Positions 1 to 64,000 of a stretch of 64,000 bases of DNA are shown in pieces. The stretch comes from an uncultured delta proteobacterium (lineage in GTDB: Bacteria > Myxococcota_A > UBA9160 > SMWR01). The notes beneath the pieces were generated by a model. That model did no database searches. It was given only the letters and a program-made list of their open reading frames with translations, and had not been told where the DNA came from. The stretch spans positions 352,001 through 416,000 of the forward strand of contig CAWHTE010000011.1 of NCBI GenBank assembly GCA_963832165.1, written 5' to 3'. The translations under genes and the position numbers were made by a program. Position 1 is the stretch's first letter. Each line of letters starts with the position of its first letter.

Positions 1-138
1 GGCCGAGACGCCGCGATCGGATATCTGAGCCACGACGAGAAACAGGTCCGCCTCTATCTCGAGGAGAGCTTCAGCGCCGAGCTGACCGGTCCCGAAGCGG
101 CGGTGCCGCTGCTCTCCGCGAAGAACGGCGACGAATAA
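1..138 (+). CDS. Family 1 encapsulin (Linocin M18-like) shell protein, 3' end only (truncated by the window edge)
   Basis: Not in the ORF track. Frame 1 reads GRDAAIGYLSHDEKQVRLYLEESFSAELTGPEAAVPLLSAKNGDE*, matching the encapsulin C-terminal pattern GxDxxIGYxxH..V.LYL.ES....PEAAV.L. Confidence 0.8.
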   Translation, partial: GRDAAIGYLSHDEKQVRLYLEESFSAELTGPEAAVPLLSAKNGDE

Positions 139-170
139 CTAGCGCTCGTCGAGAAGATGGGGAGAGCATC

Positions 171-899
171 ATGAAGTTCGAAATACCTCCGCTGCCGTAT
201 CCCAAGAACGCGCTGGCGCCGTTCATCGGCGCCGAGACCGTGGAGCTGCACTATGAGAAGCACCACAAGGGCTATCTCGAGAAGCTGAACAAGCTAGTGC
301 GCGGCGAGCCCGAAGCGGCGCAGAGCCTCGAGGAGCTGATTCAAACCGCGCGCGGCGACGTGTTCAACAACGCGGCGCAGTTGTGGAACCACAACTTCTA
401 TTGGCTGAGCCTCCAACCGGGCGGCGGAGGCGAGCCGGTCGCGGATCTCGCGAAGCAGGTCGACGAGTCGTTCGGATCCTATGCCGGCTTCCGCGCGCAG
501 TTCGCCGAGGCCGCGATTGGAGAATTCGGATCGGGGTGGACGTGGCTGGTAAAGGGCGTCGGCGGGCGGCTGCTCGTGTGCAACAGCAACGACGCCGAGA
601 ATCCGCTGCAGCGCGACCTCGTGCCGCTCGTGACGCTCGACGTCTGGGAGCACGCCTACTACCTGGACTACCGAAACGAACGCAAGCGCTACGTCGAAAA
701 ATTCCTCGATAACCTGCTCAGTTGGGACTTCGTCGCGACCAATCTGACGCTGGCGCCTCCGGCCGATGAGGGCCTGGACATCCAGGGCGAGGGCAACCCG
801 GAAGCGGATGCGCGCTATCGCGCGGGAGCGACGGCATTCGCGAAATCGAGTCGCATGAAGCCGGCGGCCAAGCGGGCCGCGCGCTCGCTGCGCAGTTGA
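171..899 (+). CDS. sodB: Fe/Mn superoxide dismutase (Fe-type signature) with ~45-aa C-terminal extension
   Basis: Motifs LHYEKHH, NNAAQLWNH, FGSGWTWL and DVWEHAYY; extra tail after WDFVATNL. Confidence 0.92.
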   Translation: MKFEIPPLPYPKNALAPFIGAETVELHYEKHHKGYLEKLNKLVRGEPEAAQSLEELIQTARGDVFNNAAQLWNHNFYWLSLQPGGGGEPVADLAKQVDESFGSYAGFRAQFAEAAIGEFGSGWTWLVKGVGGRLLVCNSNDAENPLQRDLVPLVTLDVWEHAYYLDYRNERKRYVEKFLDNLLSWDFVATNLTLAPPADEGLDIQGEGNPEADARYRAGATAFAKSSRMKPAAKRAARSLRS

Positions 900-905
900 C
901 GATCG

Positions 906-980
906 GTCAATTACAAGGACTGGATCGCGAGAATGGATTTCTTCGTCGTGCCGAACGTCCGCTTCCAGATCCTCCATCTC
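906..980 (+). pseudogene. Possible fragment of an rve-type integrase/transposase
   Basis: Reads VNYKDWIARMDFFVVPNVRFQILHL, resembling the 'MDFFVVPTxxFxxLY' segment of integrase-core transposases. No start codon or remaining gene. Confidence 0.35.
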
Positions 981-1049
981 GGGGAGGATGGGGATCGGTA
1001 AATAGCCTTACGCCAACTAACCCTGTAGGGGGTCGAAGGCCAGCAAGCG

Positions 1050-1130
1050 CTAGCGGCGGAAGCGAGAATATCCCCATCCGCCACCACCGAGCAAGAACAC
1101 CACCAGAAGAACGATCAGTAGAGTTTCCAT
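1050..1130 (-). CDS. 26-aa membrane microprotein (DUF3309-like)
   Basis: METLLIVLLVVFLLGGGGWGYSRFRR*, with RBS GAGGTG upstream and an operator box at 1199-1218. Below the ORF-track cutoff. Confidence 0.75.
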   Translation of the reverse strand: METLLIVLLVVFLLGGGGWGYSRFRR

Positions 1131-1198
1131 GAATCACCTCGCTCACGAGCAGCAGCTCGTCGTCGCTGGTGATTCTCCTGAAACAGCGACGCCGCTGG

Positions 1199-1218
1199 AA
1201 TCCCCAGGTCCATGGATA
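1199..1218 (-). promoter_or_regulatory. 20-bp palindromic operator, copy 1
   Basis: AATCCCCAGGTCCATGGATA; GAGAAT (minus strand, 1172-1177) lies 21 bp downstream. Confidence 0.6.
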
Positions 1219-1518
1219 TCTCATGCAGGAAGCCTGGATTCGAGGCCTCGCTCCGCCGTCCGTGGTTGGTAGGGGCCACATCGAACCAGCGCAGCAGCCT
1301 GGGAAGACTCCCGATCGCTTAGTGCGGGCATTGGTGATCCACGATCTGGGCGCGCTTCAGCTTGAAGACTCTCACCCATTCATTGACCGTCGCGGGCGGA
1401 GCATCCGGGTTGTGCTTGGGTCGGCCGACCGCCGTGTCACGCGCGCCACCTCGAAGAGATCGCGCAACTGAGCGTCGGTCAGCTGGAACTGGCGGGGAGA
1501 ACGCAGGAGTCGCCACAC

Positions 1519-2427
1519 TCAGGGCCACTTGTAGAGCGTGATCATCGCCGGCAGTTGTTCAGTCTCGTCACTCACGATGAGAATGCTGTCCTTCGTGATC
1601 GCGACACCTTCAGGGTGGTGGTGCAGCGCGGGGAGCGGATGCGCGAACACCACCGCTCCTGCCGGCGTGATCGCGATCAGCGCTTTCTCCTCCGACGCAA
1701 TGAGCACATAGTTGCCTGTCAGCGGGTCGATGCTGATGTCAGAGGGATGCAGGGTCTTCCACCCGTTCGTTCCAATGATGGTGGCGAGGGGAACCGTGAG
1801 CTTCGACAGGCGCGCGCCGCTATCACTCTTCAGGCTCCAGCGGTAGATGACGAGCGCGTCGCGGAGGTCTTCGTTGCTTACCTGCTTGCACGCCAGCAGC
1901 AGCGAGTTGATGCTGGGATCGAATGCGACGCCCTCGAATTCGCATTCCTTTTGCAGCCCGGTATCGAGCACCTTGTAATCGACATGGGCGCCGTTCGCGC
2001 CTTCGGGGAACTCATAGAGCTTGCCGTTGCTGGCAAGCAGGAAGATCACGTCGTTTGCGATCGTAATCCCCTCGAAATCGCCCTTCACCACCCCTTTGCC
2101 GAGGGAAAACCGCTTCACCAGGATCCCGCGACGGTAGTCGACCTCCCAGACCTGACCCTGCTCATCGTTGTGCACCAGCAGCCGGCCGTCGCTCGTCAGC
2201 GCAAGTCCCGAGATCTCCTGGAGCGCGTGCGGGAGCAACCATTCTGCGAGCGGGGCTGCGCGCCCGATACTGGCGTTGTCGTCAGCAAGCGCCTTTTCCA
2301 AACGCGTCTCGCGGGCCACCGCCGTCGGACTGGCGATGACTGCCGACAGATCATCCTGGGCGGCCTCACACGCCGCTCCTGCGAGCAGGCAAATAGCCAA
2401 CGACGCTGGGCGTCGAGCACTGCTCAT
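1519..2427 (-). CDS. SdiA-regulated/YjiK-like beta-propeller lipoprotein
   Basis: Motifs LQEISGLA, HNDE, GDFEGI, EFEGV and PEGVAIT; lipobox-like LAGAAC. Confidence 0.7.
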   Translation of the reverse strand: MSSARRPASLAICLLAGAACEAAQDDLSAVIASPTAVARETRLEKALADDNASIGRAAPLAEWLLPHALQEISGLALTSDGRLLVHNDEQGQVWEVDYRRGILVKRFSLGKGVVKGDFEGITIANDVIFLLASNGKLYEFPEGANGAHVDYKVLDTGLQKECEFEGVAFDPSINSLLLACKQVSNEDLRDALVIYRWSLKSDSGARLSKLTVPLATIIGTNGWKTLHPSDISIDPLTGNYVLIASEEKALIAITPAGAVVFAHPLPALHHHPEGVAITKDSILIVSDETEQLPAMITLYKWP

Positions 2428-3545
2428 TTCTGCTGCTCCTGCTCCTTGCGCTCGTGACGGACCTCGCCTGCCTCTTTGGCGATCGCGTCACCGATTTCGA
2501 CTTGCGCTTCAGTAATGACACCACCCGCCTTCGCGCGAATCGCCGTCAACAGCGCATCGCGGCTCACCGACTTTCGGGTGCGGACCAGGTAATAGAGTTC
2601 CGACGGCTTGCCCGTGTTGGTGACCACTTCGTCGAGTTTCCACCGCTTGGTGACCTGGTCCAGCGCGGCCTCGACGTGTTCTTGCGCCTCGGTGAGCATC
2701 GTCGTGGTGATCGTGAGGATCGCGTCGAACTTGGCCTTCTTGGGGTTCGCTCCGAGAATAACGCGAACGCGCCCGAACCGATCGACTAGTTCCTTCACCT
2801 TCGTCGGCGTGAGCGCGAGCACGAGGTCGCGATCGGGGACGGTGTTGCCGCCCTGGTCTTTGCCCGCGAGATCGCGGAGTGGTTCAGCCCATTGCGCGGC
2901 GGCGGTTGGCTCGAGTACCGGGCGACCGAAGTCATACCGCCAGATCAGAACCAGGACGAAGTTGAAAATGATCGAGAGCAGCAGCGCCACCATGATCACC
3001 TGAACACCAGCCGCGAACCCGACCGCGATTGCCAGAAAGATGAACACGACATCGCGTGCGTCGCTCAGGTTCGTGCGGAATCGTACCGCTGCGACGACCC
3101 CGGCAAGGCTGAATGCCAGCGCGAGGCTGTTGCTTACGATCAGCACGATGCCGGCGACGATCATCGGCAACACAAGCAGGGCCTGCACGACGGACTGGTT
3201 GTGGCCCTCGCCTTGCCGTGCCGACATGTACACCCACGTCACCGGCAGCATCAACGCGAGCGTGCTGAGAAAAACGAATGCGGTGCTCAGGCCGAACTCG
3301 AGGTGCGACGTGAGGCCGGCGGTCGGCGCCTGCACCTGGCCGACCTGAAGCCCGTCCTGCAGCAACACTGGCATCTTGGCGAGCTGATCGAGCCGGTCGC
3401 CCGACAATAGGCCATCGAGTACCGGGAAGAAGTGAAAGAGGACGAGGCTGACGAGGAGGAGCAGGGCGTAGTACGCGGCGAGGCGCCGCACCGGCCGCGG
3501 GGAGCCCAGTGTGATGACGCTGATCAGCCGGGTGAAGAAATCCAT
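2424..3545 (-). CDS. DUF4956 family membrane protein
   Basis: NSLALAFSLAGVVAAVRFRT..D.RD..FIF motif. Alternative start at 3554. Confidence 0.75.
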   Translation of the reverse strand: MDFFTRLISVITLGSPRPVRRLAAYYALLLLVSLVLFHFFPVLDGLLSGDRLDQLAKMPVLLQDGLQVGQVQAPTAGLTSHLEFGLSTAFVFLSTLALMLPVTWVYMSARQGEGHNQSVVQALLVLPMIVAGIVLIVSNSLALAFSLAGVVAAVRFRTNLSDARDVVFIFLAIAVGFAAGVQVIMVALLLSIIFNFVLVLIWRYDFGRPVLEPTAAAQWAEPLRDLAGKDQGGNTVPDRDLVLALTPTKVKELVDRFGRVRVILGANPKKAKFDAILTITTTMLTEAQEHVEAALDQVTKRWKLDEVVTNTGKPSELYYLVRTRKSVSRDALLTAIRAKAGGVITEAQVEIGDAIAKEAGEVRHERKEQEQQK

Positions 3546-3731
3546 AGAGGGCACCCGCGATTGTGGGGCCGAGCCGCTTCGAGAGGTCCCCGGCGAAGTG
3601 GGATTGGCTCAGTAGCCGCCGGATTGTTTTAGCGCCTGCAGTCGCGAGATTATGCCATTTCGACCCGCCGGTGCGCCCGCCGGCCGGGGTATTGACCTAA
3701 CTAAGGCTGCTTCTCGGACCTCATCTACCGG

Positions 3732-4319
3732 TTAGTAAGCGTTATTCCGCTCGTCGTCGGGCTCAGTCGGCTCGACCAGGCGCTCGAACTCCGCCTGGGT
3801 CAACACACCCGTGCGACGCAGACGCTCCAGGCGCTCGCGGGTCGCGCGGTGCTCGTCCGGAGCGATCGCTTCGTCGCGCATCGAGCGGCGGAGCGCGCGG
3901 GCGACCTCTCGGCCGCGCTCGACCGCCTCGCGATAGCGCGCGCGCAGTGCATCGCCGTGGAGTGCGTCGAGCGTCCCGCTGCGCGCGAAGTGCTCGCGAT
4001 ACACCTCGCCGAGCGCATACGTTGAAGCCCCGGACAGCGCCGCCTGGGTGGCGCTGCCGAGCAGCCAACCCCCTCCCGGGAGCGACTTCACGGCGCTGGC
4101 TCCCACGCGTGCCAGCGAAGCCCCGGCCACCGCCAGCACCGCGGCACGGCCGCGCACGGCGTCGTATTCGACCCCGTAGCGGCGCGCCAGGCGCCGCACC
4201 AGCGCGACCTGGATCACGGCGACGGCGGCGATGTCGACTAGCGGAACCGGAGTGGCGGCCGCCGCCATCGCCGCGGCGACGTGCTTGAGGATCAGCTCGG
4301 TAGCATCGTTGATCGGCAT
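3732..4319 (-). CDS. DUF697/YcjF-like membrane protein with C-terminal SHOCT-like motif
   Basis: PVPLVDIAAV...LARRYG, STYALG, and C-terminal LERLRRTGVLTQAEFE. Confidence 0.7.
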   Translation of the reverse strand: MPINDATELILKHVAAAMAAAATPVPLVDIAAVAVIQVALVRRLARRYGVEYDAVRGRAAVLAVAGASLARVGASAVKSLPGGGWLLGSATQAALSGASTYALGEVYREHFARSGTLDALHGDALRARYREAVERGREVARALRRSMRDEAIAPDEHRATRERLERLRRTGVLTQAEFERLVEPTEPDDERNNAY

Positions 4320-4453
4320 GAGATCGCATGCGCCAAGTTATCGAAAGGACCAGCGCGCGGGGATCGCCAGATCGATGGAGATCGTGGCCAGAAGGTGTCG
4401 ATTCGAGGCGCGCGGCAAGTCATCGCCGCAGAATCAGTCCCTTCGGTGCGCAG

Positions 4454-4473
4454 TTCCCCCGGATCTCGGGATA
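4454..4473 (+). promoter_or_regulatory. 20-bp palindromic operator, copy 2
   Basis: TTCCCCCGGATCTCGGGATA; TAGGGT at 4495-4500 (21-bp spacer). Confidence 0.7.
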
Positions 4474-4535
4474 CCAACGGTCTCCCGCTCCGAGTAGGGT
4501 GCATCTGCCCCAGCGCAGTACCCGAGGGAAGAGCG

Positions 4536-4907
4536 ATGTCGAGTCTCCCGAGCTCTCACGTGCCCAACGGTGATTTCGTTGTGGACGGCGCGGATCCGAG
4601 CTTCGGAAACGCGCTCGAGCGGGTGTACGGTGCCGGGCAAGAGCTGATCGTCCGCCGCATCGACCTGCTCGTCGAGGAACTCGCCGCGCAGGGCCGAAGT
4701 CTCCTCGCCGATACTGGCGGCACGATCTTCGCTGCGATGGCAGCGCTGGTGGGCTGGTTCTTCGTCGTAGCGGGCGTGGTCGACGCGATCGATGACTACG
4801 TTCCGCGTTTCGCGGTCGAGATCGTCGTCGGCATCCTCCATGTCGGAGTCGGCGCCGCGATCACCATTGCGCGGCGGCAGCGGGCCGCAGAGAAGGCCTC
4901 TACGTGA
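4536..4907 (+). CDS. Two-TM membrane protein (YqjE / phage-holin-family-like)
   Basis: ATG at 4536 after GAGGGAAG; amphipathic helix then two hydrophobic segments; first gene of an overlapping operon. Confidence 0.6.
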   Translation: MSSLPSSHVPNGDFVVDGADPSFGNALERVYGAGQELIVRRIDLLVEELAAQGRSLLADTGGTIFAAMAALVGWFFVVAGVVDAIDDYVPRFAVEIVVGILHVGVGAAITIARRQRAAEKAST

Positions 4908-5107
4908 GTTCTTCCGCCGATCAGCGACTGGACGCCCTCCGTGAGCGCGTCGACGAGCAGGAGGTGGAGCTCCACGACGCAGTGCAGGAGTTCGAGGATG
5001 TGGCCCGCCGGGCGATCGATGCGCGGCAATGGATCCGGTCCAGGCCCTTCCTCTGGGCCGCCGGGGCATTCCTCGTGGGTGCGTGGCTGGGAGGACGAAA
5101 AGCATGA
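4904..5107 (+). CDS. Small coiled-coil tail-anchored protein (DUF883/YqjK-like)
   Basis: Ends RSRPFLWAAGAFLVGAWLGGRKA; 4-nt overlaps with both neighbours. Confidence 0.65.
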   Translation: MSSSADQRLDALRERVDEQEVELHDAVQEFEDVARRAIDARQWIRSRPFLWAAGAFLVGAWLGGRKA

Positions 5108-5325
5108 TCGACCCGCAGAGCAATGAAGTGACCCGAGGCAACGGAGCGCACGAGCTCCGCGCGGGCTCCGCTGCGGAACTCGAGGGCCTCTTGCCGCAGA
5201 GTGTGCACGCGCTGGTCGAGCGGGAGGCTCACGTGCGCGAGTTCATCCGATCGCATCCGCTGTCAGTCGTTCTCGGCGCCCTTGCGCTGGGTTTTGCAGT
5301 CGCGAGATGGATGCGGGAGGACTGA
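5104..5325 (+). CDS. ElaB/YqjD (DUF883)-like tail-anchored protein
   Basis: Ends VREFIRSHPLSVVLGALALGFAVARWMRED. Confidence 0.65.
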   Translation: MIDPQSNEVTRGNGAHELRAGSAAELEGLLPQSVHALVEREAHVREFIRSHPLSVVLGALALGFAVARWMRED

Positions 5326-5331
5326 GCGCGC

Positions 5332-5676
5332 ATGTCCGCGGCGACAGGGACTTGGGATGAGAACATCTCCCGCGAGCCTCAGGAAGAGAAAGCCGTGCCG
5401 AGAACGCTCCGCTCGGACCTCGACAGGCTCCGCTCGCGGGTCGCGTCGGCGAAGGATGGCGCGCTGCGTGTGCTGGAAGAAGCCGTCGCGGCGGAGCCTT
5501 TCGTCGCGACCGCTGCCGCGGTCGGACTCGGGCTCGTGTTGGGCGGAGGCTTGCCTCGCGGGACGATCGGGCTGCTGTTCGGGACCGGCATACGCGTCGC
5601 TGCGGCCTGGCTCGGCGAAGAGATCCGGCTGCGAGGTGCAGCAAACGATGACTCCGCAACGGAGGACGACCGATGA
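5332..5676 (+). CDS. DUF883-like membrane protein
   Basis: AEPFVATAAAVGLGLVLGGGLP segment; operon context. Confidence 0.55.
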   Translation: MSAATGTWDENISREPQEEKAVPRTLRSDLDRLRSRVASAKDGALRVLEEAVAAEPFVATAAAVGLGLVLGGGLPRGTIGLLFGTGIRVAAAWLGEEIRLRGAANDDSATEDDR

Positions 5677-6020
5677 ACGACGCGAACGAGAATACTCAAA
5701 TGAACAGGAGACACACGATGATGACCGTCGCCAACCTCGCCAACCTCGCCAATCTCGCGAGCCGCGCGCCGATAGCCTACGAGCTGCTACACCGCATCGG
5801 CCTCGAGCGCCGTCGATCGCGAGCGATTCGCGCCGCGTCGTGCGCGGGATGGATCGGAGTCGGTATGGCCGTAGGTAGCGGACTCACACTGCTCTTGACC
5901 CCTCGAACCGGTGCGGAGATACGCGGACATCTCGGCGAACGCGCCAAGCGCGCGCGCGACTACGTGGTGACCAACGGCATCGAGCCGGCCGGCCGAACGT
6001 CGGCCGCGCAAGCCTCTTAG
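5673..6020 (+). CDS. YtxH-like protein
   Basis: GMAVGSGLTLLLTPRTGAEIR matches the YtxH GxxxGxxxxLLxxPxxGxExR pattern. Confidence 0.7.
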   Translation: MNDANENTQMNRRHTMMTVANLANLANLASRAPIAYELLHRIGLERRRSRAIRAASCAGWIGVGMAVGSGLTLLLTPRTGAEIRGHLGERAKRARDYVVTNGIEPAGRTSAAQAS

Positions 6021-7786
6021 TCCGCTCCGCGCGGTGGCGTGCGAGCGGCGAGGCCGGCAACGGCGCGGCGGAGATCGGGATAAGTATCGTCGGCCCCCGC
6101 TTTGCCGAGCCGCTCCCGGCGCGCGCTGAATTCGGCGTCCTCCGGCTGCCACAACCCGACGAGGATTCGTGCCGAGGGCAACTGGGCGCGCAGCCGTTTG
6201 CAGAGCGCGCGGGCGGCGATCGTGGAGACCGGTGGCAGCGACGAGATGCAGACGATCGACGGCGCGAGGGCCGCGGCCTGAGCGACGGATTCGGCGATGA
6301 GCAGTTTCGATGAGAACACCGTGGCCGCGACGCCGGATTCCGCCAGCACTTGCGCGAGCATCAGCGCGGCGAGTTCATCGCCTTCGTGGCTGGCCGGGAT
6401 GCAGAGGATCGGCGCCGTCGTGCCGTCGGGTGCGACGCGCGGCTCGGCGAGGTCGTCGATGATCTGGCGCAGAATCTGGCAGGCATCTGTGCGGGCAACA
6501 TCCGACAGCACACCCGAGCGGAAATCGGCCTCGATGCTGCGCAATGCCGGAAGCACGGCCTCGTCGAAGGCGACGAGCGTTGTCTGCTCGCGCGCGTGCT
6601 GCTCGACGAACTCGCACGCCTCTTCCTCATTGAGCGCGAGCAGCCGTTGGTAGAGTCGGTCGCCCGGATCGATCGATGGTTTATCGCCCATCAGCAGGTT
6701 GAGGAAGGAAAGGTCGGGCAGATACTTTCCGGCCACCGCGAGACAGACGGTCAGCGGCGTCGCCAGCACCAGCCCGACGCCTCCCCATAGCCACGTCCAG
6801 AAGAGCGCCGAGACGATGACGGCCAGCGGGGAGATTTCCGTGGTCGCGCCGTAGAGCCAGGCCTCGACGCCGTTGGTGACCAGCTCGATGGCGACGAAGA
6901 GACCGACGGTGAGAATCGGCTCCGTCCACGATTCGAAAATGGCAATCGAAAGCGCGACCGGAAACACCGCGGCGAGCCACGGACCGATGTACGGCAGGAA
7001 CCGCAGCCCCATTCCCAGCAGTCCCCAGAACACCGCGTTCGGAATTCCGATGAAATACAACCCGACGGCGATCGCGATGCCGAAACTGGCATTGAGCAGC
7101 AACTGCGCGCGCAGATATCGGCTGATGCGTTGCGTGGCTTCATCGAGCGCCTGCGTCGTCACGCGCAGGCGGCCCCGGCCCACGAGATGGATCAGCCGGT
7201 CGCGCAGGTCTGCGCCGGCGATGAGCATGAAGGTCGCGATCACGATGACGACCAGCGCGCTGGCGAGTGGCCCGACGACCGGCGACAGCACACCCATGAG
7301 CAGTTGAATCGAGCCGTCTGCCGTCCCGACCACCTCGACCTGCACGGGCCGTGTCTCGTCCGCCGATGCGGGTGTCGAGACCACGTCCTGCGGCTTATTC
7401 AGCGCGGCAGTCACTTCGCTGATGGTCTGCACCGCGCGGCGCAGCGGGTTGTTTTCGTTCGTCTTCAGCGCTGCCACCCGCGCGATGAGGTTGCTCCGGT
7501 ATTTCGGCAGCGACTCCGCGAGATCGAGGAACTGACCTGTGACGACGTAAGCCAGCCCGCCGATCAGCACGAAGGCCAGCGTCGCCGTGGCGAACACCGC
7601 GCCCACGCGCCCGAGCCGCCAGCGTTCCAAGCGCCGGACGAGCGGCGACAGCAGAAAGCTCAGCAGCGCAGCGAGCACCAGCGGAAGAAAGAAATCCCGT
7701 GCAAAGCGCAGTGTCGCCGCCGCGGAAATGAACAACGCCAAGATCAACAGCGGCCCAGTCAAACTCCTGCGGTCGATGAGGTTCAT
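6017..7786 (-). CDS. AI-2E family transporter with C-terminal B12-binding-like domain
   Basis: LRDRLIHL, ISRYLRAQ, RFLPYIGP, FWTWLWGGVGLVLATPLTVC; C-terminal DELAALML...VCISSLPP. Alternative TTG start at 7804. Confidence 0.85.
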   Translation of the reverse strand: MNLIDRRSLTGPLLILALFISAAATLRFARDFFLPLVLAALLSFLLSPLVRRLERWRLGRVGAVFATATLAFVLIGGLAYVVTGQFLDLAESLPKYRSNLIARVAALKTNENNPLRRAVQTISEVTAALNKPQDVVSTPASADETRPVQVEVVGTADGSIQLLMGVLSPVVGPLASALVVIVIATFMLIAGADLRDRLIHLVGRGRLRVTTQALDEATQRISRYLRAQLLLNASFGIAIAVGLYFIGIPNAVFWGLLGMGLRFLPYIGPWLAAVFPVALSIAIFESWTEPILTVGLFVAIELVTNGVEAWLYGATTEISPLAVIVSALFWTWLWGGVGLVLATPLTVCLAVAGKYLPDLSFLNLLMGDKPSIDPGDRLYQRLLALNEEEACEFVEQHAREQTTLVAFDEAVLPALRSIEADFRSGVLSDVARTDACQILRQIIDDLAEPRVAPDGTTAPILCIPASHEGDELAALMLAQVLAESGVAATVFSSKLLIAESVAQAAALAPSIVCISSLPPVSTIAARALCKRLRAQLPSARILVGLWQPEDAEFSARRERLGKAGADDTYPDLRRAVAGLAARTPPRGAD

Positions 7787-7809
7787 GGTCGGGTGAGTTT
7801 GCACCGCGC

Positions 7810-7831
7810 GAGCTGGATTTGAATCCAGTTC
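7810..7831. repeat. Solo copy of the HNH-associated palindrome
   Basis: GAGCTGGATTTGAATCCAGTTC; core CTGGATTTGAATCCAGTT is identical to the copies at 46368 and 47449. Confidence 0.8.
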
Positions 7832-7868
7832 GACGTGGTCCGATCGGCGCAGCGCCGTCGTTGGTCGA

Positions 7869-8969
7869 CTACTGGGCCTTCACCGTGAGATCGCCGACCA
7901 CCGAGCGCACGCCATCGGTGGTGCGAGCGACGGTGAGCGCTGTCAGCCGGTCGGGTTGACCGCGGACGGTCCCGGTCAGTCGCGCGACGCCGTCAGCCAC
8001 CTCTACGTCGATGTTCGCGTCGGAGAGCTCCCCGCGCGCTGAAAGGTGCTTCTCGATCGCGTCCTTCACCCGGTCGTCTTTGTGCTCGACCGCGGCGGCC
8101 GATACCTGCGGCACGACCTGGAGATCGTTCTCGACGCTCTTCACGGCGTCGACTTTCCTGACCTCGGTCTCGGCCGCGCGCCGCGCGGCCTCCGTGGGCA
8201 CGGTGCCGAACAGCGTCACGACGCCACCCAGCGTATCGACGTTGATGTCGCGCGCGGGGGTGTCGGAGCTCGCGATCAGCCGGACCTTCGCCGCCGTGGT
8301 GATCCACGCATCCTTCGCCGCCGACGCTGTGTCGGTCTTGGGATCGCTCTTCGCGTCGCGCCAGATCTCGTCGTCGGCCAACGTGTCCGGGCTCTCGATC
8401 TCGCTGGCAACGCGCTTCACGCCGGGGACCGCGCGCGCCACCTCGAGTGCGCGCAGGTGCGCGCTCAGCGTCCGCGCGTTTCCGTCCAGCAGCACGACGC
8501 CCCGGTTCGCCGACTTCACGGCGATCTTGCTGTCGCGCAGCGCGGGATCCGCGTCGAGTCGCTTCCCGACCTCCTTGGAAAGCGCCTCGTCGGCGACGGC
8601 CGCTGTTTCCTGGCGGGGCTTCTCGACGACCTGCAACAGACTTCGCAGCTCGTGCACACCCTTCACACCCCGGGCCGCGCGCTCGGCGCGAGCCTTCTCG
8701 TCGGCACTCGAGACGGTTCCGTGCAGCGTAACTTTGGCATCCGTCGTATCCACGCGGACGGCGGTCGCGCTCACGTCCTCCGCCACGAGGAGCGCCATCT
8801 TGACCTTGGTCGTGATCCAGGCGTCGGGCGCGTCCGCGGCGCTCGAGGGACCCGCCCAGGTCGCGCTGGCGATAAACAGCACAGCCGCGAGCGCGAGTGA
8901 GTGATTCACCATCGTGCGCCCGAGGATGCACGCGATCGAACCCAGCATGATCAAGACAATGACTGACAT
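7869..8969 (-). CDS. Exported protein with four BON domains (OsmY-like)
   Basis: Repeated DAWITxxxK...V.T..G.VTL.GTV...V.GV..V units; RBS GGAG before ATG 8969. Confidence 0.88.
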   Translation of the reverse strand: MSVIVLIMLGSIACILGRTMVNHSLALAAVLFIASATWAGPSSAADAPDAWITTKVKMALLVAEDVSATAVRVDTTDAKVTLHGTVSSADEKARAERAARGVKGVHELRSLLQVVEKPRQETAAVADEALSKEVGKRLDADPALRDSKIAVKSANRGVVLLDGNARTLSAHLRALEVARAVPGVKRVASEIESPDTLADDEIWRDAKSDPKTDTASAAKDAWITTAAKVRLIASSDTPARDINVDTLGGVVTLFGTVPTEAARRAAETEVRKVDAVKSVENDLQVVPQVSAAAVEHKDDRVKDAIEKHLSARGELSDANIDVEVADGVARLTGTVRGQPDRLTALTVARTTDGVRSVVGDLTVKAQ

Positions 8970-9057
8970 GAGTGTCTCCCTGATGCGTCGAGCGGGTACA
9001 GCACATGGGGCGTGCGCTCGATGCAGGGAAACGCTAGTCGGGCAGAAAGGGCGCGGA

Positions 9058-9077
9058 TATCCATGGATCCATGGGTA
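9058..9077 (-). promoter_or_regulatory. 20-bp palindromic operator, copy 3
   Basis: TATCCATGGATCCATGGGTA; TAGCGT (minus strand, 9031-9036), 21-bp spacer. Confidence 0.75.
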
Positions 9078-9173
9078 CCATGCGCCGAAAGCGCGGATTC
9101 GATCCACGCACTCGCGCCATGCGTGCCGGTGGCACCGAATTTGGTCGTTAGCAGCGCAAGGGCGCGCGTAGCA

Positions 9174-9204
9174 GTGGTGCGAAGCCTCGTCGCGCTGCAC
9201 GACG
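9174..9204 (+). repeat. 31-bp exact copy of histidine kinase coding sequence at 22975-23005
   Basis: GTGGTGCGAAGCCTCGTCGCGCTGCACGACG at both places. Confidence 0.85.
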
Positions 9205-9241
9205 ATACGAGCGAGACATGACTAAACTACCTTGAGGGTAC

Positions 9242-10609
9242 CTACAACCAGTACTCCCAAGCGCGGGCCAACAGCTCTTTGATGCGCAGGTGGAGCGGAC
9301 GGCGCCGCCATTGCTCCAGCGCGATGGCGTCGGAGGCGGCCAGGTCCTTGGCGAACATCGCCTGCACCTGCTTGCCGAATTCCGCCCCCAGCACCACCGC
9401 ATTCAGCTCGTAGTTGTGCAGGAAGCTGCGCCAGTCGAGGTTGGTCGAACCGACCGTGGCCCATACGCCGTCGACCAGCGCCGTCTTGGAATGCAGGATC
9501 CCTCCGCGCCGTTCGTAGATCTTCACCCCGGCTCGCAGCAGCGGGTCGTAGTGTCTGCGCCCGGCGTGGAACACCAGCCAGGAGTCGGTCTGGCTCGGCA
9601 GGATCAGCTTCACGTCGACGCTGCGCCCAGCCGCACCTTCGAGTGCGGCGAGCAGTTGCGGGTCGGGGACGAAGTACGCGTTGGTCAGGTGCACGCTGGT
9701 CTCGGCGCTGCCGATGGCCGACAGCAGCGTGGCATAGATCAGGCTATAGGGTTCCTCGGGCGAACTGCCGATTGCGCGCACCACCTCCCGGCCAGCGCTC
9801 TCGAGTCGCGGGAAGTAATTCTTCTTCGCGAGCGCATCGCCCTTCTGACTTTCCCAGGTCGCCAGGAACAGCTTCTGCAACTCCGCCACTACTGGCCCCT
9901 CCAGCTGCAGGTCGGTGTCGCGCCACGCCGGGCTGTCCGCGGGCCGGGCGCGCATGCCGTGGCTGGACGAGCCGCCGGAGTAGACGCTGCTGATGTTGAT
10001 GCCGCCCAGGAACGCCGTGCGACCGTCGACGATCAGCAGCTTGCGGTGGTCGCGCTGGTTCAGTTCCCAATCCTTGCGCGCCACCACCGGGTTGACCGGG
10101 TTGAACTCGAGCACCTTGATGCCGCTGGCGGTCATGCGCTCGAAGAGGGCGACCGGCGTGCCGAGGGTGCCTACGCTGTCGCGGATGAGATTGACCTGTA
10201 CGCCTTGGCGCTGCTTGTCGATCAGCGCCTGCGCAAAGCGCTGGCCGACATCATCATCGTCCAGGATGTAGGTCTCCAGGTTGATGTGGTCTCGGGCCGC
10301 CAGAATGGCGGACAGCATCGCCCCGTAGGTGGCGGGGCCATCCTGGAGCAACACCACCCGGTTGCCGGTCGTCAGCGGGCTACCGACGATGGCCTCCTCG
10401 AGCGCCAGGTGGCGGTCGAAGATGCTGGTGTCCTGGCCGCGGCTCGCCAGTCGATCGAGGATGGCCTTGCTCTGCGCTGCCGATAGCGGACCGCGCGCCC
10501 CTTCCAGCTGCGCCGGAGGGCGCGGGTGTCGGGCCAGGTCGGGCACGATGGTCGGCAAGCTGGCGCAACTGGCCAAGCCGGCCAGCCCGGCCAAGCCGAG
10601 CAGGCACAC
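9242..10609 (-). CDS. cls: Cardiolipin synthase (phospholipase D family)
   Basis: Two HKD motifs, RDHRKLLIVDG and LHSKTALVDG, plus GSTNLDWRSF. Confidence 0.9.
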   Translation of the reverse strand: MCLLGLAGLAGLASCASLPTIVPDLARHPRPPAQLEGARGPLSAAQSKAILDRLASRGQDTSIFDRHLALEEAIVGSPLTTGNRVVLLQDGPATYGAMLSAILAARDHINLETYILDDDDVGQRFAQALIDKQRQGVQVNLIRDSVGTLGTPVALFERMTASGIKVLEFNPVNPVVARKDWELNQRDHRKLLIVDGRTAFLGGINISSVYSGGSSSHGMRARPADSPAWRDTDLQLEGPVVAELQKLFLATWESQKGDALAKKNYFPRLESAGREVVRAIGSSPEEPYSLIYATLLSAIGSAETSVHLTNAYFVPDPQLLAALEGAAGRSVDVKLILPSQTDSWLVFHAGRRHYDPLLRAGVKIYERRGGILHSKTALVDGVWATVGSTNLDWRSFLHNYELNAVVLGAEFGKQVQAMFAKDLAASDAIALEQWRRRPLHLRIKELLARAWEYWL

Positions 10610-10642
10610 GGCCAGCCGAGTACGAGAGTGCAGCGGGTGCCC

Positions 10643-11260
10643 TCACGCGCTCAGGGACAACACGCCGAGAACCCGACGCGTGCGCATCAGGCCGACCTTC
10701 ACAGCGCTTGCGCTCTTGCCCGTCTCGCGCGCGATTGCTTTGACGGAACGGCCGTGCGAGTAACGCAGGTGGAATATGTGGCGCGCGGTCGCGGACACAT
10801 TGCGCTGCAGGGAGCGGTTGCACCGCGCCCAGATTCGTGAGGCGTCGACGCTGTCCTCGATCGACGCGACCCGTGCGGCCAGGTCGTGGGCTTCGTCGAG
10901 TGGCGTCATCTCGGGAGAGCGGCGCGAGAAACGGTTGAGGGTCACGTGGCGAGCAATGCCGAGGATCCAGGACAGCAGGCTGGAGCGTCCCTCGTACCGC
11001 TCGATCGAACGGTAGACCTGAAGGAAGACGTCCTGGGCGACGTCCTCGGCCTCGGTCGGGTTGCCGAGCCGACGGAGCGCGAATCCGAACACAGCGGGAT
11101 ACACGCGGCGGTACAGCTCGGAGTAGGCCTGCTCCTCACCCGCCCGCAGTCGAATCACGAGCGCATCGTCCTGCGCGCACCGGCCGCTAGCGCGAGCGGG
11201 GACGGATCGGTCTCCAAGCTGCGTTGACGTCAACTGGATCGATGAAGCGTCGCGGTCCAC
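10643..11260 (-). CDS. ECF RNA polymerase sigma factor
   Basis: EAEDVAQDVFLQVY...YEGRSSLLSWILGIA (region 2); SVKAIARETGKSASAVK (region 4). Confidence 0.85.
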   Translation of the reverse strand: MDRDASSIQLTSTQLGDRSVPARASGRCAQDDALVIRLRAGEEQAYSELYRRVYPAVFGFALRRLGNPTEAEDVAQDVFLQVYRSIERYEGRSSLLSWILGIARHVTLNRFSRRSPEMTPLDEAHDLAARVASIEDSVDASRIWARCNRSLQRNVSATARHIFHLRYSHGRSVKAIARETGKSASAVKVGLMRTRRVLGVLSLSA

Positions 11261-11334
11261 ATCGGACGCAGCATGGGGGCATTCCTTCTTCGCATCGACG
11301 ACAGGAACGCTAGTCCGGTTGGGGAGACAGCCAG

Positions 11335-11354
11335 TATCCCCGGATCCGGGTATT
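11335..11354 (-). promoter_or_regulatory. 20-bp palindromic operator, copy 4
   Basis: TATCCCCGGATCCGGGTATT; TAGCGT (minus strand, 11307-11312), 22-bp spacer. Confidence 0.7.
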
Positions 11355-11464
11355 ACCGAGTGGCAAGACCGTGGGATTTTTCACGGATCTGCGAGGCGCT
11401 GGAGAGAACACCGAAGCGGTGTCCTCTCCAGCTGGGGGGAGCTGCGCTCGCAAGCGCCGTAGCG

Positions 11465-12001
11465 CTAGTGGCTGCGAGCCATTACCTCGACGCGCCCCTC
11501 GCGCTTCGAGCACGACTCGGTCGAGTCATCGCACTCGACCCGTTTCGCGGCGAAGCGACCCGTCTCGATTCGGTCACCGGAAATGCCCGTTCGGATCAGC
11601 GCGTCCCGAACATTGGCGATACGCCGCGGGCTCAGGTCCACGTTGTACTGGTTGGTGCCGCGCGACAGATCCGTGGAGCCGTCGATCCCGACGCGGACGG
11701 ACGGATTCTGCTTCATGTAAGCGGCGACGTCGGAGATCTTGTTCATCTCGGACGGCCGAATGTCCGCCGTGTCGAAATCGAACATGATGTCCCGGAGCGA
11801 GATCCAGCCCGTCTCCGAGGCAGCCGGACCCGGCGCAGCCATGCCGGGCTGACCCTGGGTGCCCGTCAGGCCGGTGGTCCCCTGGGCGCCGGTCATGCCT
11901 GTGGGACCCGGCGGGCCCGTATGGCCACGCGGGCCTGTCGGACCCGTGCAAGCGAGTGCGAACAGCGCGATAGCTGCCAGCAGCGGTGAATGCTTGATCA
12001 T
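11465..12001 (-). CDS. Lipoprotein with collagen-like Gly-X-Y repeats and OmpA-like C-terminal domain
   Basis: Lipobox ALAC, then 11 Gly-X-Y triplets, then DIMFDFD...IDGSTD...YNVDLS.RR..NVRDAL...RVEV. Confidence 0.85.
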   Translation of the reverse strand: MIKHSPLLAAIALFALACTGPTGPRGHTGPPGPTGMTGAQGTTGLTGTQGQPGMAAPGPAASETGWISLRDIMFDFDTADIRPSEMNKISDVAAYMKQNPSVRVGIDGSTDLSRGTNQYNVDLSPRRIANVRDALIRTGISGDRIETGRFAAKRVECDDSTESCSKREGRVEVMARSH

Positions 12002-12116
12002 GGTTGCTTCCCTCCTAACAGGGTGAAACGACAGAGGGTGAAACGACAATACGTCACACACTTCTTGTTTCTGGCGATCTCGTGATTGAACCCTACGCCG
12101 AAGGCGAGACCGCCGG

Positions 12117-12136
12117 TATCCCGGGATCCACGGGAA
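12117..12136 (-). promoter_or_regulatory. 20-bp palindromic operator, copy 5
   Basis: TATCCCGGGATCCACGGGAA; TAGGGT (minus strand, 12090-12095), 21-bp spacer. Confidence 0.75.
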
Positions 12137-12162
12137 TCGCGCACTGAAGCCGCTGATTTCCT

Positions 12163-12267
12163 CTACAGCACCAGATCGAGTGTGCGCACGCTCGAGAAGC
12201 GCTTCGCGACGTCGGACCAGTCCACGAGCTTCCAGAACGCCTTCACCCAATCTCCCTTGACGTTCTC
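12163..12267 (-). pseudogene. 3' remnant of a second Fe/Mn SOD gene
   Basis: ENVKGDWVKAFWKLVDWSDVAKRF resembles the SOD C-terminal helix; the metal-ligand region is absent. Confidence 0.6.
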
Positions 12268-12378
12268 CGGGAGCGTGTACTTCACCATTGGATCACTCCC
12301 TTGCAAGCGTCGGGACCTGATGAAAAGCGAAACCCCTCCGGAGCGTCGCCGCAACGGAGGGGTCTGCCACGATGCCTG

Positions 12379-12714
12379 CTATTTGTCGGTCTTCAACGCG
12401 AGGGCATTGTGCACGTCTTTGACACCCTCGACGTGCTTCGCCACATCCACCGCCTGGGCGATCTGCGCGGAGGATGCGACCTCGCCGGACAGGGTGACGA
12501 CGCCCTTGGTGGATTCCACGCTGATCGGGAGCGATTTCAGATTCTTTTCGGTGAGGAGCGCCGCCTTGACCTTGGTGGTTAGCGCCGAATCCTCGATGTA
12601 ATCGCCGGTCTTTGCCGCGGCGGTGGGAGCCTCGGCATTGGCAGCCAGGGAGACCGCCGGTCCGGCGGCAAGCACACATGCAGCAACGAACATCAGAGCT
12701 TTCAGATTCTTCAT
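12379..12714 (-). CDS. Single-BON-domain exported protein
   Basis: Signal peptide, then DSALTTKVKAALL...GVVTLSG...VEGVKDV.N. Confidence 0.88.
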   Translation of the reverse strand: MKNLKALMFVAACVLAAGPAVSLAANAEAPTAAAKTGDYIEDSALTTKVKAALLTEKNLKSLPISVESTKGVVTLSGEVASSAQIAQAVDVAKHVEGVKDVHNALALKTDK

Positions 12715-12770
12715 TCGGGGACCCTTCCTTTGTTACGCTCGCGCAAGACGCCGGGCGCGGTGAGCAACGC

Positions 12771-13169
12771 CTAGCTTGGGTGGCGCACGGCCGCTCGCGC
12801 GATCAACAAGCTGGCGACGAATATTACGAGCCCGGTCGCCTCCGGAATCGGCAGCGCGGTGCTCCGCGGGTCACGCATGGGCACGGCGAGCCGCGTCGAG
12901 ATCCGATCGCGCCACTCGTGCGCTCGCCAGTCCTCGCGAAGGCCCGGCGGAAGCTCGTCACTCTCGAACCGACCCGGCGGAAGGTCGTCGACGAGAATGG
13001 GAGACGCGCCATCGTAGAGCGGGACGCCACGCTCCGGCGAATTCAACTGGATCGACGAATCGTCGCGGTCCGCTTGCTTCTGACAGGAGTCGTCGAGGCA
13101 CGGCACGGCCTGCGCGGGAGTGCAGAGCAGCGCAAGACCGAAGGCGAGAATCCACTTCGGACGCAGCAA
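12771..13169 (-). CDS. Small exported protein with PEP-CTERM-like tail
   Basis: Signal peptide ending AQA; C-terminal IPEAT, hydrophobic stretch, then basic residues. Confidence 0.55.
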   Translation of the reverse strand: MLRPKWILAFGLALLCTPAQAVPCLDDSCQKQADRDDSSIQLNSPERGVPLYDGASPILVDDLPPGRFESDELPPGLREDWRAHEWRDRISTRLAVPMRDPRSTALPIPEATGLVIFVASLLIARAAVRHPS

Positions 13170-13226
13170 TTGGGGCGTTCCTTTCGCGTGACCACCGGAA
13201 CGCTAGTTCGGTTGGGGAACGGCCAG

Positions 13227-13246
13227 TATCCGCGGATCCGGGTATA
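13227..13246 (-). promoter_or_regulatory. 20-bp palindromic operator, copy 6
   Basis: TATCCGCGGATCCGGGTATA; TAGCGT (minus strand, 13200-13205), 21-bp spacer. Confidence 0.75.
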
Positions 13247-13310
13247 CCGAGTCGCGACACCGTGGAGAATGTCGCGATGACGTGCACCGGCGTGCGAATC
13301 GCGACGCCCT

Positions 13311-14873
13311 CTAGCGCGCCAGCCCCAACGCGGCGCGGTCCGCGCATCCGATCGCGACGAGGAACATCACGCTCTTGCCGGCGGCGTGCGGCGAGAAGAA
13401 CTCCGTGACCTCGTCGTCGTAGAAGGTGAGCCCCGTGGCGCCTAACCCCTGCGCGTAGGCCGCGAGATACAGACGGCCGCCGATGATTCCCCCCTCGAGC
13501 TGAGCGGCGCGATAGCCGCGATTGCCGAATCGGTCGAGGACGCGCGGCAGATCCACCAGGCTGTAGATGTTGACGGCCGCGTCGGCGGCCAGCGGCTGAT
13601 CGAGCGCGAGGTGCCCCGCCTCGCTCCGGAGGCTTCCCTCGCGCAGCAGCTCGAGCGATCGCTCGGCGCGCCGGTAGGTGTAGCTGCCGGGAGCGAGGCC
13701 TTCGACCGCGTTCACGATCAGATAGAGATCCAGCAGCGTTCCGTCCGGAGGCGCCAGGAAGTCGGCGGGTATGTCTGCGGACGCGCACTCGAGCGCTCGC
13801 GAGAGTGCTTCGAAGGAGATCGATCTCATGCGGTCGAACGCTCGGGTCGATCCGCGCCGCCGGATCACGTGATCGAGTGACTCTTCCGGCGGCGGGGAAT
13901 CGAGGCGTAGACGCGTAAGCGCTCCCTTCGGTGCGGGCTCCTTGCGCGCGGAAGAGCTCCCCTTCCAGATCCGCGCCTCGTCGCCATCGGCGAGCGATGA
14001 GGCGGCGTGGGCGCGTCGGATCTCCGGGAAGTCGATCTCCTTTCGTGAGAGCGGCCGGGTTGCGAGCTCGAGCTTCATCGGGCTGGAGGCCGGCGGTGCC
14101 GGGTGAAGCGCGTGCCCGAGAGGGACGCAGGTGAGCGTCCCCTCGCGTCGCGGATCGAGACCCAAAAGGCGTTCCACCGGTCCGTCCGCCCAGCCGAGGA
14201 CGATTCGCGGTGAGAGCTCCTCGGTCGCGGCGACAGCGAGCAGGTTGGCGTGCAAGGTGCCCGCGTCCCAGAAGCAGTGCCGCCACGCGCGCGCTTGATA
14301 CTTCCAGCTGTTGCGCCAGTACGTCGATGCGCTCACCACCAAGACCGGCGCGCGCGCGAGCGCCGGATCACCGCCCGCCGCCTCCACCAGAACGCCGCGC
14401 CAGTCGCCCTCTCGCAAACGTGTCAGCGTGAAGTCGTGCGGGCCGAAGTGATAGGCGCCCGCCGGGAGCGCCTCGAGGTCGCCCGTCACGAGGTACAGAT
14501 CCACGTGGTGGAGCGCGCCGGTGTTGGCGTAGGCGCGGAGATAGATCTCTCCACCTGGGTGACGCTTGCGCTTGGTGATCCCCGCCGAGAGCTGGAGCAC
14601 GCGCGAGAGTGCCCGGAGATCCGGGCTGCGCGTGCCGAGCGATCCGCGCTTCGTGGACGAGCGGCTCGCCATTGCGGTGAGCGCTGGGATCGCCGGCTCG
14701 GAGAAGTCCCGCGGAAGAGCGATCCGATCGAGATCCGGATAAACCTTGAACGGAAGCGGACGATTCTCCCAGTCGAGCGCGTAGCGGCTCGCCCGCACAC
14801 TCTGCGGGCTGTGCTTCGTCGCCTCGTGGTAGGTGACGATCTCGTGGATATCCCGGTTCCCCATCGTCACCAC
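13311..14873 (-). CDS. SagB/ThcOx-type tandem nitroreductase-domain flavoprotein
   Basis: YHEATKHS, LRAYANTGALH, WKYQARAWRH, IRRRGSTR, RGYRAAQLEGG, GATGLTFYDD. Confidence 0.82.
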   Translation of the reverse strand: MVTMGNRDIHEIVTYHEATKHSPQSVRASRYALDWENRPLPFKVYPDLDRIALPRDFSEPAIPALTAMASRSSTKRGSLGTRSPDLRALSRVLQLSAGITKRKRHPGGEIYLRAYANTGALHHVDLYLVTGDLEALPAGAYHFGPHDFTLTRLREGDWRGVLVEAAGGDPALARAPVLVVSASTYWRNSWKYQARAWRHCFWDAGTLHANLLAVAATEELSPRIVLGWADGPVERLLGLDPRREGTLTCVPLGHALHPAPPASSPMKLELATRPLSRKEIDFPEIRRAHAASSLADGDEARIWKGSSSARKEPAPKGALTRLRLDSPPPEESLDHVIRRRGSTRAFDRMRSISFEALSRALECASADIPADFLAPPDGTLLDLYLIVNAVEGLAPGSYTYRRAERSLELLREGSLRSEAGHLALDQPLAADAAVNIYSLVDLPRVLDRFGNRGYRAAQLEGGIIGGRLYLAAYAQGLGATGLTFYDDEVTEFFSPHAAGKSVMFLVAIGCADRAALGLAR

Positions 14874-14898
14874 TAGCGACGGAGCCGTCGCTTACCGA

Positions 14899-15117
14899 CT
14901 AGCTCGGTTTGAACGCCAGCAGCGCGACCCCGCCAACCACGATCGCGCAAACGCCAGCCCACACCGGGACGTTGACGGTTTCCCTGTCCTTCACCGACAG
15001 CTCGAGCGGGCCGATCTTGGCCTCGTGGGTCTCCTTGGTGTAGCTGAAGCCACCGTACGCCAGCCCAAGGATGCCGCATACCATCAGCACGATTCCGACC
15101 ATCTTGATTGCGCTCAT
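14899..15117 (-). CDS. Small two-TM membrane protein (DUF3185-like)
   Basis: YGGFSYTKETHEAKIGPLELSV...VPVWAG. Confidence 0.75.
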   Translation of the reverse strand: MSAIKMVGIVLMVCGILGLAYGGFSYTKETHEAKIGPLELSVKDRETVNVPVWAGVCAIVVGGVALLAFKPS

Positions 15118-15150
15118 CTCGTATCGCCTCGGATCAACCCGGAGTTCGAC

Positions 15151-15318
15151 TCAGCGCAGTGCGCGCTTGGCCTTATCGATCAGATTCTCGGCCTTCTTTT
15201 TGATCTTCCCGACGGCCTGGTCGGTCTTCCCCTGCCGCTTCAGTCCCTTGTCGTTGGTCAAAACTCCCGCAGCTTCCTTCACCCGACCCTTCAGTTCATC
15301 AGCCTTGCCACTCGCCAT
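15151..15318 (-). CDS. csbD: CsbD family stress protein (55 aa)
   Basis: Not in the ORF track. MASGKADELKGRVKEAAGVLTNDKGLKRQGKTDQAVGKIKKKAENLIDKAKRALR*; RBS AGGAGG. Confidence 0.88.
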   Translation of the reverse strand: MASGKADELKGRVKEAAGVLTNDKGLKRQGKTDQAVGKIKKKAENLIDKAKRALR

Positions 15319-15355
15319 GTTCGATTCCTCCTGATTGTTTCCTGCCGACCGTCAG

Positions 15356-15619
15356 TTACTGCTGCGGTCGACGCTTCGCTTCGATTCGATCACCCACCTT
15401 CAATCCCTTGAGCGTCTCGTCGGACGCCTCGAACTCGTGGGGCTTGCCGTCGCTGCTGCGCACCGTCACGCGGCTCCGATCGAGATCGATCTTCGTCACC
15501 TCTCCCGCGACGACCTCGGAAGCCTGCTCCACTGCCAACGCCGTCCGCGGCGCGACGAAGATGCCTAGCCCCAGGGCGACCGTCAGCGCGATCGCTGCGA
15601 GACCGAGACTCTTCCTCAT
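15356..15619 (-). CDS. Small exported beta-barrel/OB-fold-like protein
   Basis: Signal peptide; GEVTKID...VTV...LKVGDRI; RBS GAGGAG. Confidence 0.7.
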   Translation of the reverse strand: MRKSLGLAAIALTVALGLGIFVAPRTALAVEQASEVVAGEVTKIDLDRSRVTVRSSDGKPHEFEASDETLKGLKVGDRIEAKRRPQQ

Positions 15620-15629
15620 GACTCCTCCT

Positions 15630-15857
15630 CTAATCTTCATCGTTCGATTCGTGTCGGGTGATGTCATAGATGGCGCCCGCTACCGCGCCGACACCCGTGC
15701 CGATCATTGCGCCCTTGCCGGCCCCGTAGCCCGTCGAGGCACCGATGGCCGCGCCGCCAGCCGCCCCCACCGCGGCACCGGTTAGGGTCCCGCAACCCGC
15801 GAAGATCAGGGCTGCGAGCATCAGGGCCAGAATCGCCCTCGTTATGCGAGCCGTCAT
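15630..15857 (-). CDS. Glycine-zipper lipoprotein
   Basis: Lipobox FAGC; GAAVGAAGGAAIG...GAMIGTGVGAVAGAIY. Confidence 0.8.
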   Translation of the reverse strand: MTARITRAILALMLAALIFAGCGTLTGAAVGAAGGAAIGASTGYGAGKGAMIGTGVGAVAGAIYDITRHESNDED

Positions 15858-16036
15858 TGGGGATCCCGACGCTTCACCATCGAGCTCAAGGCGAAGACTG
15901 CGATTGCACCGAGGACGATCGAAACCATGAATGCCAACGGGTGCCTCCTGTCCCCTTCGACTTCGTCGGCGTGGGGAGAGCCGCGACGATCTGCCTCGAG
16001 CCGAGTAGCGCGTGGGCCTCTACTCGATGCAGGCAA
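15854..16036 (-). CDS. Hypothetical small protein with one TM helix (start uncertain)
   Basis: Stop overlaps the next gene's ATG; hydrophobic FMVSIVLGAIAVFAL segment. Confidence 0.35.
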   Translation of the reverse strand: MPASSRGPRATRLEADRRGSPHADEVEGDRRHPLAFMVSIVLGAIAVFALSSMVKRRDPQ

Positions 16037-16065
16037 TCAAGCTAGTCGCGCACGAAACGCGTCGA

Positions 16066-16085
16066 TATCCACGGATCCGGGGGTA
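16066..16085 (-). promoter_or_regulatory. 20-bp palindromic operator, copy 7
   Basis: TATCCACGGATCCGGGGGTA; TAGCTT (minus strand, 16039-16044), 21-bp spacer. Confidence 0.75.
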
Positions 16086-16198
16086 CCACGCGGGGAAAGT
16101 GTTGATTCGTTGCGGAGAGTGCGGTTCGCAGCCGCTTCATCGCGCCGCGGCAGTGACGCGACCCGGTACGCAGTACGAGACGTCGCGCGGTGCGAGCG

Positions 16199-16411
16199 AT
16201 GCTGCGCGTCATCCACGCCGCCTTCGCCGACCACCTCGACGCACTCGGTCACTTCCGGGACGTGGCCCACGATCCTCCTCACGTCGACTAGCTCGTGACG
16301 GGGAGCGGCTTCGACCGCCCGCGCTTCGAGGCGCTCTGGGGTGACGTCGCGCGCTTCATCGCCGGCGACGCACCGAGCAGACGGCGAACGAAGGCCCGGC
16401 CGAAGGTGTGA
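16199..16411 (+). pseudogene. 3' remnant of a lipase/alpha-beta-hydrolase-like gene
   Basis: RVIHAAFADHLDALGHF...PPHVD*LVTGSGFDRPRFEALWGDVARF, with an internal TAG (16289-16291) that is plausibly a mutated TGG. Confidence 0.5.
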
Positions 16412-16489
16412 ATTGCTCACGGCTGGCGGCGCGTTAGTTCTCGAGACTCCACGAGATCGTCACTGGAACCTCGGACTTCCGCGGGTGAC

Positions 16490-16509
16490 TTTCCCGGGAT
16501 CTGTGGATG
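16490..16509 (+). promoter_or_regulatory. 20-bp palindromic operator, copy 8
   Basis: TTTCCCGGGATCTGTGGATG; CACGCT at 16532-16537 (22-bp spacer). Confidence 0.6.
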
Positions 16510-16584
16510 GACCACCCAGCACCCGCTTTGCCACGCTCTCGCCGCTCGGGACGGGAACCCGGAGTGATGGACCAGGGGGTGGCG

Positions 16585-17016
16585 ATGAGCGAGTGGGCGG
16601 GCCTCAGCGTAGGCTTCTTCGGCGGGGCGCGAGCGAGCCGTCGATCTCGGATCCATGGTAGGCGCATCCTCTATGTCGACGACGAGCTCTCGATGCGGCT
16701 CGCGGTGGCGCGCGTGCTGCGCGGCGCTGGCGCGGTCTGTCTCGGCTCCGCTACTCACGACCAGGCCGTCGTGCTGCTCGCGTTCGAACCCCGCGTCGAC
16801 TTGGCGATTCTCGATTTTCAGATGCCAGACGGCGACGTGGGCCGTCTGGTGAAACGCCTGCACTGGCAGCGCTCCGCTCTGCCGCTGGTGGGGACGAGCG
16901 GTTCGGATCAGCGCGCCGAGTTCGCCGCGCGGGGAGTCGACCGCTTCCTGCCGAAGCCCTGGGCGCTCGATGATCTGATCCGCGTCGCGGATTGGTCGGA
17001 AGTGCCTGTCAGTTGA
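16585..17016 (+). CDS. Single-domain response regulator (receiver)
   Basis: ILYVDDE...DLAILDFQMP...TSG...FLPKPW. Start uncertain. Confidence 0.82.
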   Translation: MSEWAGLSVGFFGGARASRRSRIHGRRILYVDDELSMRLAVARVLRGAGAVCLGSATHDQAVVLLAFEPRVDLAILDFQMPDGDVGRLVKRLHWQRSALPLVGTSGSDQRAEFAARGVDRFLPKPWALDDLIRVADWSEVPVS

Positions 17017-17092
17017 ATGCCACGTCTCCGGCGAGTGAAATCCCGCCGTTCCGCGAATCGAGCTGGATCGAATCCACACCTTCCACGCGCGA

Positions 17093-17112
17093 TCTACCGG
17101 GATCTGGGGATA
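17093..17112 (+). promoter_or_regulatory. 20-bp palindromic operator, copy 9
   Basis: TCTACCGGGATCTGGGGATA; TAGTGT at 17135-17140 (22-bp spacer). Confidence 0.65.
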
Positions 17113-17267
17113 CTCGCGATCCTTCCTTCTACGGTAGTGTGGGTAATTCCCTCTCCGGGGGCAGGCGGCTTTGACGCAGCGAAGCCTGCTCGTGGCGGCG
17201 GATCTTTTGATTGCACGGGGAGCTGGCACCCGGCCCGTCCGTTCAGCCCAACAGCAAGAGTGTCACC

Positions 17268-20200
17268 ATGGCCGGCAAGAGAGGTACGACTCGCGCCCCG
17301 CGAATCTCCGGCAGGAAGCGAAAACCTGCCCCCCAGAAGGCGAGTGAGGGCGCGCCGAAGCAGCCCGGTTCGGGCCCCGTTTTCACCGGGTCCGTTTCGG
17401 CGCGCGCACCGGACACGGGGCCTCTGATCGTCGGAGTTGGAGGTTCGGCCGGTTCGCTCTCGCCGCTGCGCGAGTTCCTTGCAGCGATCCCCGCGGACTG
17501 CGGCATCGCATTCGTCGTCGTGAGCCACCAGGCCTCCGCGGGTCACAGCTTGCTCCCTGGGATCCTCGCGAAGTGCACCGAGATGACGGTGCGCGAGATC
17601 GGCGAGGAGACCCGCGTCGAACCGAATCACGTCTACGTCGAGTCGCACGGGCACCCTGTGGCGATTCGAGGCGGGATGTTGAGCCTCGAGCCGATCGCCG
17701 TGCGCAGCGTTCCGCATCTGCCGATCGATCTGTTCTTCCGCGCGCTCGCCCGCGATCAGGGGCGCCACGCCGCCGGCATCGTGCTCTCCGGAACCGGAAC
17801 CGATGGCACGCTGGGTCTCGCAGCGATCCGCGCAGCATCCGGCCTCTCCCTGGTGCAGGATCCCGCGACCGCCGAGTTCGATGGAATGCCGGTCAGCGCT
17901 ATCCAAGCACACGCAGCGGACTTCGTCCTATCGCCGGCGGAAATGCGAGCGCGCCTGCTCGTCCATCGGGATGGGCTCGCCTCGCTGGCGCGCCCAGACG
18001 GCGCGCCCGAGTTCGCAAGCAGCGAGATCGAGAGGGTCCTCGCGGTGATGCGCCATCGCGCAGGCCGCGATTTCTCCGAATACAAGCACGCAACGCTGGC
18101 TCGCCGCATCGCGCGGAGAATGCATCTCCGCGGTATCGACGGCGTGGAGGCGTACGCGCGTTTCCTGGATCAGAGCGACGCCGAGGTCGATGCCCTCTGG
18201 CATGACTGGCTGATCGGGGTCAGCAGCTTTTTTCGCGACCCGGAAGTCTTCCAGGCACTGGAGGCCGCGCTTCCGGACCTGCTCGCCGGGCGCGAAGACG
18301 GCTCTCCGCTGCGGATCTGGGTCCCGGGTTGTGCGACCGGTGAAGAGGCCTATTCACTCGTCATCGTCCTGCTCGAGGTCCTGACAAGGCTGGAGATGCA
18401 CCTGGAAGTGCAGGTGTTCGCTACGGACCTCAACCCCGCAGCGATCCAGGTCGCCCGTGCGGGGCGCTATGCCGAGGGCATCGCGGTGGATGTCGGCGAA
18501 CAGCGCCTCGACCGGTTCTTCTCGAGAGAAGGCGAGCTCCATCGCGTCAAGAAGGAGGTGCGCGATCTCGTGGTCTTCGCGGTTCAAGACGCCCTGCGCG
18601 ACCCGCCCTTTACCCGCGTAGATCTCGTGTCGTGCCGGAACTTCCTGATCTATTTGGAGCCCAGCGCGCAGCGGCGCCTGTTCGGGTCCTTCCACTACAG
18701 CCTGACTCCTGGAGGACTGCTTCTGCTCGGTTCATCCGAGAGCGTCACCGGCTCCGAGTCGTTCTTCGCGCCGCTCGACGGACATTGCAAGATCTTCCGG
18801 CGCAACGACGCTACCGCGCGGCAGCCGACGTTGCGCTTTCCGGCAACACACGGCGCGTACCTAGACGCTGCGGCGGGCGCTCCCTCCGTCGGTGCAAAGA
18901 CCGATCTGGCAAGCCCGCTGCGCAGGGCGCTGGCGGAGCGCTTCGGTCCGCCGGCCGTGCTCGTCGACGAGCGGGGACAGATCCAGCAGATCCATGGGCG
19001 CGTGGGTGCCTACCTCGAGCTGCCAGCGGGGCGAGTCAACGTGAACATCGTCGACATGGCGAGGGAAGGTCTCCGGGCACCGCTTGCCTCGGCGCTTCGC
19101 GAGGCGATCGAAACGGATGGCCAGGTCGCAGAGCGAAGCGTCCGCGTTCTCGTCGAAGGAGACCGGCTCGCGTTGCATGTGAAAGTGGCGCGGCTGCTCG
19201 AGCCGGGCCTCGTGCCACGGCTGTTCCTCGTCTCGTTCGAGCCGGCGGAACGCGGCGCACGGCAGCGCGCGCGGAAGAGCGAGCCGATCGCCGGGGCACG
19301 CAGGGGTCGAGGCGGGGTGAAGCTGGAGGAGGAGCTCCGGAATACGCGGAACGACCTACAAGGCAGCATCGACGAGCTCCAGGCGGCGAACGAGGAGCTG
19401 GCCTCCGCGAACGAAGAAGCGCAATCGGCGAACGAGGAGCTTCAGAGCACGAACGAAGAGCTCCAGACTGCCAAGGAGGAGACGCAATCGCTCAACGAGG
19501 AGCTCCATACCGTGAATGCAGAGCTCACGGAGAAACTCGAAAACTTCCAGCGGGCGACCGACGACCTGCTGAATCTGATGAACAACATCGAGATCGCCAC
19601 CATCTTCCTGGACGAACAGCTGCGGGTGAAGCGCTTCACGCCGCAGGCGCGCAATGTCGCGCGCCTGATCGACGCCGATATCGGGCGTCCGCTGGCCGAC
19701 CTGGCCACAGTCCTCGACTACCCCGACCTTCTGTCGGACGCGGCGAGCGTGATCGAGACCCTTCACGCTTCGGAGACGCAGGCGGCCGCTCCCGGCGGAA
19801 GCTGGTACCTCGTGCGAATCCGGCCCTATCGCACCGCGCGAAACACCGCCCAGGGCGTCGTCATAACATTCGTCGACATCACGGATGCGAAGCGCACTGA
19901 ACGCCTCCAGGCGGCGCGCGTGCTGGCGGAGAGCATCGTGGATGCGGTGCGCGAGCCCTTCCTGGTCCTGGACGGCAGGCTGCGCGTCGTGCGGGCGAAC
20001 CGCGCCTACTACCGGGCGTTCAGGGTCGAGCCGGAGCAGACCGACGGCCGGCTGATTGGAGAGCTCGGAAGTCAGCAGTGGAGCATCCCGATGCTGCGCG
20101 AGCGCCTGGAGAAGGCCCTGCAAGAGGGCACCGGCTTCGACGACTTCGAAGTGGAGCGTGAGTTTCCCCACCTCGGACGACGCAGGATGCTGTTGAACGC

Positions 20201-20312
20201 TCGACCGTTGTCGCCCGAGGATGGCACGGCCGCCGAGCTCGTCTTGCTCGGGATCCAGGAGCTCGGTGGGTCGCAGGCGGAGACGCCGAGAAGCGAGGGA
20301 GGGCGCCAATGA
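17268..20312 (+). CDS. CheB methylesterase-CheR methyltransferase fusion with coiled coil and PAS domains
   Basis: CheB motifs GGSAG, VSH, LSGTGTDG; CheR motifs FFRDPE, WVPGCATGEEAYS, FATD, SCRNFLIY; EELQSTNEELQTAKEE coil; C-terminal PAS domains. Confidence 0.92.
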   Translation: MAGKRGTTRAPRISGRKRKPAPQKASEGAPKQPGSGPVFTGSVSARAPDTGPLIVGVGGSAGSLSPLREFLAAIPADCGIAFVVVSHQASAGHSLLPGILAKCTEMTVREIGEETRVEPNHVYVESHGHPVAIRGGMLSLEPIAVRSVPHLPIDLFFRALARDQGRHAAGIVLSGTGTDGTLGLAAIRAASGLSLVQDPATAEFDGMPVSAIQAHAADFVLSPAEMRARLLVHRDGLASLARPDGAPEFASSEIERVLAVMRHRAGRDFSEYKHATLARRIARRMHLRGIDGVEAYARFLDQSDAEVDALWHDWLIGVSSFFRDPEVFQALEAALPDLLAGREDGSPLRIWVPGCATGEEAYSLVIVLLEVLTRLEMHLEVQVFATDLNPAAIQVARAGRYAEGIAVDVGEQRLDRFFSREGELHRVKKEVRDLVVFAVQDALRDPPFTRVDLVSCRNFLIYLEPSAQRRLFGSFHYSLTPGGLLLLGSSESVTGSESFFAPLDGHCKIFRRNDATARQPTLRFPATHGAYLDAAAGAPSVGAKTDLASPLRRALAERFGPPAVLVDERGQIQQIHGRVGAYLELPAGRVNVNIVDMAREGLRAPLASALREAIETDGQVAERSVRVLVEGDRLALHVKVARLLEPGLVPRLFLVSFEPAERGARQRARKSEPIAGARRGRGGVKLEEELRNTRNDLQGSIDELQAANEELASANEEAQSANEELQSTNEELQTAKEETQSLNEELHTVNAELTEKLENFQRATDDLLNLMNNIEIATIFLDEQLRVKRFTPQARNVARLIDADIGRPLADLATVLDYPDLLSDAASVIETLHASETQAAAPGGSWYLVRIRPYRTARNTAQGVVITFVDITDAKRTERLQAARVLAESIVDAVREPFLVLDGRLRVVRANRAYYRAFRVEPEQTDGRLIGELGSQQWSIPMLRERLEKALQEGTGFDDFEVEREFPHLGRRRMLLNARPLSPEDGTAAELVLLGIQELGGSQAETPRSEGGRQ

Positions 20313-21539
20313 GCTCCAGGAGCCACAGATCGCGGCCGCCCGACTCGCTCCGCGTGCTCGCCGATCAGCGGATGGCGGAGACAGCACCCGTCGATCTGGA
20401 GCGCCTCACGCCGAACGAGATCCAGGCCCTCATCTATGAGCTGGAGCTTCACAAGATCGAGTTGAAGATCCAGAACGAGCAGCTCTGGGAGGCGCAGCGA
20501 GCGACAGAGGTATCCAACGAGCGCTTTCGCCGTCTCTACGATGCGGCTCCGACCGGCTACCTGACGCTCGATTTCGACGGGATGATCGTCGAGGCGAACC
20601 TATCTATTTCCGTCATCCTGAAGACTTCGCGCCAACACCTGATCGGGAGAAAGCTTTCGGAGTTCGTCGTTGCGAATTGCCAGGATCGCTGGCATCTCGC
20701 GCGGCGTGATCTGATCGAGGGCCGGACGCGCAAGGATCTCATGCTGGAGATCGCGCCGGCCGACGGAAGTGCTGTCGACCTCCAGATCGTGGGCACGTCG
20801 GCGGCCGCTACCGAAGCCACGCCGAGAGAGATCCATCTCGTTCTGATCGACGTGACGGAGCAGCACAGGACGGAGCGCGCGTTGCAGGCTGCCGTGGTGG
20901 CGGCGACCCTGGCCGAAGAGAGGGAGCGCCGCAAGCTGGCGGCAGATCTGCACGACGACGCCGGCCAGCTGCTCTCGCTAGCGTCGCTCAAGCTGAACGC
21001 GTTAGGCGAAGCCCGCGAGGTGGAGCGGGGTGCCCGGATGGCCGAGCTGGAGGATCTGCTCGTGGTGATCCGCCGCCGGATCTCTTCGCTGAGCTTCCAG
21101 CTGAGCCCTCCGCTGCTTCACGATGTCGGGCTGATCGCGGCCCTCCAGTGGCTCGCAGAGGATCTGGAGGCCAGCCATGGCCTCTCGGTGAAGATCATCG
21201 AGGAGCATGAGTTGGACCTCGATGAGAACTCGCGCGTCACGTTCTACCGGGCGATTCGCGAGCTGCTCCTCAACGTGGTGAAGCACTCAGGTGTCAAGGA
21301 GACCCGCATCCGGGTGTCACGGGAGGGAGCGATGGCGCGGATTGCCGTGGAGGACGGTGGTGTCGGTATGCCCCCGAGAGCCAAGCGCCCGCGGCTTCGG
21401 ACTGCTGGCGCTGCGCGAGCGAGTGGAGCAGCTGGGCGGGTCGCTCGAAACCCGCAGCACTCCGGGCAGCGGAACCACGGTCGTGGTCAGCCTTCCGATC
21501 CGTCTCTCCCTACCCAACCTCGAAGGGGGTGCAAGATGA
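20309..21539 (+). CDS. PAS sensor histidine kinase (HisKA_3), frameshifted near 21390
   Basis: EERERRKLAADLHDDAGQ, ELLLNVVKHS, VEDGGVG; the conserved end GFGLLALRERVEQLGG...GTTV lies in another frame ending at 21539. Confidence 0.85.
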
Positions 21540-22183
21540 TGACCCGTATTCTGCTCGTGGACGATCATGAGTTGATGCGCGAGGGATTGCGCTCGATTCT
21601 CGAGGGCGAAGCCAACGTCGAGATCGTCGGCGAAGCCTCGAGCGGCCGCGAGGCCGTGGTGCTCTCGCGCACGCTCGAACCGGACGTGGTGGTCATGGAC
21701 GTGGGCATGAGCGATCTGAACGGAATCGATGCCACCCTGCAGATTCGACGCGAGTTCCCCGACGTCCAGGTGATTGCACTCTCGAGCCATTCGGACAGCC
21801 GCTATGTGAGTGCCATACTCGAGGCGGGCGCATGCGGCTACGTGCTCAAGGCGAACGCCTACGCCGACCTTCGCAAAGCGCTGCAAGCTGCCCGGCAGGG
21901 GAAGAACTACCTCTGCGCGGAGGTCACGAAGGGGGTGGTGGACGCCTCCCTCCACGGACCTCGGAACGGAGTCGACCCGTCCGTGCTCTCCCCGCGCGAG
22001 AGAGAGGTTCTGCAGCTGCTGGCCGAAGGCCAGAGCTCTCCGCGGATCGGGAAGCGCCTGTTCATCGCCACCAGCACGGTCGAGACCCACCGGCGCAGCA
22101 TCATGCGCAAACTCGAGATCCACAGCGTCGCGGATTTGACGAAGTGGGCGATTCGCGAAGGGCTGACTCAACTCGAAGCGTGA
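21536..22183 (+). CDS. NarL/LuxR family response regulator
   Basis: ILLVDDH, DVVVMDVGM, GYVLK, LSPREREVLQLLAEG...TVETHRRSIMRKL; ATGA overlap with the kinase stop. Confidence 0.92.
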   Translation: MMTRILLVDDHELMREGLRSILEGEANVEIVGEASSGREAVVLSRTLEPDVVVMDVGMSDLNGIDATLQIRREFPDVQVIALSSHSDSRYVSAILEAGACGYVLKANAYADLRKALQAARQGKNYLCAEVTKGVVDASLHGPRNGVDPSVLSPREREVLQLLAEGQSSPRIGKRLFIATSTVETHRRSIMRKLEIHSVADLTKWAIREGLTQLEA

Positions 22184-22226
22184 ACCCGGCCCGGTCGACG
22201 ACCGAATCCGCGCTTCCGCAGCGCGT

Positions 22227-22246
22227 TATCCGCAGATCCGGGGATA
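22227..22246 (+). promoter_or_regulatory. 20-bp palindromic operator, copy 10
   Basis: TATCCGCAGATCCGGGGATA; weak -10-like GACCCT at 22268-22273 (21-bp spacer). Confidence 0.7.
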
Positions 22247-22305
22247 GCGACGGCGGGGACGGTGACGGACCCTGCTCCCTGTGGGAAGCCTGGACGGGGG
22301 GGGGC

Positions 22306-23091
22306 ATGACCGCTTTCGATGTCACGACGCAGATCGTCCCGGCGGACGGCTACATGGCGCTCAGCGCTCCCGCGCAGCGCGCGAATGCCGAGCTCCAGGC
22401 GTCGACGCGCTCCAAGGACGAGTTCCTGGCGATGCTCGGTCACGAGCTGCGCGGCTCGCTGTCGGCCGTCCGGAACGCAGTCGCCTGGGTCCGGCTCGAC
22501 AGCAGATCCGAGCGAGCCCTCGACATCGCGTGGCGGCAGACGGAGCGGCTCAATCGGCTGATCGAAGACCTCCTCGACGTCACGCAGATCGCGCAGGGTT
22601 GCTTCCGGCTGAACACGCAGCGTGTCGCTCTAATGGAGATCATCGCGCACGCGGTGGAGACGACGCGTTTCATCGTCGAGGATCGCGGTCACACGCTGAC
22701 GGTGTCGCTGCCGGCCGACAGCGTGCGCGTCGATGGCGATCCACTGCGCCTCGAGCAGATCGTCGTGAATTTGGTCAGCAACGCCGCGAAGTACACGGAG
22801 CCTGGCGGATGTATCGAGCTGATCGTGGAGCGCCACGACGCGGAGGCCGTGGTTCGGGTCCGGGACAGCGGGATCGGGATCTCGCCGGACATGCTGCCGA
22901 GGATCTTCGACCTCTTTGTCCAGGAGAAGCGCACGCTCGAGCACGCGCAGGCTGGGCTCGGCATCGGGCTCGCGGTGGTGCGAAGCCTCGTCGCGCTGCA
23001 CGACGGTCGGGTCGAGGCTCGCAGCGAGGGGCTCGGGAAGGGAGCGGAGTTCGTCGTGCATCTGCCCGCCGTCGCTGACAGTGGAATCTGA
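22306..23091 (+). CDS. Histidine kinase (HisKA + HATPase) lacking a sensor domain
   Basis: KDEFLAMLGHELR, NLVSNAAKYT, VRDSGIGI, GLGIGL. Confidence 0.85.
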   Translation: MTAFDVTTQIVPADGYMALSAPAQRANAELQASTRSKDEFLAMLGHELRGSLSAVRNAVAWVRLDSRSERALDIAWRQTERLNRLIEDLLDVTQIAQGCFRLNTQRVALMEIIAHAVETTRFIVEDRGHTLTVSLPADSVRVDGDPLRLEQIVVNLVSNAAKYTEPGGCIELIVERHDAEAVVRVRDSGIGISPDMLPRIFDLFVQEKRTLEHAQAGLGIGLAVVRSLVALHDGRVEARSEGLGKGAEFVVHLPAVADSGI

Positions 23092-23202
23092 AGTGGGGTC
23101 GCGAATCCTCGGCTTTGATCCGCGTTCTCCGTGGGATCGACGATGGGAGCGGGTCTCGCATCGCGGTAGGTTCGAATCGGGAACAGGTCCGAGGGACGAA
23201 GC

Positions 23203-23328
23203 ATGTTCGAAACGATCGCAATCGATCTGGCGGTCTTGTGGCTTTTGAGTCGTCTCCTCTTCCGCAATCGATATTCACGTTCTCGTCGTGATCTGCCCTC
23301 ATCGCGCTCAACGGATGTGACCCGCTGA
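23203..23328 (+). pseudogene. Degenerate tandem copy of the lmo0937-family gene
   Basis: MFETIAIDLAVLWLL versus MLETIAIILVALWLL, after which the frame is lost. Confidence 0.6.
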
Positions 23329-23363
23329 AATCGGAGGGGGGTTCACAATCGAAAGGACACAGC

Positions 23364-23519
23364 ATGCTCGAAACCATCGCAATCATCCTGGTGGCCCTGT
23401 GGCTTCTGGGCTTCGTCTCGTCCTACACGATGGGAGGATTCATTCACGCCCTGCTCGTGCTTGCCGTCGTGGTGATCGCGGTCCGCGTGATTCAAGGACG
23501 ACGCATCACCCTCACGTGA
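23364..23519 (+). CDS. lmo0937 family (DUF5670) small membrane protein, 51 aa
   Basis: Not in the ORF track. MLETIAIILVALWLLGFVSSYTMGGFIHALLVLAVVVIAVRVIQGRRITLT*; RBS AAGGA. Confidence 0.85.
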   Translation: MLETIAIILVALWLLGFVSSYTMGGFIHALLVLAVVVIAVRVIQGRRITLT

Positions 23520-23542
23520 CCCGGACGCGGACTCAATAATCG

Positions 23543-24325
23543 CTAGTCGGGCCGGCGACCCGAGGCGACCCAGCACTCGAAGGTCAGGAAGCCGCTGGCG
23601 GGGTCGCGCAGCGCTGCGGTGAGCGCGTCGAGATCGGCGGGCTCGAGCCAGCCGGTCGCGAGCAGGCGCTCGCGGAGCTGTTCGATGCTCTGTGCGATGA
23701 AGCCCGGGAAGCCATCGTCGGCTCCGAGCACGTACTCGCGGAACGCGCGCGCGCGAACGTCGACGAGGCCGAGCTCGCGAATCCGCTGCGGAAGGCACGG
23801 CGCCCAGGCGAGATCCCATCCGTTCTGCGCCGCAGCCGACAGGAACGCCATCGCGTAGCGGTCGAATCGCTCGCGTTCCTGGAACGCCACGGGCGGCGCG
23901 CCTCCCGAGTCGAACTCGATCAAGAGGCCCCTCGGCTTCAGCGCGCGCGCGAGCTTCTCGAGCACGCGCTCGCGCTCGGGCAGGTGCTGGAGCAGGAAGC
24001 GGGTGTGTACGAGATCGAACTCGCGTTCGGGGAGCGCCTCCTGCACGACGTCGGCGCGCCAGACCTCGAGGTTCGCTGCGCCGAGCTTTTCGATGAACCG
24101 CGTGTCGGCGTCGACCGCCACTACCGATCCGCGTGGCCCCACGCGATCGCAGAGCCACTGCGCCATCGATCCGCCACCCGCGCCTACGTCGAGACAGCGC
24201 CAGCCCGGCTGCACGCCGTGCTCCTCGAAGATGCGGATCGAGTGCGGGTCGAGCCACGCCTCGATCTTCGCGAGCCGCGCGCGCTCGCCCTCCCAGGACG
24301 CGTCGAAGGAGTAGCCCGACGGCAT
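23543..24325 (-). CDS. Class I SAM-dependent methyltransferase
   Basis: CLDVGAGGG, FDLVHTRFLLQH, LKPRG. Confidence 0.88.
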   Translation of the reverse strand: MPSGYSFDASWEGERARLAKIEAWLDPHSIRIFEEHGVQPGWRCLDVGAGGGSMAQWLCDRVGPRGSVVAVDADTRFIEKLGAANLEVWRADVVQEALPEREFDLVHTRFLLQHLPERERVLEKLARALKPRGLLIEFDSGGAPPVAFQERERFDRYAMAFLSAAAQNGWDLAWAPCLPQRIRELGLVDVRARAFREYVLGADDGFPGFIAQSIEQLRERLLATGWLEPADLDALTAALRDPASGFLTFECWVASGRRPD

Positions 24326-24364
24326 GGTCGCCTCCGTGCAGAGATCCTACCCGGTGCCGCGCGG

Positions 24365-25237
24365 TCAGCGCACGAGCCCGGCGCGATAATCGGCATAGCG
24401 CGGCGCCCACGAGAGCGCCTCGCGCGCGCGCGCGTTGCGGACCCGGAACGACGGAAAGCCGGCCGCGCCACCCGGCTTCGGCTCGGGCGCGCGGCAGAGG
24501 CCCGCGACGTAGAAAAACACATCGCGCCAGCGCGCCGGGTGGTCGTCGGCGACGATCAGCGCGCTTTGCTTTGGCCAGCGCTCGATCGCCGCGCTCGTCG
24601 CCTCGGCCATGTCCGCGATGTGGACCAACGAGACGAAGTCGCTGCCGTCGCCGGGCAGGCGCAGCTTGCCCGCGACTGCGCGCGCAAACCAATCGTCGTC
24701 GAAGCCGGTGCCCGGCCCGTAGAAGAGCCCGCCGCGCAGGATCAGCCACTCGAGACCCGAGCGCTGCACCGCGTCCTCCATCGCGCGCGCGGCGGCGATC
24801 GCGCGCGACGCGATGCTGTCCTCGGTCGGCGCGTAGACGGTGTCCTCGTCCGACCACGCCTCCCCACCGGACGCGTTCACCATCGCGATGCTCTGCTGGA
24901 GGATCCGGGCGACCCCTGCGCTCCTGCAGGCCTCGACCCAGATCGGCGTTCCATCGCGCCGCAGCCGGTCGTTCGCGTCCCAGTCGCCTCGTCCGCTCGG
25001 GCCCGGAAGCGAGGTCGCGAGGTTCACGCCGACGTCGCAGCCCTTCAACGCGACGTGCAGCGACGCGCCGTCGAAGATGTCGGCGACGTGGATCTCGGCT
25101 CCGCAGGCCGCTGCGGCGGCCGCGGCATCCGGACGCCGCACGAGCGCGCGGACGCGGACCCCGCTCGTTGTGAGACGCGGGAGCAGATGGCGCCCGTAGA
25201 CGCCCGTCGCACCGAGAACCGCAACTGTCAGCGCCAT
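24365..25237 (-). CDS. NAD-dependent epimerase/dehydratase family protein
   Basis: VLGATGVYG, ILRGGLFYGPG, VHIADMA. Confidence 0.82.
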   Translation of the reverse strand: MALTVAVLGATGVYGRHLLPRLTTSGVRVRALVRRPDAAAAAAACGAEIHVADIFDGASLHVALKGCDVGVNLATSLPGPSGRGDWDANDRLRRDGTPIWVEACRSAGVARILQQSIAMVNASGGEAWSDEDTVYAPTEDSIASRAIAAARAMEDAVQRSGLEWLILRGGLFYGPGTGFDDDWFARAVAGKLRLPGDGSDFVSLVHIADMAEATSAAIERWPKQSALIVADDHPARWRDVFFYVAGLCRAPEPKPGGAAGFPSFRVRNARAREALSWAPRYADYRAGLVR

Positions 25238-25275
25238 CGAACTCCTCGCTGCGCGTCGCTCAGCAGCCTGTTCGG

Positions 25276-25779
25276 CTAGTCGCGAACGAGATCGTTGCGC
25301 GCACCGATCACCACCGCCGCCCACTTCGCCGTCCCCGGACCGCGGTTGTGCCAGCGATGACGCGTCCCGTTCTGCACGACGATATCGCCCGGCCCGAGCA
25401 GGACCTCTTCGCCGTCGAGCTCGAGGCCGATCGTGCCCTCGAGCACGATGTCGAAGTCGATCGACGCCGTGCGGTGCATGCCGGGTTGCTCCGGATCGGC
25501 GTACTTCGCGAGCGCCGTAGTGACGAACTCGTCGAAATCGGTCGAGGCGCCGGGCGGGAGCTCGGTGACCGACGCGCGACACCCTCCCGGCGGCGGGAAC
25601 GGGCTCGTGATCTGCGGCTGCGCTCCGTCGTCGGGGAAACGCGCGACATCATCGCGACCCCAGACCAGATAGACGGCGCCGTCGTGGCTGCCGAACGGGA
25701 TTCGCGGTGCCTGCTCGTCGGCGGCAGCGACGCTGCGCCCCTCGCTGTCGTGACCCGTCACGAGTCGTCGTACCGGCAT
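25276..25779 (-). CDS. Cupin domain protein
   Basis: RRLVTGHD, MHRTASIDF, GDIVVQNGTRHRWHN. Confidence 0.85.
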   Translation of the reverse strand: MPVRRLVTGHDSEGRSVAAADEQAPRIPFGSHDGAVYLVWGRDDVARFPDDGAQPQITSPFPPPGGCRASVTELPPGASTDFDEFVTTALAKYADPEQPGMHRTASIDFDIVLEGTIGLELDGEEVLLGPGDIVVQNGTRHRWHNRGPGTAKWAAVVIGARNDLVRD

Positions 25780-25786
25780 CTCCCCC

Positions 25787-26689
25787 TCAAGGAATGGGTT
25801 TCACCTCGACCGTCACTTCGACCGTGTGCGAGCCGCCGCCGAGCGTGACGCCCTTCACGGGCGAGACGTCGTCGTAGTCGCGGCCCCACGCGAGCACGAT
25901 GTGGCGATCGCTCGGCACGAGGTCGTTGGTCGGGTCGACCTCGATCCAGCCGAGGTTGGGACACCAGACTGCGACCCACGCGTGCGAAGCCTCGGAGCCC
26001 ACGAGATCGCCCTCTGCGCGCGGCTTCTTTTCGGGTTTGGCCTTGCGGCGCGACCGGAGATAGCCGCTCACGTAACGCGCGGGCAGGCCGAGCGAGCGCA
26101 GACCGCCGATCATCACGTGCGCGTAGTCCTGACACACACCGTGTCGCTCGCGCAGCGCGTCCTCGACGGGCGTGTCGAGCGTAGTGGCTTCGGGGTCGTA
26201 GCGGAACTCCGCATGGATCCGGTGCGCAAAGTCGAGCACGGCCTCCGCGAGCGGGCGCTTCGGCGTGAACGAGGGCCGCGCGTAGGCCGCGAGAGCCTCG
26301 CTCGCGGCCACGAACGGCGAGTCGAGCACGAACTCGAACGCCTCGAGCGTTGCGGGCGTGCGCGGCAGCCGCACGGCTTCCGCAACCTCCTCCCACGGCG
26401 CCGAGCGCTTCGCCTCGAAGCGCGGCGTCGGCTCGAGCGCGACATCGCTCTCGGTGCGGATCGTGAGCTCGCGGTGCGCGGTCTGGAGGTTGAAGAACAC
26501 GACGTCGTTGCCGAAGTAGTCCTTGTGCCAGCGGACGCTGTCGGGCGCCGGATCGATCCGAAGCTGGATGTGGCTCGGCGTCTGCCGGGGGTCGAGCGCG
26601 CGCGGCAGCAGGTGTGCCTCGTTGTGCGAGCTGACCACGTCGCCGGCGTAGACGTATTTGGTCTCGTGGACCACGTGATAGGCGGTCAC
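25787..26689 (-). CDS. Transglutaminase-family protein
   Basis: YHVVHET, GVCQDYAH, ARYVSGYL, ASHAW, DPTN, GRDYDDVSP; GTG start overlaps the upstream stop. Confidence 0.9.
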   Translation of the reverse strand: MTAYHVVHETKYVYAGDVVSSHNEAHLLPRALDPRQTPSHIQLRIDPAPDSVRWHKDYFGNDVVFFNLQTAHRELTIRTESDVALEPTPRFEAKRSAPWEEVAEAVRLPRTPATLEAFEFVLDSPFVAASEALAAYARPSFTPKRPLAEAVLDFAHRIHAEFRYDPEATTLDTPVEDALRERHGVCQDYAHVMIGGLRSLGLPARYVSGYLRSRRKAKPEKKPRAEGDLVGSEASHAWVAVWCPNLGWIEVDPTNDLVPSDRHIVLAWGRDYDDVSPVKGVTLGGGSHTVEVTVEVKPIP

Positions 26690-29211
26690 GCCGGACCTCC
26701 ACCCGTCGCTTTGCGCTGGCGCTGCGCCACCGCGTGAACGAGGTAGGCGTGATTGAGCACGTCGGCGAGCGCGGGAAGCGCAGCGACGCAGGTGGAGAGC
26801 AGCGCGTCGAGCCGCGTGCGGCGCCCGGGTGCGTCCGCGCTCGTCGAGACCTCCACGAGCGCGTCGAGCGGTACCGATCGCAGGTGATCGCGCAGATCGC
26901 TGAGGTCGCGGCGCGGCGCGCGCGGCAGCCCGCGGAAGCGGCTCTCGAGCTGCTCGAGCTGGAACGCGAGCGAGCGCGGATTCGCTTCGTCGAGGAGAAG
27001 GAGGTCGATCACGAGCGGGACCTCGAGCGCGGTCTGGTAGCGCGAGCGGTAGGTCATCGCGCTGTCGGCCACCTCGAGCACGTTGCCGAGCCGCCGCGGC
27101 TCGTCCTCCGCGAGCTCGACCAGGCCGTGGCGCAGCAGGGCCACGATCTGGATCCCGCGTTCGAGGCGCCGCCCGATGTCGAGGAACTGCCAGCCGAGGC
27201 CGCGCGTCATGCTCTCCATCGCGATGCCCGTGAACGCCGCGAGGCGCGCGATCGCACCATCGAGCTCGCCGATCGCCTCGGACACGCGAAGCGCCGGGTG
27301 GGTGTCGGGCTCGATGAAGTCCTGCTCGAGGCGCGCGAGCGTGCGCCACGCATCCGGGGAGATGCGGTCCCGCAACAGCCACGCGATCCGGTGCAGTGCG
27401 GCCACCGCGCCGCCGACGCTCTCGATTCGCCCGCGGTCGAACAGCGCCGCGAGCGCGCGTGTCTCGAGGCCCGCGTCGGCGCTCTCCTCGGGTCCGTCCT
27501 CGTCGGGCTCGAGCACGCCCGGCAGCATGCGCTCGAGCAGCACGAGTGCGTCGGGCAGCGGCGCATCGACCGCGCGCAGCGGCTCCTCGGCGAGCCGCCG
27601 CAGAGCGCAGCGGAACAGCCGCGCTCCCGCGTCGGCGCGCTCGCTCATGCGGCCGAGCCAGAACAGGTTGTCGGCGACGCGGCTCGTGAGTGCGAAGCTC
27701 GCGCGCGAGACGTCGCTCGGGCGCGTCACCCGGTCGATCAGCGACGTGTAGGGCACGGGCCCGTCGGCCAGCACCCAGGTGTCCTTGCTGCCGCCGCCGC
27801 GCTGACTCGACACGACGAGGCTGTCGGGTGACGGCGACACGCGCGTGAGGCCGCCCGGCATCAGCACGTAGCCGTCGCCGCTGCGCACGGCGTAGACGCG
27901 CAGCACGAGGTGGCGCGGAGTCGCTCCCTCGACGCCGCCGCCCGTGGGCACCGTCGACAGCGCCACGCGCTCCTGCGCCATGAAACCGTATGGATTCGCA
28001 CGAATCCGATCCGCCAAAGCGGTCCGCTCCTCGGCGGAGAGCTCCTCGCCGAACACCACCTCCGCGCGCGGCGACGGAAACGTCGGCTTGAGCACGAGCT
28101 CCTCGAGGTGCTCGATCACGTACTCGCGCTCGGCGGGCTGGCCGCACCACCAGGTGGCCACCGAGGGCATCAGCAGCTCCTCGCCGAGCAGCGCGCGGCA
28201 CAGGCTCGGCAGGAACGCCATCGTGGCCGCCGTCTCGACGAGCCCGCTGCCGAGCGCGTTCGCCACCGCGACGTTCCCGGCGCGCACCGCCTGCGTGAGC
28301 CCGGGCGTGCCGAGCGCGGACTCGCCGAACAGCTCGAGCGGATCGCAGAACGCGTCGTCCTGGCGCCGCAGGATCACGTGCACGGGCAGGAGCCCCGAGA
28401 GCGTCTTCAGATAGACGCGATCGTCGCGCACGGTGAGGTCGCCGCCCTCGACGAGCGTCACGCCCAGGTAGCGCGCGAGATAGGCGTGCTCGAAGTAGGT
28501 CTCGTTGTACGGCCCCGGCGTGAGCAGCACGATGCGCGGCGTGCCGCGCGTGGGCGCGAGCGCCATCAGCGTGTCGCGGAACGACTGGAAGAAGCCCGCG
28601 AGCCGTTGCACGTGGAAGTCGCGGAACGCCTCGGGCAGGATGCGCGACATCACGATCCGATTCTCGAGCGCATAGCCCGCGCCCGACGGAGCCTGCGCGC
28701 GGTCGGCGATCACCCACCACTGGCCGTTCGGCGAGCGCGCGAGGTCGGCCGCGAACGCGTGCAGGTGACACTGGCCCGGCACGCTCATGCCGTGACACGG
28801 CCGCAGGAAGCCCGGGTTGCCGTACACGAGCTCGGGCGGCAGCAGAGCCTCGTGCAGCAGGCGTTGCGGGCCGTAGAGATCGCCGAGCATCCGATCGAGC
28901 AGCAGCGCGCGCTGCGAGATCGCCTTCTCGATGCCCGCCCACTCCTCGGACGAGATCAGCAGCGGAATCGGATCGAGCTGCCACGGGCGGTCGATTCCGC
29001 GCGGGTCGCCGTACACGTTGTAGGTGACGCCGTTCTCCTCGATCAGCCGCTGTCCCTCGCGCCAGCGGCGGAACAGCTCTTCGGCGCCGAGCCGCTGCAG
29101 CGCCGCGACCAGCTCGCGCCAATGCGGGCGCAGCTCGCCGGAGGGCATCGTCATCTCGTCGAAGTGCCCCGAGACCGCGGCGTACTCGAGCTCGGCCGGC
29201 GCGGTGCTCAA
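26686..29211 (-). CDS. Circularly permuted type 2 ATP-grasp fused to an alpha-E domain
   Basis: [50 protein letters not shown], then [14 protein letters not shown] and GRRLER. Confidence 0.88.
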
Positions 29212-32200
29212 GCGGGCTCCCAGCGCAGGTCGAGCGTCATCGCGTGTTGCGGATTGTGCTCGGGCGGCGGCACCGCGACCGCACCCGGCGTATGTCCGAA
29301 CGGCGCGAAGCGCTCGCGGCGGCGCGCCTCCGCCTCGTTCGCGTTCACGGGGAACTTGTCGTAGCTGCGTCCGCCCGGGTGCGCGACGTGATAGGTGCAG
29401 CCGCCGAGCGACCGCCCGGACGCGGTGTCGATCACGTCGAACACGAGCGGCGCGTGGACCGGAATGGTCGGGTGCAGTGCGGAGGGCGGCTGCCACGCGC
29501 GGTAGCGCACGCCCGCGACGTACTCGCCCGCCACCCCGGTGGGGTGGAGCGGGAGCCGGCGGCCGTTGCACGCGAGCACGGTGCGCTCGGAGAGCAGTCC
29601 GCACACGCGCACCTGGAGGCGTTCCACCGAGGAGTCCACGTACCGCACGGTACCACCGGCGCCGGGCTCCTCGCCGAGCACGTGCCAGGGCTCGATCGCG
29701 TGGCGCAGCTCGATCTCGATCCCGCGCGGCGCCACCGTGCCGATCTTCGGGAAGCGGAACTCGAAGTGCGTGTCGAACCACGCGCGCTCGAACGCATACC
29801 CCGCGCGCGCGAGCTCCTCGAGCACGAGCCGGAAGTCGTCGTCGATGAAGTGCGGCAAAAGGAAGCGGTCGTGCAGCAGATCGCCCCAGCGCGCCGGGCG
29901 CTCGCGATAGGGCTCGCGCCAGAAGCGCGCCACGAGTGCGCGCACGAGCAGCTGCTGCGCGAGGCTCATGCGCGCGTGCGGCGGCATCTCGAACGCGCGC
30001 ATCTCCACGAGACCGAGGCGTCCGGTCGCGCTCTCGGGTGCGTAGAGCTTGTCGATGCAGAATTCGGAGCGATGCGTGTTGCCCGTGACGTCGGCGAGCA
30101 GGTGGCGGAACACGCGGTCGACGAGCCACGGCGGGCAGTGACCCTCGCCCGGCATCGGCACCTGTTGGAACGCGATCTCGAGCTCGTAGACGGCGTCGCT
30201 GCGCGCCTCGTCCACGCGCGGCGCCTGGCTCGTGGGGCCCACGAAGAGTCCCGAGAAGAGATAGGAGAGCGAGGGATGATTCAACCAGTAGGCGACGAAG
30301 CTGCGCAGCAGGTCCGGGCGGCGCAGGAACGGACTGTCCGCGGGTGACGGTCCGCCCAGCACGACATGATTGCCGCCGCCGGTTCCGGAATGGCGGCCGT
30401 CGAGCATGAACTTCTCGGTCGACAGGCGCAGCGCGCGGGCGTCGGCGTAGAGCTGCGTGGTCTCGTCGGCGAGCTCGCGCCAGCTCGCGGCGGGCCGCAC
30501 GTTCACCTCGAGCACGCCGGGATCGGGCGTGACGCTCATCTTCTCGATGCGCGGATCGAACGGCATCGGATAGCCCTCGAGCACGACGGCCGTGCCGAGC
30601 GCGTGCCGCGGTGTCCTCGATCGCGCTCGCCAGATCGAGATAGTCGTCGGCGCTCGCGAGCGGCGGCATGAACACGTGAATGTGTCCGTCGCGCACTTCC
30701 ACGCACAGCGCGGTGCGCACGATCCCGTCGGCGCCGACCGCACCCGGCGCTCGCGAGCGGGGCTGCGCCGCGCGCGCTGCGCTGCGCCCGCCCGAGGGCA
30801 GCGGGCCGCGGTCGGCGAGCGGGTCGACCGGCCAGACGCGGCGCCGCACTTCCTGCCGCTCCCACGGCAAGCTCTCGATCGGGAGCCGGAACCCGATCGG
30901 CGAATCGCCCGGGGTCAGCACGATGTGGCGCGCGCGCAGCATCCAGAGTCCGCTCTGCCACGCGGGCCCGCGCGGGCCGCGACGCGCGCTCGAGCGGAAG
31001 CACGGCGCCCGCCGGTGTCGCGAGGCCGCGCTCGAGCAGGCGGCGCAGCCGTGCGCGCTCTTCGGGCTCGTCGAGGCTGCGGTCGGCCGGATCGACGTTT
31101 GCGGGCAGCTTGCCCTCGGTGCGCAGGGCCTCCCAGGGGTCTTCGTACGCGGGCACGACGTGGTCGGGATCCACCTCGAGGCGCAGTGCGAGCTCGCGCG
31201 CGAAGCGGTCGGCGTCGTCGGGTGTGCCGCTGCCCGGGTGCGCCGTGTCGGCGAAGAGCTTCGGATCGCGCCAGATCGGCACGCCGTCGCGGCGCCACCA
31301 GCACGTGAGCGCCCAGCGCGGCAGCGGCTCGTCCGGATACCACTTGCCCTGGCCGAAGTGGAGCAGCCCACCCGGCGCGAGCCGGTCGGTGATCCGGCGC
31401 AGCAGCCCCTCGCCGAGCTGCCGCTTGCGCGGTCCGAGCGCAGCGTATGTCCATTCCGTGCCGTCCATGTCGTCGGCCGCGACGAACGTGGGCTCGCCGC
31501 CCATCGTGAGGCGCACGTCGCTCTGCACGAGGTCCGCGTCGACCTGCTCGCCGAGTTCATCGATGCGCGCCCAGGTCGCGTCGTCGTAGGGCCGGGTGAC
31601 GCGCGGGTCTTCGCGCACGCGCTCGACGTGCATCTCGAACTCGAACTCCACGCCGCAGTCCTCGACGCCGCCCGAGAGCGGCGCGGCCGACGCCGGATCC
31701 GGCGCGGCGGCGAGCGGGATGTGGCCTTCGGCCGCGAGCATGCCCGACGTCGGGTCGAGGCCGACCCAGCCCGCGCCCGGGAGATAGGCCTCGGCCCACG
31801 CGTGCAGGTCGGTGAAGTCGCGCTCCGGTCCCGCGGCGCCTTCGAGCGGCGGCTCGTCGGGCTGGAGCTGGATCAGATATCCCGACACGAAGCGCGCCGC
31901 GAGGCCGAGGTGGCGCAACATCTGCACGAGCAGCCACGCGCTGTCGCGGCACGAGCCCGCGCGAAGCTCGAGCGTCTCCTCCGCGGTCTGCACACCGGGC
32001 TCGAGCCGGATCAGGTACTGGACCTCCGCTGCGAGGTCGCGATTCAGATCGACCAGGAAGTCGACGGTTCGCCGCCGCGTGAGGTCGACTCGCGGCGAGG
32101 CGCTGCAAGAGCAGCGGCCCCGCGGGCACGAGCTCGCGGAACGGGCGCAGCTCGCGCTCGAGCCACGACTCGTACTCGAACGGAAACTGCTCGGCGCCCG

Positions 32201-32489
32201 GCTCCAGGAAGAAATCGAACGGATTCTGCACGGCGAGCTCGGCGATCAGGTCGACCTCGAGCGTGAGCTGATCCACCTTCTCTGGAAATACCACCCGCGC
32301 GAGCCAGTTCGACTGCGGGTCCTGCTGCCAGTTCAGGAAGTGCGGTTGCGGTTCGACGCGCAGCGAATAACTCGTCACCGGGGTGCGACTGTGCGGAGCC
32401 GGGCGCAGCCGCACGATCTGCGGCGTGAGCACGACCCGGCGGTCGTAGCGGTAGCGTGTGAGGTGGTGGAGCTTGACGTGGATCGACAT
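29208..32489 (-). CDS. Transglutaminase-DUF2126 (putative amidoligase) fusion; three apparent frameshifts (~32090, ~30985, ~30605)
   Basis: [63 protein letters not shown]...NANEAEARR spread over four frames. Confidence 0.85.
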
Positions 32490-32551
32490 GCGGAGTGCGC
32501 CACTCTCGGCGCACCTTGAAATGCGCGGTTTGAGTTAGTGTAGAAGACCCC

Positions 32552-34030
32552 ATGGTGCGAACGCGATCACCGGCGGAGCAGGGCTCCCTTTTCGCGGGAT
32601 ACGCCCCGCTGCCGGGCGCATTCGACGAATTCGTCGACGCGAACGGGCAGCCGCATTCCGCAGTCGCCGCGGTCGTGCGGAGGCTCGACGAGCTCGGACG
32701 CGACGAGTTCCGGCGCCGCAAGAAGCTCGCCGACGCGACCTTCCTGCGCGGCGGCGTCACGTTCTCGGTCTATCGCGGCGACGCGGCGACGGAGCGCATC
32801 TTTCCGTTCGATCTGATTCCGCGCGTGGTCGCCGCCGCGGAGTGGGATCCGGTGCGGCGCGGGCTCGAGCAGCGCATCCAGGCGCTCAACGCCTTCCTCT
32901 CCGACGTGTACGGCCATCAGCGCATCCTCGACGAGGGAAAGGTGCCGCGCGCGCTCGTCGAGGGTTCGAAGGGGTACATCAAGGCGATGCACGGCGTGCG
33001 GCCGCCGGGCGGCGTCTACATCCACATCGCGGGCATCGACCTGATCCGCGACGCGTCCGGTGGGTTCCTCGTGCTCGAGGACAACGTGCGCACGCCGTCG
33101 GGCGTGTCGTACGTGCTCGAGAACCGCGACATGATGAAGAAGGTCTTCCCGACGGTGCTGCGCGAGTGCTCGGTCGCGCCCGTGGAGATGTATCCGACCA
33201 TGCTGCGCGAGGCGATGTCGGCGGTGGCGCCGCGCGGCGGCGGCGAAGGCCAGCGCGTGCTGCTCACGCCGGGCCCCTACAACTCGGCCTACTTCGAGCA
33301 CGGCTTTCTCGCCCGGCGGATCGGCTGCGAGCTCGTGCAGGGCAGCGACCTGTTCGTCGACGACGACCGCGTGTGGTCGAAGACGACGCACGGCCTGCGC
33401 CCCGTGGACGTGGTGTACCGGCGCGTCGACGACGCATTCCTCGACCCCGAGATCTTCCGCGAGGACAGCCTCGTGGGTGTGCCGGGCCTCGTGCGCGCCT
33501 ACGCGAAGGGGAACGTCGCGCTCGTGAACGCGATCGGGAACGGCGTCGCCGACGACAAGGGCATCTACCCGTTCGTTCCCGACATGATCCGCTTCTATCT
33601 CGGCGAGGAGCCGATCCTGCCCCAGGTGCCGACCTACGTATGCGCGCGGGAATCGGATTGCGCCTACGTGATCGATCACCTCGGCGAGCTCGTCGTGAAA
33701 GCGGTCAACGAGGCGGGCGGTTACGGCATGCTGATGGGACCTTCCGCGTCGAGGGCCGAGCGCGCGGAATTCCGCGAGCGGATCCGGAAGGACCCGCGCA
33801 ACTACATCGCGCAGCCGCGCATCGAGCTCTCGGGCTCGCCGACCTGGACGCGCGCGGGCATCCAGCCGCGGCGCGTCGACCTGCGGCCGTTCGTCGTCAC
33901 GGGCCACAAGAGCTGGGTGCTGCCGGGCGGGCTCACGCGCGTGGCGCTCGTGAAGGGATCCTACGTCGTGAACTCGAGCCAGGGCGGCGGCTCGAAGGAC
34001 ACCTGGGTGGTGGGAGGCGCTGCTCTGTGA
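32552..34030 (+). CDS. Circularly permuted type 2 ATP-grasp protein
   Basis: [56 protein letters not shown]. Confidence 0.92.
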
Positions 34031-35064
34031 TCTGCCGCGTCGCCGAGAGCTGCTTCTGGCTCACGCGTTACGTCGAGCGCGTGGCGACGCTCGCGCGCCT
34101 GCTCGAGGTGAACAACGAGTTCCAGCTCGACGTGCATCTCACGCAGGCCGAGGTGTGGCGGCCGATCGTGATCGCCGTGGGTCAGGAAGAGGACCTGCTG
34201 GCGCGCGTCGGTGCCGGTGCGATGAACGACGGCGAAGTCGTGCAGGAGTACCTGACCTGGGACCGCAAGCACGCCGCGTCGATCTACGCATCACTGCGCT
34301 GGGCGCGCGAGAACGCGCGCACGATCCGCGAGGTGATGAGCGTCGAGATGTGGGAGACGGTCAACGACACGTGGCTGTGGCTCACGAGTCGGTCTGCGCG
34401 CCGGCAGTACCAGCGAGAGCGCGATGCGTTCTACGACTACCTGTCGAAGCAGTGCATGCTGATCCACGGCGTCTGCTACAGCACGATGATGCACGACGAG
34501 CCGTTCGTGTTCATGCGTCTCGGGCGTGCCGTGGAGCGCGTCGGACACACGGCGCGCATCCTCGATGTGAAGCACCACAGCCTCGGCGACGATCGGAGCG
34601 ACGAGAGCGCCGACGACGCGGCGCAGTGGCTCGCGATCCTGCGCTCGTGCTCGGCCGTGGACGCTTTCTTCCAGCGCTCGGCGAACGTGCTCACGGGGCC
34701 CGCGGTGGCGGAGTTCCTGCTGTTCGACCGCTCGTTCCCGCGCGCCGTGCTCTACAACCTCGACAGCGCGGGCGAGCTGCTCCTGCGCCTGGGTGAGAGC
34801 GATCCGGCGTGGCTGACCCGCTCCTCCCGGCAGCGGCTCGACCGGCTGCGCGGATCGCTGCTCCAGATGGGTGGCCCGGTGGTGCAGGATCTCGGGCTGC
34901 ACAAGGTGCTCACGCAGGTCGTCGACGACACCGCGGGGCTGTGCGAAGCGATCCACGCCGACTATCTCGGCCCCTCGGCCGACGACCTGCTGCTCGGCGC
35001 GCGCCGCATGCGCAGCGTACCTACGCAAACCCAGTCGCAAACCCAGACGCTACGCACCGGGTAG
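34027..35064 (+). CDS. Alpha-E domain protein
   Basis: [27 protein letters not shown]...ARILDVK, FPRAV; Q/T/S-rich tail. Confidence 0.9.
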
Positions 35065-35097
35065 GCGCAAAGCCAGCCAGATCGCGCGCGATAGTTC

Positions 35098-35191
35098 GTA
35101 GGGCGGGAAAGCGAGCGAAGCGAGCGCATCCCGCCATGGCCTCTCGCGATGGGCAAATGGCGGGATCCGCCTTCGGCTCCTCCCGCCCTAC
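35098..35191. repeat. Inverted doublet of GTAG-type REP elements
   Basis: GTAGGGCGGGA...TCCCGCC and GGCGGGA...TCCCGCCCTAC; 35159-35191 is identical to 48894-48926. Confidence 0.8.
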
Positions 35192-35460
35192 AAAGCGCGC
35201 AACGCCAGCCAGATCGCGTGAGATAGCGCCACGTAGACCGCATATGCCAGCGCGGCGCGCGCGACCCAGGGCTTCGCCCGCCAGAACCCCCATGCGCCGA
35301 CCGCGAAGATCGCCCAGTGCAGCGGCGCCGTGAGCCGCGCCGCGCCACCGCGCAGCTCGAAGCCGAACCACACCTCCACGTCGCGCACGTGGGGCACGAA
35401 CAGGTCGCGCACCACCAGAAACGCGACCGTGCCGGCGCAGAACACCGCCAGGGCCGTCAT
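35188..35460 (-). CDS. Small membrane protein
   Basis: Three hydrophobic segments and RDVEVWFGFE; stop codon lies in the REP end. Confidence 0.55.
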   Translation of the reverse strand: MTALAVFCAGTVAFLVVRDLFVPHVRDVEVWFGFELRGGAARLTAPLHWAIFAVGAWGFWRAKPWVARAALAYAVYVALSHAIWLALRAL

Positions 35461-35554
35461 CCAGCGCGGGCGCACCGTTGCGGTGGGATCGGATGAAATA
35501 GGGCTCAAAAGTCGACCGCCAACCTGCCGATGAGTGAATGCGCAGGTGAGCACC

Positions 35555-36424
35555 ATGGCTAGCGAGAAACCTCAGAAGACCACCACGTTCCTCGTGGTAC
35601 GCGACGGCGTCAACCCGGATTGGGTGGTGATCTGGGACACCCTCGAGATCACGGTCGGGCGGCACGAGAGCCAGGACATCTCGGTGCGCGAGGCCGAGGT
35701 ATCGCGCAAGCACAGCGTGTTCCGCCAGAAGAACGGCGTGTACTCGCTCGAAGACCTCGGCTCCGCGCTCGGCACCACCGTCAACGGTGAGCGAGTCAAG
35801 GTTCACGAGCTCAAGTCGGGCGACGTGATCGGGGTCGGCTCGTTCAAGATGAAATTCGGGCAGACGTCGAATCCGATCAAGCCGGGCGCGAACGTGCGCT
35901 TCGCATCGCAGCTCAAGGGATTCGACGTGCCGGGCGCCAAGGCCAACGCCGAAGGCGGCCGCACGATGATGGCGATCGACCTGAACGACTCGATGTCGGG
36001 CGGGCAGCCGACGCTGACCAAGACGGCACCCAAGGCGCGCGCAGTCTCGCTCGACGGCAGTCTCGAGGAGTCGGACACCGAGCCGGAGCTCGGCACGGAC
36101 GATCTGGGACTCGGCGGAGCGGCCGAGGTCCGCAATCTCGACGCGGCGCTCGCCGACTTCGACGACGGCCTGGGGCCGCCCGGTCAGCCGCTTGCGCCGC
36201 CGCCGCGCGCGCCGCGCGATCATGCGACGGGATACACCTCTGCGCCGCGCGTGGTCGCGCCGCTCGCGCCCACGTTGCCGCGCGCCGCCGCGACCGGCGA
36301 CACGCGCGTTCAGCTCGTGCTCGAGATCTCGGGTCCGACCGCGGAAGTCGAGGCGCTCGTCGCCGCCGTGCGCGGCAAGCCGATCCAGGTCTATCCGCTC
36401 ACGCTGTGCGTGAAGGACAAGTAG
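35555..36424 (+). CDS. FHA domain protein
   Basis: ITVGR, VSRKHS, LEDLGSALGTTVNG, LKSGDVI. Confidence 0.88.
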   Translation: MASEKPQKTTTFLVVRDGVNPDWVVIWDTLEITVGRHESQDISVREAEVSRKHSVFRQKNGVYSLEDLGSALGTTVNGERVKVHELKSGDVIGVGSFKMKFGQTSNPIKPGANVRFASQLKGFDVPGAKANAEGGRTMMAIDLNDSMSGGQPTLTKTAPKARAVSLDGSLEESDTEPELGTDDLGLGGAAEVRNLDAALADFDDGLGPPGQPLAPPPRAPRDHATGYTSAPRVVAPLAPTLPRAAATGDTRVQLVLEISGPTAEVEALVAAVRGKPIQVYPLTLCVKDK

Positions 36425-36449
36425 GGCGGGAGAGAAGGCAGATCCCGCC
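36421..36449 (+). repeat. Degenerate GTAG REP
   Basis: GTAGGGCGGGA...GATCCCGCC between convergent genes. Confidence 0.65.
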
Positions 36450-36475
36450 GATCCCGCCGGAACCGCCCGCGGAAA

Positions 36476-37021
36476 CTAGGCGTTAGTAACGCGGCAGCGC
36501 CCGTCGGCGTCCGCGATGCCCACCGCCGAGACCTTCACTTTCGCGACACCGGAGTGCAGCACGCCGAGCTCTTCGGCCGCGGCGCGCGACAGGTCGATCA
36601 CGCGGCCGCGCCGGAACGGCCCGCGGTCGTTGATGCGCACGAGCACGGAGCGGCCGCTCGGGACGTGCTCGACCGCGGCGCACACATTGAAGGGCAGGGT
36701 GCGGTGCGCGGCCGTAAGGAGCGAGCCCGTGCTGTCGAAGCGCTCGCCGTTCGCGGTCGTGCGGCCGTGGAAGCGACCGCCGTACCAGGAGGCGACCCCC
36801 ACCTCTTTGTAGCTCTGCCACTTCTTGAGCGGCACGTAGGTACGGCCGTTCACGCGGTAGGGCTCGAAGCCGGCCAGCTCTGCCGGGGGGCTCCCAAAGT
36901 TCGCGCAGCCCGCGAATAGGGGCACGGTGGCGATCGCGAGCGCGAGCACCGACACGAGCCAATCAGCTACGCGCTGGTTCGCGCGTTCCGTGAGCACTGT
37001 CACGCGATCAGGGGCCTCCAT
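36476..37021 (-). CDS. rlpA: Septal ring lytic transglycosylase RlpA family lipoprotein
   Basis: GVASWYG, TAAHRTLPF, VRINDRGPF, IDLSRAAA; lipobox FAGC. Confidence 0.9.
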   Translation of the reverse strand: MEAPDRVTVLTERANQRVADWLVSVLALAIATVPLFAGCANFGSPPAELAGFEPYRVNGRTYVPLKKWQSYKEVGVASWYGGRFHGRTTANGERFDSTGSLLTAAHRTLPFNVCAAVEHVPSGRSVLVRINDRGPFRRGRVIDLSRAAAEELGVLHSGVAKVKVSAVGIADADGRCRVTNA

Positions 37022-37243
37022 GGATAACGATACGGTTGCCGGGCCGTAGCGTTCGTGACCGGCGTCACAAAATTGTGGCTGCGATCTGCCCGTTAGCTCG
37101 TAAGGGTCCGCAAAATTGCAGTAATTATGTTGTTCGGCGACCTAACGTAGCGAGGGGCCCTCATCGCGGCGGCTGATGTTGCGGGTTAACACTTTTTAAT
37201 AATTCTGTAAATCTTAGGTCCGCAGATCGAGTAGAGTTCGTCC

Positions 37244-38053
37244 ATGCCGATTCAGCCTTCTGACATCCGACTCGACGGGCGGATCGCGGTCGTGACCGGC
37301 GGTGGCGCGGGCATCGGCCGCGGCATCGCCGCGGGTCTCGTGGCGTTCGGTGCATCGGTTGCGATCTGGGAGCGGAACGCGGAGACCTGCGCGTCGTCCT
37401 CGGCGGAGATCGGCGCGCTCGGGATCACCACCGATGTCCGAAACACCGCCGAGGTGGACTCGGCGCTCGCGCGCACGAGCGAGGAGCTCGGCCCGGTGTC
37501 GATCCTCGTCAACAATGCGGGCGGTGTGTTCGCCTCGCCGCTGCTGGAGACGACGGAGAACGGCTGGGATGCGCTCTACCGCGCGAACCTGCGCCACGTG
37601 ATGCTGTGCACGCAGCGGGTCGCGCGGGCCATGGTGGCTGCCAGGATCGGCGGCAGCATCCTGTCGGTCACCTCGATCGAGGGCGTGCGGGCGGCGCCCG
37701 GTTATGCCGCGTATGCCGCCGCGAAGGCCGGCGTCATCAACTACACCAAGACCGCCGCGCTCGAGCTCGCCCCGTATGGCATCCGGGTGAACGCGCTCGC
37801 TCCCGACATCACGCTCACCGAGGGGATCCTGGCGATCTCGCCGCCCGGTGCCGCGGACCGCTTCGGTCACACCGTGCCGATGGGTCGCGCCGGCCACGTC
37901 GACGAGATGGCGGGCGCCGCGGTGTTCCTGGCCTCGGATCTGGCGAGCTACATCACCGGTCAGACGATCCACGTCGACGGCGGTACGCACGCCGCCGGCG
38001 GCTGGTATCACCACCCCGACACCGGCGTGTACTCGCTGGGCCCGACGGACTGA
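37244..38053 (+). CDS. SDR family oxidoreductase
   Basis: TGGGAGIG, NNAGG, YAAAK. Confidence 0.92.
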   Translation: MPIQPSDIRLDGRIAVVTGGGAGIGRGIAAGLVAFGASVAIWERNAETCASSSAEIGALGITTDVRNTAEVDSALARTSEELGPVSILVNNAGGVFASPLLETTENGWDALYRANLRHVMLCTQRVARAMVAARIGGSILSVTSIEGVRAAPGYAAYAAAKAGVINYTKTAALELAPYGIRVNALAPDITLTEGILAISPPGAADRFGHTVPMGRAGHVDEMAGAAVFLASDLASYITGQTIHVDGGTHAAGGWYHHPDTGVYSLGPTD

Positions 38054-38061
38054 CTGCGTCC

Positions 38062-38727
38062 ATGGCCCTCCCCGACACACGCAAGTCGACGAGCGTCGAG
38101 GCCATCCTCGAGGCAACCCGTCGCGTGATCGCTGAGCGGGGTCCCGGGAAGTTCACGTTGTCGGCGATCGCCGCAGCCGCGGGCGTGTCGCGGCCGACTC
38201 TGTATCGCTGGTTCCCGACCAAGGAGGCTCTGCTCGACGCTCTCACCCTCTACGAGGAAGAGCGGTTCGATCTGCGGCTGCAGGCGAAGATCGAAGCGCA
38301 GTCCACTCCGGCCCGGCGACTCGACGCTGCGCTGCGCTGCCTCGTGACCTACCTCGACGGATTGATGGGACCCGACCCGATCGGCGCCGATCCGGGCTAT
38401 GCCATCCAGTCGCTGGCCAATTCTCTGGGGCCGCAGACCGCCTCGTTCGTCCGCCTGCTCGGGAATGCCTTCGACGCAGTGCCGGCGGTGCGACTCGGTC
38501 ATCTCACTCGGGCACAGGCGGCCGAATTGTTCCTGCGTCTGGCCTACTCGCATTATCTGGTGCCACACCCGAACCCCGAGGTGCTGCTGGCCAACCTGCG
38601 CAGCTTCGCCGGGCTGTCGCGCCGCTCGGTCACGCGCGCCGCGAGGTCGCGCAAGCGAATGGACCCGAGGAGTCGATCGCGCAAACGCGCCGTAGGGAGG
38701 ATTCATCATGGATCTGGGATGGACTGA
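38062..38727 (+). CDS. TetR family transcriptional regulator
   Basis: IAAAAGVSRPTLYRWFPTKEALL. Confidence 0.9.
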   Translation: MALPDTRKSTSVEAILEATRRVIAERGPGKFTLSAIAAAAGVSRPTLYRWFPTKEALLDALTLYEEERFDLRLQAKIEAQSTPARRLDAALRCLVTYLDGLMGPDPIGADPGYAIQSLANSLGPQTASFVRLLGNAFDAVPAVRLGHLTRAQAAELFLRLAYSHYLVPHPNPEVLLANLRSFAGLSRRSVTRAARSRKRMDPRSRSRKRAVGRIHHGSGMD

Positions 38728-39517
38728 CGCCACCGTGGCAGTGACCGGCGGCTCGAGCGGCATGGGTCGTGCCGCCGCAGAGTGCATGGCGGACGACGGC
38801 GCGCGCGTCGCGGTGCTCGCGCGCCGAAAGGATCTGGTCGACGAGACGGTCGCTGCGCTGCGCGAGCGCGGCAGCCCCGACGCGATCGGCCTCGCGGTCG
38901 ATGTGACGGATGCGCGCGCGGTGGAGGCCGCATTCGCAGAGCTGGGCGAACGCTGGGGCGCGCTCAACGCGCTCGTGAATACGGTGGGCCCGGGCGACAC
39001 CGGCACGATCGACACGCTCTCGGACGAGAGCTGGGCGCGCAGCCTCGAGCTCGGGCTGATGGCCGCGGTGCGCTGCACGCGCGCGGCGCTGCCGTGGATG
39101 CGCAAAGCGCCCTGGGCGCGGATCGTGAACGTGTCGGCGCACTCGACGCAGCGCCAGACGCCGACGCTGATCGGCTACACGGCCGCGAAGGCCGCGCTCA
39201 CGAGCATGAGCAAGAACCTCGCCAAGACGCTCGCGAAGGAGAACATCCTCGTGAACACGGTCTCGCCGGGCACATTCCTCTCGGGCGGCGTGAAGACGTG
39301 GCTCCAGGGGATGGCCGAGAAGCGCGGCATCGATCCGAACAGCCTCGAAGATCTGAACCGGATCATCGCGGAGGACTTCCACGAGCCGTCGGATCTCGGA
39401 CGCGCGGGGATGCCCGACGAGATCGGCAGCGTGATCGCGTTCCTCGCGTCGCGCCGCAACAGCTACATGACGGGCGCGAACGTGAACGTGGACGGCGGGT
39501 CGGACTTCGCCGCGTGA
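38708..39517 (+). CDS. SDR family oxidoreductase
   Basis: TGGSSGMG, YTAAK, VDGG. Confidence 0.92.
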   Translation: MDLGWTDATVAVTGGSSGMGRAAAECMADDGARVAVLARRKDLVDETVAALRERGSPDAIGLAVDVTDARAVEAAFAELGERWGALNALVNTVGPGDTGTIDTLSDESWARSLELGLMAAVRCTRAALPWMRKAPWARIVNVSAHSTQRQTPTLIGYTAAKAALTSMSKNLAKTLAKENILVNTVSPGTFLSGGVKTWLQGMAEKRGIDPNSLEDLNRIIAEDFHEPSDLGRAGMPDEIGSVIAFLASRRNSYMTGANVNVDGGSDFAA

Positions 39518-40662
39518 CGGCACTCGTCGCGGACGATCTGCTCGCGGAGGCGCGCGAGCGGACCGGGCTCGCCGATTTCGGCGACCCGATCTTCCGCGAG
39601 GGCCTCGACGTACTGCTCGAAGACGTCGCGCGCGCCGAGCTCCACGACCTCGGGCGCATGGTGTGGCGCGGCCGGATCGTCTCGCACCTCGTCCAGCGCC
39701 TGCGCGTGGAGGACTGGATCGCGCGGCATCCGGAGATCCTCGATCGGCCGGTGCCGGCGCCCGTATTCGTGATCGGGCTGCCGCGCACGGGCACCACCGC
39801 GCTCTCGCATCTGGTCGCGCAGGATCCCGACGCGCGATCGCTGCGCGTCTGGGAATCGGCGCAGCCCGTGCCGCCGCCCGAGGTCGAGTGCGAGGGCGAT
39901 CCGCGCATCGCGTCCGCGGAGCAAGGGCTCGCGGCGATGCACCAGCTCTCGCCGAAGCTCGCCGCGATGCACGAGGACACCGCGACCGGCCCCACCGAGA
40001 ATCACGATCTGCTCGGCATGAGCTTCCGCACGTTCCACTTCGAGGGCATGGCCTGGGTGCCGCGCTATGTCGAATGGTGGCTCGCGTGCGACATGGTGCC
40101 CGCGTATCGCGGCATGAAGCGCGTGCTCCAGCTGCTCGCATCGCGCGGCGGGCCGCAGCGCTGGCACCTGAAGTCGCCGCCCGACTCGTTCTGCCTCGAC
40201 GCCGTGCTCGCAGTGTTCCCGGACGCGCGCTTCGTGATGACGCACCGCGACCCGGCCTCGGTGCTCGGCTCGGTGTGCAGTCTCCTGCGCACGATGCACG
40301 AGCTTACGGGACGGCCGCCCGCGCCGGAGCTGCTCGGGCCCGCCGAGCTCGCGGCGTGGAGCGAGGCGATGCGGCGGGCGCTCGCCGTGCGCGCGCGCGT
40401 GGGCGAGGCGCGCTTCGCCGACGTGCACTTCCACGAGCTGGTCGCGGATCCGGTCGGCGTGATCGCGCGCGCATACGACCACCTCGGTGTACCGTTCACG
40501 CGCGATGCGGAGCAGAGGATCGCGGCCTACGCCGCCGCCCATCCGCGCGGCCGGCTCGGCGAGCACCACTACCGGCTCGAAGACTTCGGGCTCGACCGCG
40601 CGGCCGTACACGCGGCGTTCTCGTTCTACACCGATCGGTGTGGCGTCAAGAGAGAGGACTAG
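39514..40662 (+). CDS. Sulfotransferase family protein
   Basis: PAPS loop IGLPRTGTT, LKSP, MTHRDP. Confidence 0.88.
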   Translation: MTALVADDLLAEARERTGLADFGDPIFREGLDVLLEDVARAELHDLGRMVWRGRIVSHLVQRLRVEDWIARHPEILDRPVPAPVFVIGLPRTGTTALSHLVAQDPDARSLRVWESAQPVPPPEVECEGDPRIASAEQGLAAMHQLSPKLAAMHEDTATGPTENHDLLGMSFRTFHFEGMAWVPRYVEWWLACDMVPAYRGMKRVLQLLASRGGPQRWHLKSPPDSFCLDAVLAVFPDARFVMTHRDPASVLGSVCSLLRTMHELTGRPPAPELLGPAELAAWSEAMRRALAVRARVGEARFADVHFHELVADPVGVIARAYDHLGVPFTRDAEQRIAAYAAAHPRGRLGEHHYRLEDFGLDRAAVHAAFSFYTDRCGVKRED

Positions 40663-40663
40663 T

Positions 40664-41783
40664 GTGAGCGATCCGTCCGCGCGCGACCGCGTGCTCTCGG
40701 GCGAGGCCTGGAACGCGTTCTGCGATGCGCTCAAGGAAGTGGGCGGCCTGATCCAGGACCCGCGCGCGCCCGCAGACGCGCTCGACCGCGCCGAGGGCTA
40801 TCGCTTCCTGATGCGCCTCGTGCGCTACGGCTTCGAGTCGTTTCTCGAATACAGCGATCCACTGAACCCGCAGCTGCACCGCGGTTCGCACGAGACGATC
40901 AAGATCATCCACGAGAACCCGGACAACCTGTATCTGGGCGCGCGCGTCGATGGGCGCCACAGCTACCGCGTGTTCGGAACGCTCGGCACCGCGCGCTGGA
41001 TGAGCTTCAACATCCATGCGGGCGCCTTTGGCGCGGGCGGGCGCGGCACGGCGTATGCGCTCGATGCGAAAGAGCTGACGCTCGGCGCCGATCGCTCGTT
41101 CGAGCTGTTCCTGGGCGGCGAGCAGCGCGGCCCGAACTGGCTGCCGCTGCCGCCCGACGCGGGCTCGCTGATCGTGCGACAGACGTTCGGCGATCGCGCG
41201 CAGCGAGCGCGCGTCCGAGCTTTCGATCGAGCGGCTCGGTATACGCGAGCGGCCTTCGCCGCTCGCGTCCGAGAAGGTCGGCTTTGCGCTCGATGCCACG
41301 CCAGCTCTCGTTCGCGCGCTCGTCGAGATGGCACTTTCGTGGTCCGGCGATCTCGCGAAGCAGAGGAACTGCTTCGCGGACATGATGCCCGCCGCGGCCG
41401 CGATCTTCCGCGACCCCGACATCCAGTTCCATGTCGCCTACTTCGATCTCGCGCCCGACGAGGCGCTCGTCGTCGAGGCGCGCCCGCCGAAGTGCGACTA
41501 CTGGATGTTCGTGCTCTCCAACCACTGGCTCGAGACGCTCGACTACACGCAACACCGCATCACGTTGAACAACCACTCCGCCGTGCTCGAGCCCGACGGC
41601 ACCGTGAAAGTGATCGTCGCCGCGCGCGATCCGGGCCATCCGAACTGGCTCGACACCGCCCACCACGCGCGCGGCACGATCGGCGTGAGGTGGGTGGGGA
41701 AGGGCGTCGAGAACGTCGTGCCGACCGCGCGCGTGATCCGGCTGACGCCCGATTCCGCCGCGCAGCAGCAACAGCAGCAGTAG
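40664..41783 (+). CDS. DUF1214-like protein, frameshift near 41200
   Basis: DRAEGYR, ENPDNLY, LIVRQTF, then in another frame NHWLETLDY and DPGHPNWLDT...G..RW. Confidence 0.72.
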
Positions 41784-41966
41784 ATGTCGACGTGCGGTGG
41801 GTGGGAAGTGCGTCGGTGGTCCGTAGCGCGCAACTGATTCGCCTGTCTAACGACACGATCGTGTGTTGACTTTCCCCGCGCGCGGGTCGAGAGTCGCCAG
41901 GACTCCCGTCCCCCCTGTGACGCACTTCATATCGGGCCGTCGCGGCCGCAGGGTACAAGTACCGCC

Positions 41967-44900
41967 ATGCGTCGCTCTCCCGTCCATGCGATCGCGGTGA
42001 TTGCGCTCCTACTCGGCGCCGCCAATCCGGCGCTCGCGGCGTTTCCGGGGGTGAACGGTCCCATCGCGTACATCCCATGGCACTCGTCCGGAGCAGTCTT
42101 TCTCACCGGAACCGGGCAGTTGGTCGGTGCGACCAACGCCGACACCGACCCCGTGTTCTCCCCGGACGGGTCGCGGGTCGCTTTCGTCGCCAAGGGCAGC
42201 GATGGCCGGAACCACATCTTCGTGATCCGAAAGGACGGCACCCAGCTTCGGGATGTCATCGGCGCCAACGTCTTCGGTACAGGAGCCTTCATTGGCAATC
42301 CGGCCTGGACTCCCGACGGACAGGGAATCTCGTTCGACGTGGCGAGCGCAGACCCGTCGAGCAACGGCATCTGGACGGTTCGCCTGGATGGGGAAGGGGA
42401 GCGGACCCGAACGGTCCCAGTCGGCCAATTTCCGAAGTGGTCGTCCGCGCGGAACGAAATGGTGTACAGCTGTGTCTCGGGCTTTTGCGTCTACAACGCG
42501 AAGACTCGCCAGATACGCCAACTACCGATCCAGTGGCCGGACAGTTCGGCGCCGGGCCGTCCCGAGTGGTCTCCGGATGGCAGTCGGATCGTATTCGCGA
42601 TGAGCTGGGGCGTTCAACCCGACCCCCATAACGAGATCTTCACCATGGGCCCCTACGGTGGTGGGCTCACGCAGATCACGAATGGTGGCCCCGCGACCTG
42701 CACCAGCAATCCGCAGGGGGTCCCCCCGACCAAGTACCCCCCCGTGTTCCATTTCGAGCCGACCTACTCCCCGGACGGTCAGCAGATCCTCTTCGACGGC
42801 CACACAATGGTCCAAGAGCCTTATCCGCACCAGCCCACCAAGACGGACTGTGTGCCCCGCGACGGCGGCATCTGGTCGCTTGGGGGCCTCTTGATCCCGA
42901 ACGCGGGGAGTCCGGACTGGGGACCGGTCCCCGCCAATCTGACGGTCCAGGTCCACGACGGCCACAACGATTACGACGGCCCCGCCAACCCGCTCGTGGG
43001 GCTGAAGGTGGAGGTGTGCACCACGGCCGGGTGTCCGCCGGAGGGCACGGGCACGGTCGTCAACAGCAACCCCTACAAATCCGGCGGGGGCTACGGCTTC
43101 GACGTCGCTGCGGGCGACTACGTCGTGCGCGCGACGCTGATCGATGACCCGTCCGGAGGTGCGACCCCCGCGTTCTCGATCGAGAACGCCGTCGACACAC
43201 CGTCCCAGCTCAAGCCGATCAAAGACCCCGTGTGGATCGAGCGAAACGTCACGGTGCTGGGTGGCACGCCCGTGATCTTCAATTTCCCCTTCGACGATTC
43301 CGGCGCGCTCGCGGCGACCAGCGTCGATTCGAATCCGGAACACCGCAATCGGCTCGACGACATGGCCAACATCTACTTCCGCATGCACCAGTTCGTCGAC
43401 TGGCTGCACGGGAGCTTGACCTCGAACACCGGCCCGATGGTGAGATTCTGGACGTTCGCCGTCACGGACCCGACGGATGGAGGCGACGTCACCTCCAAGG
43501 GGGGAGCGTATTACTGGTCAGCGCACAACGCTGTTGTCATGGACATCCCGTTCTCGGAGTACCAGAGTCGCGATGGCGGTCTCAACATTCTCGGTCCGGA
43601 CCCAGGGCCTGGACACAGCGATGGCTTCGAACATGGACCCTGGGTCGAGTGGCACGAGTTCACACATCACTTCTTCGACAAGTCCGTCATCTCGAGTGAC
43701 TGTCCGGAGGATCTCGCTTGGCACAGCGGATATTCGAACAAAACCACCTGCAGCTCGCTGAACGAGGGATTCGCGACGTTTCTGCCGGCACTGGCGGGGC
43801 AGACGATCTTGGGCACCTCTAACGGCAAATACATGATGTTCGTACACATTGAGCCTCAATGGAAAGCGTGGGATGTCGGGTTCGATAAAGATGAGACCGG
43901 TGCGACCACGACATCTTTTCACGAGGAGCTCGCCGTCGCGGGGATTTTCTGGGATCTCGTGGATGCGAACGCCGATACCGAATCGAATACGCAGGCCATC
44001 AACAATCCCGGCGATCATGTTTCGGTGACCTACACCGACACGACGAGCATGCCGCTGAGCGCGATCTGGATATCGATGATCGTGAATCGACCGGAGACCG
44101 TGCGCGAGCTGTGGGAGGAAGTCCTGAACTTCCAACCGATCAGCGAGGATCTCGACGGCGATGGCGAAGCGGATGTAACGCCGATCGACGAGCTGTTCCT
44201 GATGCATGGTTTCTTTCCGATCGACAACGAACAGAACATCGGGCACAAGCCACGCCACTACGACATGGGCGCCGCCGAGCTCGTGGGTCTTCCCCGCAAC
44301 GGCCTCGTCTCGCGCTCCGATCACTACGTGGCCCACCCGCCGCCCACCAAGACCTTCATCCCCCGGAGCACTACGCCGCTCAACCCGAACGCCAGCGTCG
44401 CCCTCGACGTGCGGGACGCGTCGGGAACACCGTTGGCTGGCGCGACGGTCGAGCTGACGATCCAATACCCGGGTTCCAGGCTGAGCCGATCGAGGGACGC
44501 CTCGGCAACGGCGATGGCGCGCTCGTGCATCTCCAGCTGCCGCCGTACTTCGACTATTTCCCTGACACCGGCGCGCCTCCGCCGTGCGATCCGGAGACCG
44601 ACCGCCGCGTCGAGGTGCAGGTGACGGGGAGCGTGAACGGGTATACGTCGCCGGACTCCGCGACGTTCGACAACTGTGCCTATCAGCAGGCGGTCGCGAA
44701 CGCGACGGAGCCCGGTGTGCTGCCGGTCACGCTGACCTTCCCCGAGGATTCGACACCGCCGGTCACGGCGATCACCGCGACACCCACGGCCGTGACGCTC
44801 GGCGGTGCGGCCACCGACCACTGGACCGTCTCGCTCAAGTGCGACGATCCGGTCGTCGGCGACTTCGCAGGGGGCTGCATTTCGATCGAGTACCGCGTCG

Positions 44901-46380
44901 ACAACGGGCCGCTCACGCCCTATCGCGAGCCGTTTACGGTGACGGGGGAGGGCCAGCATCCACTCGAGTTCCACTCGATCGATGCGGCCGCGAACGCGGA
45001 GAGCTTCCAGCTTCGCGTGCTCGCGATCAACGCGGATCCGGACACGGACGGCGATGGGCTCTCCGACGCGCTCGAAGACGAGCTGAACACGAATCCGCTC
45101 GACTCCGACACCGACGACGACGGCCTGCTCGACAATGAGGAGATCGAGACCGGCACGAACCCGATGTATCCGGACACCGACTTCGACGGCATTCTCGATG
45201 GCGCCGAGGCCGCGTACGGCACGAACCCGCTCGATTGGGATACCGATGACGATGGCCTCGCGGACGGCCCCGAGGTAGCCGCCGGGACCAATCCACTGAC
45301 CCCGACAGCGACGACGACGGCCTGAACGACCGGGCCGAGGAAATTCGCGGGACGAATCCGCTCTCCTTCGACACGGACGGCGACGGTGGAAGCGACGGAG
45401 CGGAGGCCGCCGCCGGCACGAATCCATTCGACGGCGACAGCGACGACGATGGGCTCGCGGATCCCTCGGACAACTGCCCGCTGTTTGTGAACCCCGGCCA
45501 GGAGAATTCGGAGAGCGACGGCCTCGGCGACGTGTGTGATCTCGACGATGACAACGATGGCTTCATGGACGGATATGAATATGCGACTTGGCAGCTCGTG
45601 GGGATCACGAGCGACGAGAGTTCGTCGGGGTGATCACGCCCGAGTCGCTGTTCGCGATCGACCTCGCGAATGCGTCGGCAACCTTCCTGATGGCGCTCGG
45701 CAACGGTGGCGACGGGGACGCGATCGGCTTCAACCCGGTCGACGGTCTGCTCTACCACGCTTCGGGTTGGGCACGCGGCAATCCCGTCTGGGAGAGCATC
45801 GACGTTTCTGCGCGGACGATCGTATCGACCGGACCGTTCGAGCAGTGACTACGATTTCGACCTACCCACCGCGATGACCTTCAACCCGGCAACCGGAAGG
45901 TTCCTGAGCTGCGATGGTTATTCTTCCCTGTTGGATACGACACTCACGGGCGTCGCCACCTCGATCGGTGTGTCTGTTCCGCTCGGGGTGAAGGGTCTCG
46001 CGTTTGCGAACGGCGTGCTCTACGGCGCGAACGGACGCGACGACAGCCTCCACAAGCTGGATCCGACCGGCGCTCCGATCGCGACAGTGGATGTGACGCT
46101 CGCAGGCGAGACCGTGGACATGAACGGCCTCGCGGTCCATCCAGTTACGGGAGAGCTGTGGGGAATCTTCGGCCGGCCCGGTTTTCCGCAGTACCTCGGC
46201 ACCGTCGATCCGGTCACGGGTGCTGCGACCTCGGTGGGTCCCCTCCCGGACGTCTTCGAGGACATCGCCTTCGTCCCAGAGCCGTCGTCGCTGCTCGCGC
46301 TCGGTGCGGGTGCGATCGCGCTCGCGCTGTGCGCGGCGCACCGGCGGCGCAGTGAGCGTTCGCACAGCAACTGGATTTGA
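41967..46380 (+). CDS. Large secreted multidomain protein (TolB-like propeller, HExxH metalloprotease-like, Ca-binding/TSP3 repeats, PEP-CTERM); about four frameshifts (~44480, 45305, 45630, 45845)
   Basis: Signal peptide; FSPDG/WTPDG/WSPDG repeats; HEFTH...NEGFA; DTDxDGLxD...GTNP repeats; DNCP..NP.Q; VPEPSSLLALG. Confidence 0.7.
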
Positions 46381-46389
46381 ATCCAGTTG
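46368..46389. repeat. Perfect 10-2-10 palindrome upstream of the HNH gene
   Basis: CAACTGGATT-TG-AATCCAGTTG. Confidence 0.9.
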
Positions 46390-46415
46390 ACGTGATGTTA
46401 TGCAAGTGTTATTCT
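46387..46415 (+). promoter_or_regulatory. Sigma70-type promoter of the HNH gene
   Basis: TTGACG (46387-46392), 17 bp, TATTCT (46410-46415), with extended -10 TG at 46407-46408. Confidence 0.7.
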
Positions 46416-46456
46416 GAGCATCGACCTCACCCCATTGGTTCCACTGAGGTCTTGCG

Positions 46457-47548
46457 ATGGCGACTCCGCTCGCTGGGATTTCGAATGCCCAGCTGATCGC
46501 CCGGGTCCGGGAGCTGGTTTCCGGCCTCGACGAAGTCGAGGCTGATCTATTGGATCATCTCGGCGAGGTCGATGCTCGCCGGCTGTACCTCGAAGAGGGC
46601 TGCTCCTCGATGTTTGCCTGGTGTCAACGTGTCCTGCACTTCGCAGAGGGCGTTGCTTACAAGCGAATTCAAGCAGCGCGTGCAGCACGGGAGTTTCCCC
46701 AGATCCTCCAGGCGGTGCGCTGCGGAGATCTGCACCTCACGGCCGTCGGACTGCTCGCTCCCAAGTTGAGTGCGGATAACTGTGACGAGTTGATCGGCGC
46801 CGCACGACATCGCAGCGCAGACGAAATCAAGCGATTCCTCGCGGATCGCGAGCCACGTCTTGCTCCGCCGACATCGGTGCGCCGGATTCCGGAGCCACCG
46901 AAGGTGGTCTCGCCGATCCCCTCGGAGCCAATGTTGGCACCTTCTCCTGCACCAAGTGCGCCTACTCCTCAACGCGCGCGCACCGAGCCGCTCGGAGCCG
47001 AACGATACGGGTGCAGTTCACGGCCGATCACGAGACGCACTCGCAGCTCGAAGAGCTGCGCGCGCTGATGCGGCACCAGGTGCCCGATGGCGACATCGGG
47101 AAGATCCTGGGTAAAGCGATCTCGGTTTTGCTCGCGCAGGTGCGCAAGCAGAAGTTTGCGGAGAGCTCATCTCCGCGCTCGGCGCGGCCGAGCGAGGGGA
47201 CATCGCGACACATTCCCGCCGCTATGCGGCGGGCCGATCTGGGAGCGCGACGGCGGCCGCTGCACGTTCACCTCGCCCGGCGGCGTGCGCTGCGATTCCC
47301 GGGACTTCGTGGAGTTCGATCACATCGAGGCCTGGTCTCGCACGCGAAGCCACTCCGTCGCGGACATCACGCTGCGTTGCCGCGCGCACAACCAACTGCG
47401 CGCCCGACAGGACTTCGGCGAAGCCCACATGGCGCGGTTCGAGCGCCGAACTGGATTTGAATCCAGTTGTCCTCCGCTCGCGGGAGCGAGCGAGGATCTT
47501 GGATGCGGTCCATCCTCGGTGGGCGCGGCGCATCAGCCAGGCTCCTGA
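46457..47548 (+). CDS. HNH endonuclease with DUF222-like helical N-terminus; frameshifts near 47010 and 47230
   Basis: HLGEVDARRLY...SSMFAWC...AYKRIQAAR; SRHIPAA.RR; WERDGGRC; EFDHI; LRCRAHN. Confidence 0.8.
47449..47468. repeat. Second copy of the palindrome at the HNH 3' end
   Basis: AACTGGATTTGAATCCAGTT, followed by a GC hairpin at about 47470-47495. Confidence 0.9.
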
Positions 47549-47653
47549 AGCAGCTCGCCGCCTGATTTTGCGATGCACCAAGCGGTCCTAGCTTGCTCCC
47601 CGAGCCGAAATCTGGTTATCTGACGGTTCGTCAAAAATGATCGAGGAGCCTCC

Positions 47654-48892
47654 GTGACCCCCAGTACCCCCGAGCGGCCCTACATCACGATCACGGGCGA
47701 CACCCACGCGGGCGCCGCGATCGACATGTACCGCGAGTACCTCGACCCGAAGTGGCGCGCGGAGTTCGACGCCTGGCGCGGCCAGTACCGCAACCCGTCG
47801 AAGAAGCTGCTCGGCACCAAGAAGACCAAGAACTGGGACTCGGCCGAGCGCCGCGCCGACCTCGAGAGCGACGCCGTGGTGGCCGAGGTGATCTTTCCCA
47901 ACACGGTTCCGCCGTTCTACGACAAGGCATATCACGTCTCTGCTCTGGCACGGCCTGATCAATACGAGCGCTGGTTGGCTGGTACTCGCGCGCATAACAG
48001 ATGGCTGGCCGACTTCTGTGCCGAGGAACCCCAGCGCAGAGCGGGGATCGGGCTGATCCACCTGAACGACATTGATGACGCAATCGAAGACGTGAAATGG
48101 ATCGCCGAGCACGGACTGCGCGGCGGTGTGCTGCTGCCGCTGCCCGCACTCGACGACGTGCACCTCGAGCAGGTCAGCTCGCCGAGCTACGACCGGCTCT
48201 GGGCCGCGATCCAGGATCACGGGCTCGTGATCAACCAGCACTCGGGGCAGGGCAGCCCGCACTACGGCGCGACCGCGGGCGATCAGATGCTCTGGGTGCT
48301 CGAGATGCCCTTTTTCGTTCAGAGGGGATTCTGTCAGCTCATTCTGTCGGGCGTCTTCGAACGCTTCCCACGGCTGAGGTTCATCCTCACGGAATCCGGC
48401 TGCGCCTGGGCACCAGGCCTGCTCAGAAGGATGGACGGCGTGCACATGGGCATGAAGGCCGGCGCGATGGGCGAGGTCGACATGTCGCAGGGCAAGCCGC
48501 TCGAGGAGCCGCCGAGCTTCTACGCGCGCCGCAACTGCTGGTACGGGGCCAGCTTCCCGTCGCCGGCCGACGTCTCAGGACGCGACTACGTCGGCGTCGA
48601 CCGGATCCTCTGGGGCAACGACTACCCGCACTACGAGGGCTGCTACCCGTACTCGCGCGAGAACATGCGACTCGCCTACGCCGATATCGACGAGAAGGAA
48701 GTGCGCATGATGCTCGGCGAGAACGCAGCAAACCTCTACGGGTTTGATCTCGAGGTGCTGCGCCCGATCGCGGAGAAGGTCTGCGTCACGCCCGACTTCG
48801 TGCGCCAGCCGCTCGACGAGATTCCCGCCGACTCGATGTGCCCGACGTTCCAGCGCGCGCGATACGAGCGCGCGATGGCGGCGCGCGCTTAG
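47654..48892 (+). CDS. Amidohydrolase family 2 protein
   Basis: GDTHAG, AEVIFPN, HNRWLADFC, GVFERFPRL...TESG, WGNDYPHYEG. Confidence 0.88.
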   Translation: MTPSTPERPYITITGDTHAGAAIDMYREYLDPKWRAEFDAWRGQYRNPSKKLLGTKKTKNWDSAERRADLESDAVVAEVIFPNTVPPFYDKAYHVSALARPDQYERWLAGTRAHNRWLADFCAEEPQRRAGIGLIHLNDIDDAIEDVKWIAEHGLRGGVLLPLPALDDVHLEQVSSPSYDRLWAAIQDHGLVINQHSGQGSPHYGATAGDQMLWVLEMPFFVQRGFCQLILSGVFERFPRLRFILTESGCAWAPGLLRRMDGVHMGMKAGAMGEVDMSQGKPLEEPPSFYARRNCWYGASFPSPADVSGRDYVGVDRILWGNDYPHYEGCYPYSRENMRLAYADIDEKEVRMMLGENAANLYGFDLEVLRPIAEKVCVTPDFVRQPLDEIPADSMCPTFQRARYERAMAARA

Positions 48893-49579
48893 CGGCGGGA
48901 TCCGCCTTCGGCTCCTCCCGCCCTACATTTCGAGAGCGCTTTCGCCGCGTAGGCGCCCATCGCCTCGGCCTCGCGGCGCACCGCGGGCCGCGCGCGCGTG
49001 CGCGCGAGCCAGTCGCGCACGTTCGCGTGCGCGTCGGCGGGCGGAGCGCCGAGCGTCGCGGCCGCGTTCACCATGATGAACGTGCCGATGTCGGCGACGC
49101 TGAACGCGCCGCACAGGTACTCGCGGCCGGCGAGCTCCTTGTCGAGCGCGTCGTAGCGCTGCGCGAGCGCTTCGCGCGCCGATTCGACGCGCGCGCGGAT
49201 CGCCCGTACCGCTCGCCGCGGCGTAGAAGACGCCCTCGATCAGATCCCAGATCGCGGGGAACCAGATCTCGTCGGCCGCGGCTTCGAGCTCGCGGCAGCG
49301 CGCGCGCGCGATCGCGTCGCGCGGGTAGAGCGGGGGCTCGGGATAGCGATCCTCGAGGTACTCGAAGATGACGGTCGAGTCGTAGACCACGACGTCGCCG
49401 TCGACGAGCACGGGGACCTGGCGCTTCGGATTCAGCGCGACGACATCGGGGTGATGCGGCTCGTAGCGGTCCTTGAGGCTCCAGCCCACCTCGATGCGCT
49501 CGTACCCGAGTGCCTTCTCGTCGAGCGCGATCCGCACCTTGGCCGTGAACAGGCTGAGCGGTCCCGAGTAGAGCTTCAT
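48889..49579 (-). CDS. Glutathione S-transferase family protein, frameshift near 49200
   Basis: LNPKRQVPVL, YDSTVIFEYLED; the C-terminal FSVADI...W..R..ARPAV is in another frame. Confidence 0.82.
48894..48926 (-). repeat. GTAG REP
   Basis: 33 bp identical to 35159-35191; lies at convergent gene ends. Confidence 0.8.
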
Positions 49580-49690
49580 GACTCCCTCCGATGGCGCGAT
49601 GCCGCCAGATTCGTCGGACGTGCGGTTCCTGAAAAGGGCCACGATCGGATAGATTCCTGGGGCCAATTTCGGAGGGCTGGATCCGCTCGC

Positions 49691-51163
49691 ATGTGGCTCG
49701 CGCTCGACGGCGACGGACCGCTCTACCGCCAGGCCTACCGCGGGCTGCGCGCGGCGATCCTCGAAGGCCGCCTCGCCCCGGGCGAGCGGCTGCCCTCGAG
49801 CCGCGTGCTCGCGCGCGAGGCGAAGCTCGCGCGCAACACCGTGCTGCAGGCCTACGAGCAGCTCGTGGCCGAGGGCTATGCGGAGTCGCGCCGCGGCGCG
49901 GGCACGTACGTCGCGGCGGAGCTGCCCGACAATCCTTCGCGCAGCGCGCCCAGTCGCGCGCGCACGGCCGCAGACGCCGCGGCGCCCGCGCTCTCCGCGT
50001 ACGGCGAACGCGCCGTGCGCTTTTTCGCGCGCGGCATCACCTGGGGCCGGCGTCGCCCCGCGCCGCGTTACGACTTCCGCTACGGCGATCCCGCCTACGA
50101 CGACTTCCCGCACGCCACGTGGTGCCGGCTGCTCGCGCGCCGCGCGCGCCGCGCGAGCGAGCGACATCTCTCGTACGGCGATCCCGGCGGCGCACCCGAG
50201 CTGCGCGAGGCGCTCGCGGCCTATCTCACGCGCGCACGCGGCGTGGTGTGCGAGCCCGACGACGTGCTCGTCGTCTACGGCACGCAGCAGGCGATCGATC
50301 TCACCGCGCGCGTGCTGATCGATCCCGGTGCGCGCGCGATCGTCGAGGAGCCGGGCTATCCCGGGATCCGCCACGCGCTCGAGATCGCGGGTGCCGAGGT
50401 GACGTCCCTCTCCGTCGACGCAGAAGGTCTGCTCGTGGACGAGCTCGCGCGCGTGCGCGCGCGCCTGCTCTGCGTGACGCCCTCGCACCAGTTTCCGACC
50501 GGCGGCGTGCTGCCGCTCGCGCGCCGGCTCGCGTTGCTCGCGTGGGCCGAGCGCGTGGGCGCGTTCGTGCTCGAAGACGACTACGACGGCGAGTTCCGCT
50601 ACGACGGCCGCCCGCTCGAGTCGCTCCAGGCGCTCGACCGCAGCGGGCGCGTGCTCTACGCGGGCACGGTCTCGAAGGTGATGTTCCCCGCGCTGCGGAT
50701 CGGCTACCTCGTGATGCCGCATTCGCTGCGCGAGGCGCTGCTCGCCGCGAAGGCGTTCGCGGACACGGGCACTCCGCAGCTCGAGCAGCGCGTGCTCGCC
50801 GACTTCATCGCGCAGGGCTTCTTCGAGCGCCATCTGCGACGCGCGCGCGTGCGCAACGGTGCGCGGCGCAAGGCGCTGCTCGCGGCGCTCGCGCGCGAGC
50901 TCGGCGATGCAGTGGAGGTGGTCGGCGCGAACGCGGGCCTGCACGTGGTGGCCTGGCTGCGCGGCGTCCTGCCGGGCGAGCTGCGCGAGCTGCGCGCGCT
51001 CGCGCTGCGGCGCGACGTCGGCATCCACCCGATCTCGCCGTTCTACGCCACGCGCCCGCGCCGGGCCGGGATCCTGCTCGGCTACGCGGCGCTCGACGAG
51101 GCCGCGATCGCGGAGGGCGTGCGCCGGCTGGGACTGGCGCTGCGCGAGCTGCGCCGCCGCTGA
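49691..51163 (+). CDS. MocR/GabR family regulator (GntR wHTH + PLP aminotransferase-like)
   Basis: GERLPSSR...RNTVLQAYEQLVAEGY, TPSHQFPTG, EDDYDGEFRY, GTVSK. Confidence 0.92.
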   Translation: MWLALDGDGPLYRQAYRGLRAAILEGRLAPGERLPSSRVLAREAKLARNTVLQAYEQLVAEGYAESRRGAGTYVAAELPDNPSRSAPSRARTAADAAAPALSAYGERAVRFFARGITWGRRRPAPRYDFRYGDPAYDDFPHATWCRLLARRARRASERHLSYGDPGGAPELREALAAYLTRARGVVCEPDDVLVVYGTQQAIDLTARVLIDPGARAIVEEPGYPGIRHALEIAGAEVTSLSVDAEGLLVDELARVRARLLCVTPSHQFPTGGVLPLARRLALLAWAERVGAFVLEDDYDGEFRYDGRPLESLQALDRSGRVLYAGTVSKVMFPALRIGYLVMPHSLREALLAAKAFADTGTPQLEQRVLADFIAQGFFERHLRRARVRNGARRKALLAALARELGDAVEVVGANAGLHVVAWLRGVLPGELRELRALALRRDVGIHPISPFYATRPRRAGILLGYAALDEAAIAEGVRRLGLALRELRRR

Positions 51164-51177
51164 CCCCCTCGGGGGGT
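51164..51177 (+). terminator. Short GC hairpin after the MocR stop, possible terminator
   Basis: CCCCC-TCG-GGGGG directly after TGA; U-tract weak. Confidence 0.3.
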
Positions 51178-51287
51178 TCCCGGCGCCGACGTATCAAGAT
51201 TTCTGGGGCATTTCGACACTTCAGCTCCGCGCTTGCCACTCAGTTACGAAGTTCCTGGGGAGGGTTCGCTGGAAGGAAGCGGACCCA

Positions 51288-51926
51288 ATGCTCTCGCAGT
51301 GCAGATCTGTTGTTGCCGCGGCATTTGCAAGCCTTCTCTTGTTCGTGGGGGGCGGCGCAGGCGCCGCGACGATCGACATCCTCACGACGCCATTCACGGG
51401 CACCGACGCAGCGGTGCGCATCACGCTCACGGAGCAGGGCGACGACATCCTCGTCACCGCCACCGTCGAGCAGGGTATCGGCGACCTGCGCGGGATCTTC
51501 CTCGACTTCGTCGACGACTCGGTTCTCGAGGGGCTCTCCGTGACCGGCGACGACGTCACCGGCTTCGACACGGGCAACGTGATCGACGTCGGGCAGGGCG
51601 CCAACGTGCACGGTGGTGGAACCCCGTGCCCGTGCGACCTCGGCGTCGAGATCGGAACGCCGGGCATCGGCAAGGACGACTTCCTCTCCACCTCGTTCGT
51701 GATCTCGCACGAGACCCTGGGACTCACGCTCGGGTATTTCTCGGAGCAGTCGGTCGCCGTGCGCATGACGAGCGTGGGACCGGACGAGTTCAGCCGCGGT
51801 GGATCGTCCAAGCTGTCCGGACAGTTCCCGGAGAATACGATCCCGATCCCCGAGCCCACGACGGCCCTGCTGTTCGCGCTGGGCCTGGGCTCGCTCGGCT
51901 TCGCGAGGGGGCGTAGGGCGGATTAG
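51288..51926 (+). CDS. PEP-CTERM sorting-domain exported protein
   Basis: Signal peptide; IPEPTTALLFALGLGSLGFARGRR. Confidence 0.82.
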   Translation: MLSQCRSVVAAAFASLLLFVGGGAGAATIDILTTPFTGTDAAVRITLTEQGDDILVTATVEQGIGDLRGIFLDFVDDSVLEGLSVTGDDVTGFDTGNVIDVGQGANVHGGGTPCPCDLGVEIGTPGIGKDDFLSTSFVISHETLGLTLGYFSEQSVAVRMTSVGPDEFSRGGSSKLSGQFPENTIPIPEPTTALLFALGLGSLGFARGRRAD

Positions 51927-51946
51927 CCCGAAGGGCGTAATCCGCC
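51913..51946 (+). repeat. GTAG REP variant
   Basis: GTAG-GGCGGATTAGCCC-GAA-GGGCGTAATCCGCC. Confidence 0.75.
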
Positions 51947-51965
51947 GCTTCCAAATCCGCCGCGT

Positions 51966-52733
51966 TCAGAGCAGCCGGCCGCCGTCCATCACGAGCGTCT
52001 GACCCGTCACGAACGACGACGCGGCGCTCGCGAGGTAGACGACGGCGCCGGCCATCTCATCGGGCTCGGCGATCCGGTGCAGCGCGGCCGAGTCTTCGGA
52101 CGCCTTGCGGAACTTCGGATCGTCCCAGAGCGCGCGCGCGAACTCGGTCTTCACGAGCCCGGGCGCGATGCAGTTGACGCGGATGCCGTCCTTCCCCCAG
52201 GTCTTCGCCTGTACCTGGGTCAGCATGATCACGGCGGCCTTCGACACCGAGTAGCCGCCGATCACGTCGCTCGCGGCGAAGCCGCCAACCGAGCTCACGT
52301 TGATGATCGAGCCGCCCTGGCCGTGCACGAGCATCGCCTCGCGCGCGAAGTTCGAGAGGAAGTGGATCGACTTCACGTTCGTGGACATGATCGCGTCGAA
52401 CGCGCGCTCGTCGAGCTCCTGCACGGGGCCGTAGACGGGATTGGTTCCGGCGTTGTTGACGAGGATGTCGACGCGGCCGAGCTCCGCGCTCGTCTGGTCG
52501 ACGAGTGCGCGCAGCTCGTCGGTGCGCCGCACGTTGGTCGGCACGGCGATCGCGCGCCGCCCGGTCGCCTGCACCGCCGCGACCGACTCCGCGAGCGCGT
52601 CGGGCTTGCGCGCGGCGATCGCGACGTCGGCGCCGTGTTCAGCGAGCGCGATCGCGATCGAGCGGCCGATGCCACGGCTGCCGCCCGTCACGATCGCGAC
52701 CTTACCCGCGAGCGAGAAATCGGCGATGGGCAT
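51966..52733 (-). CDS. SDR family oxidoreductase
   Basis: TGGSRGIG, NNAGTNP, YSVSK. Confidence 0.92.
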   Translation of the reverse strand: MPIADFSLAGKVAIVTGGSRGIGRSIAIALAEHGADVAIAARKPDALAESVAAVQATGRRAIAVPTNVRRTDELRALVDQTSAELGRVDILVNNAGTNPVYGPVQELDERAFDAIMSTNVKSIHFLSNFAREAMLVHGQGGSIINVSSVGGFAASDVIGGYSVSKAAVIMLTQVQAKTWGKDGIRVNCIAPGLVKTEFARALWDDPKFRKASEDSAALHRIAEPDEMAGAVVYLASAASSFVTGQTLVMDGGRLL

Positions 52734-52749
52734 GTCGGGGAACCTCCGG

Positions 52750-53856
52750 TTAGGACGAGACTTCTCCGAGCGGGACCTCGGCGGTGTGCGTCTCGCCGTC
52801 GCGCTCGAACTCCACCTTGACCTTGTCGCCGGGCCGGAAGTCGTCGAGCACGTCGACGAGGTCGGCGAGTCGCAACACGGGCTTGTCCTGCACGCGCGTG
52901 ATCACGTCGAAACTGCGCAGGTTGCCGAGGCGGTCGACGCGCATCGAGAGCATGCCCGCCTTCGCGCCCGCCGAGTCGGGCTGCACGTCGCGCACGATCA
53001 CGCCGAGGATCCCCCACTGCGCGGCGATGTGATCCGGCAGCACCTGCACGCCGAGCCCGGCCCACTTCACGTGGCCGAACTCGATCAGCTGCGGGACCAG
53101 ACGCGCGATCGTCGCGGCGGGCACTGCGAAGCCGATGCCCGCGCTCGCGCCGCTCGTGCTGAAGATCGCGGTGGTCACGCCGATCACGCGCCCGTGCGAG
53201 TCGAGCAGGGGGCCGCCCGAATTGCCCGGATTGATCGAGGCATCGGTCTGGATCACGTCCTCGATGCGGGTGCCCGCCATCGACTCGATCTCGCGCCCGA
53301 GCGCGCTGATCACGCCCGTGGTGAGCGTCGAGTCGAGGCCGAACGGGTTGCCGATCGCGAGCACCTTCTGGCCCACGAGCAGCTGGTGCGAGTCGGCGAG
53401 CTTCACGGGCTGGAGCGGGTGATCGACCTCGATCTTGAGCACCGCGACGTCCTTGCGCGGCTCGACGCCGACGAGCTTGGCGTCGTAGGTGGTGCCGTCG
53501 AAGAGCGACACGCTGAACTTCTCGGCTCCGTGGACCACGTGGTAGTTGGTGACGATGTGGCCGCGCTCGTCCCAGATGAAGCCCGAGCCCGCGCCCCGCG
53601 GCGTCTCCTCGGGCTGAAACAGGAAGGCGCCGCGCGAGACCTTCGCATTGGCGACGTAGACGACCGACGGCGAGACCAGCCGGAACACTTCGATCGTATT
53701 GCGCTCGAACTCGAGCAGGTCGCCCGGAATCGGCGTCGGCTGCGCGACTCTCGGATCGCTGCCCGCGGGCTCCCCACAGTCCGCCGCGCACACCGCCGCG
53801 GCGAGCAGCGCGCACGAGAGCGCGCGGCGTGTGGACGGCGATCCGGCTGCGATCAC
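52750..53856 (-). CDS. HtrA/Deg-type trypsin-like serine protease with PDZ domain
   Basis: GSGFIW, TNYHVV, DVAVL, IQTDASINPGNSGGPL; GTG start after GGAGG. Confidence 0.9.
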   Translation of the reverse strand: MIAAGSPSTRRALSCALLAAAVCAADCGEPAGSDPRVAQPTPIPGDLLEFERNTIEVFRLVSPSVVYVANAKVSRGAFLFQPEETPRGAGSGFIWDERGHIVTNYHVVHGAEKFSVSLFDGTTYDAKLVGVEPRKDVAVLKIEVDHPLQPVKLADSHQLLVGQKVLAIGNPFGLDSTLTTGVISALGREIESMAGTRIEDVIQTDASINPGNSGGPLLDSHGRVIGVTTAIFSTSGASAGIGFAVPAATIARLVPQLIEFGHVKWAGLGVQVLPDHIAAQWGILGVIVRDVQPDSAGAKAGMLSMRVDRLGNLRSFDVITRVQDKPVLRLADLVDVLDDFRPGDKVKVEFERDGETHTAEVPLGEVSS

Positions 53857-53927
53857 GGGGCCTCCGATCGGGCCGCCAAAGGTAGCGCCCAGCGGCGCGC
53901 GCGCGGCGAGCGGCGCATGTTCTGCGC

Positions 53928-54914
53928 ATGATGCGTGCACTGCGGATCGCGCGCGCGGGCGCACCGCTCGCGCTCGACCAGATCCCGCAGCCCGAGCCCG
54001 GACCCGGCGAGCTGCGCCTGCGCGTCGGCGCGTGTGGGGTGTGCCGGACCGATCTCCATCTGCTCGACGGCGAGCTGCCGGGCGCCGCGGAGCCGATCAC
54101 GCCGGGGCACCAGATCGTGGGTCGCGTCGAGGCGCTCGGACCCGGCGCCGAGCGCTTCGCGATCGGCGATCGGGTCGGCGTGCCGTGGCTCGGTGCCACC
54201 TGCGGCGCGTGCCGCTTCTGCGCGAGCGACCGCGAGAACCTCTGCGATGCGGCCGTGTTCACGGGCTACGGGCGCGACGGCGGCTACGCCGAGTACGCCG
54301 TGGCCGACGCGCGCTTCTGTGTTCCGATTCCCGACTCGCTCGACGACGTCGCTGCGGCGCCGCTGCTGTGCGCGGGTGCGATCGGATACCGCTGCCTGCG
54401 CATGGCGGGCGATGCCGCGACGCTGGGCTTCTACGGCTTCGGCGCTGCAGCGCATCTCGCGATCCAGGTAGCGCGTCACTGGGGGCAGCGCGTCTTCGCG
54501 TTCACGCGCCCGGGCGATCTCGAGGCGCAGCAGTTCGCGCGCGAGCTCGGCGCGGAGTGGGCCGGGCCCTCCGACGAGCTGCCGCCCGAGCCGCTCGACG
54601 CGGCGATCCTGTTCGCTCCCGTCGGTGCGCTCGTGCCCGCGGCGCTGCGAGCCGTGGACAAAGGCGGGGCCGTGATCTGCGGCGGGATCCACATGAGCGA
54701 GATTCCCGCTTTTCCGTATCGGATCCTCTGGGAAGAGCGCGTGTTGCGCTCGGTCGCGAATCTCACGAGACGCGACGCGAGCGAGTTTCTCGCGCTCGCG
54801 CCGCAGATCCCGGTGCGGACGCAGACGCAGGTGTTTGCGCTGGAAGACGGCGCGCAGGCGCTCGCGCAGCTGCGCGCGGGCCGGCTGCGAGGCTCCGCGG
54901 TGATCGTGCCCTGA
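53928..54914 (+). CDS. Zinc-binding alcohol dehydrogenase family protein
   Basis: GVCRTDLH, PGHQIVG, CGACRFC...NLC, GFGAAA. Confidence 0.9.
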   Translation: MMRALRIARAGAPLALDQIPQPEPGPGELRLRVGACGVCRTDLHLLDGELPGAAEPITPGHQIVGRVEALGPGAERFAIGDRVGVPWLGATCGACRFCASDRENLCDAAVFTGYGRDGGYAEYAVADARFCVPIPDSLDDVAAAPLLCAGAIGYRCLRMAGDAATLGFYGFGAAAHLAIQVARHWGQRVFAFTRPGDLEAQQFARELGAEWAGPSDELPPEPLDAAILFAPVGALVPAALRAVDKGGAVICGGIHMSEIPAFPYRILWEERVLRSVANLTRRDASEFLALAPQIPVRTQTQVFALEDGAQALAQLRAGRLRGSAVIVP

Positions 54915-55030
54915 CCGCGGGTCAAACGCGGTTCTGCGCGCCTGGGGATCGTGCTTCCCGCATTCCGTGAACCCGTTGTACCCTGTTGCCGCCCGGCCCC
55001 CCCCTCCGCCAAAGCCGCGTCGGAGCGACG

Positions 55031-57061
55031 ATGAACACCCCCCTCACACCCGCCCTGCGGGAGCGCGTCGAGCACACGATCCGTTTCCTCGCCGTGGATG
55101 CGGTGCAGCGCGCGAACTCGGGTCATCCCGGTGCGCCGATGGGTCTCGCGCGGCCGGTGTTCCAGCTCTGGGACAGTCACCTGCGCTTCGATCCGAGCGA
55201 TCCCGACTGGCCGCTGCGCGACCGCTTCCTGCTCTCGAACGGCCACGCTTCGATGCTCTTGTACTCGCTGCTCCATCTCTACGAGTACGCGGTATCGCTC
55301 GACGACCTCGCGAGCTTCCGACAGCTCCACTCGAAGACGCCGGGTCATCCCGAGCGCGGCGATACGCCCGGCATCGAGGTCACGACGGGTCCGCTCGGGC
55401 AGGGCTTCGCGAACGGCGTCGGGATGGCGCTTGCGGCCCGCGCCACGCGCGCGCGCTTCGCGGGTGCAGACGGCGGGCCCGGCAACCACTTCGTGTACGG
55501 GGTGGTCAGCGACGGCGATCTCATGGAGGGGATCTCGGCCGAGGCGGGCTCGCTCGCGGGCCACTGGCGCCTCGGCAACCTGATCTACCTCTACGACGAC
55601 AACCAGATCACGATCGACGGCCCGACTTCGCTGTGCTTCTCGGAGGACGTGCGCGGGCGCTTCGAGGCGCAGCACTGGCACGTGCAGGAGATCGACGGCG
55701 AGGACGTGGGCGCGCTCGACACCGCGCTCGCGAGCGCGCGCGCGGAGACCGAGCGGCCCTCGATGATCATCACGCGCACCGTGATCGGGCGCGGCAGCGC
55801 GGTGGCGGGACAATCGAAGGCGCACGGATCGCCGCTCGGCGCCGACAACGCGCGCGACGCGAAGGCCCGGGTCGGCTGGCCCGAGCGCGAGCTCTATGTG
55901 CCCGACGACGTCCGCGCCTACTTCGTGGAGCGCGCCGCGCAGAAGCGGGCCGATCGCCGCGAGCGCGACGCTCGACTCGCGAGCTGGCGGACCGCACAGC
56001 CCGCCGCGGCCACCGCGTGGGATGCCGCGCGCACGCGCCGCGTCCCGGACGATCTCGACGCGCGGCTCACCGACGGTCGCGAGAGCGTGGCCGACGCCAC
56101 GCGCAACCACGGCGCGGTGATGCTGGAGCGGCTCGCCGAGGCGACGCCCTATCTGATCGGCGGCTCCGCCGATCTGGCGGGCTCCAACGCCCCCCCGATC
56201 CTCAAGGGGAAGGGCACGCTCGGCGACACCTCGAGCGGCGCCGACTTCTACGCGGGTACCAACATCCACTTCGGCGTGCGCGAGCACGCGATGGGTGCGA
56301 TCACGAACGGAATCGCACTCGACGGCACGCTGCGGCCCTACTGCGGCACGTTCCTGATCTTCAGCGACTATCTGCGTCCGTCGCTGCGGCTCGCTGCGCT
56401 CATGCGCGTGCCGTCGCTGTTCGTGTTCACGCACGACAGCATCTATCTCGGCGAGGACGGTCCCACGCACCAGCCGATCGAGCACCTCGACGCGCTGCGC
56501 GCGATTCCGAACGTGCACCTGTTCCGGCCCGCCGACGGCCTCGAAACGGCCGCGGCGTACGCGTGGATCGCGCGACACACGGCCGGCCCGTCGGTCCTGG
56601 CGCTATCGCGCCAGAAGCTGCCCGCGCTCCCGCGCGCGCGCGCGTTCGCCGTCGCCGACGTGGCTCGCGGCGCCTACGCGGTGCGCGACCCCGAGAACCC
56701 GAAGGTCGTGCTCGTGGCGAGCGGATCCGAGGTATCGCTCGCGTGCGACGCTGCGGAGAAGCTGCACGCCGAGAACGTGCCCGCCCGTGTGGTGTCGCTG
56801 CCGTGTCTCGAGCTGTTCAACGCGCAGCCCAAAGCGTGGCGCGACGCGCTGATTCCGGCGCAGTCGCTGCCCGTGGTGGCGATCGAGGCCGCGCGCGGCC
56901 AGAGCCTGCGCGGGCTGGTCGGGGATCGCGGGCTCGTCTACGGGATCGACCGCTTCGGTGCGTCGGCTCCCTACACCGACCTCGCGGAGTTCTTCGGGTA
57001 TACGCCCGACCGCGTGTGTGCGCGCGTGCTCGAGCATCTGCGCTCGACGGACAAGGAATAG
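55031..57061 (+). CDS. tkt: Transketolase
   Basis: [53 protein letters not shown]. Confidence 0.95.
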
Positions 57062-57071
57062 CTGGGACGGG

Positions 57072-57419
57072 ATGGAGCCCGGGGGGGTGCCAGAATGTTG
57101 TCGATGTCGCCGATTGCGAGTTGCGGGCTACACGGGGGTCGCCCTCGTGGTGCTCGCGTGGCTGTTCGTTTCGTTCACGGATCCGAGCCCGAAGCGCACC
57201 GTCGTCGAATGGTTTGGCGCGTGCGGTCTCTATCTCGCGCTCGTGAGCCTGTTCACGAACCTCTCGCTGCGCGCGCAGGAATCGGGCAGCACGGCGGGGC
57301 TCGTCGCATTCGGCTTCCTGCTCGCGCTGTTCGGCAGCGGACTCGTGGTGAGCCTCGTGCAGACGCTGCTCGCGTTCCGCGCACCGAGCGGCCGCGCTTC
57401 CGCAGACGCGACGCACTAG
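57072..57419 (+). CDS. Hypothetical three-TM membrane protein
   Basis: Three hydrophobic segments; fills the gap between tkt and the GTPase. Confidence 0.5.
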   Translation: MEPGGVPECCRCRRLRVAGYTGVALVVLAWLFVSFTDPSPKRTVVEWFGACGLYLALVSLFTNLSLRAQESGSTAGLVAFGFLLALFGSGLVVSLVQTLLAFRAPSGRASADATH

Positions 57420-58760
57420 CCAGCGGTCCGGATCACCACCTTCGCGACGCCCTTCACGTTCGCGCACGCGATCGGATCCGGAGAGGCCTCCTGGGGGATC
57501 AAGAGGCGGAACGGGCCGCCTTGATCCGGTGGAAGCGGCGCGTCCGCGAGGCTGTGGAGCAGGACGCCCTGCCGCAGCACCGACAGCGCGACCGGCTCGC
57601 TCGCGAAGCCGTCGCCGGCCACGATCACGGCGCTGCCCGCGTCGGGAATGGCCAGCGCCTCGAATAGCGGATCGAGGCGCGCGGCGGCGCCGCTGCGTTT
57701 GGGGAAGTGCGCCGAGACGTCGGCGATGCCGCCGGGCAGCCCGACGAGCTCGGCGCGGTCGACGAGATGGACGCGCCCGTCCGGAAGAACGAACTCGATC
57801 CGGTTGGGATCGCGGTGGAGCTCCTCGTCGCGCAGCACGGCACCGGAGAGCTGGCTGTCGATCCGATCGAGCATCGCTTCCACGCCGCGCACGATCGCGT
57901 CGCAGCGGCTGTCGCGGCGGAACGAGGTGAGGCGGTCGTGCAGCACGCCGCCCGCGATCTCGAGCCGGGAGACGCCTTCCTCGGTGCGGAAGATCCCCTT
58001 GAAGCGCGCGACGGCCGGGTCGGCGGCGAGCGCGCCGAGCGCATCGCGCAGGCGCTGACCCGAGAACACGACCTCGGGCGACCAGCGCCACGAGCGCGCG
58101 TGGTGCCCCTCGGTCGAAGGGGCATCGTGGTGACGTGGAGTGGCTCGCGGTGCCGCTCGCTGCGCGGACCTTCGCCGGCGGCCAATCGAGCAGGGCTCTG
58201 CGGCAGCATGCCGTGCTGCGTGTCGGAGCACGGCAAGCGGCGCGGGCCAGAGCTCCGCGGCATAGCGATCGAACGCGGCGAGCTCGGCCTCGCTCGCGAG
58301 ATCGGTGCGATTGGCGACGAGCACGTCCGCGACCTGGGCCTGTTCGCGCAGCAGCGCGGACGACTCGTCGGCCGCGAGCTGGTGCGGGTCCACGAGCACG
58401 ACGACGGGCGCGATCTCGAGCGCCTCGCCGTGCGGACAGCGCCGGATCGTGTCGATCAGGTCCTGGGGCCGCGCGAGCCCGGTGGGCTCGATCACGAGCC
58501 GGTCCGGCCGCTGCGCGAGCACCGCGCCGAGCGCGTCGACGAAGCCCTCGGGCGCCGTGCAGCACACGCAGCCGCCCGGGATGTTCGTGATCCGGAACGG
58601 CTCGCCCTCGGCGAGCACTTCTTCGTCGAAGGCGGCCTCGCCGAAGTCGTTCACGATCACGGCGACGCGCTCGCCCTTGCGCGCATCGAGCTGCGCGCGG
58701 ATCGCGGTCGTCTTGCCGGCTCCGAGGAAGCCCGGAAAAGATCTGGACCGGGATCCGCAT
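57416..58760 (-). CDS. CobW/COG0523 metallochaperone GTPase with extra C-terminal domain; frameshifts near 58730 and 58130-58215
   Basis: MRIPVQIFS/GFLGAGKTT (split across frames), IVNDFG, GGCVCC, IEPTGLA, NRTDL, RFKGIF. Confidence 0.8.
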
Positions 58761-59819
58761 CTAACCGCGCCGCTTGCGCACGGCCTCGGCGAGCTCGTTG
58801 AACAGCGGCTCGGTGCGCTCCCAGCTCATGCACTTGTCGGTGATGCTCTGGCCGTAGACGAGCGCGCCCTGCGCCTTCTCGTGGTTCTGGTTGCCGTCCA
58901 CGAGGAAGCTCTCGAGCATGAGGCCGAAGATCGCGCTGCTGCCGTCGGCGACCTGCTTGGCGATCTCGCTCACCACGAGCGGCTGGCGCTGGTGGTCTTT
59001 GTTGCTGTTCGCGTGGCTGCAGTCGATCATGAGGCGGCCGGGCAGACCCGCGCTCTCGAGATGCGCGACCACGCGCGCGACGTCGTCGGCGCTGTAGTTC
59101 GGCCCCGTGTCGCCGCCGCGCAGGATCACGTGGCACTCGGGGTTGCCCCGCGTCGAGACGATCGCGGCGCCGCCCTGCTTGGTCACCGACAGGAAATGGT
59201 GCGGGTGGTACGCCGAGCGGATCCCGTCGATCGCCACCTGTACACCGCCGCCGGTGCCGTTCTTGAATCCGACCGGCATCGACAGGCCCGATGCGAGCTC
59301 GCGGTGTACCTGGCTCTCGGACGTGCGCGCACCGATCGCGCCCCACGAGATCAGGTCGGCGATGAACTGCGGCGTGATCGGATCGAGGAACTCGGTGCCG
59401 GTGGGGAGACCGACCTCGAGCACGTCGAGCAGGAAGCGGCGCGCGCGGCGCAGGCCCTCGTTGATGTTGAACTTGCCGTCGAGCGTGGGGTCGTTGATCA
59501 GCCCCTTCCAGCCGACCGTGGTGCGCGGCTTCTCGAAATAGACGCGCATCACGATCAAGAGGTCGTCGCGGAAGCTCTGGCTGATGCGAGCGAGGCGCTG
59601 CGCGTAGTCGAGACCCGCGATCGGGTCGTGCACCGAGCAGGGCCCGACCACGACCAGCAGCCGGTCGTCCTGGCCCGCGAGCACCTGGCCGATCTCGCTG
59701 CGGCTCTGCCACACCAGCGTGGAGGCCTGCTCGCCGACCGGCAGCTCCTCCATCAGGATCGCGGGCGGGATCAGCGGCCGCAGCTCCTGGATTCGCAGGT
59801 CGTCGATTCGGTGCTTCAT
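58761..59819 (-). CDS. aroG: DAHP synthase, class I alpha (AroF/G/H type)
   Basis: VVVGPCSVHD, MRVYFEKPRTTVGWKG, AIGARTSESQVHR, IDCSHANS, YGQSITD. The paralogue letter is uncertain. Confidence 0.92.
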   Translation of the reverse strand: MKHRIDDLRIQELRPLIPPAILMEELPVGEQASTLVWQSRSEIGQVLAGQDDRLLVVVGPCSVHDPIAGLDYAQRLARISQSFRDDLLIVMRVYFEKPRTTVGWKGLINDPTLDGKFNINEGLRRARRFLLDVLEVGLPTGTEFLDPITPQFIADLISWGAIGARTSESQVHRELASGLSMPVGFKNGTGGGVQVAIDGIRSAYHPHHFLSVTKQGGAAIVSTRGNPECHVILRGGDTGPNYSADDVARVVAHLESAGLPGRLMIDCSHANSNKDHQRQPLVVSEIAKQVADGSSAIFGLMLESFLVDGNQNHEKAQGALVYGQSITDKCMSWERTEPLFNELAEAVRKRRG

Positions 59820-59989
59820 GGGGGGATCAAATTACCGCAAAAGCGCAATGGCCGTTCGGGTTGGGGTGTCCCGGGTGAGTTGCGCTGGAAGCGCGCCGGT
59901 GACAGTGGCAAGCTCCGGCCGCGATCGGGCCTCGGCCTGACCGCGGGCGATCGAGACCTTCGGGCGATCCGCCTACAGGGGGAATAACG

Positions 59990-60226
59990 GTGGTGGAGCG
60001 AGTGCCTGCGAGCGGATCCTGCATCCGGTGCCAGCGGTCCCTCGGGCTCGCCTCCATCAAGCGCGGGGAGGAGTGGTACGGCAGTGTCGCGTGCGCCGAA
60101 GGGCGCGACTGCCCGTTCGACACCCGCGATCCCCAGGTGGATGAGCTGGCGCTCTACAGCCGACCGCGGCGCTTCTACGCGCAGCGCGCGCCCAAGGAGC
60201 TCAACGGTACTGCGCGGAGCCGTTAG
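59990..60226 (+). CDS. Small Cys-containing putative zinc-binding protein
   Basis: CIRC...WYGSVACAEGRDC; G-rich RBS upstream. Confidence 0.55.
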   Translation: MVERVPASGSCIRCQRSLGLASIKRGEEWYGSVACAEGRDCPFDTRDPQVDELALYSRPRRFYAQRAPKELNGTARSR

Positions 60227-61839
60227 TCCGCGAGCAGCGCAGAGGGCTCGACCGGAGACAGCGACGTCGCGACCTCGGGCGAGATCGCGAACAGCGCATA
60301 GTCGTCGTCGGCTGCGTGCCACGTCTCCTGGAGGACCGCGCTGCTGCCGAGCTCGGCGGTGATGCGTTCACGCAGGGGCAACGGCGCCAGCAGGAAGCGG
60401 GCCCGGCTCTGTGCGACTTGCAGCGCCAGTTGGTCGGGATCATAGGAATAGGCCGGGATCCGGCCGGTGTAGAACGGCAGCGCTCCGAGCACGGATTCCT
60501 CGGGCAGCAGCACCACCAGGGTCTCGGCGCCGGTTCGTTGGCCTACCGCGCGGGCCATCGGCCCGAGATCGCGGTCGCGGCCCACGAAACGGAGCCCGAT
60601 CGCGTTCCACGCGATCACGACCGCGAATGCGATCGCGGCCACGCGATACGGCGCGCCGCATGCGCTCGCGACGGCATCCGCGCTGTCGACCCGAACGATC
60701 CGCGCGCATAGCGCGATCACCGCGGCCTCGACGCGCGTGCGATGCGCGTCGGGGCGCGCGACGGCCGCGATCCACGCGCCGATCGCCACCGCGAGCGGCG
60801 CCTCGAACGGCAGCAGGTAGAGCCCGCGCTTGGTGCCCGGGATCGACAGCAGAAGCACCCCGATCGGGAACACCCAGGCGAGGAAGTACAGCGCAGGCAT
60901 GCGCCATCGGGACGGCCCTTGGCCGCGCCAGAGCCACGCCGCTGTCGCCGGCACGAACAACGCGATCCAGCCGAGTTGGCCGGGCACTTTCGGGAGGTAA
61001 TACCAGAACGGATTCTCGTGTCCGCCGATGTATCGGTCGACACCGGCACCGGGTGCGATCCGGTACCAGCCGTTGTTCACGAGAAACGTGCGAGCGGCGT
61101 CTTCGCCGCCCTGGTGATGGAGCAGGAGCGGCCACGCTGCGCACGCGGCGGCGAGCAGCGGAAGCCCCGCGAGATGCACCGGCGACAAGACGACGTGCCA
61201 GCGCCGAGCGCACAGCGCGTCGAGTGCGAGCGGCCCTCCGATCGCGATGACGCCGATCGGGCCCTTCACCCAGAACGCGAGCGCAGCCGCGAGGTACACC
61301 GCCAGGAGCCAGCCCGGTTGGGGTCGGAGGGTCCGGCTCTCCGCGACGCCGCGCGATGCCCCCCAGACCGCTTGCACGTAGGCGTAGTACCCGCCCATCA
61401 CGAATAGCGCGAGCGACGGATCGACCACCGCGCGGTGGGTGTAGCGCGCGAAGCCCGCAATCCCGATCAGCGCGAACAGCGCCGGGATCCCCGCGCTGCG
61501 GTCGGCCACGCGGCGCGCGAGCGAGAACACGAGCAGCGCCGTGAGCAGCCCGGCGATCGCGCCGGGCAGCCGTGCGACGCCTGCCGAGGCGCCGAGATGT
61601 CGAATGAACGCACCGCTCAGCGCATAATGAAGCGGCGGATGCTCGAGGAACGGCACGCCGGCCAGATGCGGAACCCACCACTGCCCGGTGTGCTGCATCT
61701 CCCAGGCGATTCCCGCGACGCGCGGCTCGTCGGTGGCCTGGAGCGGGCGGCTCGTGAGCCCCGTGAACGCGAACAGCGCCGCGAGCGCAATCGCGATGCA
61801 CCAATCCTGCGCACGCGTGGTGTTCGTCGTGTCCGACAT
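60223..61839 (-). CDS. arnT: ArnT-like GT-C glycosyltransferase
   Basis: DEPRVA.IAWEM, FLEHPPL, ARLP, VKGPIG, FWYYL, KRGLYLLP; arn context. Confidence 0.8.
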   Translation of the reverse strand: MSDTTNTTRAQDWCIAIALAALFAFTGLTSRPLQATDEPRVAGIAWEMQHTGQWWVPHLAGVPFLEHPPLHYALSGAFIRHLGASAGVARLPGAIAGLLTALLVFSLARRVADRSAGIPALFALIGIAGFARYTHRAVVDPSLALFVMGGYYAYVQAVWGASRGVAESRTLRPQPGWLLAVYLAAALAFWVKGPIGVIAIGGPLALDALCARRWHVVLSPVHLAGLPLLAAACAAWPLLLHHQGGEDAARTFLVNNGWYRIAPGAGVDRYIGGHENPFWYYLPKVPGQLGWIALFVPATAAWLWRGQGPSRWRMPALYFLAWVFPIGVLLLSIPGTKRGLYLLPFEAPLAVAIGAWIAAVARPDAHRTRVEAAVIALCARIVRVDSADAVASACGAPYRVAAIAFAVVIAWNAIGLRFVGRDRDLGPMARAVGQRTGAETLVVLLPEESVLGALPFYTGRIPAYSYDPDQLALQVAQSRARFLLAPLPLRERITAELGSSAVLQETWHAADDDYALFAISPEVATSLSPVEPSALLAD

Positions 61840-61847
61840 GTCGTTGG

Positions 61848-62870
61848 CTACGGCGAAGCGGCGCTGACGTAGTGCCGCACCGTGTGCGTCAGCGCATCAC
61901 GAAGCGAATAGCGCGGCTCCCAGCCCAGGTGCTCGCGCGCGTTGGTGATGTCAGGAACGCGCGTGTAGATGTCCTGATAGCCCTCGCCGTAGTAGTCCTC
62001 GGACGCCACCTTCTCGATCACGGCGGTCTGCCGGATCGTCTTCCAGCGATCGAAGCCGGACAGAATGTCGATCAGGAGATTCGCGAGCTCGGCGATCGAG
62101 CAGTCGTTGCGCGGATTGCCGATGTTCAAGATCCGACCGTCGGCGCGACCGCCGTCGTTGCGCAGGATCCTCATCAGCGCGTCGACGCCGTCGCGGATGT
62201 CGGTGATGCAGCGCCGCTGCGAGCCTCCGTCCACGAGGCGCACGGGCTCGCCGCGCATCAGGTGGCCGAGGAACTGCGTCACCACGCGGCTGCTGCCCTC
62301 CTTCGCGGTCTCGATGTGGTCGAGATTCGGGCCCACCCAGTTGAACGGGCGGAACAACGTGAAGCGCAGCCCCTCCTGCTTGCCGTACGCCCAGATCACC
62401 CGATCGAGCAGCTGCTTCGAGCAGGAGTAGATCCAGCGGTGCTTCGAGATCGGCCCCAGCACGAGGTTCGAGGTCTCCTCGTTGAAGGCATCGTCTTCGC
62501 ACATCCCGTAGATCTCCGAGGTCGACGGGAACACCACGCGCGTGCCGTACTTGAGCGCATAGCGCACGACGCGCAGGTTCTCCTCGAAGTCGAGCTCGAA
62601 GACGCGCAGCGGGTTCTGGACGTAGTCGCGCGGCGTCGCGATCGCGACGAGCGGCAGCACGACGGCGCATTTCTTGACGTGGTACTCGATCCACTCGCGA
62701 TTGATCCCGATGTCGCCCTCGATGAAATGGAAGCGCGGATGTCCGAGCTGCTCGGCGATCCGATCGTCGCCGATGTCCAGGCCGTAGACCTGCCAGCTCG
62801 TGTCGGCGAGGATCCGGCGCGTGAGCGAGTGGCCGATGAAGCCGTTCACGCCGAGGATGAGGATTTTCAC
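61848..62870 (-). CDS. arnA: UDP-glucuronate dehydrogenase/decarboxylase (stand-alone ArnA C-terminal domain)
   Basis: ILGVNGFIG, LPLVAIATP, FELDFEENL, RWIYSCSKQLLDRVIWAYG, FRPFNW. Confidence 0.92.
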   Translation of the reverse strand: MKILILGVNGFIGHSLTRRILADTSWQVYGLDIGDDRIAEQLGHPRFHFIEGDIGINREWIEYHVKKCAVVLPLVAIATPRDYVQNPLRVFELDFEENLRVVRYALKYGTRVVFPSTSEIYGMCEDDAFNEETSNLVLGPISKHRWIYSCSKQLLDRVIWAYGKQEGLRFTLFRPFNWVGPNLDHIETAKEGSSRVVTQFLGHLMRGEPVRLVDGGSQRRCITDIRDGVDALMRILRNDGGRADGRILNIGNPRNDCSIAELANLLIDILSGFDRWKTIRQTAVIEKVASEDYYGEGYQDIYTRVPDITNAREHLGWEPRYSLRDALTHTVRHYVSAASP

Positions 62871-62934
62871 GGGCGCTCCGTTTCGCCATGGAGATTCCCT
62901 AGCGCGCCGCGCCCCGTCGAGTACTTGTGCGCGT

Positions 62935-63900
62935 TCATGACGGCAACTTCATCGCGCGCGCCTCTCCACAGCGTTCGCCCGCGCGAATCTGCTCGCGGAG
63001 CGCCCAGGTCCGGGCGTTCTGCGCAGGCTCACCGGCCCATCCGACGCGCGCGAGCGCGAGCGCACCGTCGCCGGCCGCGATGCACACCGCGCCCGATGGC
63101 GCGAAGAACAGCTCGCCGGGCGGCCGAGCCACGTCGAGCGGCGTCGTCTCGGCCCACCAGATCGAGAACGCGCGCGAACGCACTGCCGTGAACGCACCCG
63201 GCCACGGATCGGTCAAGGCGCGGATCAGATTGCGCACGCGCTCGGCAGGTGCATGCCAGTCGATCGCGCCGTCCTCGGGCCGGCGCCCGCCGTAGTAGGT
63301 CGAGCGCTCGTGTTCCTGCGCGATGCGCGGGGCCGTGCCCGCGGCGAGCTTCGGGATCGCGTCGCGGAGCAGCTCGCGCGCGACACCGGCGAGCTTGCGG
63401 GTGAGACTCAACGCGCTGTCGTCGCGTCCGATCGCGATGGCGCGCTGCGCCACCACGTCGCCGTGGTCGGGCTTCTTGTCCATGTAGTGCAGCGTGAGGC
63501 CGGTCTCGCTCTCCCCCTCGATCAGCACCCAGTTCACCGGGGCGCGGCCGCGGAAGCGCGGCAAGAGCGAGCCGTGCAGGTTGAGCGCGCCGCGCTTCGC
63601 GAGCGCGAGCACGGGCCGCGTGAGCATGTGTCGGAAGTAGAATGAGAACAGGAAATCGGGCGCCGCGCTAGCGACGATCGCGAGCGGCTCGGGCTCGTTC
63701 ACGTTCGCCGGAGCGATCGCGCGCACCCCCGCGCTCCGCGCGAGATCCCGCACCGATCGGAACCAGATCTGCTCGCCGGGCGCATCCTCGTGCGTGACCA
63801 CGAGCGCCACGTCGACGCCGAGCTCGAGCAGCGTCTCGAGACTCGCGGCGCCGATCTCGCCATACGCGCACACGACCGCGCGTATGTCCGCTGCACTCAT
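62935..63900 (-). CDS. UDP-L-Ara4N formyltransferase (stand-alone ArnA N-terminal domain)
   Basis: FSFYFR, NLHGSLLPRFRGRAPVNW, GGRRPEDG.IDW, RALTDPWPGAF. Confidence 0.9.
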   Translation of the reverse strand: MSAADIRAVVCAYGEIGAASLETLLELGVDVALVVTHEDAPGEQIWFRSVRDLARSAGVRAIAPANVNEPEPLAIVASAAPDFLFSFYFRHMLTRPVLALAKRGALNLHGSLLPRFRGRAPVNWVLIEGESETGLTLHYMDKKPDHGDVVAQRAIAIGRDDSALSLTRKLAGVARELLRDAIPKLAAGTAPRIAQEHERSTYYGGRRPEDGAIDWHAPAERVRNLIRALTDPWPGAFTAVRSRAFSIWWAETTPLDVARPPGELFFAPSGAVCIAAGDGALALARVGWAGEPAQNARTWALREQIRAGERCGEARAMKLPS

Positions 63901-64000
63901 ACCACCTCCTCGGGGCATGCGACCGGGCCGACCCGACCTGGCAGCTCGCGCGCGACGACGCGGCGCGTGGCGGCGCGCCCGCGCTCGCGCTCCGCGAGGT

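Follow-up and report, generated by a model that had tools for sequence, protein, structure and literature searches.

Gene content and palindromic sites of the island

The window, the whole 64,000-nucleotide stretch of DNA that we analysed, carries part of a gene island that extends upstream of it and has paralogues on contigs C7 and C4 of the same genome (Table 1). Its likely regulator is a response regulator of the NarL/FixJ family that matches Pfam PF00072 and PF00196, with D9, D10, D55 and K105 invariant (acidic pocket, phospho-Asp and Lys are kept). This protein aligns with VraR, NarL and DevR, and its score stays under the cut-off for each of the named NCBIfam equivalogs shown. The likely cognate kinase occurs in 23 of 24 locus sets, and in the window its gene lies next to that of the regulator. 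The assembled kinase gene contains a +1 frameshift near position 21388 and runs on in frame into the regulator, but we rejected this fusion as a biological feature since three homologous genes lack the extra base. Together with frame switches in 14 of 116 orthologues of G001 genes in this assembly (some of which may be false calls or real breaks), this makes an assembly indel the likely explanation from sequence comparison. The C7 regulator is also frameshifted and was treated likewise as an assembly error. In the CheB-CheR protein, the Ser, His and Asp positions of CheB align with a solved CheB and are presumably the CheB triad.

Table 1. Genes, palindromic boxes and -10-like hexamers of the island within the window
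Feature	Coordinates	Strand	Second copy	Hexamer	Remarks
26-aa hydrophobic microprotein	1050..1130	-			predicted target of 1199
Primary box	1199..1218	-	1221-1240	1172-1177	faces 26-aa membrane microprotein
DUF697 protein	3732..4319	-			predicted target of 4362
Primary box, weaker	4362..4381	-	4384-4403	4335-4340	faces DUF697 gene; back to back with 4454
Primary box	4454..4473	+	4432-4451 (weak)	4495-4500
Five small membrane-protein genes	4560..6020	+			predicted target operon; first holin-X-like, last YtxH-like below cut-off
4xBON (OsmY-like) gene 7869-8969, then AI-2E transporter 6017-7804	6017..8969	-			predicted targets
Primary box	9058..9077	-	9080-9099	9031-9036
ECF sigma 10643-11260 and cardiolipin synthase 9242-10609	9242..11260	-			predicted targets
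Primary box	11335..11354	-	weak or shifted (~11357-11377)	11307-11312	promoter duplicate of 13227
Collagen-like/OmpA protein	11465..12001	-			predicted target
Primary box	12117..12136	-	12139-12158	12090-12095
Small secreted protein 12771-13169 (no family match) and single-BON protein 12379-12714	12379..13169	-			predicted targets
Primary box	13227..13246	-	13249-13268	13200-13205
Glycine-zipper, unknown 87-aa, CsbD, small membrane protein and SagB-type nitroreductase genes	13311..15857	-			predicted target run
Primary box	16066..16085	-	16088-16107	16039-16044
Primary box	16490..16509	+	16468-16487 (weakest)	16532-16537
Stand-alone receiver	16567..17016	+			predicted target
Primary box	17093..17112	+	17071-17090	17135-17140	faces cheBR-kinase-regulator operon (predicted autoregulation)
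CheB-CheR-coiled coil-PAS protein	17211..20312	+			start may be 17268
Cytoplasmic PAS-HisKA_3-HATPase kinase	20309..21539	+			adjoins regulator; likely cognate
NarL/FixJ-family response regulator	21536..22183	+			receiver and GerE HTH; likely binder (predicted)
Primary box	22227..22246	+	22205-22224	22268-22273	44 bp past regulator stop
Sensorless HisKA-HATPase kinase	22306..23091	+			predicted target; DUF5670/lmo0937 small protein next, 23364-23519

A previous sequence-only reading of this DNA had reported ten 20-bp palindromes (TATCCnnG-GATC-CnnGGRTA), all intergenic and none beyond 23 kb. We find all ten, position for position, with leave-one-out scores of 20.9 to 29.6 bits; none of the 10 overlaps a gene called with a codon-model gene caller, and scores past 23 kb reach 4.3 bits at most. 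A further site at 4362, the 11th and a weaker one, had been overlooked. Genome-wide, scores of at least 19 bits occur at 23 places, of which 21 are intergenic and all in the three islands (10 in the window, 3 upstream on C11, 7 on C7 and 1 on C4) and 2 lie inside genes elsewhere; coding DNA makes up 89% of the genome. The chance expectation is a mean of 0.003 matches in 300 simulated 23-kb sequences. Sites 11335 and 13227 share a duplicated promoter of ~115 bp (85% identical), and the ten sites are therefore not all independent; the promoter of 22227 is duplicated too, with C11:348697. The position of a box just after the regulator stop, as at 22227, recurs in relatives.

Of the gene labels given in the sequence-only reading, DUF883 and PEP-CTERM have no Pfam or NCBIfam match and are resemblances by eye. 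Targets in relatives include BON, GlsB/YeaQ-type, hemerythrin, CBS, SOD and DUF5670 proteins as well as non-orthologous ECF sigma factors.

Promoter geometry

Between the end of the strong box and a -10-like hexamer lie 21-22 bp, and the element as a whole is directed toward the gene. All ten hexamers listed earlier were recovered with spacers of 21 or 22 bp and facing the adjacent gene, and the strict form TANNNT is present at 7 of the 10 sites in the window and at 15 of the 40 others, compared to ~1.1% of random intergenic positions. The operator had been described as a single palindrome; this primary box is real, but it is one half of a tandem pair, with a weaker and previously overlooked second copy 22 bp further upstream (weak at sites 4454 and 16490; at 11335 it is either weak or shifted). 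Accordingly, the box matrix peaks at offset -22 with a mean of -6.2 bits, compared to -20.5 bits at +22. The degenerate upstream copy also appears in column counts over 91 sites, and at loci L023 and L024 it is a near-complete second palindrome.

Leaving out 22 sites that were ambiguous and 1 that lies in a gene, the neighbouring gene by itself set the orientation for 27 of 50 sites, and here the strict hexamer lies toward the gene 14 times and away from it never, with a ratio of 25 to 1 for a loose hexamer. Similarly, of the 29 metagenome sites that a window-only matrix picked out in the matches listed, 24 have a loose hexamer where it is predicted and 4 have one on the opposite side. Conservation across 32 aligned sites is confined to the boxes and the hexamer positions and does not reach into the flanks. 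Fixed spacing, hexamer orientation and the peak at offset -22 thus support the activator-type geometry proposed earlier. The hexamer of the sites resembles ordinary upstream hexamers of the same genome. A -35-like triplet is present at 0 of 47 regulon sites but at 73 of 644 upstream hexamers genome-wide, a modest difference given that ~5 would be expected. If the hexamer is the -12..-7 element, the boxes are predicted to be centred at around -43.5/-44.5 and -65.5/-66.5.

Co-occurrence of sites and regulator

Counts of a core-only 20-mer pattern across relatives were too insensitive and noisy, giving single matches in many genomes while missing some island carriers altogether, and we instead scored relatives with a profile of aligned sites. 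For the resulting model R1, the training sites came from 14 genomes, and the cut-off of E<=1e-4 was picked after seeing the table. At this cut-off, 21 of 151 order genomes have a site match, and 18 of these 21 hold the regulator whole, cut or decayed: 16 encode a full clade or sister-clade regulator, one is cut by a contig end (G069, 84%), and one retains a 75% HTH remnant ~2.3 kb from a site (G027). The composition of the training set leaves only 8 of the 21 positives fully held out, and these comprise 4 with a full regulator, 2 with a partial one and 2 with none. Three genomes have strong sites but no clade regulator that was found with this query, i.e., G026 (78% complete), G192 (79%) and G159 (93%), with the sites of the latter sitting on a 2.7-kb contig. 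Conversely, five outer homologues with similar recognition helices come without strong sites (G183 and G190 none, G145 E=0.014, G098 E=0.006 and G144 E=0.0015).

Within the core regulator clade (SH-aLRT 98 in a quick tree), 14 of 14 rows among the loci listed have sites. Among the metagenome matches listed, sites accompany 17 of 27 loci with a regulator at least 61% identical compared to 0 of 53 below 61%; the 10 close loci without a site are often on short contigs, and one positive (L222) repeats a training genome. Distant loci score in 14 of 72 cases at a lenient threshold and in 5 of 74 with the core matrix, again among the loci listed. This co-occurrence covers the whole cheBR-kinase-regulator module, and kin genomes are not independent. 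Nevertheless, these comparative tests support the earlier assignment of the boxes to the NarL-family regulator of the island as their predicted binder. The range of the regulon may be wider than seen, since the contig and metagenome scans covered the matches listed and the search of the phylum scored 7 candidates per genome.

Predicted mechanism and alternative explanations

Based on these sequence comparisons, it seems quite probable that the palindromes form an element conserved in the promoters of stress genes, likely bound by the NarL-family regulator of the island, which would activate them once phosphorylated. One regulator dimer would occupy the proximal box and cooperatively load a second dimer onto the upstream box, and the bound regulator would recruit a sigma70-type polymerase to a promoter with little strength of its own; five sigma70 region-3 matches are over the cut-off in this genome. 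The phosphate would come from the adjacent cytoplasmic PAS kinase, itself tuned by the receptor-less CheB-CheR-PAS protein, and the output would be a general-stress or stationary-phase gene set. In this lineage, the operon would also drive itself. The positive feedback proposed earlier fits all three copies in this genome but only 8 of the 20 loci with the cheBR start in view. Control by Dam-type methylation via the central tetramer found no support, with no PF02086 match in this 89%-complete genome.

Among the alternatives, a true activator site with another binder survives best, though we consider it rather improbable. This could be a core-genome or co-mobile factor such as the product of an XRE-type HTH gene beside the C7 island. 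Sites of a core factor would be expected in most genomes, which is at odds with the 130 of 151 that lack a match at E<=1e-4. Of the 22 strong-site genomes, 16 have a match to the XRE gene, among them G026 and G159 in which no regulator was found, but so do 58 of 193 genomes overall, including G001, G012, G028, G040 and G050 that have no R1 match, and the gene was not found in site-bearing G042, G057, G119, G151, G153 and G192. Crp-family genes (PF13545 over the cut-off) are present in this genome on C2 and C3 only, outside the islands.

There is only a slim chance that the same regulator binds the boxes but represses the promoters. The proximal box does abut the -35 position and NarL-family proteins can repress, but the missing -35-like triplet leaves little basal activity to repress, the almost fixed spacer is what would be expected for polymerase contact, and the predicted position equals that of the activating NarL site at yeaR. 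It is slightly less probable still that an island ECF sigma factor reads the element as its promoter. ECF genes are present in several islands, but the one in the window is itself downstream of a box, and its sole close orthologue is that of the C7 paralogue (79%; the next best in 193 genomes reach 52-53%). Furthermore, the hexamer is like ordinary ones, and a -35/-10 pair would not take the form of a tandem palindrome. The subordinate ECF sigma factor of the sequence-only reading keeps its place downstream of a box but is accessory only, without a close orthologue in the other 192 genomes. Finally, it is largely refuted and hardly credible that the copies lack a common regulator and are left over from promoter duplication or from a small mobile repeat: some promoters are duplicates and the islands show decay and contain IS fragments, but boxes and hexamer positions are conserved while flanks are not, and the sites precede unrelated genes in many families with an orientation that follows the gene.

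Activation by the phosphorylated NarL-family regulator, as predicted here, would be familiar as a mechanism. For an uncultured Myxococcota-type order, it would define a general-stress programme with a predicted operator, regulator and set of targets, and an annotated but unexplained CheB-CheR-PAS / kinase / NarL module would gain a measurable output. No paper describing the regulon was found in the full-text literature outside of subscription journals. A more speculative extension, which we regard as possible but doubtful, is that the CheB-CheR protein sets kinase activity by methylating glutamates reversibly, probably those in its own Glu-rich coiled coil. Chemotaxis-style adaptation would then run a stress regulon, and the three-gene module would be portable between families and recruit new promoters, including dispersed ones in genus g32. 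If true, orphan CheBR modules would have in the tandem box their first DNA read-out.

Comparison with known systems

Sigma-run general stress responses are those of RpoS, SigB and EcfG-PhyR-NepR. The gene set described here shares with them OsmY/BON, CsbD, lmo0937-type and GlsB/YeaQ small proteins, cardiolipin synthase and hemerythrin, but differs in its predicted control by a DNA-binding response regulator, its tandem operators and its patchy module. Unlike in EcfG-type systems, the ECF sigma factor is a dispensable downstream target without a close orthologue in other site-bearing genomes, and neither PhyR nor NepR is among the island genes scanned.

A close parallel in architecture is DevR/DosR of Mycobacterium tuberculosis, which receives its input from DosS and DosT, two haem-GAF kinases. 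Here, the input would come from the CheB-CheR-PAS protein and a PAS kinase, and the adjacent kinase has no GAF domain. The listed targets are envelope/osmotic-type genes, unlike those of DevR, and the DevR match of the regulator is weak (99.8 bits, below VraR or NarL) with a different recognition helix. DevR is likewise a NarL-family regulator with an 18-20-bp palindrome, stress-type targets and autoregulation, and it uses a primary box plus a degenerate in-phase secondary one, at -42.5/-63.5 for tgs1 compared to the ~-43.5/-65.5 predicted here (PMC3177182). Box spacing is 21 bp there and 22 bp here, and the Dev-box half-site differs by eye from the half-site of our matrix (PMC3177182).

Compared to E. 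coli NarL, the regulator has the same fold family (119 bits) but stays below the NarL equivalog cut-off (144 vs 250), and no nitrate sensor or nitrate genes accompany it. Lys174 and Arg178 of NarL correspond to Pro169 and Lys173, and Lys188/Val189/Lys192 to Glu183/Thr184/Arg187 (numbering from the alignment), and the 16-bp 7-2-7 site of NarL contrasts with a 20-mer that has a conserved centre. The site would lie just upstream of the -35 position as for NarL at yeaR and ogt, and the -43.5 centre that we predict from the 21-bp spacer is also where NarL binds and activates yeaR (PMC10853779).

A palindromic box concentrated in three islands

The ten 20-bp palindromes that the sequence-only reading had reported in the window are all present, with leave-one-out scores of 20.9 to 29.6 bits under a symmetric matrix, and its claim that none occur past 23 kb agrees with the matrix scan, in which the best score beyond that point is 4.3 bits. 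The chance expectation is a mean of 0.003 matches per simulated 23-kb sequence. Across the whole 5.5-Mb genome, the symmetric matrix reaches at least 19 bits at 23 places, of which 21 are intergenic and within three islands and two lie in genes elsewhere.

Islands with matrix matches in the genome under study
Island	Contig and position	Remark
1	C11:342-375 kb	includes first 23 kb of window
2	C7:1-26 kb	
3	C4:479-485 kb	third cheBR-kinase-regulator operon, more distant

The islands on C11 (342000-375500) and C7 (1-26000) are paralogous, with most shared genes at 75-93% protein identity. Compared with three homologues, the kinase gene of the window carries a single additional base near 21388, and the C7 regulator likewise has one at about C7:5130, so that the frameshifts are complementary, with the kinase broken in the window copy and the regulator in the C7 copy. 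Because frame switches affect 14 of 116 orthologues in the same assembly, both are likely assembly errors (indels). Additional broken kinase fragments lie at the start of C7.

Anatomy of the composite element

The hexamers listed for the ten boxes sit at the fixed spacing described (10/10, spacer 21 or 22). A composite matrix has 30 matches across the genome, of which 27 lie in the islands, and adds an eleventh window site at 4362; the promoters of the boxes at 11335 and 13227 are duplicates of each other. One solitary composite-like site outside the islands (C1:561649; 22.5 bits, loose hexamer) faces a short ORF.

Among the 27 of 50 sites that could be oriented by the neighboring gene alone (22 ambiguous and one in-gene site excluded), the strict hexamer (TANNNT) points toward the gene in 14 cases and away in none, and its loose form toward the gene in 25 and away in one. 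Metagenome sites found with the window-only matrix have the hexamer on the predicted side in 24 of 29 cases and on the opposite side in four. Upstream of the primary box, the box matrix has a maximum at 22 bp, where a degenerate second copy lies, and none at the mirror position. Counted column by column over 91 sites, this upstream copy retains its distal half and part of the center, while the primary box is best retained in its promoter-proximal half; both copies are near-complete at two loci (L023 and L024). A -35-like triplet 22-24 bp upstream accompanies 73 of 644 ordinary upstream hexamers of this genome and none of 47 regulon sites. Taking the hexamer as a -10 element would place the box centers near -43.5/-44.5 and -65.5/-66.5.

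Co-occurrence of regulator and sites

The island regulator (21536-22183, plus strand) is a NarL/FixJ-family protein that scores under the cut-off of every named equivalog shown. Profile matches at E<=1e-75 occur in 28 of the order's 193 genomes, with a patchy spread over families, and phylum-wide in 8 of 401 genomes, all of the same order (7 best candidates per genome scored); among the matches listed, most of the close records that bear a name are Myxococcota or delta-proteobacterial MAGs. In a quick tree, all 14 rows of the core clade (SH-aLRT 98) have sites at a lenient threshold.

Since 14 of 72 distant loci score as well at that threshold, we turned to a more discriminating 75-position model derived from 32 referenced sites. 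With the cut-off at E<=1e-4, set at a visible gap after the table was inspected, 21 of 151 genomes have a site match. Sixteen of these encode a full core- or sister-clade regulator; in G069 it is truncated by the contig end (84%), in G027 a 75% HTH remnant adjoins the sites, and in G026, G159, and G192 no regulator was found. Eight of the 21 were held out from training (regulator full in four, partial in two, none in two). Five genomes with outer homologues (G183, G190, G145, G098, and G144) have no strong sites. Among the metagenome matches listed, 17 of 27 loci whose regulator has 61% identity or more have a site match (one, L222, repeats a training genome) versus 0 of 53 below 61% (365 kb), and a box follows the regulator gene within 200 bp at 11 of 24 close versus 4 of 48 distant loci. 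The feature is real and conserved.

Sites are scattered over many contigs in G048 and G191 (genus g32). In G027, a decayed island beside groEL on contig C47 (L193:8000-11400) keeps two intact composite sites amid ECF, kinase, and regulator fragments and IS pieces.

Another reader of the element could be an XRE-type HTH protein, whose gene (L004:11727-12122) is highly conserved (mostly 65-86% identity) and enriched among island carriers. Of the 22 site-bearing genomes, 16 have it, two of them lacking the regulator, but it is missing from the other six and present in 58 of 193 genomes of the order, several without any site. A Crp-family factor as binder fits less well, given that the Crp-family genes of this genome lie outside the islands, and the island ECF sigma has no close orthologue among the 193 genomes searched other than its C7 copy. 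The co-occurrence supports the earlier assignment to the NarL-type regulator, which is quite probably the activator of the box promoters. This is an inference, since related genomes are not independent of each other and any gene that moves along with the island would show the same pattern.

Predicted targets

In the window, boxes precede genes for small membrane proteins, BON/OsmY-like proteins, AI-2E, an ECF sigma with cardiolipin synthase, OmpA, a glycine-zipper/CsbD run, a receiver, the cheBR-kinase-regulator operon, and a sensorless kinase. In relatives, a family scan of 43 chosen proteins (mostly from 90 ORFs downstream of 111 sites) gave BON, GlsB/YeaQ-type, hemerythrin, CBS, SOD, DUF5670, sigma54-activator, and unrelated ECF proteins, with no family for 17. 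With the RpoS and SigB regulons as yardstick, we read these targets as a general-stress set.

In several genomes, boxes are directly followed by members of two unnamed families (L006:1003-1416 and L130:7843-8592); these have no Pfam match, and tblastn found neither in the genome under study. In genus g32 (L150-L160), the element often precedes 22-31-aa hydrophobic microproteins or stands where no ORF was called, a sign that small genes or RNAs behind dispersed elements may have escaped annotation. Genes for family 1 encapsulin with ferritin-like cargo, then Fe/Mn superoxide dismutase (L002:16919-18138; window 171-899), lie downstream of a weak composite site (C11:350333). The island also includes SdiA-regulated-like and DUF4956 membrane genes (window 1519-3554), with no box directly before the pair, and upstream a metallophosphoesterase (L002).

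Predicted feedback and CheB-CheR input

Each of the three cheBR operons in this genome has a box facing it, as do those in G005, G119, G069, and the loci L216 and L222. The proposed positive feedback would therefore hold for these three copies but not as a general rule: with such a box at 8 of the 20 loci that include the start of cheBR (7 of 27 do not), it is a lineage feature rather than a defining one.

Alignment with solved CheB shows that the CheB domain retains Ser, His, and Asp, the CheB triad, at the corresponding positions. The scan of island genes found no chemoreceptor. Of 24 locus sets, 18 contain CheBR and 23 the kinase. Gene order suggests that the CheB-CheR-PAS protein tunes the kinase; that the methylation module sets regulon output is a tentative and rather doubtful extension. 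In G005, the regulator adjoins a gene for a 2,850-aa GH94 protein (L005:6219-14771), cyclic beta-glucan synthase-like, with homologues at the loci examined from G057, G042, and other genomes.

Comparison with known systems

Full-text literature searches, as far as their excerpts reach, returned no prior description of this regulon. E. coli NarL activates yeaR from -43.5 in a non-canonical class II mode (PMC10853779), and DevR promoters require a primary box plus a degenerate secondary one in phase with it, located at -42.5 and -63.5 at tgs1 (PMC3177182). The island system appears to work alike; however, its box, recognition helix, and kinase all differ from those of NarL and DevR, and it therefore belongs to neither.
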